Assembly: GCA_039621445.1 (NCBI GenBank)
Contig: CP154954.1
Location: forward strand, 23,882,954-23,946,953
Direction of reading: 5' to 3'
Source: Euglena gracilis
Lineage: Eukaryota
Length of the DNA stretch: 64,000 nucleotides
Under the pieces are notes generated by a model. That model saw only the letters and a list, made by a program, of their open reading frames with translations, was not told where the DNA came from and did no database searches. The first letter of the stretch is position 1. Each line of letters starts with the position of its first letter. Positions 1 through 64,000 of the stretch are shown here, piece by piece. The position numbers and the translations under genes were made by a program.

Positions 1-273
1 GGGGCGGCTCCCCGACACTTCCTCACCCACGTCAAACGTCAGGCAGAGGTCTGGGAAACTGCCAGCGTCGCCCCAGGAGTGGGGGTTGGACATGGAGACA
101 CCAAAACCCGATACCAGGACGCATCTGGAGACACCTTGAGAAGGTAAGAAAGGTACAAACAACAAAAATTATAAAGCTGGCAAACGTTTTGGAAATGGGG
201 GAGAATACCATTCAAAAAAGCTGGGGGAAATGAATGTATTCCCTCACAGTCGAGACAAAGAAAGGAATATCAC

Positions 274-3200
274 CACTCCAGAGCAGATGGAGGACCGGCA
301 CACCATTTTCTGCACCTTGGCCCCCACCGGGTCGATGACCAGGAACCCGTTGCACGTCATATCCTGGCACGCACACACGCGGTTGTTCACCATCGAGTAC
401 TTGCACGTCGGGTGGGCGCAGCTGTTGCACGCCATCGCTGCGGAGGGGACGAGGTGGTGGAGCGCTGCCTGGGCTCTGTTTTTGCACGGTTTTTTGAACT
501 TTTACACTGCTTCCAGGGCGGGAAATTAACAAATCTCCCCACCCACATGACACACTCAAAGATAACAAAAAAGCAACGAAATTGGCCGGCTCCGTCTCCG
601 GACCTGGGTCTCGGTCTGGGCCTGGGGGGGGGGTTCTGGGGGGGGGGTACGTACCTGGGGTACAACCCCCCCCCAATACCTGTTGTACCTGTCCAGGTCC
701 TGGGGGGGTACACACAGGTACCCCCCCAGTACGCAGGGGGGGGTACATACCTCCCTCACACCGGCGCCGACAAGGCCTATGTCTAAATAGGTACGCACCC
801 CCCAGTACCTGTTGTACCTATACAGGTACACGCAGGTCCTGGGGGGGTACACGCAGGTCCTGGGGCGGGTCGGCATAGGTCCTGGGGGGGTACACGCAGG
901 TCCTGGGGGGTACGCATAGGTCCTGGGGGGTACGTACCCCCCCACACCGGCGCCGACAAGGCCTATGTCTAAATAGGTACGTACCCCCCCCAGTACCTGT
1001 TGTACCTATACAGGTACACGCAGGGATACACAAAGGTCCTAGAGGGTACATATAGGTCGGCAAATCCCTTGTGTTTCCAAGTCATTTTGGTGGGCAATTC
1101 CCTTGTGTTTCCAAGTCGTTTTGGGGGGCAAATCCCTTTTGTTGTCCAATTGCTCGGGGCCCCAAAATAACAAAATCCCTTGTGTTTCCAAGTCGTTTTG
1201 GGGGACAAATCCCTTTTGTTGCTCAACTGTCGGAGGGCCCCAAAATAACAAAATCCCTTGTGTTTCCAAATCGTTTTGGGGAGCAAATCCTTTTTGTTGC
1301 TCAACTATTGGAGGGCCCCAAAGTAAAAAAATCCCTTGTGTTACCAAGTCCTTTTGTTGTGTACCTGCGTGTACCTGTACAGGTACACGCAGGTCCTGGG
1401 GGTACGTACCCCCCAGTACCAGCTTGTACCTGTACAGGTACACGCAGGTCCTGGGGGGTACGTACCAGGTACGTACCCCCCAGTACCTATCGTGTACCTG
1501 CTTGTACCTGTACAGGTACACGCAGGTCCTGGGGGGGTATGTACCTGTTTAGACATAGGCCTTGTCGGCGCCGGTGTGGGGGGGTCGGACCTGGTACGTA
1601 CCCCCCCCCCTGCGCGCCTTGTACCAGGTACGTACCTCCCCCAGAACCCCCCCCACGGCCAGGCTGCTACCTTGAGGGGCGGTCTATTAACCCGTCCATC
1701 CATCCATCCATCCGTCCATCCGTCCATCCATCCATCCATCCATCCATCCATCCATCCATCCATCCATCCATCCATCCATCCATCCAACCATCCATCCACC
1801 CATCCATCCATCCATCCGTCCACCCGTCCATCCACCGGCATGCCCAACCCATCGACCCACCAGAAACAACTGTGTCAGGACAGACACGGGTGTCTACTGA
1901 ATCTTAGGCGGCCTAACTCGCACTTAGCTTTGAAAATGACTGTAAATTTGCGCCGACGCGCAAATCAAAAAAAAAGTTCTGTTTTCGAACACCGTGGCCT
2001 GAGACTCAGGACAATCTGAAAATAGTGTCTCCCTGCACCCCAGGGCCTGGGGACGAAAGCAACGACTGGGAACTTCACAGTCTACGGGCACAGCGCTCCC
2101 GAGTCCCAGTGTGCATGAACACAAAGCGGCGGGTGATGAAACGAGGGTACTCCATTACTCATTTGCGCTTTGGCACAAATTTTTTAAATTACAAAGAATA
2201 AAACCATTTGCGCTTTGGCGTAATTTTTTTACTTTTTTGTGATTCAACATGTGGGTGACCATTGCCGCACTTGCACAATGATAACAACTTTTGTGTCAAC
2301 ATGTGTTTCCATTGCGCCAAAGTGCAAGGGGTAAGCTCATGAAGAATGGAAAATTAAGAGTTATATTGCGCCAAAGCGCAAGTAGAAATACAATTTTTAA
2401 AATTGCAAAAGCAACGTGGCTTGCGCCGAAGCGCAAATATAACTGTTTAAAACATATCTCACAACGGAGGGAGAGAACGACCCTGGTAGAATATGAGCAC
2501 CAGAGGGGATAGAGCACAAAAATGCAGGACAGGGGGACGGAAACTACTCTCAGTCACGTTGCCTTAAAATTAGTCAACGTTGCGCGTTGGCGCAAGAGCC
2601 ACGCAGCTTTGCGATTTTCAAAGGTGCATTTCTATTGCGCTTTGGCGCAATAGAACTCTTAAATTTTTATCCTTCAAAAGCCTACCCATTGCGCTGTGAA
2701 GCAACAGTTATCAATTTTAATTTCTCACTTTTATCACTGCGGGTGGAGAGAGCAGTCCTGGAAGCATCTCATCACCAGAGCGAACAGAGCTAAGGTGGAG
2801 GGAAGCCTTGCCTGGGACAGGAAGCCAACCCCCTGGTCTGTGAAAACAACCACCAACTTCTTGATATCCAGACGTGTCTTGTCCTATGCGTTGTAAACCC
2901 AACTTCCAGTGCCGGAGGTTCCTCCCACTTGCCTCGCAATTAAGCATGCCTGAGGGGCCCTTCTTTTTGGCCGACTTTTGAAAGTCGGAAAATTTCTGTT
3001 TGGAAAAGAACAGGCAGCAGATGAACCCTGGGAATCACAGCCAAGGAAACAGTTTTGGACGCTGAAAAGGTGTTTTAAAGAAGCTCGTCACCCCCCTTTC
3101 TTCACCCAGGGTTTGAAGCACACAACTTTGGGGATGAGCGAATGGAATTGAGAAATCGACAGGGTCCATCAACAACGGCGGAGAAGGGAAGACATGCTGA

Positions 3201-6200
3201 CACACCTTTTTCGGTAATTTGCAACCCACCAGACAGCCGCATCACACCGGGCAGATGGAGGGCATTATTCAGCCGAAAAAGGTCTTTCTGTCAACATCCC
3301 AAAAAAAACCCCACTTTGTGCACTGAGTGCAAGGTCAGTGAGGCTCCACAGCCTACCGTCCACGATTCGTCTTATTGGAACAGCCACTCCCTCCCCAGTG
3401 CCTGAATAGTTCAGAAGCACCAACTGAGCTTCAGTCACAGCAGCCCTCAAAGGCCCTCATCATTCTCCTCTATCGCCCAACTTCTCACACAGCACGAACA
3501 CTTTCAAATGCATCTGCCACATTGCGCTTAAGCGCAAGTTAAAACAAAAGCCCCTGAGCTTATGGGAGTCCCTCTGATGTGTTACGGTGTGTCGGGGGTC
3601 CCTTTCTGCACGGCCAGTGTGCGGGCTTGGTGAGGAAATACATTGCGCCGAAGCGCGAACCATCATAAATAAAAATGAGAAATGCAAACATGCGGCTGAC
3701 ATGTAATCTGAATGAACAAGCAGTGCATTATGTAAGCATGTCCCTTGCCCTTCGGCGCAATGCATTTCCTCGCCAAGCCAACACACTGGCCATTCAGGGA
3801 GGGGCCCACAACACACCATAACACGTCAGAGGAACTCCCATAAGCTCAGGGGCTTTGTTTTTTAACTTGCGCTTAAGCGCAAATTTTTTAATTTGCGCTT
3901 AAGCGCAAGTTAAAAAAATTGCGCTTAAGCGCAATGTCCATAACCATTGCCTTCTGTGTCTCACCAGACGTTGGAACAGGTCCATGGGCTTGCCCTCAAT
4001 CCCCCCAACCCCACCCAGGGATCACAACTCTGTGACCTGCCGTTTTTTCCAACTCTTCACAACGTGTATGTCTTAGGCGGCCGTGAAGGCACTTAAGGGT
4101 TTTCGGGCCCAAAAACCGGATCGTCCGCGGTTTTGGGACCGGCCGTGGTCAAAACCCCCACTGGGAACGACATGAGCCGAACGCAGGGCGCGATGGCGCG
4201 CACCTGCGCGCGTGAGGACACGTCCGGCGTGCGCACCTGCGCTTGAAACAGACCCCAGAATCAGGCGCAGGTGCGCACGACGGATCAGTAAGATCAGGCG
4301 CAGGTGCGCGTGATCCTACCGTGAGATTGTGGCAGGTGCCTGGGTGCTGGGGCCCCGGAACGAGTGGCGGCAGGGAGGGGGCACACTTTGTTTTGAGGGC
4401 GACGCCTGCAGAACCCACCAATCGCTGCAGGACCGAGAGTCGGTCACCGGAGGACTCCGGAACACACATCAGGCACACGGGGTCCGCAAGCCCACCGCCG
4501 CCGTGTTGGACACCCCCGAGCCAGATGGGCCCACACCCAACACCGAACCGCGCGCACCTGCACCCGGGGACAGGCACACTTCGGTCGCAGGTGCGCACGA
4601 TTGGGGTGTGGACGAGGGACCCCGTGGTGTGGGTTGAACGGCCAGGCCAGAGGGGCGATGCATCCCGCAAGTGTCGTGCGCAGGTGCGCGCGTTGGGGAC
4701 CCCCCTGGTTGTTGCCCACGGCGGCCCCTGTTTGAAACCTGTGGCCGCACACACAACGGAACGTTCGGGGAGCGGGTGTGTCCCCCTTGGGACGTGCACG
4801 CGTGCGTGAGGGACGTGCGAGCACTCGGTGTGGGTGGTGCAGCCAGGTGAACACGTCCGCTATACAACGCCCGACTGCCTCAACGGTGGTCCGGTGCTCG
4901 CATTTGCGCTCTGGGGGCAGCGACGACCTGCGCCGCCAGCACGGACCCCGAGACGTGGGTCCCGAGGGTGACAAGGCAGGGCACGAAGGAACCGTGTCCT
5001 CTAGCGCAGGTGCGCTCCAGGATGCCCCGCAACCGGTGCTTCGGGACCCTTGCCACGGGCCCACCGGCGCAGCACTGGGAACGACGTGAGCCGAACGCGG
5101 GACGCGATGGAGCGCACCTGCACTCGTGAGGACACGTCCGGCGAGCGCACCTGCGCTTGAGCAGACCCCAAAATCAGTCGCAGGTGCGCGCGATGGATCA
5201 GTAAGATCAAGGGCATTCCCACCATCCGGGGTGTTCCATCCGACCCGGAGGGACACCGAGGACGCCTGCCGTCGTCATCCGGTCGCAGGTGCGCAGGCAC
5301 CAGGTGGTTTTCCCTTGGAAACTGTGAATGCTGCGGTCAGTATGAAACCTGCATGCCTTTGACAACCGAAGGGTGCGATGGACAGACACTGAGATACAGA
5401 ACATCCCGGACCAGGTGGGAGGCCCCGGCGGTGCCCGGGACCAGAGTTTGGTACCCGAAAGTCCCCGAAGGAATTTTTCACGGACGCGATGCAAAGCGCG
5501 TTTTGAGGACCTTTGCAAAACCCTATGGAATTTTTGGCTTTTCGCAACAGGCAAGAATTGACAATCTGCCAAAATTTTGCGTCGCATTTTCCTGGGTCGA
5601 AATGGGCCAGAATCCAAATTTGGCGGACCGAAACGACAAAAGTCACAATTTTTCCTTTGTGAGGGGGCAGTTTCCAATCAGTACAGGCAGTGGGGTCTCG
5701 AGAAAATTTCCCCATCCACCGGAGGGCTGCGGACCGGGGGTGGTGCCTTCGATTCCGAACTTTGCGTCGCCCCATGATTTCACATTGGCCATCGATGGGA
5801 TGAGGAAACGACACTTCCCTGCGTTTTCGTTTCCCAGGTGAAAAGGTCTGGTGGGTGATGCCCCCGGCCCTTCCTCCCCTGAAGAAGTGGCGACGGATTC
5901 CGGGTGTCCAGGCTGGGGGGCCCAACTAGGTGAAATCGGCGGCCCACAGGGAGAAGGGGGAGGGCCGTCGGGAAAAGCCAACCCCGACGCCAGTTGCGGG
6001 CGGGGTGTGAGTCCGTCCGCAGACACAAGACCCGGGGTCCTGCTTGTTCAACGCTGCCAGCAACCCTGCCCCGACGACCTCAACCACGGGTGAACCTCCG
6101 CCGCCTGGGGGCTGGGGAGTTCAGGAGAGAAGACCCGGGAGCTATCCAGGCCCCCGGACAGGGCGCTGGTTGTGGTGGCGTCGGCGGCCAGGGCACCGGG

Positions 6201-9200
6201 TGTGATCCCCACAGGGATGGAGCGCGTTGGATTGGAGCGCACCTGCGCACGAATCTGCCCCTCCCTGCTCCCCATCTTGAACCCACCCACCGAATGCATA
6301 GGAGACACAAGGTGTCGTGCGCACCTGCGCGCGTTCGGGCCCAGCTCCCTCCATACGGTGATGGGCGACGGTCCTCGCCCATCGGCCTCCCACCCTCTGC
6401 CGTCACCGGAGATTTGCACACCGCCTGACCGCTAACAGTGACGGTGCTGCAGCGGCTGCAGGGAGGGGAGCGGCCTCGAGTGGTGTCGGTCGCACCTGCG
6501 CGCGCGGTCACGCCCACAACGGGCGTTGCTGCAGTCCGGCCAGGCGGTGCTGCCCGTCCCAGCCACGCCCGACCCCTCTGGAGGGCTTGGCCGTGGCCCC
6601 ACGGCCAAGCCCTCAGAGCCTGCAAAGCCTCCTCCCCCTCAGTCCGGCGCGCGCACCTGCGCCTGACAGCCCCCCCTTGCGCCCTCGCGGGAATGCCCTC
6701 CCGCCCGAGAGCACGTCCCCTGTGGGCACACAATCGCGCGCACCTGCGCACGCAGCACTGTCCCACACACAGGGTTGGCTGTAGACTCATGTATGGGGTG
6801 GCTGGTGTGGGTAGCACGCACACGAGGGGGGCTGGTCCGGCACGCTCGCCCGCTCCCCTTTCGCACCCCCAATTGGGGCAAGGATGGAGCTGTGTGTGCA
6901 CCGGGAATGTGGCCTGGCGGTGAGGTGCCGGCGAGCAGCACGCGGGCGGCGGCACCCCCCCCCCCCCCCCCCCCCTGGCCCTCCGGTCCCACGACACACC
7001 CCTTGATCACACACCTGCGTGGCCCTTGTCGACCGGGACACTCTGTGCGAACGATTGGGCCGTCCCGCCTCACCCACGGCCAAAACACCCCTCCTTTTGG
7101 CAAAGGAAAAAATCTCACGGAAACGTTCCCCGAAGAGCACGCCGCCGCCACGCTTTCACCCTCGGACTTCGCTTCCCCTCCCTTTTGGCCTTCCCCAGTT
7201 GGTCCCATTCCCTCTTCCCGCCGGCTGCCCAGCCACGGCACCCGGAGTATCCTCGCCCACCTCCCAAACCGCACTTTTGAGGCTACCCCTTCCCCCCCCC
7301 CCCCCTCCGGCCTCGAAAGTGCGCCAAACGCTTTTCGGGGGGTGCCAAAGAATCAAGCGCAGGTGCGCGCAAGCCGGCAGGAGAAAGCGTCCGCGGTCCG
7401 CGGCCTGCCGGGCTTTCGGGCACCGTCGGGCATCGATTTTTTTTGATTTCGGCCGCCGGCGTGGGTTTCAGACACGGCCGGCAACAGTCGGTGGACACCA
7501 AAAAACCGGCCAAAAAAAGCGTCCTACACGCGGTCTGCCGGGGTGCAAACCCCGGTAAACCAAAAACAGCGGGACACAAAAAACGAGAAGCCAGCGCCGG
7601 CCAGGGTTTCAAGCACGGCCACCCCCAAAACCGCGGACGCAAAATTGCATTCGGTCTCCTCGGGCGCACCTGCGCCCAAATCGGAAAAAAACCCTTAAGT
7701 GCCTTCACGGCCGCCTAAGTATGTAGAGTCCACCCTCTGGATGCCTCAGCAGGCAACCCTTCAGGCACACATCGCAGAGCCTAAAAAAAAAGCAACAAAA
7801 AGTGCCAAATGTCACCCAGCCTGTGTGGCACCATCCGGGGAACACTGTCAAAGCTTCAAAAACGAGGGACTCGCAACGGGGGTTTCGGCCCTTTTTTGGG
7901 AAAATTCACGTGTCCCAGCGGTCAAATCCAGGGTTTTGACCCTTTTCAAAATGGTGCACAGGCTGAAAAACAGGCTGAAAAAAAAACACCAAAATTAGGC
8001 CTGTTCCCCAGGTCCCAACATCGGAAAATGATGCACACGCCACCGTGGAGGGTCTCCGCGGAACCAGGGGGTCAAAAGGATGGGTTCTACCGCCGGGTTT
8101 CAAAAAGATCGAAAATTTGCGCGAAAGCGCAAACTAAAAATCAAAACCTTAAGTGCGAGTTAGGCCGCCTAAGTGAATCTGCTGTCAGAAATTAAAAGAA
8201 ACACACATGTACACACGTGTGCAGAGACAAACACACCTGCACATCCACACACATACACATACACACCCAGACACACCTTTTCACCTCTGGTTTAAAATAA
8301 TCATGTAACCCCCCCAAGACCCGAACAATAAGACCCACCGATTTTTTCGATTTTCGACCTTTTTGACCCGAAATCTGTGGGTTTCGGGTCACCAGGGGTC
8401 AAAAACGGGGCACCAGGGGTCGAAAAACGCTCATTTTAGGCTCAAAAACAGTTTTTCTGGGGTCCCCAAGAAGACCCCCCTCCCTGATGGCGCAAAGCGC
8501 CAGAGACAGTGAATTTTTCCTCTGAAAAATTACCAAAAACCCCAATTTAAGATGCAAAAAAATGAAGGAATTCCAAAAATTTTGGGATTTTTGACTTCAA
8601 AAAAAAAACATGGAAAAAAGTCAATTTGTACCAAATTTACATGGGGCGCGAAAGGCCAAAGAACCTGAAAAAAAAATTATTCGGGCCCGGATCGGTCAAC
8701 AAGGAATCCAAAAATAAGACCCCCCAAAAATAAGACCCAGGTCTTATTTGGGGGGGGGGGGTTAACCATGCAATAAAGAAATGGGCACGGAGCAGCATGG
8801 CACTGGCACACTGGCGGCGGCATCCTCGAACGGCGGGTTGTTGTAGCAGTACGGGCACAGGGTATACGCCTTGTTCTCCCCGCCCTGCTGGTACACCACC
8901 AGCTGGAAGCCGTCGAGCGGGCACTCGATTCCCTTGTACTCCTGGGGAGGAAGGAAACCTCGAGGCACAACGTGGCCTGTTGACAGAGAGTTGACAGGAT
9001 TTCAAAAAAAATGTGTGGAAGCTGAAAGAGAGTCCGACTGCTGGGGCCGAAGCAGCCAACTGGCGTGGACAAGCTTGGTGGAGTGGACCACATTCGGTGG
9101 GCAAATCAAGAACTGCACTGCAAAAAAAAAAAACTGCAAAAAAAACCGCAAAAGAATGCTCTTCAAGTCTGTATCGATTGCTCAATACAGCAGTACAGAC

Positions 9201-12200
9201 CAATTGTTACCATCCCTGCTCCTGCAAGCTTCAACGTTTTTGCAAAAAAAAAATGCAAAACGAATTCAGGCTCTTTTGGGGTCACATTGCATTCATATTT
9301 CCTCTTGGATTTTCTCACCTTTTTAGCATGTTATTTGTGATTTTATTTCATTGAAGGCATGCTTCAACTATTGAACTGAAATCGACCCTCGTAACTGAGA
9401 AGCACTTGTAAAGATTGTTCCTAAATTTAAAAATCCCGTCCGCGTCTTTTGGGAGTTCTAAATTTCATTGAAAAACGAATCATCGTTGTTTTAAAACAGG
9501 AGGAATTGCAAACAAAAAGCAATTTCAATCATTCTTGCCATCAACATCCAACACCCTCAGATGACACCAGTGGTGCTTCTTTGATGCTTTATGAATGTCA
9601 CAATAAAATGCTTCACATCTGCTTTAATACATTGATTTTAATATGTGGCTAACTTAGAATCACAGATCACATGATATGATTTTGCGCAGGAAGAAAAACA
9701 AAAACTCAGATCCTGCTTTACGCATTTCATGTACAGATCATACAATTGCTTACCGACCCCCGGGGGGGGGGGAGGGGGGGGGTCACTCCACTTTTTTAAA
9801 AACCAGTCAGTCACTCATTTTCAAAAAACCAGCCAGTCACTACCCCCCCGGGGGGGGGGTCGGCCACTCAGAAAAACGGCCACTTTCCAGTCACTTTAGG
9901 CCATTTTAGGCCCAAAAAAATTTTCCTCACTCAAGTCACTCAAGCCACTTTTGCCCACTCCTGGCCGACCCCCCCCCCGGGGGGGGGAGGGGTCCGGGCC
10001 AAAAACCAGTCAGTCACTCTGAAAAAACCAGTCACCCACCCCCCCCCGGGGGGGGGGGGGGGTCAGTGCTTAAGCAATTGCCTGGTACAGATTTCCTCTC
10101 TTCTTCCTGGAAAACAATGAAAGCCTTCAAGCTGTTGCTTTTGTGAGATGCAAATAATCCTGCGACAAATTTTCAAAGTGAAAAAAAGCACAAAAAATGA
10201 AAGCATGCAATGCGATTTTGTGTCAATGCAGCCAGCTAGACTAAAAGACTGGTCCACCTCAGCAGAAATGACAAGAAGGTTGAGAAGCAAAACGATGTGA
10301 TCCTTGCTGTTTTTGCCCAAATGGAGCCAACCTTTCAGGAATGGTTGCTAAGCTCGATATTACCAACGTTGAATGGCAAACTGCTCGTTGCGTTCAGGAA
10401 GTATTGGGATATGTCGTGGTCCATCTCACCCGGATTCATTGGGTTCAAAACGTTATGCTGCAAAAAACTGCAGATATGCAGCAGACATTCATTTAGTGTG
10501 GTTCACAAAAGGCGTGAGAACCAGAATTTTTTTGGTGTCCACAGATGAACCACAAATTATTTTTGGTGTCAAGTGAACCACAATTTTCCTTTTGGTGTCC
10601 ACAAATGTACCACAAAAAGTTTATGTTCACAATTTTTGTTGTCCACAAAACTTGATTGTGAATTAATAAAAAACTCAGCACTTTTACAATACAAATGGAT
10701 TGATCTTTATACACTTTAGACACCAAAACGGCCACTCTGGGAAGGCGGACACTTTGGGGGGGGGTCAAATTTTGATCTGCGGCGCCTTTGGCGCCGAGAT
10801 AAAATAGTCTCCTTGAGGGGGTAAACCAAAATACGCGGAAAAATTTGGGCTGCTTTGGGGGGGGACTTTGAAGGGGGGGGGGCAGTTTAACCAATCTCGG
10901 AAATTTTTCAAAAGGGTCGAAAATTCTGTTGATTTTGTTTTTGATGGTAAAGATATTTTGATTTTCTTTTTTGGAGAAGGGGAGCCTCCAGATGAGCTTG
11001 AAGGGGGACCTCCAAATGGGACTTTTTGCTTTGCTTAAAAAAAAAGGGCAAAAAAACAAAGGGAAAAACAAAGGGAAAACAATTAAACCAGAATTTTCCT
11101 TGATAACAAGGATGAACTTGAAATGGCTCAAAATGATTAACAAAAACTATCAGTTTTCGGTCGAAATCATTCACCAATCTTCATCAATTTTCATAAATTT
11201 TCTTAAAAATTCATGTGAAAATTCTTAGAAGACAGAAAGGCGCAATTTCCCCAAAACGGCAAAAAAAATGCCAAAAAAGGAAGGAAAGGCCCCAAAATAA
11301 TATGTTATGGCCCAAAATAATGTGGTCAAAATATGCAGGAATGGGCAAATATGCTGTGGAAAAGTCCTGCAAAAACCTCAAAATATGCACTGAATGTGTG
11401 CAAAATATGCAAAATATGCACTTTTTTGGCAAAAAAAAAGGTGAAATATGAGCTAAATATGTAAAAACATATGCAACATATGCGCTCCGCTTTTTTCCCC
11501 TCGGATTGTTTCATAGCTGTTGAGAAAAAGGGATAATGATGCAAATGCCAGCAGGTGGTGGGAAATTTTTTGGTGTCCACTTGTGAACTACAAAAAATTG
11601 GTACATATATGAGCCACAAGAAATTCTGGTATCCACAAACGAATTACAAAAATATTTTGGTGTCCACAGGTGAAACACAAAAAATATTCTTGGTGTCCAC
11701 AATGAACCATTAAATGACATCCTTGGTGTACCACACAAATGAATGTCTGACATGAAGTTTTTGAGGAGAAATGTTGCAAAAAAAAACAACTGCAAAAGGC
11801 TTCAAAATGTCAAAACTAAAAAGAAACTGCAAAAAAAAAACCGCACAGTGCATATTTTCCCCCTCCCTGTTGGGATACTCCACTCAATTGTGCAGGTATT
11901 CCTCAACCATCCCTTTCCATCAACCAAGGGGCAGCAGAAACCGCAGACAGGAGAAATGAATTAGCTAGATTGTCCCCTCACCACAACAATGTCCCTCCAA
12001 TATCGAGACATGTGTTGCATAGCAATCATCCAGCTCATCCAAATTCTGCAATCTGAACTTGCGAAAAAAAGGCTGCTTGTGATAGAAGCAAACTTCGAGT
12101 GTTCCAAAGTGTTCCAAAAGTATTCCAAAGTGCAGACCTTGATGGTCCCCCCCTGAGGGAGAGAATACGTCTGATCGCAATTCCCGCAATGGAGGCGTTG

Positions 12201-15200
12201 AGGCCTGAAGAAGGATGCGGGGCTCAATGAGCACCAGGCGGGCAAGATCTGTGAAAATGTGGGCACGTTGACTTCTGCATGACAACAAACTTGTTGGAAA
12301 CCAATCAATGAAGCAATCTCTGATTTTCCATTTTAAAGCCTTTCTCATTTCAGGGGGAAGCAAAAATTACAGCCTGTAGTGACCGTCTGGCTTGGTGAGA
12401 GCTGCGCAACTATCTCACACCGCTGCGGGATGAACTTCATGAACCGCATGCAGATGCCGCAACGAGTGAGTACCTTCCCTGATGAACCAGTCGCCAGGCA
12501 GACACTGAAGAGGCTAGGTCCCAGTGGGAAAGCAAGAGACACAGATGCCCACTTTCCACGTGCCTTTCAAGTCTGTGCAAGAAAGGTCGCCATTTGGATT
12601 CACTGAATGCTGACGCAAAACACAGCTCGCCCGAATTCACCCAAAGTGGTGGAAGGCGAGACCGGTGGACGAGACTTGGGTGAAGGAGGCCTCCATCAAC
12701 TCGTCCATCCTCTCTGGAGGGACGGAAAAGCATTAACATGAATCACAGGTTCAGAGCACACATCCCGCCCCAAATATTAAACCCGCAGGAGGTTTCAACA
12801 AAATTTGGCCCCCTCCTTCTACGGAAGAACTGACAGGCAGAGAGCCGACGTTGTCAAACAGGGAAAATCCTTTAAAAGGTCCTTTAGAAATATTTACCAG
12901 TTTTTTTGGGGCAGGTAAATTGGTATTTTTCGGCCAGCCCAAGTGATGTACAGCTGGGATTTCGCAGAAATCGGAGAAATGTGGGCAAACTGAGGGCGTG
13001 GGACAAAATATATTTTGCCCCAGAAATTTGATTTTCTCACCCAAATACAACCCTGAAATTTGATCCCCCCCCCAAATCACAAACCCCCACCCAGGTATAA
13101 AAACGGGGGGGTTGACATTTGGGGGGGTTACATACATCAGAGCACATGCAACGATGAGAATCCCAAACGAATGCAGCCCTACACACTGGTGGGGAGGTCA
13201 GGAGGTGACAGGTAACTAAACAGAACAGTGCCAATGACATTTTGGGTGATACATTGCAGCGCACAATATGGTTGGTTCACAATTGTGCGCACAATTGTGT
13301 GTGCCATCCGCCTTTTGTTTGTAATTGTCATCACAAAAAAAAAATACGTCGCCAGGGGTGGTGGCAAAAAAAACTCGAAAAACACGACATTAAAAAATAA
13401 ACAGAAACAAAAAAATTACGAAAGTTGCATTGTCATCCTTCAGGAGCTCCCTGGGGTACACTTTACTCCTGGAGAGGACCAGAAAGGTTTCACCTCCTCC
13501 GGGAAAAACTTTCCATTTCGCACAAACGTTGTCACTGCAGAAAAGACAGAAGTTGACGAAAATTTTGGTCTCAGGGAAAAGTTGGGAGAAAAATTGCCCA
13601 TAGTCAAAATTTTTCCAACAGAAATCAAAAAATCGCATGGAAAATAAACACGAAAAACCTTGCAAAAAAAAGCGGTTGTGTTTCCTCTCCGCTGCTTTCG
13701 TCCGATGCAGGCTGGGATGTGTGATCCATATCCAGTGACTAGCTGCACCGATATCTTTTTTTTGAAAACTTTTGAAATTGATTGATTGATCAGCAGACTT
13801 ACAATTAATACTACTCAAAATGCATGATAAAATCATCTAAACAAAGTGATTGAGGGAACGTGGTATGGTAGAGTGTCGTGTGTATAAACAACTCCATGTC
13901 GATATTCTAATGACATATGACTCACATTGGGGGTTCGGAATTCATTTCGGTCTTGCAGAGTTTGATTTCGCTTGGAAAATTAAGGGACTTTTGGCAGGAA
14001 GCAAGCACCGATGCATTTCTGGAAATACTCAAACTTGGCCTTGAAGATATCCAATGCCTGCGGCACCTGATAAACAGAAAATGTGGTATGAATGATTGAG
14101 AGATGTCACACAGGACTACACCTCTTGTCTTTTCAGGTGATGAACAAATCATTCAAGGGGGGTGGAGTGAAAAGCAGGAAGCTCTTCTCCTTCCAAAACC
14201 AATAATATCCACTTCAGAGTGGTTCCATTCCAGGGAAATCGGGGTACAAAACCAACTTGATCCCAAGCTCCCCCAGGAACAGCTTCAAAAAGGGGGAAAA
14301 AGCTGGTGAACCGGCCAACCGGATGGGTGCCTGGGAGGGGGCTTTGCCGGGGGGGGGGGGGGCGAGGGACACACGATGTCGTCGATGGTGGCCACCCCCG
14401 TGGCAATGCTGGTCACCTCCCGCTCGATGTGGGCCCGCACCTTGGGCAGCACCAGCTCTGAGTCGATCTGCGGGTGGGGGGGGGCTGCGGTGCAATGACG
14501 CAGACGGGGGGCAGGCACCGCTGCCAGCCAAACGTGCTAAGTCTCCGGGTTGTTGATGGCCCTTTAATTGTGTGGGTGGCTCGTGCGCTGGGGTGCCTGT
14601 AGAAATGCCTGCAGAAGACCTTGCTCTTATGCGGTTCGTAAGGTAGCTCATGACCGCGAGGAATTTATCCCAATCTCCGTTTCTTTCTTCTTTCCCTTCT
14701 GTCTTCCTTTTTCCTTCTTTTTTTTTCCCAGCCGATGGAAACTTCGGTCCAGAAGTTCATGGCATCCAACCAGTCATGTCCTCGCAGAAATCGTTCAGCA
14801 AAGCCCAAGAACGGTGCGGACAAATCCGTGCCGGAAGCAGCGGCGCACCCGGTGGTAGCCGTGGACCAGGATGATGCCCAGCTTGGTCGGCACCACCCGC
14901 CGCCCGGCTGTGCCGTGCCAGGGGAGGGGTGGGGGAGGCAACGTGACTCGGAACGGGCACGGGCACGGGAAACCAGCACCAGGGGGGGGAGGGGGGGCAT
15001 CGTCCCGCAGCTGCCTCCCTGGCCGTCGACAGCCTTGGCACTGGACAGAAACCATGCTGCCACGGCAGCAGCATAATGACGATGGAATTTGTAGCCGACC
15101 CCCGGGGGGGTCACTTCTACAATTCCAAAAACCAGTCACTCACTTTTTTCCCGGAAAACCAGTCAGCCACCCCCCCGGGAGGGGTCGGCCATTCTGCAAT

Positions 15201-18200
15201 CCAAGGGAAATTCGACAACAAATATGAAAAAAGGCCAAAAAAGATTTTCTCCGGCACCTTTGGAGCGGGGTCATTTAGTGGTTTTTGCCAACACCCCACC
15301 GAGGGGAGGGGGTCGAGTCCAAAAACTAGTCAGTCACTCCAAAAAAAACAACCAGTCACCCACCCTGGGGAGGTAAGCAGTGACTAAGTGATTGTATGAT
15401 CATGGCACGACACACCTTTGATGCCCACGTAGTTGCGTTCACAGATGTTGTTGATGTGTGTGGGAATGCTAGCGTCCGTCCCGATGCCGTTCTGGAAAGA
15501 AATACCAAAAAAAATAAAAAAATGCACCAGGCAACAGAGATACAATTATGCTCACAAAAGGTTGGTGCAGCATTGCAAGGATTACTGTAATAAATCCTCC
15601 TGAAGAAGAGTTTCTGCACCTTTGTGTCCACCAAATTTTGTAAGGACTTGTTTTGTGAGGAGCGTTCGAAAGCCGAAAGAAAGGGGCCGGCAGCACCTTC
15701 TCCATCAGAGAGATCAGCTCGGCCTCCGTGAGGTAGTCCGGCGGCTCCGTCTTGCCCTCCCTCAGGGCCAGGCTCTGCACCTCGATTTCGTCCCCGACCT
15801 TCAGCTCCGGCAATCTGGCGTGAGTCAGTTGGCCGTCTGCCTGCGGCACTGGCCGTGTGGTTCAAACCCGATTTGGAATCAGGAATGCTGGACCCACCAC
15901 CCAAATCGGGGTTGGGGCCCTTAAACACACCCTTTAAATTTAAGCAATCGTATGAATAGAACTATATATATTTTCATTAGTGATCTGTTGTGGATGATGT
16001 CACACGTTTCTGCATGGACCACGCAGTAACGTTTGCAACACCGAAGGTGACAGGAGATACCTTTTGCTCTTAAATTTCTGATGTTTTTGCACGCAGCTTA
16101 GACATGAGAACTTGCACAGGCTCAATACAATAGGTCAAAAATTTGAAAACTTTTCCGAAAAATGGCTGATGATGGGGGGGTCAATTTTGGGCGGTCGGAT
16201 TTTCACCAACAATTCCTCGCCTTAATACCCTTGGGCTGGTCCTGTAAACTCCGGGATCTTTTAGCGGGAGTGTTGATGATGTGTGCACAATGGCTGGCAC
16301 CACCCCACACAGGTTTTTATGTTGCGTTGTTCAAAGTTGGGGTCCAATTCTTCTCACCGCAGTGTGAACCTCCTCGCCCCCTTGCCTGAGGCTGAGTTTG
16401 GATTGGACCACGGAAGGAGTCAGTCAACGGAAAAGATCTGCTACCACAGGATTGGTAACAATTTTGCACAGCCCACTACAGCGGAGCTGGCGGTGTGGGG
16501 CAGGGCCGTGCCAGTGTACGCACCATCACCCATAGTTTGGCATAGGCTGTGGGGCTGGGGGTTGGGGGTTGGGTATGAACCGCAAATTTTTCAGGTGCAC
16601 GTGTTTTTCAGTTGCCCAACTGAGGCAGGAAAGGTGAATACAAGTTACTTGGCATACAGCTGGCCTTTTTTTAAAGTGAAGACAGAAACAAAACAAAATT
16701 CTTTTTGCTAAAAAAAAACAACAAAAATCATGTGGTGTGGACCAGGCTGAATTTGACCAACCCCAGGGGAGGAATGGGGGTCTCAACGTGCCCTGGAGTG
16801 CCTGGGCAGGCAGGCAGGCAGTTGGGCACCCCCCTGGGGGGGAGATCGGGGCAGGCCGAGCCGTGGGCCAAAAAGGGCCCAAAAATGGGCTTTTCTGGGC
16901 CTCCGACCCATTCGGCGCTGGAAATGGCTGAATGGCCGGGGGCCCAGGCACTTTTGACCATGCGCCCCACCCACCCGGGGGGGGGGGGGCGGTCAGATCT
17001 TGGGGTGCCTTGGGGTGGCGGCCCAAACAGGCACCCCCTGCCCCGGGTGGGGGCGGCCTCACCTTCACATCCAGGCTGGTGGTGCCGGCATCGCGCCACA
17101 CCTCGCGTCGGAGAACGCTGCCCAGGGGGTGATCTCGATGAAGCCCAGGGAGTCCATCAGCCGCCCGACGACCTGGAAGACCTCGTCCCCGATGCGGAAC
17201 AGCGCCTTGGTGCGGGTGTACTTGCAGTCCGCGGACACGGAGGCCAGGAACTGCCGCGAGATGTAGTCGTAGAGCCTGTGAGGGGGGTAGGTTTATTTCT
17301 GGACACATATTTTTTCGTGGGGAAAAATAATTGCAAAAAAAACAAAAAACAACAAGAGCAATAGCAAAACGATTGCGATAAGTGCTACAAATGACAACAA
17401 TAATCTAACACTAACACGAACATAAAAAAAAATAATACCAATAACAAAAATAACAATGATGATAACAATGACGACGACAACGACGATGATAACAACGATA
17501 TGCCATGTTTTGGCACTTTGGCTGTGGTAAAAATTAAAACACTTCTTGTGCCTTCCTTCACAAAACGTCGAAAAGGCGAAAAGGTCCCAAATAGAGAGTT
17601 GGCCAAACGAGAACTAACAATAAAGAGGGTCCCAAGAACTAGAACGCTGATGTCGCCGGCTGTTCGACTCCTCCCCCGACCAATTTCGTTAGGAAACAAG
17701 CAGTCCATTCACCCAGACCTTCCAATGACTGTCACTACCATATTAATGATATTACGATGGGATGTGGCTGGAACAATCGGGACAGAGGAGACAGAGCCTT
17801 GCATGATACCATACGCTGTAACTTTAGAAAATTGTTGGCAAATGCGCAAAGGACCACTTACACAACAGTGGGAATGGTCCATTGTGCAACTGCGGGAACA
17901 GACGATTCCTGCAAATGCAAAAGTAATTGCTTTGCGCAATTGCACAAAAAAAAGGACACCTGCACAACTGGTATATTAAGATTGTGGATTTGCTGCAATT
18001 GTGTGAATAATTCAATTCGATACATTATTAAAAGGTGAAATTTGACAAACGGACCGCATTCTGGGTAAAGATTCGGGTTTCGGCAGTTGAGCCTGTGAGG
18101 GATTATTGTATTACCCCCAAAACATCGAAATAAATGAGAATTCAAAAGGATATTAGGATATCCCTTGAAAAACATCAGTAAACCCCCCCCCTAATAAGTG

Positions 18201-21200
18201 AACGGGTGCGCGCATTTTAAGGACGTAGTTTCGGACCCCAAGGGGTGCGCACTTATTAGGGCAGTGCACACTTTTTAGGGCAAAGCCAAAAATACTGACA
18301 TTACCCCCACTCTTTTTCAAATTTCTCCCCAATTTTATGATTTCAAGCTATGAGTCAACTGACTATGTGTCAAATGTGTCAAATTTGGGGTTGGACGATA
18401 TAAATATTTGGTCCGAGAAGGATAGTTCTGAGAAATGTGTGTGCTTTCCGACCTGAGATGTGACAGTGATTTCTCCTTTGGGGGGGTGCGCACTTTTTAG
18501 GGAGGTAATTTCGGACCCTTGGGGGGTGCGCACTTATTAGGGCACTGCGCACAATTAGGGCACTGCGCACTTATTAGGGGGGGTTTACAAAGGTGCCCAT
18601 AATTCCAGTCTGTTTGTGGAAAAAATGAGGTGCAGAGTATTGCCTGCCATGATGTATTTGCTGACTTAATAATATCCAGGGGCATATGGTACAAAACCCT
18701 GACTGACACGTTCTTTGGCAAACGTGTCAGATGTGCTGTACAAACACCTCGAATTTGTGGACGCTGTGTTTTCACTGTCGTCTTGTCTCAGTGATCCTAA
18801 TTAAAGGGCAACAAAAAATGGTGGTTAATTGTGGATCACTTGTGACATCGTGAATGAACAAATTGTCTTGTTCCTTTGCTCATTTCTCGCACAAGGACCA
18901 CTCAAAAGTACCAACAATATTCACAGGGAGGGGGTCCAGATTATGGGAATACAAGAGAGATGAGAACACGGTTTTAGAACATCAACTTTCCAGTTCCGAA
19001 AACAGACTGGCAAAGGAGGATATTGGTTGGTTTTAACATGGTTCCTTTGTGAATCAGAAAACTGTTTTTGCTGCTGTATGGGTGTCCAGAGCATCAAAAC
19101 AAGTGAGGTGATGTGGCCGACCTGCCACATCGCGTCGCTTAGCGACCCCCCCCCCCCGGGTCCAGGTTAGAGGCTGCAAAATTCAGGCTGGCTAGAAATA
19201 GACTGCCGGCTGGCCCCCCACCTCCCTCTCATTGTGGTCCCCCAAATGGAACGGGCCCGAATGGAGTCAAAGTGCCCCAAATATGCAAAAAAAGGCGGGT
19301 TATGCAAAAAATTGCCCTAGAATTTTGACCTCGCCAGCCTTTTTTGAGAATTTTTGGCGCCCCCAAACGGCCAAAGGTGCTATTTTGGGCACTTTTGGGC
19401 AAAAAAAAATGTCAAAAAAATCGGTGCAAAGCACCTGAAAGACAAATTTGACCCTTTTTGGGGGGGTCCTGAGTCCCCCCCCCCCCCCCCGAGGGTCGGT
19501 CCGGACCCCCTGGGCAGGGGGGGGGGGGTGGTCCAGACCCCCATCCGGTACAGGAAGGGGGGGGGTACACCCTTCTTATATCGAACTCTGTTCAGGCCCC
19601 GGGGGTCGAACCTCCCCCGTGCAAACACTTACAGGGACCCAGGGTCTGTTTCAGGGTTAGTTGGTTCAAGTACCTCGCAGGGCCGGGTATTGGGCAGTGA
19701 CGCTCCGGGGGCCGGGGGGCGGGGGGGCACGCCCAGGGCCCCGCGGCTGACACACCGCCAGGAGGCGCCGAGCTCGTTCTCCGTCGCGCTGCGCATCGGG
19801 GTGATGGGCGGGTGGTCGCCCACGTCCACCCCGCCCCGGGGGGCGCTGACCCCCTCCTTCAGCATCGCCCGCACGTACCCGCCGTACACTGTGGGGGCGA
19901 CACGGGGCTCCACGCACGGAGGCCCGGGCGCGCAGGGGGGTGGACAGGGTCCTTGGCCGCAAAGGGTGATGGTCAGGTGTGTTGATAGCAGAACGACAAT
20001 CAAATTGTTGATCAGGCGCAGTAAACCCCTCAAATATAAACCCCGGCTGATAAAGCCCGGCCACTTCTAAACAAATTCTCCCTCGCGGCGACCCAACAAA
20101 AAGACAGCTTTTAACCCCTTCTCGTGGTGAAGAGAAATGAAAGGCACCGGGATGGGATTGGAACACGGCGGCGGCCCCCCGCAGGTCGAACGAGGGGTGG
20201 AACTTGGTGCTCTCCGTCCGGGGGTAGGAGATGTAGCCCGCGGTGTACAGCTGCTCCGCCATCTGCCGGGAGGCACGGGCACGCCGCGATGCGGAGGGGG
20301 CATGGCCGGGTGGCTGGTTTCTTGGCCGCCAGACAAAAAAAACAGACCCGGGGGGAAACAGGGGCGAGCAAAGATGAGCTGGGTTTTGAAGCCCTGGTCA
20401 TGCACAAATAACTTCAAGAACAAGTGCGTTGACCCCAAGGTCATCGGCAACACAGAAAAAAAATGGACGGAACCAGGGCATAAATTTTTTACCAACCCCC
20501 GGGGGGGAGGGGGATCACCCCACTCTTCGAAAAACCAGTCAGTCCCTTTTTAGGGGAAACCAGTCACTCACTACCCCTCCCCCCGAGGAGGGGGGTCGGC
20601 CACTCTTAAAGCCAAATAAATTTGGCCAAAAACATGGAAAAGGCCAAAAAAAATTCCGGCGCCTTTGGCACCGGGTCACTTTAGTGGTTTTTTGCCGCCC
20701 CCCCCCCCCCGGGGGGAGGGGGTCCGGGCCAAAACCCAGTCAGTCACTCTGAAAAAAACCAGTCACCCACCCCGGGGGGGGGGGTCGGCCAGTGGTTAAA
20801 TGATTGCATGGACCAGGGAGGGGGTTGTGATGGGAGGGGGGCGACATCCCAGAGCCAGGGCTGTTTGGGAACGCCTGGTGGGGGGCGGCAACCCCCCACC
20901 ATGGCACTGCCCGAAGAAATTCCTTAGGCGCAAAAAGCAAAATTAGACCGAAAAAACTGTGCGCTGTATGGGAAGGGGTGGGGGGGGTCAGACCCTCCCA
21001 CCCACCAGGATGGGGATGGGGTGGGGGGTCGACTCCCCCACCCACCACCCAGAGGTTTGCGGGGATTCCCGCACAGCCCTGTGGACGGCTCAGAAGAACC
21101 TCAGCCCCATGATACCCGCATCGCCTCGTGGGGCCCGATGCCCAGGCGCGTGGACGCCGCCTTCAGCATCTCCACCGTGTTCATGCCCCCTGGCTTGCTC

Positions 21201-24200
21201 CTGGCGAAGGGGGGGGGGGCAGAACGGCAGAGGCATCCCTGGGCCCACACCGCACACATTTGCTGCACACTGATGATGCGCAAACTGTTGCTGCAGCACG
21301 GGTGCTACCCCGGAATCTCGTCGAGACCATTGGCATTGAAGGCGCCAGGCAAAAAGAAAAAGATCAATTGGCAACGTGGCAAACAGTAGGCCAGATAAAT
21401 ACCTGGACAACTAGGGATGGATCGATAACTAGACAAACAGCATTTTATCACTGTTATGTCCCTCGAACATGTCCAGTATCCAAAAACCTCTCCTGGTTGA
21501 TTGATTACTATTATCATTCTTAGTTATAATCTCAAACACACACACACACACATAAATATATATATTAATACATATATAAATCAAACCCATATGAAGGTAT
21601 CTTTCTCCTTGTATTCCGCCAACCAGTTTCAACACTTCTTTACACAGCACCCACCCCTATGACAAGCAAGGGAGGGGGAACACTTTGTCTCCTTCTTCTT
21701 CGTCACGTCGATCACCTTCGCTACCTTTTTATCTGCCACCATCTGAAAGCAGCGAGGAGGGGCTTGGGAAACAGCCAGGGCGAAGTCGTTCCCGAAAAAA
21801 AAAATGCACCAGACACACCCCGGCACAATGCAATACTGCCCCAGACACGCCCCCTGGCTACAACCAAGCTGGTGATCGGCTATCAATCGGAAAGCAGGTG
21901 GTTTCACTGCACCGACACTGACACATGCAGGGCCAACCTGCACCATCTGGCGACACCAGCTTGCTTGCCAATTTAACCCTGCTCACCTCCACATGAAAAA
22001 TGCAAATCAGAAAGAAGAAAAGAGGATTGACCGACTCAACAAGCACCCAGTCCAGAAGGGCAAGGCATGAGATGTCCGAGCCAAAAATCCTTTCGTCCGC
22101 TTCTGCAAACAATCCCCGACCCACCCATCGGTGGGCGGAAGACCCTTATTCGGAGACGATGGGGCTGCCGCCAGAGCACACAGCACGCCTTATGCAGGGT
22201 CTGGGCGATGGGGAGGTCGAAGATGCGCCCACGGTCCCACTCCAGGGTGAATGTGTGGCCGCCCTTGAAGCAGGTCGGCACCAGCCGCCAGAAACTCTCT
22301 GGGAGGGGGGGACCCAGGGGGAGGGGGGTCCGGACCCACCCACCTACCCCCTGACCCCCAAGGGGGCCCCACCAGGGGGGGGGGGGGGCTCGGGGACCCG
22401 CTTTTGGAGCGTAAATTTTGGGGTCCGAAAAAAAAATCTCGCTGCTTTGCGACGAAAATAGAGGAAACCCTCCCCTCTCTGTGGATTCCCTCTCTCGAGT
22501 GGGTCCCCCTCTGGCGGGGGACCCACTCGGCCGGGACCCATCCAACCCCTCAGAGGTCCAATTTAAAAAAAAATCCCTGATCCTGACCCCAACGTTCAGA
22601 GTGCACGCCAAACACTTCTGGTGCCTCAAGGCAGAGGCACACCGGGCTTGAAAGACATGATTTCGTCGTGCCGCTTTACACAGAACCCAAGGGTCGGTGT
22701 TTGGCAGGGCCCGTAGCTGATCAGCCTGTGGCCGCGACAGCCGGTGAGGGGCTCTCCAGGAATGAGTGAATACAACAGAACTGATCCCCAAAATCAGCAA
22801 CATGTACGAAATTTGAGCTGGGCGGCCAACTTTTTTGACGAACTTTTCCCACTCAACCCATTTCATCACCCACCAAAGCAAAGTTATATCATGCCGCGCA
22901 GGCGGAAATACAGGAATGAAAACTCATTCGTCGGTCTGGATGGAACCCTTGAGGTGGGTCCAGCCAGTCAGCCGTCTTTTCAGAAAAGAAAGCTGATTTT
23001 AAATCCCAATGTAAGCGACGCCTCGACCCAATCAACAGAGGGGCTGACTGTGGTGTGACCGAGGCACAAAAGAAAGGTTGTGGCCCAGGCTCAGCGAAGG
23101 CAAAAGCCATAACGCCCAACCTCATCTAGAAACAATATTTTGACACGGGCAACCACACTTCGCATCCAGCGTGTTGTACTTGCCCTGGAAATACTTCGTC
23201 TGATACCGCGTGAAGGCGACCCCAACCTTCAGGTCCAGCTCCTGGGCATCGGGGGGGGTGGGGGGGGGGGAGTGGGATGGTCTCCATCTGTTCATGCCGC
23301 CAACGCACAACCAGGGAAGTGCGGACCGAGGCCCCAAAGCAGAGGCTCCCCCAACCTGCCGGGCATCGACGGAGAGGGACTCAAGCTCGTTCGGCTTCAC
23401 CAACGCATCCATTGCCCTGTGGGGAAAGGGTCCGAGGCCTTTGCGGTCTTTGTTGGCCAAGCGTACCGCCGGGCTTCTTCTATTCATCAACCCCTGGGGT
23501 GCCTTGTGCTGTGGGGCACCTGCCGCTTGCAACAAAATGCCCACCCCAAAACTCCGGGGGTAGCAAATGCCCCTCCTCCTGCCCATAGAACCCCCTGGGA
23601 AAGTCTGGAGTCTACCTAATTGAAATGGACTGCAACAAAGAAGCGATTGCCAAGCCACAATGCAAATAAACAAAATCACTGGTCTTAAACTAGCAAGAGA
23701 CTCCAAATTGTCCAAACAATGAATCACCACCAGCAGAGACACAGGAAAGTGTCCAGTCTGAATGAAAGTGGCCAAACCGCACACATGACCGACCATCTCT
23801 TTAGATGACTGGCATGCATTAAACCACCCCCAAAGATCATGAACACAAACCCCACATGCAAACCTCTGGATGTCACTGGCGGTGATGGCAGAGAACTTGG
23901 CCCGGTAAATATTGGACATGCCCTGGTTGCCCCGGATGTTCTTCTCTACGATGGAGATGACCTGCAGGGGGGGGTGGCAACATGGACCTTCAAAAAACAC
24001 AAAAAAAAACACACACAAAAACACAAAAAGCCGCAAGTTGCATTTAAAATCTTTCAGGAGCTCCCCCCGGATGTACACTGCTGGAGAGGCTGAGGAAAAT
24101 TTTCGGCTTCGCTGGGGAAAACTTTTTTGCATAAAAAAAAAGGATTTTCTTGACGAAAAAAAAAAAGCAAAAAATTGACAAATTTTTGGTCTCGGCTGAA

Positions 24201-27200
24201 AACTAGAACCAACGAGGAAATTTTCATAATCAAAAATAAATTCCTGGGCAAAAATCCAAAAATCGCCAAAAAAAACCACAAAAAAAATGCAAAAAAGCAA
24301 ATTTTGCCAAAATTGAAGGAAAAAAAACACAAAAAAAAACATCAAAAAAATGTGTTTGTGCCCCCCCTCCTGCGACCTGCATCAGTGCTGGAGATTTTCG
24401 CTGCATATGGGGGGGGGTCGGCCATTCTCAAACAAAAAAAACCTCAGAAATGTGTATTTTTCAACTCAACTCCTTTCATCTATAAAATTAGAGCCCCAAA
24501 CTCATGGCAGCGAGCCCCCCCCCCCCCTGGATCTGACCTTAGTTTCAGAACCCTTAGTCAATGAGATTTTTGCCGAAGGATGTGCGGTATATTGGGGGGG
24601 GGTATGAAAATGTGGGGGGAAATGCAGGTTTGATTGTGTGTTTTGGGGGGAGTTCACACATGACAAAAAAGGGGGAACCCTCTCAAAAATGTTCAAATGT
24701 GCTGAGTCGAAATTGAAAACTGGTATCCCCCCCCCGGGAAACTGTCACCTGACAGGTCGGCCAGAACCGGGGACCGTGACAGCTTCCTATCATGACAGGC
24801 TGGCCGGTACCACAGACCCTGACAGTTTCCCAGTGGGAAGCCTGACAGTTTCCCGGGTCAGGCACTTCAGGGGAAAGACAATGAGAAATGACCCTGGCAG
24901 GTCGTCAGGTGTCGAGGACCCTAACTTCCTATTTTGACAGGTTGGCCGATACCCGGGACACTGACAATTTCCCGGGCAGGAACCTGACAGGTTCTCGGGC
25001 ATGACATGTCTGAGGGAGGTAGGTAAGAACATAAATAGAAGATGCAAAAACAAAACACAGAGTTGCCTAACGTAAAAAAAAAAACGGAAACAAACACAAA
25101 AAAGCCTAAATAACACATGCGTGTTTCCCCCTGAGGGTTTGGGAATACTTCGAAGCAGATGTTTTCCCCTTCTCGGTCACAATCCAGCCACAACACAAGG
25201 TAGTCGATACCCTTGGACTCTGCCTGAGGAGGAAGAGCACAAAGCCAACAGGTTTGCGCAGGGGGGGGGGTGAAAAAAAGAATACACACAACAGACGCTC
25301 CTTGGGACCTGGTACCAAGTCAGGCAGGGCTCGGGGTCCACTTGTGGAGTGCCGAAAAAAAAATGCCCCAAAAAGGGGAGGCCCTCCGCTCCAGTGTATG
25401 GATCTCCCCGGTTCACTCAGGTTTTTTTTAAAAAAACCTGATTTGCATGATCCCACATACACAGAATGAAGAAACCAATGCACCGACCTTCCCCTGTTAT
25501 CCCAGTCACAGTGATGTTCCACAGTTGTACCGTAGAGGCATCTGTTGATGACGCATATGCAGTCAGCGGGACTTTGAAAGGCACACAGTGCCTTGAGCAG
25601 GGTTGCCCTGTTGTTGTTACCTGACAAGTCAGCTGATACGGGCTTAAAGTGATAACTTCCAGGGGTGGGTCAACGTGACGGGGGTAACAACTTACTGACA
25701 TACTGACATAGCTTCTTGGGAGGGGGGGGGCGGGGGGTATGAGAAAGGGATGCCTTGAGGTGGGCCACAACGTTGGTTGAGGGGTTGGACTCGTTCTTCA
25801 GGGTCTCTGCGGAAAAGCAGGGAGAGGAAATCCTGCGATCATTCGGGAAACGGTAGTGCTGAAGAGTCAGCAGCCTGCTGGTTTACAATCCTGCCGGTTT
25901 GTGCTGAAGCGATCGAGTCCGAAATCCAAACAGTGAGGGTAGTGGTTCACTGATACTGCGCCGGGGCCTCATCCCAAGAACTGCAGATATTTTTTTAACC
26001 AAATCAGACTTGCACAGCGGATGCCTCCACCAATTTTTGTCGGGGTGAGAACTTTCAAAAAAATATGCTGAATATACTGAAGGGTAATAATAATTATGAA
26101 ATAATTGGCACGTGTGACAAAGGTGCAGGGACACACCGGCCCCGAAGAGGGTGAGCTCCTCGGTGGACGCCCAGTTCTGGTATTTCGGGTGGAAGTCGGT
26201 CCTGCGGAGATAAGAGGTGCCTGGGGATGAGAGGAACGGGGATGGGGCTTTCACAGTGACTTGGCGGGGGTGGCTTGACCCCCGTCAGGGTCCGATAGGA
26301 GGTCGGATGGAGTGGCGTAGGGAGGCCCATGGCGAAGGCGTGGGAACATAAAGGAGGGGGGGGGGAGGGGGGGAGGGGGGGGCACTCCCCAGGTGGGTTC
26401 AGACCAGAGTTCGATGTAAGGGCAGGCGGGGGGGCTCTGACCCCCCCCCGGTCAGCAGGGGGGGGGGGACACCCTCCCCCTCCTGTACAGTGACGCAGTG
26501 ACGGGTGACCGATTTTCGGTCCGGTGCAAAGTGCCGGGCCGAAAACTTTTGCCGACCAAAACCGGCCAAAAGTGCCGTTTTGGGCACTTTTTGGGGGGGG
26601 GAATGCCCAAAACGCCCAAAATTTTCGCCGCAAAACGCCGGAGGGAAAAATTTGTCCTGTTTTGGGCGGTCCTGAATTCCTCCTGGGAAGGTCCGGACTC
26701 TCGTTGGCAGGTGGGGGGAGGGGAGGGCAATGGCTGTCAGGGAAGGCCTGGTGGGGGGGGTGCCAGGAGTTAGGCCAAAAACCAGTAAGTCACTCCAAAC
26801 AAACAGCCAATCACCCCTCCCCGCCGCGTGTTCGGGAGCACCTTACGCAATGGTGTGGTCCAGACCCGCCCATGGTCAACAAGGGAGGGCGAACCCTGAC
26901 CTCCAACCCTGCACACCCTCCTTCCATCCCTGCCGCCGATCCCACCAACCCATAACGTTTCCAGGAATCCTGTACATTGGGACAGAATGGGGCCAAGCGT
27001 GGGGGAGGCAGTGTTCACCATCAGCCGAGGGGTGGTCCGCCGCTGCCGCCGGCACAGAGGGGGGGGGTGGGGGGCGTACGAGAAAACGTGGCCCACGACG
27101 CACGTCATCTTGAACCACGCCGGCGACCCCTTGAAAGTCCCTGGCACGGGGAGGGAGTCGGCAGAAGGGAGCCGAAGATGGCACAGGAACCACCGGATTT

Positions 27201-29673
27201 GTTGGGACCCACTGACCCACCCCTGGGGGGGGGGGGGCAGGCGGGCTCGGGACTACTTTTGGGGGGGTCAAGCTTGGGTCAAAAAATATTTTTTGGGGGG
27301 CAGTTGATGTCAAGGATCAAGGAAATTCCCCCCGCTGGGGGGACTACTCGGCCCGATCCACCTCCGGGGGGTGGGCGGGTCGGGCATACTATCCACCTTT
27401 AAAAGAAAACCTCCAGCAGGAATGGGAGAACCCGTAGGGAACCGCGGCGCTTTTGGCACACTCTGCCCCGGGAAAATTTCGCAGGAAAGGGACTGCTGGC
27501 CCAACCATTGTCCAGAGCAGACCCACCCCCAAGTGACAGAATGACGACTGGGGAGCCTGACCACCCCATTCCACACCCCCACCCACCCACCACAGTATCC
27601 CGCAAAGAAGAATTCCTTTGGTGCCGAAGGAATATTCTGACCTAAAAATCCGCACCCCGGAAACATGGGAAGGGGTGGGGAAGGGGTCGGACCCAACCCA
27701 CCCACCACCGACTGAAATCGGCCAAATATATTTTTGCAACAAATCACGGGTGGGGACAGAAGAGGAAACGATAAACCAACAGCAGCACATAGCAAAAAAA
27801 GCGTGGCATATGTTGGAACAAGTGACGCTTGTTTGGAAGTTCAGGTGGACCCATCAATTATAGAACCCATTGAATAAAAAGAACAGTAGAATGAGACTGC
27901 AGCAGCTCACACACGACAGGTGGCTGCAGGGGTCAGGAACCCACCTTGGTACTCATGGATGGTGCACGGCTTTGATATGCCCTTGCGGGAGGTGTACTTG
28001 AGCGGCAGCCACCTGCACCTTTCTCAGGTGGGGGGGGGGGTGCTGTGATTGCCGCGAACCACAAATGCGCTGGGTGAGGAGTAAACTCCAGAAATCCCAG
28101 GAAATGGGAGAGAGTCGGTTCCATTCCTCAGCAGCCACAATGCAGCCACTTTCATTGGATGACGTTGTAGGTCTCTCAAACAGGCTGAATTTGACCAACC
28201 CCGGGGAGGATGGGGGTATCAGAGTGACCTGGAGTGCCTGGGCAGGCACTAACTAACCCCCCCCCCCGGGTCGGTGCCTGCCTGGCCAAAAAGTGCCAAA
28301 AATGGCCTTTTGGGCTTCCAGAGCCAAAGGCAGGGGCGGGGGGGAATTGCACATCGGGGGGTCAAAAATTGCAGTGCAAAAAAATTGCACAAAATTGCAC
28401 AAAATTGCACAAAATTGCACAAAATTGCACAAAATTGCACATACTTGGAGATTACATTGGATCCCTTGTAACGAGCATGCACGCATACACCTGCTTGGAG
28501 AATCATCTTGTTCCTTTCTCAAAAACATCCAGAAATGACAGCGCGGCACAGCAAAACAATGGGGCAAAAATGCTCCACAAATAGTTCACTCCCTGCCGGT
28601 GCAATACCTTCTCGGCACAGGTTGAGAAAGTATCAAAGAGACCTGGGCAGGGGACTCAAGATAGGGTTTGCACACTGAGTAAACCAACAATAAACAGCCT
28701 TTGAACGGAAATTTTAACTCCGCACATGAGTTTCCGAGCAAAAAAAAAAACAGGTAAGTTCTCAATTGCATCAAAAACTGACATTTTCCAAAACAAAATA
28801 TCCTGGGCCATGTGCAATTAATTGCACCAAATTGCAAAAATTGCACGGTGCAATTTTCTCCCCCCCCCCCCCGCCAAAGGCACCGGAAATGCCTTGGCCG
28901 CGTGCCCACGAACTTTTGGCAGTGTGCCCCCCGGGGGGTCGGATCTGGGTGCCTTGGAGTGCCTGCCCAGGCAGCCCCCCCCCCCCCCCCTGGGGGTGGG
29001 TTGGGTGGGGTGGGTTAATATTCAGCAGGGTCTCAAACCCAAACATTCGCGAGACGTGGGAGTCCCCAACGGGACCACATTTGGAGGGCGGGAGGCAGGG
29101 GCCTGGGGGCCGTGGGACAGGATCTCGGCGATGGACTGCGCCAGGCTGGGCTTCTCCGCCACCATCGGGGCCGGGCATCGCTGGGCCTCTCCCGGGGATG
29201 GCCGGAACGTTGTGGCCAGCGGTTTGGAGAGAGGGTGGGCATGAGGCGGGGAATGGGCGGGGGTGAGAGGGAGCAGGATGCGGCGTGTTGGTCAGCAGAG
29301 GAACCTTGGGTGAATGGCAGAAGCAGAATAAGAAGCTCGCCAAATTCAGCGAAAGTTTGGCCACTATATTTTTTTGAAAAAAAATTCAAAACACTCCCCA
29401 AAAAGTCTGCCACATAATAACCTCGCCCCCCGGGAGACCACGTATTTCAAACCTCTCCGAAACGCGCGGGTATGATGCACATTCTTCAAAAAAGAAGCAG
29501 CAGAAGAATAAATTCTTTTGCTGCTTCTGGGAGAAAGAAATCCCAGAAAATAAAATTCGGGAACATCGTTTCAAAGTGCAATAGTCGACGTATTGTGGGA
29601 CCCGAAAATCGTGCAGGGACACATGGGACATGCATTCTGATGGCAGCCATGCCAGGGACAAAATGGTTTTCAT
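274..29673 (-). CDS. TOP3B: DNA topoisomerase III beta (type IA), 27 exons; 3' end uncertain (last exon may read on to a stop at 244-246 or splice to exons left of the window)
   Basis: Exons joined in frame with consistent phases: 29659-29673 (MKTIL), 29109-29165 ([19 protein letters not shown]), 27945-27999, 27080-27140, 26137-26201, 25754-25806, 25149-25223 ([17 protein letters not shown], Toprim), 23864-23961, 23356-23416, 23159-23241 ([15 protein letters not shown]), 22643-22725 ([12 protein letters not shown]), 22189-22298, 21684-21742, 21116-21200, 20148-20262 (GYISYPRTE, catalytic Tyr), 19756-19888 (GDHPPITP), 17102-17275, 15697-15814 ([16 protein letters not shown]), 15416-15491 ([21 protein letters not shown]), 14849-14907, 14375-14467, 14009-14066, 12663-12713, 12421-12478, 12138-12204, 8812-8941 ([15 protein letters not shown]), ~274-437 ([14 protein letters not shown]; Cys-rich C-terminus). 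Colinear with human TOP3B as I recall it. Confidence 0.96.
616..1662. mobile_element. Inverted-repeat-bounded element with internal tandem arrays
   Basis: Ends GGGGGTTCTGGGGG..GTACGTACCTGG / CCAGGTACGTACC..CCCAGAACCCCC; arrays of GTACACGCAGGTCCTGGGGGG and a ~60-80 bp AATCCCTTGTGTTTCCAAGTCGTTTTGG unit (~1060-1355). No clear TSD. Confidence 0.6.
1693..1835. repeat. (CCAT)n tetranucleotide microsatellite
   Basis: Direct reading. Confidence 0.95.
3519..3938. repeat. Foldback/MITE-like inverted repeat inside element A
   Basis: Arm TTGCGCTTAAGCGCAAGTTAAAACAAAAGCCCCTGAGCTTATGGGAG.. mirrored at ~3826-3882, with extra TTGCGCTTAAGCGCAA copies to ~3938. Confidence 0.75.
4072..7719. mobile_element. TIR DNA transposon 'B' (CTTAGG family) nested in A
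   Basis: 32-bp perfect TIR CTTAGGCGGCCGTGAAGGCACTTAAGGGTTTT; 5-bp TSD TATGT (4067-4071 and 7720-7724); internal ~135-bp direct repeat (~4160-4297 and ~5073-5210). Confidence 0.93.
9744..10080. mobile_element. ~330-bp MITE family with AACCAGTCAGTCACT motifs (related copies ~15090-15395, ~20480-20807, reversed ~59593-59860)
   Basis: Ends CAATTGCTTA..TAAGCAATTG; shared internal CCGACCCCCGGGGG and AAAACCAGTCAGTCACT blocks in all copies. Confidence 0.75.
10482..11749. mobile_element. hAT-like non-autonomous element
   Basis: TIR CAGACATTCATTT; degenerate 8-bp TSD ATATGCAG/ACATGAAG; subterminal TTTTGGTGTCCAC arrays at both ends. Confidence 0.7.
18177..18588. mobile_element. MITE with TIR GTAAACCCCCCCCTAATAAGTG
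   Basis: Terminal inverted repeat and internal GTGCGCACTTATTAGGG repeats. Confidence 0.65.
28000..29108 (-). other. Nonconventional intron 2 of TOP3B
   Basis: Joins ILSHG to KYTSRKG. Ends CCC-CAGGCCCCTGC ... GCAGGTGGCTG-CCGCTC; 9 of 11 bases pair; no GT/AG option keeps the frame. Confidence 0.8.
28181..29029. mobile_element. hAT-like MITE (CAGGCTGAATTTGACCAAC family; other copies start at 16743 and 47716) with a nested insertion at ~28331-28872
   Basis: TSD CTCTCAAA/GTCTCAAA. The nested unit is flanked by GCCAAAGG and carries an (AAAATTGCAC)n array at ~28365-28440. Confidence 0.65.
29166..29658 (-). other. Nonconventional (non-AG) intron 1 of TOP3B
   Basis: Needed to join MKTIL to MVAEKPS. 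Ends (G)TCCCTGGCATGGCTG ... CAGCGATGCCCGGCCCC(G); 11 of 13 terminal bases pair. Junction can slide 1 nt. Confidence 0.85.
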
Positions 29674-29698
29674 GGCGGCCAAGGAGAAGAAGGGAGGC

Positions 29699-29712
29699 CT
29701 GGGAAAAGGGAA
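29699..29712 (-). promoter_or_regulatory. Candidate spliced-leader trans-splicing acceptor of TOP3B
   Basis: Pyrimidine tract TTCCCTTTTCCC-AG ending 25 nt upstream of the ATG at 29673. SL trans-splicing is general in Euglenozoa; use of this site is inferred. Confidence 0.45.
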
Positions 29713-30183
29713 GCATGCTTGTTGGTTGTTTGCTGCGCAACACTCAGCGTTAGGGAGCGTTGACAAGAGGGGAACCCGGACATTGTGGACCTTCAAACCA
29801 AGCACAACCTTGAAAAGGCGGTCGTGCCCATCCCCAATCCTGGGTGTAAATGGTGGAATGTGAGGAGGATGAATGAGTCACATAAAGTCCTTGATACAGC
29901 CAGAACTTAAAATTATTCAAAAATGAATAAAATGAAGAAGAGGAGGAAAAGGAAAATAGGAGGAGGAAAAAAAAACTGTTTCGGCTCATCTTGATAAATT
30001 ATTGAGCCCAAAACATCTTTGATTTTCTGGGGTTTTTTTATTTTTTTTTGAATTGCAGCATTTTCATAGAGCGGACTTGCAAACAAAAATCAGTTTTTGG
30101 TGTGATGATTACATCACAGTTCTAAAAGTGGAATGATAAACAAGGTCATTGAGGGTTAAAAAAAAACAGCCTCAGCGCAATCA

Positions 30184-33100
30184 CTTAGGCGGCCGGATTC
30201 GCACTTAAGCTTTTTTCCTTTGGATGCGCGCAATTGCGCAAATGTACCATTTTTTTGTAACCCCTGGGACCCTGTACCCTGACACCCAGAACACGATTTA
30301 AGAACCGTTACACCCATCTATTGGAGGGGATTAACTCCCAGTGGTCTGGTGTGCATGCTGCTTACCAGGTGACGTTAATAGGGCTGGGGGTGAGACTGGT
30401 GCTGTTGTACATCAAACGGGAGAGAGGCACACACCTCTTGTGACGACACTTGGAAACGGTGCTGACGTGCTGGCTAAACTGGCTGTGATACTGCCACCAC
30501 CGGTGAGAACACACGGGGCCTCATTAGATCACACCACCACAGACACACAGACTACGTGAGGCAGCCGTCACGCAACTGATGTGTGTTTGTGCGCGCAATT
30601 GCGCAAATAAAAACAATTGTGTTTATGGGCGCATTTGCGCAAATAAAACGTACACCGATGATGTTAAAATGACGTGTTGGTGGGCGCAAATGCGCGCACA
30701 AACACATTTGGTGGTGTGCGCATTTGCGCAAATGCGCGCACCAACACGTTTATGTTTACTTGCGCAAATGCGCCCACCAACATGTACTTTTACTTTCTAT
30801 GTTAAAAGACACCAATGAGGACCATGACCGTACGAGGTTTAAAAACGTGATTGGCGTGTTGGTGCGCGCAATTGCGCAAATAAACACAATTACGTTTGTG
30901 CGCGCATTTGCACAAATGCGCGCACAAACACTTTATACACCGCTTCAAAATGATGTGTTTGTAGGAGCCTTAGAGCACACAAACAAAGCTGTGTTTATTT
31001 GCGCAAATGCGCGCATCAACACACACGAGTTGTGCGATACCATCTCCTCCTCCGTGATAGCTGGCGAACGCAACTCCTCACGCCAACCAATGGTTTGCGC
31101 CACAATTACATGCTGATGAAATTTGTGGTGAGAGGTGGTGTGGAGTGTTCACTGGAACATGGCATGTGGCTGGCCAAAATTTGCCTGCCTTACGTGTGTA
31201 CATTTGTACTGCTGTTACCCGGCCCACACGACCTGTTCCTTTGGTGTCTTCTGTTTGGCAGTTAAACATCATGAATTGATGACATGCAAACGACCTGTGA
31301 CTGTTGGACACCTTTTCTGCAACAGGACTGCGTTACAAGAAGACAAAATTTGGCACCTGAAATGCCCGGGACGTGTCGGGGCGGAGTCCGTTTTACGGTT
31401 TTCTTTGCCATTTTTCCCTTGAAAAAACGTAAAAAAAACACCGGTTTTTGCGCATAATTTGGGGGGAGTGGGTCCCACCGCTTTGATGCACCCAATCCAG
31501 GGGTAAAGGCTCAACACTTCCTTGCATCCAAAGGAACGGGTGCTTGAGGGCTACCTCTCTCCGGCTGCTGGTTGCCATGCACTGGCACCACGTCATACCC
31601 CCCAGTCTTACACCCTGGTTGCGGGGTATAACGCGGTCGCTGTGGTGGGTGTCGTTGCACCGGGGAAGTGGATGCTGGCCTGTTGGGTGCTGAAGCATCA
31701 GCAGCTGATGGGGCTTTAACAGCGGAGCCCAGGCCGCAGGTCAGTGGCAGGGCCCTTGGGACCCAAAAATTGGGGCCGGTGGACGTGTACCGTTACTGGG
31801 TGGCTGTGCACCCACTTTCAGGACATCCTTTGTCTCAACCTTTCCTGGGACCTGTCAATGGCCCAAAAACGGCACCATAACACCATGTGCCGGAGGAGAC
31901 GGTGTGGTCATTTGCTTTCAACCCATTCAGAAGCCACTAAGGGTAGCAGTAGGAGGACCAAATGAAGTCGCTTTTTACTCCTCCATTGGTTGTTTATTTG
32001 CGCATTTGCGCGCATCTCGTTGTTCGTGGGCGCAAATGCGCAAATAAACATAGTAAATTGTGCAGTTTCTTCATACAGTTTATTTGCGCATTTGCGCCCA
32101 CAAACAACGTGATGCGCGCAAATGCGAAATAAACCACATCTCGAGCTGGTGTTTGACGGTTGTGTTTCCGTCACACCGTTCTTATTTGTGTTTATGGGCG
32201 CAAATGCGCGCACCAACAAAAATTATGTTTTATGCGCGCATTTGCGCAAATTTTGCGCAAATGCGCGCATACAACATAATTTTTGTTGGTGCGCGCATTT
32301 GCGCCCATAAGCTTGCGCCGTTGACAAACAGTGTGACAAACTCACCAACTGGATGGCCCGTCAGTCTGTACCGTCAGGGCCTCTATGTCACGCAGTTTTT
32401 CAACGGCGTCAGTTCATGGGTGCCAAAGCCCAGCACAGGAAGGACAAAATTGTGTTTATGCGCGCAATTGCGCGCATCAACATGAACATGTTGGTGCGCG
32501 CATTTGCGCGCATAAACACAATTTTGTCCTTCCTGTGTTGGGCTTCTTCTGCTGGGTTCTTTGCCACACAACTGGTTCTGCGCATCCCGGGTATAAGCCG
32601 GGTGGGAGACACCCGTTCCCCTTCATTCCCTTCATTCCCTGCGGACCCCATTTCTTCCCCCCTGCGCTTCCCTTGCCCAACACCCCACACTTACCCTCCT
32701 TCCCCAGTGTCCTTGTCGCCGGCTTGGTCACACCACACCCACACCCCCCCGGCACCTCCTCCCCGCGCTTTAACAAACAGCCCCAGAACACCACACCAAG
32801 GCGCCGCAAGCAAAGCAGTCCGGCAAACACCCAGGACACACACCGCTGGCAGCTCGGACACATCCAGGGACACAGCCGAAAGAAGCAACAAGGGCAGGAA
32901 AGGTCCCGTTCCTATGGTGCTTTTTTGCGTTCTTTTCCCTTTCGGCCGGCAAGGTCCCGGGGGTTTCGACGTACAAAGTCCATTCTGCGGACACCCCAAA
33001 AACACCATTTTTCGCCAAAGTCCCGGGGGTCTCACCGCCAAAAACAGAATTTTGCTCGTTTTTTGCACTCTCTTGTCAACGTGTTTTCAAACCCCCCTGA

Positions 33101-33204
33101 CCTTCACAGCCGAAACAAAGCAGAATAAAAAAAAATCTCTCGTAAATTTGCGCAAATGCGCAAATAAAAAGAAAAAAGCTTAAGTTCGAATCCGGCCGCC
33201 TAAG
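30184..33204. mobile_element. TIR DNA transposon 'C' (CTTAGG family) between GLO1 and TOP3B
   Basis: 34-bp TIR CTTAGGCGGCCGGATTCG(C/A)ACTTAAGCTTTTTTC with one mismatch; 5-bp TSD AATCA (30179-30183 and 33205-33209). Confidence 0.93.
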
Positions 33205-33418
33205 AATCAGTGCAGAAGACAAGAGCCACCAAGTCCAGACGCCAGCGTAAGCAAAGAAATGGAATAAAGACGCACGTGAGATCAGCCATCTCTGCAACCT
33301 GCCGTACACAAAACCAACTCGCAGTGGGGAAAAAAAACTTTCGGATGTGCGGGGCTGGATTATGGCGCGTTGCATCGTGCGGCATCCCGCCTGGAGGCCA
33401 GGGGGTTGTGGCGCGGAG

Positions 33419-45468
<12,050 letters not shown>

Positions 45469-48225
45469 CGTTAGGCCTCAGCGGGACATGCAAGTCCTTC
45501 AAGGAGCAAGGGAGCGGCCGATGGGGTGGGGAGGAAAATGGGCTACATCGGCGCTGGCACCGTGCAACACCGCAGTGGGCCAGGCAAAGCCCATCAAAGT
45601 CACGAGAGCGACAAAAGTGTTCCTTTTGCGGATCACATAACACCACTCCTCCAAATGGTGCCGCTCTCGTTTCCCCCCGCCCGGGTCAACGTCACCACAG
45701 TGACGCAAAACCCAACAACAAGCACAAGGTTGGGTCCAAAATCTCCTCTTTGGAGGCGGGAACCCCGGATTAGGGCAGGGAGGAGGATGAGAACTCCGAG
45801 ACGTCTTGGAGGAGGAATGCAATGCAGTCCGCGTTTTGCGTGCCATCTACTCACACAAGAAAACGATTAACAGCCTACGGGCAGCATACGGGCTGAATCG
45901 GACTTGGAAACCCACGTGAAGAAAAAAAAACCCTCCTTGGCTGTGGGACCCCATCAGATCCCACCGTGCAGGTCCCCTCCGCACACCCTCCCCCCAATTA
46001 TGAATCTCTTGGCTTGTCATCGTCATTTCCGGTACCAAAATCAATCAAATTTCCATCTGCGCTCGGGGGTCAAGGGGGGGATATGCAACAAGCCCCTCAA
46101 AATATGCAATGCAAAAAAATGCAAAAAAAGTGCAAAAAAACATGCAAAAAAATACAAGTTGTATATAAATTCCTTGAGGAGCTCCCCGGGGATATACACT
46201 TTTCCACTGGAGAGGTGTAAATCTTGTCCTTCCTGAGGAAAGGTTTTTCACTTTGCAACATTCTTTTGCCATGCAACATGGTGCAAGTTTTGGGTAATCA
46301 CAGCTAACGCCCCTGTTGTTGGCATGGATTGACATTGTAAATGAAACTCCAGAGAACAGGTTTTTTTTTGGAACTTTTTGACAGAGTTTTTGAAAAGTTT
46401 TCAAAAATTATCTGAAAATTTTGACAGCATTCGCAAAATAATTTGACAGACTTTTTTGAAAAAATTGACACAAAAATCGAGCCAGTGATTTGTCCAATGG
46501 GGGCAGATTCTTCAATTTTGCCAAAAAGTTTGAAACGTATTTTTTCCCCAAAGACCCTGTCAAAAAGTTTCCAAAAAACCTGTCAAAAAGTTCAGGGATT
46601 CTGAACGCTTCATAAACTGTGTCATTTCTTTGCAAGAATTAGTCAATCTGTTCCAAGAATAGATTGCGCCAGCTGTGGATATACGAACTTTTCTTTAACA
46701 GGACTCAAAAAAAAAACATGACAAAACAGTGTCTGCGCACTTTTTCAAAAAAAAAATTCAAAAATTCACCAAGGAACACCACACCAAAAAAAGTGTGGTG
46801 CAAACTTGCAAAGTGACATGATTTGCCCAGTTGCATGCATTTACATTTCATAGTGCAACAACCGTTAATGTGAAATGGTCCAAAAATGTCTAAATACAAC
46901 TTCCATCTGGTGAGAGAGCAGTTTGCCTGTGCAATCGTGTAAAAAAGGTCGAAAAGGCCAAATAAGCAAAAAACAATGCAAAAAATGCGACTTTTTCAAA
47001 AAAAATTCAGTGGACAGAATGAAAACGATGCAATAAACTGCACATTTTCAAGATTTTGGATTATCCAAAAAATGCAAATTATGCAACTTGCATATTTTCC
47101 CCCTTGCAGGTCCCTGTGCCGGGGAACCACCGTTTTACCCTTGTAATAGACAGTAAGGAGACGACAGCAGGCCGACCTTGGGCTTGAGCACACTCGAATA
47201 CCTATCCCGGGGAACAGAATCAATCGGTTTCCGGTTTGAGGGCCAAAAGGCCGTTTCTTATATGACCAGGTGACCATACCCAGGGGTACCCACATTTGGG
47301 GTCCCAGAGCACCCATCCAGATTCCTTCAAACTTTGCAGGTTTTGCGACATGCGCATGTTTTTCACACCTGTAGACACTAATCCGGCCGGCACACTCGAA
47401 TACCTATTCCAGGGAACATAATGGGAACCCCCAATCGGTCACTGCTACACACAAATGGAACGAATGTCATCAGGTAGTTTCCAGGTTAACATCCTTGGAA
47501 ATTTCCATGGCCAGAGTGTTGAAGCGGATACCTCAAACAGCGTGAGGTCCATGCTTCCAACCGAAATCTGATCAGAAGGGGATGACAACCCCTTCTGACC
47601 TGCTGTTCTGGGACAGGCTTTCTGCGTTCTCCGTTCTCAGTTCTCCGTCCGGCGAGGCTACTGTACCACGACGATGTGGCGCTGAGGGTTGGGCATCAGC
47701 CGGCGGGGCCGACAGCAGGCTGAATTTGACCAACTCCAGGGCGGGGGGTCTCCGAACGCCATGGAGTGCCCTCCCCTCCCCCCTGGGGGTCAGTGCCTGC
47801 CTTGCCGTGGGCCAGAAACGGGCCAAAAGAGGCCATTTTTTCAGGACTTGTGCACTGGCGTACCTTGGCTGAGTGCCCATTTTTGGCCATGTGCACTCCC
47901 GTGCTGAGGGGGCAGTCGGATCTGGGTGCCTTGGAGAGCCTCCACAGCGGATATCCGCCACCAGGCTGAGGTCGCCCATGCGGTAAATTTCAGCCGGGCC
48001 AGGAGAGGGGGGCCTCCAGTGGCAGCTTCGACTCCCCTCAAGGAGGGCGAGGTCAGGGTTTTTTAAAGACCGGGGGGGAACCCCACCCACCCACCCCCTG
48101 GGGGCTCCCCAGGGGGGAGCCGGCAGAACCCACAAAATTTGGCCAAAAAAATCGCAAAAAAGTGTTAAAAAAAGCACCTTTTCAAAAATTTTCGGCGCCT
48201 TCGGCACCGAAAAGTATATCCCACC

Positions 48226-49403
48226 CAGGCATTATTATTTTTTAAGGCGCCTTAAAAAACCTTAAAAAACCTTAAAGAACCTTAAATTTTTTTTGCCAAA
48301 ATGCCTTAAAAAACCGTAAAAAACCTTAAAAAACCTTAAAAAAATCACCCCGGGGAAGTTTTTCTTCCCCGTGATGACCTTAAAAAACCTTAAAAATTTT
48401 CCCTGGGGATTTTTTTTCTTGCACCAAACAAATAATGGCATGTCTGAAACCCCGCATAAAGCCAGTCAATGCAGAAGCGGTTGTGAACAAACAATATGAA
48501 AACCGGATTGTTTGCCCAGGTTTCTGGCATAGTTCGGTTGGCCTCGGTTCACCAAAAGCTGTGACACACGGCCAGAATAAGCAACACTTGCAACCACATC
48601 TTTCTTGATTTGAATTATTTGAGACATTCTTAGAGGAGTCAACCCAAATTGCTCAAAAGTGAAATTGCAGCAAAAGTTGCATGAACAACAAAAAACATCC
48701 CGATTTGGGACAATTTACTACCTTGAAAAATGAACCCAAAATGCATGGTTGGTTTTTTGATGGAAAATTACATCTTCCCAGAAAAATTACCAAAATAGGG
48801 ATGAAAATTGTTAGTTTTTAGGAGGGGGGTCAAAAAATGCAGGTCAAAAAAATGGGACCAAATTTTGGAACAGTCAAATTTTACTGACATATTTTCCCTT
48901 AGAAATTTTTTTGGATTTTCAAGGGCATTTTTTTTGCTTCCAAAATCTCTCAAAATCAAAATTTTGAGAAATGTTGATTTTGACAAAAAAAAAACTCAAA
49001 GATTTCAGGGTTAAATTTGGTAGTTTTAGGAGGCGGGGGGGGTGGAAAATAACGAAGGTCAAAAAAGGTGGACCAAACTTTGGCACAGTCAAATTTTACT
49101 GACACTTTTCCTCTGTCAAATTTGTTGGATTCCTGAAATGCCTAAAATGGCAATAACTGTCCCTCATGGACCGCCCTGATCCCATGCTTCGCCCGAGGCT
49201 TCTTCCTTGGGCGTTCCGAAGCCACAGGAGTCGGAAGCCATCGGGCCATCTTCGGGGTCTGAGATTTTACCTGAGGAAAAAAATGCCTTAAAAAACCTTA
49301 AAAAATTTAGAATTCCTCAAAAAACCTTAAAAAACCTTAAAAAACCTTAAAAACCGCCTTAAAATTTTTTGAGAAATCTCGCCTTAAAAAAAAATAATGC
49401 CTG
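48226..49403. mobile_element. hAT-like element nested in the 48054-49503 MITE
   Basis: TIR CAGGCATTATT..AATAATGCCTG; perfect 8-bp TSD ATCCCACC; CCTTAAAAAA subterminal arrays at both ends. Confidence 0.88.
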
Positions 49404-49661
49404 ATCCCACCCCCTCCGGGGGGACCCCCCCCCAGGGGGGGGGCTCGGCCGGACCCACCCACCCTACCCCCCCCCGGGGGTCCACGACTAAAAAAAACTC
49501 CTGGGCGGGGAGCGGCGGGCAGAGGGCGGATGGTGACACACAGCGGTGTTTTGGGCAAGGCTGAGATGCAAGGCGTCGGCCCGGTGGTGCGCGGGTTGGG
49601 CCCAGTGGCAATCCAGGGCTTCCGGAAGGGGGGGGGGGGGGGGGGGGGGGGAGTGGCTTCT

Positions 49662-49765
49662 GATGCGTAGGGCGTTCGGGGTAATTGATGCGTAGGGCGT
49701 TCGGGGTGACTGATTCATAGGGCGTTCAGGGTGATTGATAAAATTGGCTGGCGTTCGGGATGGTG
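49662..49765. repeat. Degenerate 25-bp tandem repeat (3-4 units)
   Basis: GATGCGTAGGGCGTTCGGGGT(A/G)A(T/C)T and diverged copies. Confidence 0.7.
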
Positions 49766-52441
49766 CTTCGGATGCACTCCAGCCGGGTGTTCTGATGCAC
49801 ATTCCGGAATTGACCGCCAAGGTTGGGGGCAAAGACCGCATGGGGCTCTCATTCAAGCTTGGGGGGCGAATGGCACATCGATCACTCACAATGTGACAAC
49901 GCGAAGAAGAAGCAGAGGGCAGGTTGTACGGTGCAGGAAACAGGGGAGCAGGGGAGCGGAGGACGGCGAGGGGGAGCCTTCTGGAGCCGGCGAGGGGCGA
50001 CCAGGGCTGCACGGGAAGGCCTGGGGGTCGACCCCCCCACCCGGGAGTTGTGAGGGGTGGTCGAACCCCCCACCCACAACATCATTTTTACTAGTTTTTT
50101 TTACAAATTTTTCCTCAAAAGTTTTTGGGGTCGAAAATAGGTGCGCCCGGAAATACGGGAGGAGGTGGTGGGTGGGGGGTTGATCCCCCCCACCCACCAC
50201 CTTGGCCGATTCCCGTACTGCCCTGGGAGCAACTGGAAATCATCCTTCCGGCGGAGGAGGGCACGGCAGGTTGGGCGGGGAGGACGAACGGCCCAGCAGG
50301 GTCCAGGGAGATCCTTGACATGAAAGGTGGAAAAAATGCCGTCCCCCCCCCCATGCCATAAAAACGGCATTTAAGAAAGGGGTCGAAAAGAGTCGGCATG
50401 GTTTGGCAAAGAGGTCGATATTAGGGGGGGGGGATGGTGACTTCTGGCATCCTTGGACCATCGCCAATCCACCCAAAACGTCAAAAGAAATGCCGATTTC
50501 GACCTGTTTCCGGCCCCGGATGGCCCTTAGGCCAAGGGGGGTTTTAAGGGGCGCTCCATAATTCCAAAAAAAACCCTTCGTGGAAAGACCGATCTGCCGG
50601 GGTCTGTGTGTGTAGCCATGGTGCTGGCCTCAGGGCGTCGGGAGAGGAGGACGGGGGGAGAAGGTAGAGGGGGGGAGGGCACCACCCTCTGCGTGGGCGG
50701 CGGGGGCTGTGGCACGGAGGCGGGGGGGGGAGGGAGGGGGGGCTGGTGGTGGTGGCCGGGGGTGTTTGAGACCACGCGCCTCCCCCGCAGGACGTTGCTT
50801 AAGGGGGACTCTTGGGCCTGGCCTGGCCCAGGGCCATACACTGGGGGAGGGGGGTCTGGACGCACCCACCCACCAATCCAGCACCGAGGGTCAACCTGTT
50901 GAGGGAGGAGGATTGTGGGATCTTTTGCAGACCGAAAGATTAGGGGGGGGTCGCTGAGCTCTTATCCCTTTATAGGTAAGAGCGAAGCTTACCCCTGGGG
51001 AAAAGGGGGGGGGTCGGACCCCCGCCTTCCCCCCCCCCGGGTCGGGGCCACCTCAGGAACCAGCGAATTATCACCATGATCCCAGCTCCGTTCCCGGAAT
51101 TTTTTTTCAGTCGCGAGCGACTGGATTTCTAGTTTCCGAATCACCTCCGTTTGACCCCAACTCCCCGCCAGGCCCAAGTTATTCACCCGCGAAGGGGTCC
51201 AAACTGGGTAGGATTGTCCTGCCCCCCCCCCTCTTCCGACTCTGCCATTTCGCTGGGGTCCAAAAATCGGTCAAAAAAATGATTTTTCGAAAATATCTCG
51301 AGAAACGAAGCAATGTTTTTTTGGCCTCCCGGACCTGGAAAACCTGTTTTTGAGCCAAAAATGAGCGTTTTTCGACCCGCCGGCGTCCTGTTTTTGGGCC
51401 TGAAACCCAAGGACTTTGGGTCAAAGACGGGTCAAAAAAGTCGAAAAAACCGAAAAAAAATTACCCGAGATGATGTTCTTCGGCCTCCCAGACCCGGAAA
51501 AAACTGGTTTTGAGCCGAAAACGAGCACCAAAACGTACCAAAAATTGCTTCCCACAACTCCCGCGTCCGAGCCACGTTTTTGGTTTTACAGTGAAAAACC
51601 GTGCAAGGTACAGAGCTCAGCACTATTCAAAACCTGGTTATCCTTGGGAAAAAAATACTGGCAGCGAGATGAATAAAAAAAATCTTGCTGCCATGTCGGC
51701 GGCAAGATAGTGTGAGGAACCCAAAAATTTCTTAAGGTGAATTTGACAACCTTAAAAAAAAGAATGCAATAATTTTTTAATACAGCTTGAAAATCATCTT
51801 TAAATTTAATGCATCTTCAAAAATTCATTAATTATTTTGTTCAACTGTCTTAATGTGCTTTGAGATGCTCAGGGGATCTATTTGAAAGAGTGATCTTGCA
51901 AGAATCTTTCTGGACTGAACACATTTGTGCTCTGGCTGAAGACACGTTCTGCTCCCGTGCAACCAGCAAGTGGAGGGAGGAATCGCAAGACGAGGTGGAT
52001 GAGAGGGGAGTGATAGGGTCGGGACGGAGCTGCCGCTCCAAAGGCTCCAAGCGACCAACGTGGCTCGGCTTGGGGGGGGGGGAGAATGCCTGTCGGCGTT
52101 TCTGGAAAAAACCCTTTGGGAGAAGGGGCCCAGGCAATGTGGAACAAACCAGCCAAAAAAAAAGAATAGAACAACTCGACACCTCCCATTTTCCATCATT
52201 TTCTGCCCTTGCCTTGAAATTATGCAACACTATTTCTCTGAATTTTCTGAATCTGAAACCTCAAAAGGTAACATTGTACTTTTTGGGCTTTTTTCGAAGC
52301 AAATGCTGTCTTCGCACCAAAAATGGTTTTTTGTCTGGCACAGGACATCTGCCTGGGCGATCTGGACCACCCATGTGGCAGGGGTAAAACAGAAGTCTGG
52401 ATTAAAGTGATGTAAACTCCATGCGAATCCGCATCAACAAT

Positions 52442-52806
52442 TACCCCCCCCCCCTATGTCCAAGGACCGGTAACCTCTGTCCTCTGACCGGGGGGGGGGG
52501 GGTGGTCGTTGGACATGGGGTCAAAAGAAAGTTGGTGGGTACCTGGGTCCCTACCCACCCAAAAATGCCCAAATTTTCCCTTCTGGCGCTTTGCGCCGAA
52601 AATTTTGGGCAATTTTGACAAATTTTTGTCCAAAAAGTGTCCAAAATGGCATTTTGGCCAAATTTTTGGCCAATTTTTGGGCAAAATTTTTCGTCCCGGC
52701 GCTTCACGCCGGGACCAAAAATTTGGTCAAATCTCCGAAAAGGTGTCCTCTGACGGGCGGGTGGTCATTGGACATAGGGGGGTTGTTAGACATAGGGGGG
52801 GGGGTA
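52442..52806. mobile_element. MITE family with GACATAGGGGG ends (relatives ~44220-44456, ~53215-53470, ~55990-56346)
   Basis: TACCCCCCCCCCTATGTC..GACATAGGGGGGGGGTA inverted ends; shared AAAATTTTCGTCCCGGCGCTT..AAAAGGTGTCCTC body. Confidence 0.7.
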
Positions 52807-55800
52807 CAACGAGGAAAACACTGTGCAACGTGGCGAGGGCATGTTTGGGGTGAAAAATCTGCCGACCAGGCAACCGGGAAAAAGAGCCACCCGAAGCGCG
52901 GGCTGAAGGAGGGGGAGATGGAAAGCGGCAGTCACGGCGTTGCAGGCCAGGTCCGAGGCCTCTGTGGAGCGTCACCGACGATGCGGCACCCGGGGAGGGG
53001 GGGCAGGCAGCCGGAGTGGAAGGGAAGGGCCAGGAATGCCAACACTGACCCCAGGCGAGCACTTGGGCAGAGTGGGAAAAAAGATTATGTTAGTTGCCGA
53101 TCCAAGACAAGATTCAAACGGCTCCAAAAAATTCAACGTGTGCATATTTTGGGCTTGCGCGGGGGGGGGGGGGTCAATTGGAGAAGGGGTCTAAAAAAAG
53201 GTCGATGGGCACCCGGGACTCCACCCCCCAAAAGGGTCAAATTTTTCCTTCCGGGGCTTTGTGCTGAAAATTTGAGCTATTTTACATATTTTTTGCTCAA
53301 ATAGTGCCAAAAATGACATTTAAGCAAATTCTTGGCCGATTTGGGGGAAAATGTTTCGGTCAAACGCTTCATGACCGGCCAAAAAAATGGCCAAACATCC
53401 GAAAAGGTGTCCTCGCTGGGGGGTGGTCATGGGACATGGGGGGGGGGTCGTTGAACATAAGTGGGGGGGGGGTTCCTGGCAGGTTAGGCCACATCATCTC
53501 AGTTATGTTGAGACTCTGTCACCCAGCCGTCAGTAAAAAAAATGCAAGTCTGTCCGGGGTGAGAAAATTAATGCCCAATGCTTTGAAACTGTTTTCTCTC
53601 CTGTACTCCTGTGGTTCTGTCTTGATTTAGATGGTTCGGTCGCGGGCGCAAATTGACCAATTATTCCTAGGGAAAAATACTGAAGGCCAGAGCAGAGTGG
53701 ATGCACAGCGTCTGGGAGGGGTAAGAAGCGTGTCAGAGTATTGCATTACAATGGGATCCCCTGCACTTTCTTTGGCCCCGTGAACGCCGTGTTTTGGAAG
53801 TCAGTAAATCCATCCATTCGCGGCCAAGGTTTCTGTGCTGCTAATGCCAGCAAGGTCCAAGGTCCGAGGGAGGGGGAGAGGCAGAAAGGGAAGATGGGGA
53901 AACAGAAAAGGGACTCCAGTGCTGATGTATGTCTGCTGTCTGGTTTGCGTGTGCGCGGTGCAGGGCGGGCCGCTCCTTATCCAGAGTCCCAATACCTGCT
54001 GAACCAATCCCAACACAATTTATATTTTTTGGTGTTTGCACCGGGGAGGGAAAATCAGGCATGATCAAATTTGCTGCAGTGAAATCTGCAGCAAATTGTT
54101 GCATCCCCACCTGGGCCCCAAGATTTAGCCGCTGGCCCCTTGAGCATAGCCACAAAAACACACAAAAAGAAAAGGAGTAAGTAACCGAGAGGAGGCGCAG
54201 GCTCAAAAGCTGAACAAGGCAGTGACACTGCAGCGCACCACAACATCACAGCACTGAAAAAGCTCAGAACACTTTGTCACTCCCAAGGAACTGCACATAA
54301 ACAGGAAACACTGAAAAAATATATATTACGACTAAGAACCTCAGAAAATGCAGAAAACTTTTGGGGAAAAAATCCAAACTTGCGGGGGTTGTGGGGCGGA
54401 GCACTTTATTTTGTTTCCTTTTGTGAACAAAATAAAAGATGAGCCCATTAAACAAACAATCCATTTCAAGCACAAGAAAGGGACAGCCCACTCGCAGAAA
54501 GTCATCACAGCGAGAGAGCAGGGCGGACAGGAGAATGATTGCATGAGCAAACCGAGGGGTTGCGAGCAGGCTTTTGTTTAAGGACCCCGGGGGGGGGGGT
54601 ACCGGCGGCTAGCCAAACGGCTAGACACTGGAAAAAGTGGACTAGCTAGACCCCCCTCCCCCGGGGGGGGGGGGGTCCGGGGGTCCCCCGAACTGGAAAA
54701 AATTTTCTCCGGCGCTGCGCGCCAGAGGAAAAATGAGGTTTTTAATAGGTTTTGGGCTGATTTTGTTCCAAAAATTCCCAAAAATGGCCAAAACCGGGCA
54801 TTTTGGCCATTTTGGGGGGTCTCAAAAAAATTTCGGCGCTTCGCGCCGGTCACTGGAAAAAAAATTCCACTAGCTAGCCCTGCTAGAAATCCCACTAGCC
54901 AAATTTGGACTAGCTGCAGTCCAGCCCCCCCGGGGGGGGGGGGGGTACTGCAATCCCTTAAGCAAAAGCCTGGTTGCGAGGTGGGTGGGTTGGCGAGCAG
55001 CGGATGGGACAGCTACAAAGATGGGAACGCCTCTGTCCACCAGCCAAATCACAGGGCAAAGGGCAGGCTGGAAGGACACAGCCAGGCAGGAGGGGGTAGT
55101 TTGGGAAACAATTGGTTGGAAGGAGCTTTTTTTTGCCCACCTGCCTGCCTGTACGAACAACATCGTTGCCCCAGTGGCGGGCAGGGAAGGAATTGTTGGG
55201 AAAGGTCGAAAACCTCCTCATATCTGGCACTCCTCCACACAAATGTTGCAATAGTTCACATTATTACGTGTATGGGCAGGATTTGCAGCACCACCTTCAT
55301 CTGACTGAATGTCCAAGCCAAAAGAATTGCAACATCAAAAAAACCCTCCCTCAGTTGCTCTGAATGAATCCTTCAGGTCGCCGCTCGAATGAAACTTCTT
55401 CTCGCTTCATCTTCATGCTATTTTCAAAAATTACCAGAAAGATATGCACCAAGCAGGGCGTTTTTTAACGACCCCCCCCTCCCCGCAAGGGGGGTCCAGC
55501 TCAGAGGATGGCTGGAAAAAGGCTGTTGGCTGGCCAGCCCAATTCCGACCCATTTTTGCCCATTTTTGGCCCATTTTTGCACCTCCAAACGGCAATTATT
55601 CATCACCGTACGGCCGCCTTTTTGGCGGTTGGAAAATACAACTCATCGATGGGAGGAGGGGGGGTCCGAGGCTGGAAACAGGCTGTTGCTGTTGGCTGGC
55701 TGGACCCCTATTGGGGGGTGGGTCAATTTTTCTTGACCTCCACCCTGGCACCAAGGAAATCCTCGCAGACGCTGCACAGAGGCGCCAATCACATGTTGCA

Positions 55801-58625
55801 GAAAGCAGCGATGCAGCAAGCGATTGAGTTGGGTCTCACGGCTCAGACTGGCACTAGGCCGCTGAGTGACGACCAGAAACAGAGAAAAGAATTCGCAATT
55901 GAACAATCATTTTGCTATCACTTTTCTGCCCGTCCAGTGTGATTCCATGCTGGGACCTGACACACAATGTCACAACAATCAGGCTTTGGCTTACCCCCCA
56001 ATGTCCAACCACCGGTAGCCTTCTGTCCTCCAACCAGGGGGTGGTTGTTAGACATAGGGTTGTGACCAAAGATGGTGTTCTCCAACTGGGCGGTGGTCGT
56101 TGGACAAGGGGTCCAAAACAAAAAGGTCGACGGATACCTGAGACCCCCCCAAAATGTCAAAATTTTCCTTACAGCACTTCAAGCCGAAATTTTTGGGAAA
56201 TCTGACAAATTTTTGCCCAAAAAGTACCAAAAAAGGCACTTTGGCCAAATTTTGGCAAATTTTGGGCTCAAAAATTTTCGGCCCGGTGCGCCAGGACCAA
56301 GAATCTGGCCAAACCTCCGAAAAGGTGAAACCTCGACATAGGGGGTAACCAACCATATCCAGAATATCCGGGGGGGAGGGGCTCTGTTATAGGGTGCCTG
56401 CCCAAAATAAGACTGCCAGAAAAGGTCGGCTCTGCATCTGGACCAGGCTGTTTTTTTTACCAACCCCGGGGGGGGTCCGGAGTGCCTGCCCAGGTAGGCA
56501 CTACCCCCCCCCCGGGAGGTCAGATTTCGGCCTGTGCCCAGGCACATTCCTTTGAAAATAGGTCATTTTTGGCTCCCCGGCGTCTTCGGCGCCGGGGTTG
56601 TGCTAGGGCACTTTTGGCCGTGTGCCCTACCCCTTAGTTGCACTAAGGCTTCTTGTCTGTTTATGGCCGGCGCTAGCTTCGCTTCTGGCCCAGTTTGCTG
56701 CGTGGTGAGTGGCCAGGGACCCCTTACACCAGTCCTCTTTTGTTGCTCCCCCTGGCCGGGTGAGTAACTCTGGTGTAATTCCAGCGCTGTAGGGACATAC
56801 ACTCACCTTGTGTGGTTGGTGTGGTTCCCGTGGGTGGGTCTACACCCTTGCGCCCCAGTGCTGCTCTTGCCTCCTGCCCTCTTCCCACTTTTCTGTGTGG
56901 GGGATGCATGGCGCAGGCACAACGCCATGACTTGAAAAATTCCAATGTGGCCTCACGGTCCCGCGGCTTAGGTAAACCCGGGTCACCAAGTCTCGGCCTT
57001 AGGGCGGGTGGCGGGTGGGTAGTGTGCTGCTGGGTACCAGTAGTTCCTTACATACTGGTACCTGCGCTCCATGCCCTGTCCGGGGTTGGTTTGGGCGGTC
57101 CTCTGCCTCCGGGACCGGATTTGGAGTGCCTTGGAGTGCCTGCCCATGCCCAGGCAGGCACCCCCCCCCCCCCGGTGTGGGGTCGGCACCCGACTAAAAT
57201 ACGGCCTGATCTGGACGTGGTAGGACTACAAAATTGAACCTTGAAAGTCGCCTGTTTAGGGCCTGCACGGGCTTCACCCCCTCCCCCTCCCCTGCCCCAC
57301 GGCTTCTCAACCCGGGGGTCATGTGCATTGCCTTAAAACGACTGGTGGCACATGGGGGGGGGGGGCTTCAATCAGCCAGCGAAGCTACAAACTTGAGGAT
57401 GCATGAGAGGGAGGAGCACACACAGCCTTCTGTCCAGCGGTGTGGGGTGGGGAGGGGCGAGCTACGAGATGAAGGGGAGGAGCCGGAGGGCGATGGACAC
57501 GAGAGCAAGGGAGGTCCGAAGCGTGCAATTGCTGGCCGGCATGAGGAGGAGGGTCGCTGGCAAAAACAAAGTTCCCCCACAAGCTCCACAAGACAAGGAG
57601 TAGCGACCACTTTAAGGAAAAGCGAGCACCCCTCATGCAACTCCCACTCAGATTTGGAGGGGTTGCTGAAAATGGGTGACAAACTCTATGAGAGAGACAA
57701 TCAAGGCAACTGTCAACCATTTTGCAGCCAAATTCATCATGAAACCTTCTGAGAAGCCAGCATGTTGGATATTTTGCCTGGAAACCCTCTCCACAGAAAA
57801 GAACGATCCAAGCTACCAAGGCCACCTGTTTGCTTTGCTCCACAAAGATGACTTGGCCATTGTCATAAGCAACGATCAACCGAGGTATCTTGGAGATGGT
57901 CACCCTTGGTACATGATGCAACAGTTTTCCAATTGAAAAAAAAAATCCTGTTGCCCACTGTTTGGGCATCGGCGTTGGCCACAATGTCAGGCATAATTAT
58001 TCTCTCAAATTGGGGATATAATTATCTTGGGGATGTAATCATTTACTCGAATTGGGGACATAATTATTCTCTCAAATTAGGACATAATTAATTACTCATC
58101 GGGAAAAAAAACGCAGAAGAAACAACAATTTCAAATTCATTTGGGTCGGAAAGAAATAAAGTGCTGCCAAAAAGTATATGAAAAACTTTGGCCGTTTTGG
58201 GTGAAAATTTTTCGGCCCGGTGCTTTGTGCCGCGCTGAAAATCAGTCACCCGGACCGTGCCACTTTTTAGGTGGGGGGGTCCCCCCCACCTGCCCTTTTA
58301 TCGAAGCCTGGGGTCTGACTGACTTCTCTCCGGGGCATCGCTCAAACTAAAGGGGACGGGGGTTCTTGTGATGTGATCCACCAGGGTGTCCCAATATTAA
58401 AATGGGGCATTCCTCATGATTTGCCATTTTTGGGGATTCAGATTGGGCAGCAATAATAAAGATAGAAATAGTAATTCAGTCGTCAGAGTTGGGTTCGAGA
58501 TTTTAATTCTGCCCAAAGGGTGGCTGGATGGTAATGGTAAGCAAAAGTTTTTTTCCCCTTTGGGAGGTGAAAAAATGGACCGAAATGGATTAGGAAAAGG
58601 GGGCTGGGGACACACAATCACTTGG

Positions 58626-59592
58626 CAGGGTTTCCCACTGATTCGTACTTGGGGACTCCCGAGCCCATTCGTACTTATTTGTACTTATTCGTACTCATTC
58701 GTACTTATTCGTACTTATTCGTACTTCAAAAAAGGGCCATGTATAGCAATAGGTGACCATTTGGTATCTTCCTTGGGCACATCTTCAACGTTCTGAAACC
58801 AGGAAAAGCAAGGAAAACAGGTCATTCATTTGAGAAACTATCCAAATGACGAAATTTGTGGGGAAAAAATCGCGCTGTGAGAAAAAAATACAAAACATTA
58901 CAGGAAAAACACATTCCTTCTTTGCGACTGATGTTGTCCAGCATGCCATGCACGAACAAATACTCAAGATGAAACGAGTGGATTGCTCAATGGTGTGCAA
59001 AGCGTTCTTCGCAGTCACCATTGCAAAACATGCCAACGGCTGCTTGCCGAAGGTTAGATGACATGCGTTGGCGGTTTCTGACATCAATCAGTCCTGCCAA
59101 ACTGAAAGACCATTCAGACCGGGGCAATTCAATTTTGTGAGCAAGGACCCCGGGGGGGGGGGGTCCAGCTGGCTGGCTGGCAAAAGGTGCCAGCTGGACC
59201 ACTGGGAGCTACTGACTGGAAAAAAGGGGCTGTCTTGAACGGACAATGTGGCAATCATCTTGTCCAAATTAACTTGTTTAAAAAGCCGTCATCTTGGCCC
59301 CTCGCTGGGACCCCGAGTGGCAGCTGCATCATTTTCGGAGGGAAAAGAGGACATGAGGCGTCCTGCAGCGTAAGATATGCATCACATACAGAGAAATGTG
59401 AGGGCCCTTCAACTCAGTGCAATGGAGTAGAAAATTGTACCTTTTTCTACTTCGCAATTCGTACTTATTCGTAACTGGGGAATTTTTCATTCGTACTTAT
59501 TCGTACTTATTCGTACTTATTCGTATTTTGGCAGATCTCGGCAATTCGTACTTATTCGTACTTATTCGTGTACGAATCAGTGGGAAACCCTG
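58626..59592. mobile_element. Internally deleted hAT-related transposon with 7-bp TSD
   Basis: 23-bp perfect TIR CAGGGTTTCCCACTGATTCGTAC; TSD CACTTGG; ATTCGTACTT subterminal arrays. Confidence 0.9.
58987..59118 (-). pseudogene. Remnant of hAT transposase C-terminal dimerisation region
   Basis: SEWSFSLAGLIDVRNRQRMSSNLRQAAVGMFCNGD resembles the hATC pattern ER.FS.ag.i....R..l....l...v....N and lies inside the 58626-59592 TIR element. Confidence 0.6.
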
Positions 59593-61708
59593 CACTTGGC
59601 CACTGGCCGGCCCCCTCCCCCCGGAGGACAGAGTGACTGATCAGTCTTTGGCCTGGACCCCCTCCCCGGTTCAGCAAAAAAAAACAACACCAAAGTGACC
59701 TGGAATTTTTTTGTTTTTTTTACATTTATGGTCGGATTTTTCTCGGATTCCAGAGTGGCCAATCCCTCTGGGTAGTGACTGACTGGTTTTCCGGAGGGGA
59801 AAAAAGTGTGTGAATGGTTTTTGGAAGAGTAAAAATGACCCTCTCCGGGGTTCGATAAAACATTGTGTGGCTGGGTCAGCCAGGCAATTTTTTTGTCCTT
59901 TTTTTGGTGAAGGAGCTGCAACACACACCAAGCTGAACCGTTGCTGGGTATGTGGGTTCATGTGTGCAGAATTTTGTCAAAATGCAAAAAAAAAACTCGG
60001 CGCAAAGCGCCAGAAGGAAAATTTTGACCTTTGGGGGGTGATGGGGAGAGGGGGGACACCTCCCACTTAAACCCATACACCCTTCTTATATCGAAGCCTG
60101 TCAGGCCCCAGCCAGCGCGAACAACTGCACGGGCAGGACGTAGAGCAAGAACCCCGAGGCCTTCAGCACCCAGTTGTCCGGCTTGGCCTTGGATGGGCTC
60201 CGGGCTGGGCAAGGCTGGCGCAGAGGGGACCCTGACCTCAGGCCTCCACAGCCTCGGGGGACAATTGGGAATGAGACCACAGAAATGCGGGGGCAGCTGG
60301 GGCAGAACGGGAAAGACGGGAAGAACCCTCACCCAGGAGGTGGGGGGTGACGCCCCCACCCACCACAGCATCTTCACAGATTTTTAAACAAATTTTTCCT
60401 GGCGCCAAATTTTTGGGGTCAAAAATTGGTGCTACGGAAATACGGAAGGAGGTGGGGGGTCGACCCCCACCCACCACCCTGGCTGTTTGGCCGATTCCCG
60501 TTCTGCCCTGGGGGCAACCAGGAACAACACAGCCGTGGCAAGGCTCTGCATCTCTGAGGAGATTCCCCTCACTGGTGGGATCAGGCCTTTGCTTAAAGAC
60601 CCTCGGGGTGGAAGGGGGTAGTCGGTGTCAGGCACGTGACAAAGGAAGCGGCCCGGAGGGCCTGTCCAGACTTCCACAGCGGTTGATCCGGGTTGCATTG
60701 TGCACCGCTTGAAAGCGGGTTTCCATCTGTTGCCGGGAATGGAGGTTTGGGGAGCATCACGTTCCCGCCCTCTCGATGGTTGTGTGGCAAATTAGTGGGA
60801 GGGGGCAAATGGCAGTGACTCAATGGAGGATTCTGGGTAAGTTCCGGTCTTATGCAAAAGAATTGTTTAAACAATCGACAAATGTGGGCAGGAGATTACT
60901 CAAACAAGCAGGAGGCAATAGAACTGGAAGAAACTTTCTTGCAACAATTTGTTGACGGGGAGACAATTTGAATTGGTTCTTTTGATGAGTTCTGGCTGAG
61001 TATGGGAGCTTTATTTTATGGCGAGCAGTTGTAACAAGCAAGAATGAGTATGCAGAATTCCTGTTCATGTTTCTCAACCAAAAGAGTGGTCCAAAAAAAG
61101 CAAAAAGTCAAAATACGAACACAGAAACGACTCTGCAGTGCCAATTTCGCCCTGTCAAAAGGTTTTAAAATCTTAGATCTACTACAATGGCATTTAAAAT
61201 GAATGTCATCATTTTCATGTTAGATGCTAGCACGTTGGCATGGTTGGTGCTGCAACGCAACACCCAGATAATCACTCTGAGAAAAAGAAATACAGCAAGT
61301 GCCACAGGGGGGTCAGGGTTCAAGCTTGGAAGGTGACACCAGGGAGGATGCATATGGAACTCCGAAGCGATTGCGCAAGAAACTGCTTTTAAAAACTGGC
61401 GGCATCGTTAACGGGTGAGCTTCGCTGACTTTCATTCAGTTTTCCCTGAAAATTGAATCACTGGTTGAGTGCTTGAAGGACTGCCCACTATCTGACGCCC
61501 TGGCTTGAATGCCTCCAGGGATGCGCTTCGATGCAACATCCACTGTGCTGTGTTGCACGGTGTTGGTTTGTACTGCATTGGCTGCCAACCTCCCACCGTA
61601 CTTGCCCCCCCCCCATGTATTGTCCAACTTGTCGCCCCCGGTCAGTTGCCACCAATTTGTGCTGCCGAACATCAATCAGCCCTTCCCCTCCCCCCGGGGG
61701 ATCATGAA

Positions 61709-62018
61709 CATGCTTGTGCTTACCGACCGGGGGGGGAGGGGGGGGGTGGGTGCTATAGGGTGCCTGCCCCTAGCAGGCACACCCCCCCCGGGGGGGGGAT
61801 AGGGGTCCGGGCCGGACCCAGAAAATTTTCATTGAAAATGGCCTTTTCCGGGCCCCCGGCGCCTTCGGCGCCGGGGTCGGAGGGGGGTGCCTGCTAGGGG
61901 CAGGCACCCCCCAAAACCCTACCCCCCCCGGGGGGGGTCGGATCGGGTGCTATGGGGTGCCTGCCCCTAGCACCCACCCCCCCCCCGTGGGGTAGGCACC
62001 TGACTAAGCGCAAGCCTG
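61709..62018. mobile_element. hAT-like MITE, sister copy of 34675-34988
   Basis: Same TIRs and body; TSD ATCATGAA/ATCACGAA. Confidence 0.88.
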
Positions 62019-63446
62019 ATCACGAAGCAGTGGCATCCCCAGACTTCAATGCTCAAAGAATTTGTAAGAGCGAAGCCCGGGGGGGCCTCCAGCAGGGGCT
62101 GCTCCGGCTCGGGGATGGGGGCGGACGGGTCTGTCAGCCGCCCGTGGTGGACAGCCCGGGCGTCCTGCTGGGCAGATTGCGGGGCGGCGGTCGCGGCGGC
62201 GGCGACCAGCCGGGTGGTGGCGGGGCCGCGGGCGGGGAGGGTGGGCGACCGCTGGGGGTGGACGGGCGGGTGAGGGGACCGGTGGGCGGAAGCAATTGGC
62301 AACAAGTTGCAAGCCATCAGAGGACAGGTGAGGGAGCGAGTGCAGAAGGTACGGGTTTGGTGTGTACCTTTCCAGGGGACCAGGGGCGTGACTGGTCAAC
62401 TGGAATCAGCAACTGTTCACCGGCATGACTTTTGAGGAGGCTGTTCTGAATCTGAGAAGGGCAGATTTCAACACCTTCCCAAACTGCTCCTGGAAAAATC
62501 AGTATTCAGGAAAGCAGCTGACGATGCTTGTGGCAAATATTTTTGTTTAGATTCAAACAAGAATGCTGATGCGAGAGGTTTTCAGAGGGTGTCAGCGCCA
62601 AGAGCACTGAAATCCTTGACTTTGAAGAATGAACCCTTGTGTAGAGACAGTTCTTTAAAAGGGTAACAGAAAAAAATGCACAGCGCTCCACTTGGTGCCA
62701 GAAACGAGCACTCATTTTTGAGAAATAGCCAAATGTGACAAGGGACAGCTCTGTTGAAAGATCCAGCACTTTCCTTTCAAATCTCTCCAGAGCTGTTGGA
62801 GGAGATGGAAAAACCACCTCCTCGGAGGGAAAATTGTTGAAATGCGACATGGTTTGTGTCTTCAAAAATTGTATATCAAAGCAGCGTCTGACCAACGTTT
62901 CCACAGAATTATCAAAAATGCACAGCCAAAAGTGGCATATTCTTACAAGAAATACAAAATATAATGCACGGCTTGGTTCTGCCAGCCCCTGGATGCGCTT
63001 AATGTGGGGGGAAATAATACATTTCTTCGAGGTCCCTAAAGACTCCCAGAGGTTCAGCCGGCTGGCAGGAAAAAGGTGCTGGGTGGAACCCACCCCCTGG
63101 GGGGGGACCCAAATGGTACAAAACTGGACAGAGCACAACTGTCCAGCTGTCCAAAATGTGAAGGCAAACACCCAAAATCCCTCAGAACACTTTTTGTCGA
63201 AAAAGGAGCAGTCCACAACTGCTATTTTTTTCGGATGGTTTGGGGGGGGGGTACATTGAAAAAAAAAATTAAAAAAGCATTCGCCACCAAATTGCTTTTT
63301 GGAAAAGCGTTAAGCCAATCCATGAATGGTTTTGGGCAGGGAGGGGGAAAAATATCAGTCCATTGACGTTGCAGGTTCAGGTGAGAAATGGACTGGAATG
63401 AAACGCATACATGGCGGGGATGGCGGAGACAAAAGCAGCCGCCCAC

Positions 63447-63550
63447 CCAGTTCGTGCAGTGTGGACTTCTGTTGCATAGCCTCTGCGAACGCTGTGCAGC
63501 CACAGCTTGAGATCCGGTGACCCTCCAGGGACAAGCTATGTAGTTGGCGA
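63447..63550 (-). CDS. Probable exon with an RI-like leucine-rich repeat, part of an unresolved third gene
   Basis: After a CAG acceptor it reads RQLHSLSLEGHRISSCGCTAFAEAMQQKSTLHEL, fitting LxxLxLxxNxIxxxGxxxLAxALxxNxxLxxL with substitutions. Neighbouring exons could not be joined reliably. Confidence 0.45.
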
Positions 63551-64000
63551 CTGAGACCAGGGGGACCCACCAGGGTCCAAAAATTTAAAAAGGCGACCCA
63601 GCCCGCGGTGAGTTAAAACGCACATCCTGAGCCCCGTGCTTGAACAACAGTGTGCAAAACGTGCGGGGCACCATTGGGCCAAGCTGGCGCTAGCAGCAAG
63701 TCCTAAACCACCTGTACAATGGGAGCCATCGTTGCCCACATTAATGCGCCCCTCCGAGCTGCAGCTCAGCTGCCGAGACTTCAGCACGGCACCAACCCCC
63801 AAGGGGGCGCGCCTGCCTGCCCAATTAGAAACCCTTTCCAAACCCGAAACAAGAAGGTGAGACAGACCCTTCCCCCGGACAGTGAGGGGCACCCCTGCGC
63901 TGTCTCCAAGAGGGCAGCACAGCTGACAGCGCAGTCATGCCCACGCCCGTCTTTGGGGAGGGCCGGGGCCGGCAGGGCTGGCTGGGCCCGGACCGCCTCG

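What the first reader, a model, noticed from the sequence alone, without database searches (positions are those of the whole stretch)
1903..33204. DNA transposon family with 5-bp TSDs and bipartite, element-barcoded TIRs (CTTAGGCGGCC-N6-GCACTTAAG)
Seen: three multi-kb elements (1903-8173, 4072-7719, 30184-33204) in which I saw no shared interior sequence have the same terminal 11-mer and a near-invariant 9-mer. These are separated by a 6-nt spacer that differs between elements (TAACTC, GTGAAG, GGATTC) but matches at both ends of each element. Each has an exact AT-rich 5-bp TSD (TGAAT, TATGT, AATCA). Known: 5-bp TSDs with conserved-spacer-conserved ends are typical of Transib/RAG-like elements, but those begin CAC; some hAT subgroups also make 5-bp TSDs. 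Inference: I cannot match CTTAG termini to a named superfamily, so this may be an undescribed euglenid lineage. The spacer could pair cognate ends, which would matter for nested copies.
Basis: partly seen in the sequence, partly recalled or inferred. Interest (0 to 1): 0.85.

Follow-up and report, generated by a model that had tools for sequence, protein, structure and literature searches.

The report
Euglenid transposons with shared bipartite ends
Three non-coding jumping-gene copies in a Euglena-type genome share a two-box end sequence and a 5-base target duplication, so they are a real but still unclassified transposon group; the idea that the variable bases between the boxes act as a barcode is untested.

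Summary
Six ends fit CTTAGGCGGCC-N6-GCACTTAAG (0.01 expected by chance). They form three elements, E1 1903-8173, E2 4072-7719 (nested in E1) and E3 30184-33204. Each has an exact 5-bp target duplication and a 6-nt spacer identical at both ends.

Public reads add independent proof of mobility:
- E1 and E2 are highly repeated.
- Other E1 copies lack E2 and keep a single TATGT.
- Sequence beyond E1's right end differs from copy to copy.

All three elements are non-coding. They sit in and just upstream of a topoisomerase III gene of a euglenid.

A new finding is that 44 GCGC-N4-GCGC palindromes occur only inside the elements, and their N4 cores are largely element-specific.

My best reading is three non-autonomous cut-and-paste transposon families served in trans by an unseen transposase. 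The termini do not fit Transib, hAT or TDD/Ginger2, nor the Euglena nonconventional-intron code. The superfamily is therefore unassigned, because no genome, Repbase or Dfam was available.

The spacer "barcode" rests on three elements only. Left-right identity is tighter than in the neighbouring subterminal DNA (P about 0.02), but no function is shown. Interest is moderate.

The parts
1898..1902 (.). E1 target-site duplication, left copy (TGAAT)
   Evidence: read
1903..1928 (+). E1 left TIR (11-mer, spacer TAACTC, 9-mer with 2 mismatches)
1903..8173 (.). E1, a non-coding element of 2623 bp of its own sequence (1903-4071 and 7720-8173), interrupted by E2. It belongs to a very highly repeated family.
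   Evidence: (body bins at 5e5-1e6 summed word depth against 170-600 in the bins 12007-14007)
4067..4071 (.). E2 target-site duplication, left copy (TATGT)
   Evidence: the empty-site joints keep a single copy
4072..4097 (+). E2 left TIR (exact motif, spacer GTGAAG)
4072..7719 (.). E2, a 3648-bp GC-rich non-coding element nested in E1, from a repeated family
7694..7719 (-). E2 right TIR (exact motif, spacer GTGAAG)
7720..7724 (.). E2 target-site duplication, right copy (TATGT)
8148..8173 (-). E1 right TIR (exact motif, spacer TAACTC)
   Evidence: loose ends begin right behind 8173 in 84 (X1) and 79 (X2) contigs
8174..8178 (.). E1 target-site duplication, right copy (TGAAT)
30179..30183 (.). 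E3 target-site duplication, left copy (AATCA)
30184..30209 (+). E3 left TIR (exact motif, spacer GGATTC)
30184..33204 (.). E3, a 3021-bp non-coding element with two clusters of palindromes (about 30568-31037 and 31991-32545) in inverted arrangement
   Evidence: (I4-I9, I22, D7)
33179..33204 (-). E3 right TIR (1 mismatch in the 9-mer, spacer GGATTC)
33205..33209 (.). E3 target-site duplication, right copy (AATCA)
1950..3932 (.). 10 GCGC-N4-GCGC palindromes of E1, usually TTGCGC-N4-GCGCAA; an 11th lies at 8119-8130. Across all 11 the N4 is mixed: TTAA x4, CGAA x2, and CGAC, CAAA, GTTG, TTTG, GAAA once each.
4188..7675 (.). 14 GCGC-N4-GCGC palindromes of E2; N4 is ACCT or AGGT in 13 of 14
30228..33161 (.). 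19 GCGC-N4-GCGC palindromes of E3; N4 is AATT, AAAT or ATTT in 19 of 19
298..8944 (-). Host context: the last two TOP3 exons detected (8944-8816 and 441-298) and the intron of about 8.3 kb between them, which holds E1 and E2
   Evidence: tblastn with P0001; the GT..AG borders are read (inferred)

Best explanation
E1, E2 and E3 are copies of three different non-autonomous class II (TIR) transposon families of a euglenid genome. All three carry the end architecture recognised by one kind of transposase, which is encoded elsewhere.

Shown:
- They are insertions with exact 5-bp target duplications.
- They have perfect or near-perfect 26-33-bp inverted ends.
- They have many dispersed copies.
- E2 landed inside a pre-existing E1 copy.
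- They have no coding capacity.

Inferred:
- A DDE-type transposase working in trans makes 5-bp staggered cuts in AT-rich targets.
- It reads the terminal 11-mer (cleavage end) and the 9-mer, placed 6 bp further in, as two contact boxes.
- The GCGC-N4-GCGC palindromes scattered through each element are extra binding or synapsis sites.

The positions between the boxes (the spacer, the N4 cores and everything beyond base 26) are family-specific. My split for why the spacer is the same at both ends:
- About 55%: each family descends from a master whose two ends must fit the same protein.
- About 30%: both ends are periodically re-created from one end by foldback or inverted duplication, or by conversion. 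These palindrome-rich elements look prone to that.
- About 10-15%: the spacer is a true end-matching code.
For: - Motif: 6 matches against 0.01 expected.
- TSDs: three exact 5-bp TSDs.
- Empty site for E2: joints 4065>7719, 4067>7721 and 4068>7722 skip 3653 bases (E2 plus one TSD copy). They appear in DNA contigs of X1 and X2 and in RNA reads of X21 and X24.
- E1's right boundary: contigs diverge exactly behind 8173, 84 in X1 and 79 in X2, with consensus agreement 0.35.
- Repetition: summed word depth is about 5e5-1e6 over the E1 body and about 2e4 over the E2 interior, against 170-600 in bins 12007-14007. The tool warns this is not a copy number.
- No coding capacity: 0 of 20 longest element ORFs reach a Pfam cut-off, and one E2 ORF has no homologue.
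- Between families: the boxes differ at 0 of 20 positions in each pairwise comparison, while the spacers differ at 6, 3 and 5 of 6.
- Palindromes: 52 in the window against 0.48 expected. 44 of the 52 are inside the elements, which make up 14.5% of the window. The other 8 lie in one GC/GT microsatellite.
- E1 and E3 also share their terminal 65-80 bp at 75-80% identity.
Against: - No transposase, autonomous copy or excision footprint was seen, so 'cut-and-paste' and 'DDE' are inferences from TIR plus TSD.
- Only three elements were seen. The genome was not available, so family consensus ends and the generality of 5-bp TSDs are unknown.
- No empty-site joint for E1 or E3 at these loci appeared among the rows shown. 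One search lists 15 joints and says 1297 more are not shown, so recent activity at these loci is not shown.
- The termini match no superfamily I could test, so the enzyme class is open.
- The binding role of the palindromes is a guess. Their folds are not better than shuffles (z -0.02 to -1.75).
Confidence: 0.8

Rival explanations
1. Barcode reading: the 6-nt spacer is read, by protein or by strand pairing, so that only the two ends of one element are synapsed. That would protect nested copies such as E2 in E1 from mixed-end events.
For: - 0 of 18 spacer positions differ between left and right ends, while spacers differ at 3-6 of 6 positions between elements and the boxes at 0 of 20.
- Left-right mismatch at positions 27-90 is about 20% (27 of 136 aligned positions). 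Zero of 18 at that rate has P about 0.02.
- A nested pair exists.
- The N4 cores of the palindromes are also element-specific.
Against: - n = 3.
- In TIR transposons generally, positions that vary between families are usually still equal at both ends, because both ends fit one transposase (established knowledge; not tested here).
- The spacer hexamers are not echoed or enriched inside their own elements.
- No mixed-end or matched-end statistics could be gathered without the genome.
- The perfect stretch runs to base 32-33 in E2 and E3, so the identity is not confined to the spacer.
Confidence: 0.12
2. They are divergent members of a named superfamily with 5-bp TSDs (Transib, or a hAT subgroup, or TDD/Ginger2) whose termini have drifted.
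For: - 5-bp TSDs, and a two-box TIR with a variable spacer in principle like the Transib heptamer-spacer-nonamer (PMC1131882, passages).
- TDD-4 and TDD-5 of Dictyostelium also make 5-bp TSDs (PMC2836005, passages).
Against: - Transib: positions 1-3 are CAC in all 21 families, the spacer is about 23 (or 12) bp, and targets are GC-rich. Here the start is CTT, the spacer is 6 bp and the targets are AT-rich.
- hAT: the third terminal base is always G and TSDs are 8 bp (recalled). Here the third base is T.
- Ginger2/TDD: TGTNR termini. Here CTTAG.
Confidence: 0.12
3. They are euglenid nonconventional-intron or introner-type elements whose paired ends serve removal from RNA rather than DNA transposition.
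For: - Euglenid nonconventional introns have end pairing and TSD-like repeats, and are suspected to derive from MITE-like elements (PMC11282704 and PMC12501133, passages).
- E1 and E2 lie in a transcribed gene.
- RNA reads skip E2.
Against: - The defined code, 5'-N3-CDG ... CH'G-N5-6 then a purine (PMC12501133), is not met at any register allowed by the 5-bp repeat. Bases 4-6 are AGG, and the CGG/CCG pair sits at +7-9 and -9 to -7.
- The joined form that skips E2 also stands in DNA contigs, so it exists as DNA.
- E1 and E2 lie inside a larger GT..AG intron.
- E3 lies about 1 kb upstream of the first exon found.
Confidence: 0.03
4. Chance resemblance or assembly artefact.
For: None found.
Against: - 0 of 100 shuffles give 6 matches.
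- Independent public DNA and RNA runs carry the sequences, the end boundary and the empty site.
Confidence: 0.01

Closest known systems
Transib superfamily (and RSS-like TIRs)
   Same: 5-bp TSD. The TIR is built of a conserved terminal block, a variable spacer and a second conserved block (PMC1131882).
   Different: The terminal block here is CTTAGGCGGCC, not the CAC-heptamer. The spacer is 6 bp, not 12 or 23. The second block is GCACTTAAG, not A-rich. Targets here are AT-rich, where Transib prefers GC-rich ones. No RAG1-like transposase was seen.
TDD-4/TDD-5 (Ginger2) of Dictyostelium
   Same: Protist TIR transposons with 5-bp TSDs and AT-rich target preference in the group (PMC2836005).
   Different: Ginger termini follow TGTNR with TG..CA ends; here the ends are CT..AG. 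No integrase-like gene was seen.
hAT superfamily, including subgroups said to make shorter TSDs
   Same: Short TIRs plus many short subterminal repeats as binding sites (recalled for Ac/Ds and Hermes).
   Different: The third terminal base is T, not the invariant G, and hAT termini have no second conserved block. The TSD is 5 bp, not 8.
Foldback-like or palindrome-rich non-autonomous elements
   Same: The interiors are largely built of short palindromes and local hairpins (I1, I5-I9). No ORF.
   Different: Here the ends are short, sharply defined TIRs shared by families with unrelated interiors. Classical Foldback elements have long TIRs made of subrepeats (recalled).
Euglenid nonconventional introns / MITE-like precursors
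   Same: Same host group; inverted ends and short direct repeats at the borders.
   Different: The termini do not carry the N3-CDG ... CH'G-N5-6 code. The elements are 2.6-3.6 kb DNA insertions found in a GT-AG intron and in upstream DNA.
Merlin families of Euglena gracilis
   Same: The only curated DNA transposons of Euglena that I found in the library (PMC8101967).
   Different: Merlin makes 8-bp TSDs and carries a DDE_Tnp_IS1595 gene.
Bacterial Tn3-family ends (recalled, not tested)
   Same: 5-bp AT-rich TSDs. The inverted repeats have a conserved outer part and a conserved inner part ending in TAAG.
   Different: Bacterial, with 38-bp repeats that start with GGGG. No hit of the motif in 185,579 prokaryote genomes.

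Membership tests
Class II TIR transposon (non-autonomous) | Terminal inverted repeats at the exact ends | tested here: met
   26-33 bp perfect or near-perfect; weaker similarity extends to about 65-100 bp.
Class II TIR transposon (non-autonomous) | Target-site duplication of fixed length | tested here: met
   3 of 3 elements have exact 5-bp repeats. The empty site keeps one copy.
Class II TIR transposon (non-autonomous) | Dispersed copies with different flanks | tested here: met
   very high summed depth; 84 and 79 contigs diverge behind 8173.
Class II TIR transposon (non-autonomous) | Autonomous partner with the same ends that encodes a transposase | not testable with these tools
   No genome is held. 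There is none in the window.
Transib | 5-bp TSD | tested here: met
Transib | TIR starts with the CAC heptamer (positions 1-3 conserved in all families; PMC1131882) | tested here: not met
   All six ends start CTTAGG.
Transib | RAG1-like DDE transposase | not testable with these tools
   No coding copy is available.
hAT | Third terminal nucleotide G (PMC1131882, Figure S7 legend) and 8-bp TSD (recalled) | tested here: not met
   The third base is T; the TSD is 5 bp.
Ginger2/TDD | TGTNR termini (PMC2836005) | tested here: not met
   The termini are CTTAG.
Euglena nonconventional intron | 5'-N3-CDG ... CH'G-N5-6 followed by a purine (PMC12501133) | tested here: not met
   Reading of the ends in all registers allowed by the TSD: bases 4-6 are never CDG.
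Euglena nonconventional intron | Removed from RNA while present in DNA | tested here: inconclusive
   RNA reads skip E2, but the same joined form stands in DNA contigs. Splice joints of the host gene were not among the rows shown.
MITE | Miniature size (a few hundred bp) | tested here: not met
   2623, 3648 and 3021 bp.

The most novel reading that the evidence does not exclude
These ends define a euglenid transposon superfamily not yet named. Its transposase reads two fixed boxes, and the bases between them (and the N4 cores of the internal GCGC palindromes) are kept identical within an element either by end-to-end copying or because they act as a family-specific address. That would let many families coexist and nest without mixing ends.
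Probability: 0.15. Interest if true: 0.7.

Novelty: new member of a known kind. Interest (0 to 1): 0.4.

Why it matters
About a third of the 2.37-Gb Euglena gracilis genome is unclassified repeat (PMC11252322), and hardly any euglenid DNA transposon has been curated. A sharply defined end motif with a fixed 5-bp TSD gives a handle to pull out whole families. By summed read depth, one family here is repeated roughly a thousand-fold or more. The motif also gives a route to their transposase.

If the conserved-variable-conserved end with matched spacers holds genome-wide, it is a natural data set on how transposases tell cognate ends apart. It also bears on the open question of whether euglenid nonconventional introns descend from such elements. 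These particular ends do not carry the intron code.

Tried and rejected
- Whole-genome scan: not possible.
- Full motif in JGI metagenome contigs, IMG/VR and GTDB genomes: 0 hits each.
Each locus has a single match; 0 of 120 have a second, inverted copy at up to 3 mismatches. 2 of 120 are within 1 mismatch of the full motif, against about 1.9 expected by my arithmetic. These are chance hits.
- Rfam and tRNA scans of the window: nothing.
Replaced by the 20 longest ORFs, which gave nothing above cut-off and three sub-threshold hits with E 0.012-0.091.
- E2 ORF 5161-5838: no homologue.
- Single-strand folding of the six ends: only the trivial palindrome hairpins, none better than shuffles.
- Spacer hexamers repeated inside their own element: no.
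- The near-11-mer at 43285-43295: no 9-mer and no partner, so rejected.
- Earlier notes of this scan: nothing on this genome or motif.
- Literature: 9 searches found no description of this family. Supplementary files, which might list Euglena repeat libraries, were not seen.
- (AAAAACCTTA)n arrays at 48.2 and 49.3 kb: checked as possible relatives and found unrelated.


Full report
**1. The observation**

The motif CTTAGGCGGCC-N6-GCACTTAAG, allowing 3 mismatches, occurs six times in the window. The chance expectation is 0.01, and 0 of 100 shuffles reach six. The six matches form three inverted pairs:
- E1, 1903-8173, spacer TAACTC
- E2, 4072-7719, spacer GTGAAG, nested in E1
- E3, 30184-33204, spacer GGATTC

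The 11-mer is exact at 6 of 6 ends. The 9-mer is exact at 4 of 6. Relaxing to 6 mismatches adds only one noise hit.

Direct reading of the flanks gives exact 5-bp duplications: TGAAT, TATGT and AATCA. Each has 4 of 5 A/T in a window of about 52% G+C. With only three sites this is a weak hint of an AT-rich target.

**2. Independent proof that these are mobile insertions**

No genome is held for the window. I therefore laid two public DNA runs (Logan contigs) and two RNA runs of the same coded organism on window 1-20000. Three results matter.

(a) Summed contig word depth is:
- 5e5-1e6 over the E1 body (bins 2002-4002, and the right part after 7720)
- about 2e4 over the E2 interior
- 170-600 in the bins at 12007-14007

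The tool warns that this is not a copy number, but it shows that both families are repeated, E1 very highly.

(b) Joints 4065>7719, 4067>7721 and 4068>7722 skip 3653 bases. That is E2's 3648 bases plus one TSD copy. They appear in contigs of both DNA runs and in reads of both RNA runs. These are other E1 copies that never received E2 and carry a single TATGT, which is a classical empty site.

(c) Right behind 8173, 84 (X1) and 79 (X2) contigs continue into sequence unlike the window, with consensus agreement of only 0.35. So E1 ends exactly there and sits in many different places.

The tables are truncated: 1297 joints and 7350 loose ends are not shown. Nothing can therefore be said about empty alleles of E1 at this locus or about variation inside the TIRs.

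**3. Anatomy**

By blastn, only E1 and E3 share anything beyond the 26-mer, namely their terminal 65-80 bp at 75-80% identity. E2 shares nothing detectable, and none of the three has a relative in the rest of the window.

Left and right ends of each element are perfect or nearly so for 26-33 bp, then decay. At positions 27-90, 27 of 136 aligned positions mismatch (20%), and there are 40 gap columns.

After the 9-mer comes a T-rich stretch and then a palindrome of the type TTGCGC-N4-GCGCAA.

- There are 52 in the window against 0.48 expected.
- 44 of the 52 lie inside the three elements, which make up 14.5% of the window.
- The other 8 all lie inside one GC/GT microsatellite at 35649-35746.

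Their cores are element-specific:
- E2: ACCT or AGGT in 13 of 14
- E3: AATT, AAAT or ATTT in 19 of 19
- E1: mixed (TTAA x4, CGAA x2, and five others once each)

Many of them build larger local hairpins (I1, I5-I9). In E3 they form two clusters in inverted arrangement (I4, I22).

No coding capacity was found:
- There are no long clean ORFs.
- 0 of the 20 longest ORFs reach a Pfam cut-off.
- The most protein-like E2 ORF has no homologue.

**4. Context and host**

A type IA topoisomerase (TOP3) gene runs on the minus strand from 29165 to 298 in about 26 small exons. This comes from tblastn with P0001, aligning residues 6-746 of 843. P0001's 90% cluster contains a Euglena mutabilis transcript, which supports a euglenid host.

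E1 and E2 lie in the intron of about 8.3 kb between the exons at 8944-8816 and 441-298. I read that intron's borders as GT..AG (inferred). E3 begins 1019 bp upstream of the first exon found.

**5. What it is**

The features shown are:
- TIRs at the exact ends
- a fixed-length TSD
- an empty site
- dispersed copies
- nesting
- no ORF

Together these are what non-autonomous class II transposons look like. I take the mechanism to be cut-and-paste by a DDE-type transposase supplied in trans, with 5-bp staggered target cuts. The enzyme itself is inferred, not seen.

Across the three families the 20 box positions show 0 differences, while the six spacer positions differ at 6, 3 and 5 of 6. This argues that the 11-mer and the 9-mer are the functional contacts shared by all families. 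The palindromes are good candidates for accessory binding or synapsis sites, in the manner of subterminal repeats of other superfamilies (recalled). That role is a guess, and their single-strand folds are no better than shuffles.

**6. The 'barcode'**

Left and right spacers are identical at 18 of 18 positions. If they diverged like the neighbouring positions 27-90, zero differences would have P about 0.02. So something keeps the terminal ~30 bp matched. There are three candidate explanations:
- Both ends must fit the same, family-specific transposase. This is the usual explanation for family-specific TIRs.
- Both ends are repeatedly re-made from one end by foldback or inverted duplication, or by conversion. 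That is plausible in such palindrome-rich DNA, and it would also explain the element-specific N4 cores.
- The spacer is a true end-matching code.

Two observations bear on this. The perfect stretch extends to base 32-33 in E2 and E3, so it is not confined to the spacer. And the hexamers are not echoed inside the elements. With three elements, the third reading cannot be separated from the first two.

**7. Comparison with known groups**

- Transib shares the 5-bp TSD and the block-spacer-block logic. But its positions 1-3 are CAC in all families, its spacer is about 23 or 12 bp, and its targets are GC-rich (PMC1131882, passages read).
- hAT termini always have G at the third base and lack a second block (same paper, legend of Figure S7). 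Here the third base is T.
- TDD-4 and TDD-5 (Ginger2) make 5-bp TSDs but have TGTNR termini (PMC2836005, passages).
- IS481EU has TNT..AYA termini (PMC10045372, passages).
- The Euglena nonconventional-intron code N3-CDG ... CH'G-N5-6|R (PMC12501133, passages) is not met in any register. Also, the form that skips E2 exists as DNA.

The elements are therefore not members of any of these groups by the features I could test. The superfamily stays unassigned until a coding copy is found.

**8. Is it in print?**

- A full-text search for the 11-mer found 7 papers, all with cloning primers.
- Eight further searches found no description of such a family.
- Passages of the E. gracilis genome papers report 58.84% repeats with 32.7% unclassified and no curated families (PMC11252322; PMC6366073).
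- The only curated Euglena DNA transposons I met are two Merlin families with 8-bp TSDs (PMC8101967).
- Repbase, Dfam and paper supplements could not be consulted, so 'undescribed' is likely but not shown.

**9. Verdict**

The interpretation as a transposon group is supported. The claims of a new lineage and of a functional spacer barcode remain open. Interest is moderate: this is a new, very abundant and cleanly delimited TIR family group in a genome whose repeats are largely uncharted, with a suggestive but thinly sampled end-matching pattern.

Noticed in passing
window 298-29165 (-): A complete-looking topoisomerase III (type IA) gene in about 26 small exons. Per-exon identity to a Euglena mutabilis-type TOP3 is 43-91%. 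Most donor sites read look like GT, but several borders are unclear and may be nonconventional.
   Followed up: partly
window 2002-3335 (E1 body), run X24: RNA reads of the E1 family are strongly one-sided: first mate on + at 11.3 and 10.8, against 0.9 and 0.6 on -. TOP3 exon bins show the same polarity. E1 copies therefore seem to be transcribed mostly in one orientation, either from their own promoter or through an orientation bias inside genes. X21 shows no bias.
   Followed up: no
window 8417-8461: A 45-bp segment at which hundreds of reads and contigs of all four runs break on both sides into well-conserved other sequence (agreement up to 0.91). This is a fragment of another very abundant repeat.
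   Followed up: no
window 668-1334, 9339-10672, 18010-18676: Other bins with summed depth of 6e5 to 3e6 in both DNA runs. These are further high-copy repeat families in the introns of the same gene; 1062-1330 is a 77-78-bp tandem repeat.
   Followed up: no
window-wide, e.g. 9964-10054, 20694-20784, 37976-38015, 49425-49475: Recurrent C-run/G-run palindromes (CCCCCCCCGGGGGGGG type) with conserved flanks; 10-19 copies per family in the repeat listing.
   Followed up: no
window 48226-48352 and 49262-49373; 58656-58736 and 59478-59583; 28371-28450: Arrays of 10-bp units ((AAAAACCTTA)n, (ATTCGTACTT)n, (AAAATTGCAC)n). Two of them occur as pairs 0.8-1 kb apart in direct orientation. They may be the ends of another kind of element and are unrelated to the CTTAG family.
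   Followed up: partly
window 1683-1838 and 35505-36300: A (CCAT/CCGT)n microsatellite directly left of E1, and a GT/GC-rich microsatellite of about 0.8 kb. The latter holds the only GCGC-N4-GCGC matches outside the elements.
   Followed up: no
window 39397-40023 (-): An ORF containing a stretch that I recall as typical of glyoxalase I (LELTHNWGT). Not tested with any tool.
   Followed up: no
whole window: GCGC-containing 12-mers are expected only 0.48 times in shuffles, which points to CpG-poor background DNA. The elements are islands of GCGC.
   Followed up: no

What the first reader, a model, noticed from the sequence alone, without database searches (positions are those of the whole stretch)
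1903..33204. Each CTTAGG element is seeded with its own GCGC-N4-GCGC motif
Seen: A carries GCGC(CAAA/TTAA/TTTG/CGAA)GCGC (e.g. 2368, 3524, 8119). B carries GCGCACCTGCGC or its reverse (e.g. 4198, 4231, 4265; at least a dozen copies). C carries GCGC(AAAT/ATTT/AATT)GCGC (e.g. 30228, 30684; dozens). The motifs are dispersed through the whole element, not only subterminal, and I did not notice them in flanking host DNA. Inference: conserved geometry with a subfamily-specific spacer suggests binding sites for a dimeric transposase or accessory protein, or a chromatin/DNA-modification signal carried by the element.
Basis: partly seen in the sequence, partly recalled or inferred. Interest (0 to 1): 0.75.

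Follow-up and report, generated by a model that had tools for sequence, protein, structure and literature searches.

The report
Private palindromic repeats inside CTTAGG transposons
Three gene-less jumping elements each carry many copies of their own version of a short GCGC....GCGC palindrome, one copy sitting about 50 bases from almost every tip, which most likely marks where the enzyme that moves them binds; it is a real but fairly ordinary kind of transposon feature.

Summary
GCGC-N4-GCGC occurs 52 times (0.48 expected). 44 copies lie in three CTTAGG-ended elements with 5-bp target duplications (A 1903-8173, B 4072-7719 nested in A, C 30184-33204), 8 in a GC/GT microsatellite, and 0 in the other 54 kb. 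Spacers are element-specific: B has ACCT/AGGT in 13 of 14, C has AATT/ATTT/AAAT in 19 of 19, and A is variable within TTGCGC-N4-GCGCAA in 10 of 11.

New here:
- A copy is centred 49-53 bp from the tip at 5 of 6 ends.
- The three elements resemble each other only in their terminal 57-83 bp.
- The motif clusters have no target duplications of their own.
- Stems show no compensatory changes.
- A and B are multi-copy mobile families.

Best reading (0.5): these are paired half-sites for the cognate transposase's DNA-binding domain, comparable to the subterminal repeats of Hermes, and they have multiplied inward. Binding is not shown, and no transposase lies in the window.

Main rival: the internal copies are neutral by-products of palindrome-driven duplication.

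Earlier notes of this scan report the CTTAGG group at three other places in the same genome; the lines shown to me do not mention this motif.

The parts
1903..8173 (+). Element A (2,618 bp once B and its duplication are removed). Ends are CTTAGGCGGCC-TAACTCGC-ACTTA. The 5-bp target duplication TGAAT lies at 1898-1902 and 8174-8178.
   Evidence: Sequence read and core matches. In one search, 125-130 contigs per DNA run run off at 8173 into unlike flanks (agreement 0.33). Word depth there is about 0.2-1.5 million, so the family is very high copy.
4072..7719 (+). Element B (3,648 bp, 65% G+C), nested in A. It has a 32-nt perfect TIR and the target duplication TATGT at 4067-4071 and 7720-7724.
   Evidence: I1 shows the 100% complementary TIR. 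joints 4065>7719, 4067>7721 and 4068>7722 each skip 3,653 bases (3,648 + 5) in DNA contigs of both runs and in RNA reads. Other A copies therefore have the empty site.
30184..33204 (+). Element C (3,021 bp). Ends are CTTAGGCGGCC-GGATTCGC-ACTTAAGC. The target duplication AATCA lies at 30179-30183 and 33205-33209.
   Evidence: Sequence read, core matches, and I12 (38-nt arms, 95% complementary).
1948..1963 (.). A-left subterminal palindrome TTGCGC-CGAC-GCGCAA, centred 53 bp from the tip.
   Evidence: It folds as a DNA hairpin at -8.6 kcal/mol.
8117..8132 (.). A-right subterminal palindrome TTGCGC-GAAA-GCGCAA, centred 49 bp from the tip.
7661..7678 (.). B-right subterminal palindrome GGGCGC-ACCT-GCGCCC, centred 50 bp from the tip. 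B-left has no counterpart; its nearest copy is centred 122 bp in.
   Evidence: One contig of another B copy covers 4072-4314 without gaps (record 6), so at least that copy also lacks the motif at the left end.
30228..30239 (.). C-left subterminal palindrome GCGC-AATT-GCGC, centred 50 bp from the tip.
33147..33164 (.). C-right subterminal palindrome TTTGCGC-AAAT-GCGCAAA, centred 49 bp from the tip.
2163..2707 (.). A internal cluster 1: eight 16-19-nt units (four exact, four decayed) at 45-, 54- and 55-bp spacings. Part of it forms a 70-nt inverted repeat (2312-2381 / 2635-2704).
   Evidence: (D3, D4, I2).
3519..3937 (.). A internal cluster 2: a 419-bp inverted-repeat module bounded by TTGCGCTTAAGCGCAA units. 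It includes a 26-bp x3 tandem array at 3858-3934.
   Evidence: (I1, I3-I6, I12), and (no target duplication longer than 2 bp).
4188..5294 (.). B internal cluster 1: 12 sites within one mismatch of GCGCACCTGCGC, in both orientations, with 33-34-bp spacing in two sub-arrays. The block 4159-4302 is duplicated at 5073-5215.
   Evidence: (D3, D7).
6237..6749 (.). B internal cluster 2: five sites, all in the ACCT orientation, within flanks unrelated to one another. One further site lies at 7357-7368.
30584..31021 (.). C internal cluster 1: about ten copies of a 26-30-nt quasi-palindromic unit, often 36 bp apart.
   Evidence: D1, D2, D3, I2, I6, I7.
31991..32518 (.). C internal cluster 2: about ten units arranged as three near-perfect long palindromes (31991-32136, 32192-32310, 32426-32545).
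   Evidence: I3 98%, I4 95%, I5 90% complementary. In one search they fold at -66 to -78 kcal/mol with z-scores of -14.6 to -18.

Best explanation
The GCGC-N4-GCGC palindromes are the cis-acting recognition sites of the CTTAGG transposons. Each is a pair of GCGC half-sites whose centres lie 8 bp apart, read by two copies of a sequence-specific DNA-binding domain of the cognate transposase or a partner protein. All three elements here are gene-less passengers, so the protein must be supplied in trans.

How I think it works:
- The first 27 bp (CTTAGGCGGCC, 8 variable bases, ACTTAAG) is the cleavage and tip-recognition part.
- A T-rich stretch follows, then one palindrome centred about 50 bp from the tip. 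This palindrome anchors the protein beside the tip.
- The same unit, in the element's own version (its own spacer and flanks), has been copied many times further inside. There it adds binding sites for a multimeric transposase.
- The private spacer and flanks would keep co-resident subfamilies tied to their own protein.

Shown here:
- the enrichment of the motif inside the elements;
- the private versions per element;
- the fixed subterminal position;
- that the termini are the only similarity between the subfamilies;
- that A and B are multi-copy mobile families.

Inferred:
- that a protein binds the palindromes;
- that this protein is the transposase;
- that the internal copies are used.
For: 1. 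Enrichment: 44 of 44 non-microsatellite hits lie in 9.3 kb of elements and 0 in 54 kb outside.

2. Position: the nearest motif centre is 53/49 bp (A), 50/49 bp (C) and 122/50 bp (B) from the tips. In 200,000 random placements, none put a centre 46-54 bp from the tip at 5 or more of the 6 ends; the highest count was 4 ends, in 12 trials. The six ends align as TIR, T-rich spacer, palindrome.

3. Between elements, BLAST finds similarity only in the terminal 57-83 bp, and nothing for A versus B. Yet each element has 11-19 internal and subterminal copies of the same version as its own subterminal site.

4. Core conserved in unrelated flanks. B has 19 sites within one mismatch, all with the asymmetric ACCT spacer, and a flank signal that extends only to about 20 bp (T 13/19, C 14/19, G 17/19 on the left; G 18/19 on the right). 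A strictly kept, non-palindromic spacer is not needed for a hairpin.

5. Sequence is kept, not pairing. There are 23 one-sided single changes and only 1 'compensated' form, which is an off-register overlap; the background is 14 in 54.7 kb. In C the three half-site flank types (TGC 15, TTT 14, TGG 7) combine so that the outer positions pair less often than under random combination (6 observed against 9.9 expected, 4 against 7.0).

6. Family level: at 2323 this copy has T, while 94 and 86 contigs in the two DNA runs have C. That restores GCGC in the decayed unit at 2314-2325 (table 3).

7. The elements are passengers: no Pfam family hit in the 11 ORFs of 150 aa or more inside A and B or the 2 inside C (13 of the 68 scanned), and their translations look like GC-rich noise.

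8. Precedent, from passages read in PMC10368747. Two BED domains of the Hermes transposase bind cooperatively to a quasi-palindromic pair of 4-bp subterminal repeats beside the TIR and need AT-rich context. The motif recurs 17 and 14 times in the two ends.
Against: - No transposase or other DNA-binding gene lies in the window, so binding is untested.
- Most copies lie 260-1,500 bp from the tips. That is deeper than the tip-concentrated sites described for Hermes.
- B-left has no copy at about 50 bp.
- Within this copy the units decay like other DNA: there are 23 one-mismatch forms.
- Signs of palindrome-driven mutation could explain the internal copies without any function. One search shows three near-perfect 119-146-nt palindromes made of units. 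Searches show loop 'flips' between otherwise co-oriented copies. One search shows family rearrangement joints that end at motif copies.
- Unrelated repeats outside the elements carry similar GC palindromes with 3-nt loops. This hints at a cause wider than one transposase.
- The private-spacer rule rests on three elements.
Confidence: 0.5

Rival explanations
1. Mutational by-product. Only the subterminal copy, if any, has a function. The internal copies are neutral products of palindrome-prone DNA dynamics: fold-back or template switching at short inverted repeats, slippage, and abortive gap repair after excision. These processes copy the subterminal unit inward and build ever larger palindromes.
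For: - Units sit inside long inverted repeats: A has arms of 116 and 70 nt, and C has 59-nt arms that are 90-98% complementary with 1-28 nt between them.
- There are tandem arrays: 26 bp x3 and spacings of 54-55, 33-34 and 36 bp.
- A block of about 144 bp in B carrying four units is duplicated.
- Spacers are flipped between co-oriented copies: 4671-4701 versus 6312-6342, and 30992-31017 versus 31991-32016.
- Family contigs have joints that end at units: 3936>8136, 3656>4031, 7679>6231, 2660>2715, and 2319>2692 on opposite strands. These are five of the rows shown; 457 more joint rows were not shown.
Against: - In B most of the 19 sites share only about 20 bp with each other, while their flanks are unrelated. 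Recent block duplication would carry the flanks along.
- Three subfamilies with unrelated interiors all reached 11-19 copies.
- The majority letter of the A family restores an internal unit.
Confidence: 0.28
2. Structural signal. The units act as DNA hairpins or cruciforms, or as RNA stem-loops in the element's transcript. For example, they could serve replication or repair, RNA processing, or small-RNA production, and they would be recognised by shape, not by sequence.
For: - Every unit can fold. The 22-30-nt units give -6.1 to -12.2 kcal/mol as DNA, and 6 of 8 fold better than all but 1-4 of 200 shuffles.
- In A the 4-nt spacer varies while the stem is kept.
- Loop flips suggest hairpins form in vivo.
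- The A family is transcribed, about 10:1 from one strand in the stranded run X24.
- Other repeats hold GC stems with 3-nt loops.
Against: - No compensatory stem changes were found (1 off-register case against 23 one-sided changes).
- The outer stem positions in C pair less often than chance.
- B keeps a non-palindromic spacer in 19 of 19 sites.
- Two subterminal units fold no better than many shuffles (z -1.2 and -1.9).
- No Rfam family matches.
Confidence: 0.12
3. Host-directed mark. The GCGC pairs are read by a host factor, for example as targets for cytosine methylation or chromatin silencing of the element.
For: - GCGC density is 10.7-21.5 per kb in the elements against 2.85 per kb outside.
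- Related GC palindromes occur in other repeat families.
Against: - No modification or chromatin data could be examined.
- Private spacers and flanks and a fixed distance from the tip are not expected for a general host mark.
- Changes among family reads are ordinary transitions in both directions (places_by_kind_of_change). There is no CpG-only decay.
Confidence: 0.05
4. Secondary insertions. The motif copies belong to small unrelated MITEs that landed inside the CTTAGG elements.
For: Clusters are bounded by inverted repeats, and the window is full of other small repeats.
Against: - None of the 9 internal inverted-repeat modules has a flanking direct repeat longer than 2 bp.
- Motif-rich bins of A have the same or lower word depth than motif-poor bins (0.22-1.53 million against 0.70-1.15 million). 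They are therefore not independently more abundant.
- The same unit forms the subterminal site next to the TIR at 5 of 6 ends.
- No N4 unit lies outside the elements.
Confidence: 0.03

Closest known systems
Subterminal repeats (STRs) of the hAT element Hermes, bound by the transposase's BED zinc-finger domains (PMC10368747; abstract and passages read)
   Same: In both, short half-sites lie beyond the TIR and are arranged as a quasi-palindrome beside the tip. Hermes has many further copies in both ends (17 and 14), needs AT-rich context, and has two unequal ends. B here is similar in lacking the left site.
   Different: - The half-site here is GCGC with a 4-nt spacer; Hermes has adjoining AAGT/AAGC.
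- The units are longer here (16-30 bp) and reach more than 1 kb into the element, where Hermes sites crowd the first 55 bp.
- The target duplication is 5 bp, not the 8 bp of hAT.
- No protein is known here.
12-bp TnpA-binding motifs of maize En/Spm (CACTA) and AAACGG repeats of Ac/Ds
   Same: Both have many copies of a family-specific short motif, in direct and inverted pairs, inside both ends, and needed in cis. Non-autonomous relatives keep them.
   Different: In those elements the motifs are confined to a few hundred bp at each end and are not built on a GCGC-N4-GCGC palindrome. The TIRs and target duplications also differ (CACTA 3 bp, hAT 8 bp; recalled).
CTTAGG-ended, 5-bp-duplication transposon group noted earlier by this scan in the same genome (e1-7362062, e1-7360158, e1-7359578; AI notes)
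   Same: The terminal letters and the 5-bp duplications are the same, and the families are very abundant. I confirmed the ends, the duplications and the abundance for A and B in my own window.
   Different: Those notes concern the classification and the enzyme (described there as unnamed, Hermes-like or Academ-like). The lines shown to me do not mention the internal palindromes. I could not read their DNA.
Hairpin end signals of IS200/IS605 elements and REP/BIME palindromes of bacteria (recalled)
   Same: Both are short GC-rich palindromes repeated in a genome and recognised by a transposase.
   Different: Those elements have no TIRs and make no target duplication, and they are read as single-strand hairpins. 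The elements here have 24-38-nt TIRs and 5-bp duplications, and their stems show no compensatory changes.

Membership tests
Subterminal transposase-binding repeats of cut-and-paste TIR transposons (functional class) | A short motif repeated in both orientations inside both ends, beyond the TIR | tested here: met
   11, 14 and 19 exact copies, present in both orientations in B and C.
Subterminal transposase-binding repeats of cut-and-paste TIR transposons (functional class) | A copy at a set place beside the TIR at the element's ends | tested here: met
   Centres lie 49-53 bp from the tip at 5 of 6 ends; B-left has 122 bp. None of 200,000 random placements reached 5 ends.
Subterminal transposase-binding repeats of cut-and-paste TIR transposons (functional class) | A motif version specific to the element family | tested here: met
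   Spacers and flanks are private to A, B and C. This rests on only three elements.
Subterminal transposase-binding repeats of cut-and-paste TIR transposons (functional class) | Copies concentrated towards the tips | tested here: not met
   Most copies lie in clusters 260-1,500 bp from the tips.
Subterminal transposase-binding repeats of cut-and-paste TIR transposons (functional class) | Bound by the transposase and needed for excision or transposition | not testable with these tools
   There is no transposase gene in the window and no whole genome is held.
hAT superfamily | 8-bp target site duplication | tested here: not met
   All three elements have 5-bp duplications. For B this is confirmed by the 3,653-base skip.
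hAT superfamily | hAT-type DDE transposase with a BED or other N-terminal DNA-binding domain | not testable with these tools
All three copies are non-coding.
Transib | 5-bp target duplication together with Transib-type termini (the terminal consensus is recalled, not read here) | tested here: not met
   The 5-bp duplication is met, but the termini are CTTAGGCGGCC. That is not the recalled CAC-type Transib end.
Nested MITE insertions | Own TIRs flanked by a target duplication, and copy number independent of the host element | tested here: not met
   None of 9 modules has a flanking repeat longer than 2 bp. Depth in motif-rich bins is not higher than in the rest of A.
Foldback elements | Very long terminal inverted repeats built of tandem subrepeats | tested here: not met
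   The TIRs are 24-38 nt. The long palindromes are internal, not terminal.
Structured RNA or ssDNA hairpin signal | Pairing kept through compensatory changes | tested here: not met
   There is 1 off-register compensated form against 23 one-sided changes. Outer positions in C pair less often than chance. No Rfam match.

The most novel reading that the evidence does not exclude
The palindromes could be private address codes of an undescribed cut-and-paste superfamily. A conserved scaffold of two GCGC half-sites 8 bp apart would be read by a not yet named DNA-binding domain. The spacer and flanks would serve as a subfamily code that keeps several co-resident subfamilies from mobilising each other. 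Arrays reaching more than 1 kb into the element would make high-copy passengers such as A into sinks, or preferred substrates, for their own transposase.

A bolder extension is that GC-clamp palindromes with 3-4-nt loops are a general signal of this genome's repeats and are read by a host system.
Probability: 0.22. Interest if true: 0.6.

Novelty: new variant of a known kind. Interest (0 to 1): 0.4.

Why it matters
The CTTAGG group appears to be an abundant, still unclassified DNA transposon lineage. Word depth for family A is about a million in low-coverage DNA runs. According to earlier notes of this scan, which I did not verify, the genome is of the Euglena type.

Knowing the group's cis-elements gives three practical things:
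- a handle for sorting its subfamilies;
- a way to pair passengers with their autonomous partners;
- defined probes for binding assays with the unnamed enzyme (16-30-bp units with a fixed GCGC-N4-GCGC scaffold).

If the private-spacer rule holds genome-wide, it would be a clean natural example of orthogonal transposase-site pairs. If the rule does not hold, the arrays would instead document how short palindromes breed larger ones inside mobile DNA.

Multi-copy, family-specific binding motifs are a long-known feature of hAT, CACTA and P-type elements. A specialist would therefore find this tidy but not surprising.

Tried and rejected
- Whole genome: none is held for this window (error). Inside-versus-outside counts are therefore for this window only.
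- Metagenome scan for the TIR pattern: 2 loci. Both carry the same stretch with no mate end and no GCGC-N4-GCGC. I judged them unrelated and dropped them.
- Pfam on 68 ORFs of 150 aa or more: nothing inside the elements. The only hits are a topoisomerase fragment and a glyoxalase fragment on the minus strand elsewhere.
- Rfam on the whole window at gathering thresholds: 0 matches.
- Tandem Repeats Finder: only one motif array (26 bp x3) and one 11-bp x2 array. The copies are therefore not a simple satellite.
- A weak CTTAGACGGCC match at 43285-43295 was read and rejected as chance: it has no ACTTAAG and no palindrome. A regex for further ends found only the six known ends.
- Literature string searches for the TIR (234 papers, of which the 20 listed are all cloning-primer contexts) and for the motif (5 papers, unrelated). 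Topic searches gave listings only and showed no paper describing these elements or the motif. PMC12501133 passages mention inverted repeats only at intron ends.
- Earlier-findings look-ups by sequence and by place near the window: nothing.
- Chance or base composition as the explanation: rejected by the per-element shuffles.
Its tables show only the best-supported rows (40 of 754 letter differences, 15 of 472 joints). A per-site conservation profile could therefore not be made.

Full report
**1. What is there**

The window holds three elements that begin CTTAGGCGGCC and end with its reverse complement (a regex found no further ends). Each is flanked by a 5-bp direct repeat.

| Element | Coordinates | Target duplication |
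|---|---|---|
| A | 1903-8173 | TGAAT |
| B | 4072-7719, inside A | TATGT |
| C | 30184-33204 | AATCA |

The six ends share one layout: 11 invariant bases, 8 variable bases (TAACTCGC in A, GTGAAGGC in B, GGATTCGC in C), then ACTTAAG.

None of the three encodes a recognisable protein. Of the 68 ORFs of 150 aa or more scanned against Pfam, 13 lie inside the elements and none has a hit. The translations look like GC-rich noise. They are non-autonomous passengers.

Earlier notes of this scan place the window in a Euglena-type genome. I did not verify that name; the sequencing runs are coded 'organism A'.

**2. The elements are mobile and multi-copy**

I laid two low-coverage DNA runs and two RNA runs on 1500-8600.
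- A has a summed word depth of about 0.2-1.5 million, against about 15-48 thousand for B.
- At 8173, 125-130 contigs per DNA run continue into unlike sequence (agreement 0.33). That is the signature of many insertion sites.
- Joints 4065>7719, 4067>7721 and 4068>7722 skip 3,653 bases, which is exactly B plus one duplication. They appear in contigs of both DNA runs and in RNA reads. Other A copies therefore carry the empty site, and B is a true nested insertion.

**3. The motif is real and confined to the elements**

- GCGCNNNNGCGC occurs 52 times against 0.48 expected.
- 44 copies lie in the elements (A 11, B 14, C 19), 8 in a GC/GT microsatellite at 35649-35746, and none in the other 54 kb.
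- Shuffling each element on its own gives means of 0.04, 0.25 and 0.13. B's high G+C content is therefore not the cause.
- Allowing one mismatch gives 105 matches against 15 expected.

**4. Each element has its own version**

- A: TTGCGC-N4-GCGCAA in 10 of 11 copies, with a variable spacer (TTAA x4, CGAA x2, five others once).
- B: ACCT or AGGT in 13 of 14 exact copies. With one mismatch allowed there are 19 sites, all with that asymmetric spacer, inside a roughly 20-bp near-palindrome.
- C: AAAT x8, ATTT x7, AATT x4, inside a 26-30-nt unit present 20-21 times. One example is 32453-32482.

The subterminal and internal copies of an element are of the same version.

**5. Position**

The nearest motif centre is 53 and 49 bp from the tips of A, 50 and 49 bp in C, and 122 and 50 bp in B. 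In 200,000 random placements, none put a centre 46-54 bp from the tip at five or more ends. B-left has 18 nt where B-right has 48 nt. A contig from another B copy shows the same length there (record 6), so the asymmetry is not private to this copy.

The remaining copies form clusters:
- A: 2163-2707 and 3519-3937.
- B: 4188-5294, 6237-6749 and a single site at 7357.
- C: 30584-31021 and 31991-32518.

Motif-free stretches of about 0.9 kb lie between the clusters. Preferred spacings are 54-55 and 26 bp (A), 33-34 bp (B) and 36 bp (C).

**6. What the subfamilies share**

BLAST between the elements finds only the terminal 57-83 bp for A-C and B-C, and nothing for A-B. The interiors are unrelated, yet each has collected 11-19 copies of its own palindrome.

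**7. Tests between explanations**

*Secondary MITE insertions.* None of 9 internal inverted-repeat modules has a flanking direct repeat longer than 2 bp. Motif-rich bins of A are not deeper than motif-poor ones. I rejected this explanation.

*Structure versus sequence.* The units can fold at -6 to -12 kcal/mol as DNA. However:
- There are 23 one-sided single changes and only one 'compensated' form, which is an off-register overlap.
- In C the three half-site flank types combine so that the outer positions pair less often than under random combination (6 against 9.9, and 4 against 7.0).
- B keeps a non-palindromic spacer in 19 of 19 sites.

This favours reading of the letters over reading of a shape. 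The units are related by descent, though, so the test is weak.

*Function versus neutral spread.* Most B sites share only about 20 bp while their flanks are unrelated. At 2323 the family majority (94 and 86 contigs) has the letter that restores a unit decayed in this copy. Both points suggest maintenance at the family level.

Several observations point the other way:
- The units sit in long inverted repeats, three of them near-perfect and 119-146 nt long (z-scores -15 to -18).
- A 144-bp block with four units is duplicated in B.
- Spacers are flipped between co-oriented copies (4671-4701 versus 6312-6342; 30992-31017 versus 31991-32016).
- Family joints end at units (3936>8136, 3656>4031, 7679>6231, 2660>2715, 2319>2692 on opposite strands).

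Palindrome-driven duplication clearly happens and could account for many internal copies.

**8. Mechanism proposed**

The closest worked-out case I could read is Hermes (PMC10368747, passages). There, two BED domains bind cooperatively to a quasi-palindromic pair of 4-bp subterminal repeats beside the TIR and need AT-rich context. The motif recurs 17 and 14 times in the two ends, and the ends are unequal.

By analogy, I propose the following:
- The palindrome near 50 bp is the anchoring site for two copies of the cognate transposase's DNA-binding domain.
- The internal arrays act as extra sites for a multimeric enzyme.
- The private spacers and flanks tie each subfamily to its own protein.

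Earlier notes call the group's enzyme unnamed and Hermes-like or Academ-like. I could not read that DNA or test this.

My confidence in the binding-site reading is 0.5. The rivals are neutral by-product for the internal copies (0.28), a structural signal (0.12), a host mark (0.05) and nested MITEs (0.03).

**9. Comparison and membership**

The feature works like subterminal transposase-binding repeats. Three defining features are met: repeats in both ends, a set place beside the TIR, and family specificity. One is not met: the copies are not concentrated at the tips. Binding and requirement for transposition are untestable here.

The elements are not hAT by target duplication (5 bp, not 8). 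They do not have Transib-type ends (that consensus is recalled). They are not foldback elements (TIRs of 24-38 nt). They are not IS200/IS605-like, because they have TIRs and duplications.

**10. Novelty**

String searches for the TIR and the motif and three topic searches (listings only) turned up no description. That covers open-access full text only.

The scan itself has noted the CTTAGG group three times elsewhere in this genome (e1-7362062, e1-7360158, e1-7359578). The lines shown to me do not mention the palindromes.

Family-specific, multi-copy binding motifs are a long-known kind of feature. What differs here is the fixed GCGC-N4-GCGC scaffold with private spacers, and its spread more than 1 kb into the elements. 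I rate it a new variant of a known kind, with interest 0.4.

**11. Limits**

- There are only three elements.
- No genome-wide counts were possible.
- No protein was available.
- The read laying tables were truncated to their best rows.

Noticed in passing
34675-34988 and 61709-62018: Two copies of a roughly 315-bp MITE are 96.5% identical. Its central palindrome reads GGCGCC-GAA-GGCGCC in one copy (34823) and GGCGCC-TTC-GGCGCC in the other (61858). The 3-nt loop is exactly reverse-complemented while the flanks keep their direction. This hairpin-loop flip suggests template switching or conversion at palindromes in this genome.
   Followed up: partly
8490, 44360, 52586, 54712, 54836, 60000; and 10781, 34823, 38063, 61858: Other repeat families outside the CTTAGG elements carry GC-clamp palindromes with 3-nt loops: GGCGC-N3-GCGCC (6 copies) and GGCGCC-N3-GGCGCC (4 copies). 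They are often set in A/T-rich context. Short GC palindromes may be a wider habit of this genome's repeats.
   Followed up: partly
1974-3395 and 7662-8135 (family A): In the stranded RNA run X24, reads from the A family lie about 10:1 with the first mate on the + strand (for example 25.7 against 2.9). The other RNA run shows no bias (table 2). The family is transcribed mainly from one strand, either from its own promoter or because of an orientation bias in host transcripts.
   Followed up: no
31991-32136, 32192-32310, 32426-32545: Three near-perfect palindromes of 119-146 nt (90-98% complementary arms, 1-28 nt between them) lie inside element C. They fold at -66 to -78 kcal/mol as DNA. Long perfect palindromes are usually unstable, so these are probably recent.
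   Followed up: partly
1903-1929, 4072-4098, 30184-30210 and the mirrored right ends: The TIR holds two related hexamers 20 bp apart: CTTAGG at positions 1-6 and CTTAAG at 21-26 (CTTAGC at A-left). The TTAA-spacer form of A's motif (GCGCTTAAGCGC, 4 copies) also contains CTTAAG.
   Followed up: no
8373-8600: This is the deepest bin of the laid stretch (word depth about 2.4 million). Hundreds of contigs and reads run off at 8416/8417 and 8457/8461 into a different, fairly uniform context (agreement up to 0.91) (table 7). It is a very abundant short repeat, different from the CTTAGG elements.
   Followed up: no
19669-20397 (-) and 41095-41592 (-): These are the only Pfam signals in the window: a short topoisomerase (PF01131) fragment and a glyoxalase-type fragment, both on the minus strand. 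They are probably exons of intron-rich host genes.
   Followed up: no
1700-1834 and 35600-36250: A CCAT microsatellite directly precedes element A, and a long GC/GT microsatellite accounts for the 8 motif hits outside the elements.
   Followed up: yes
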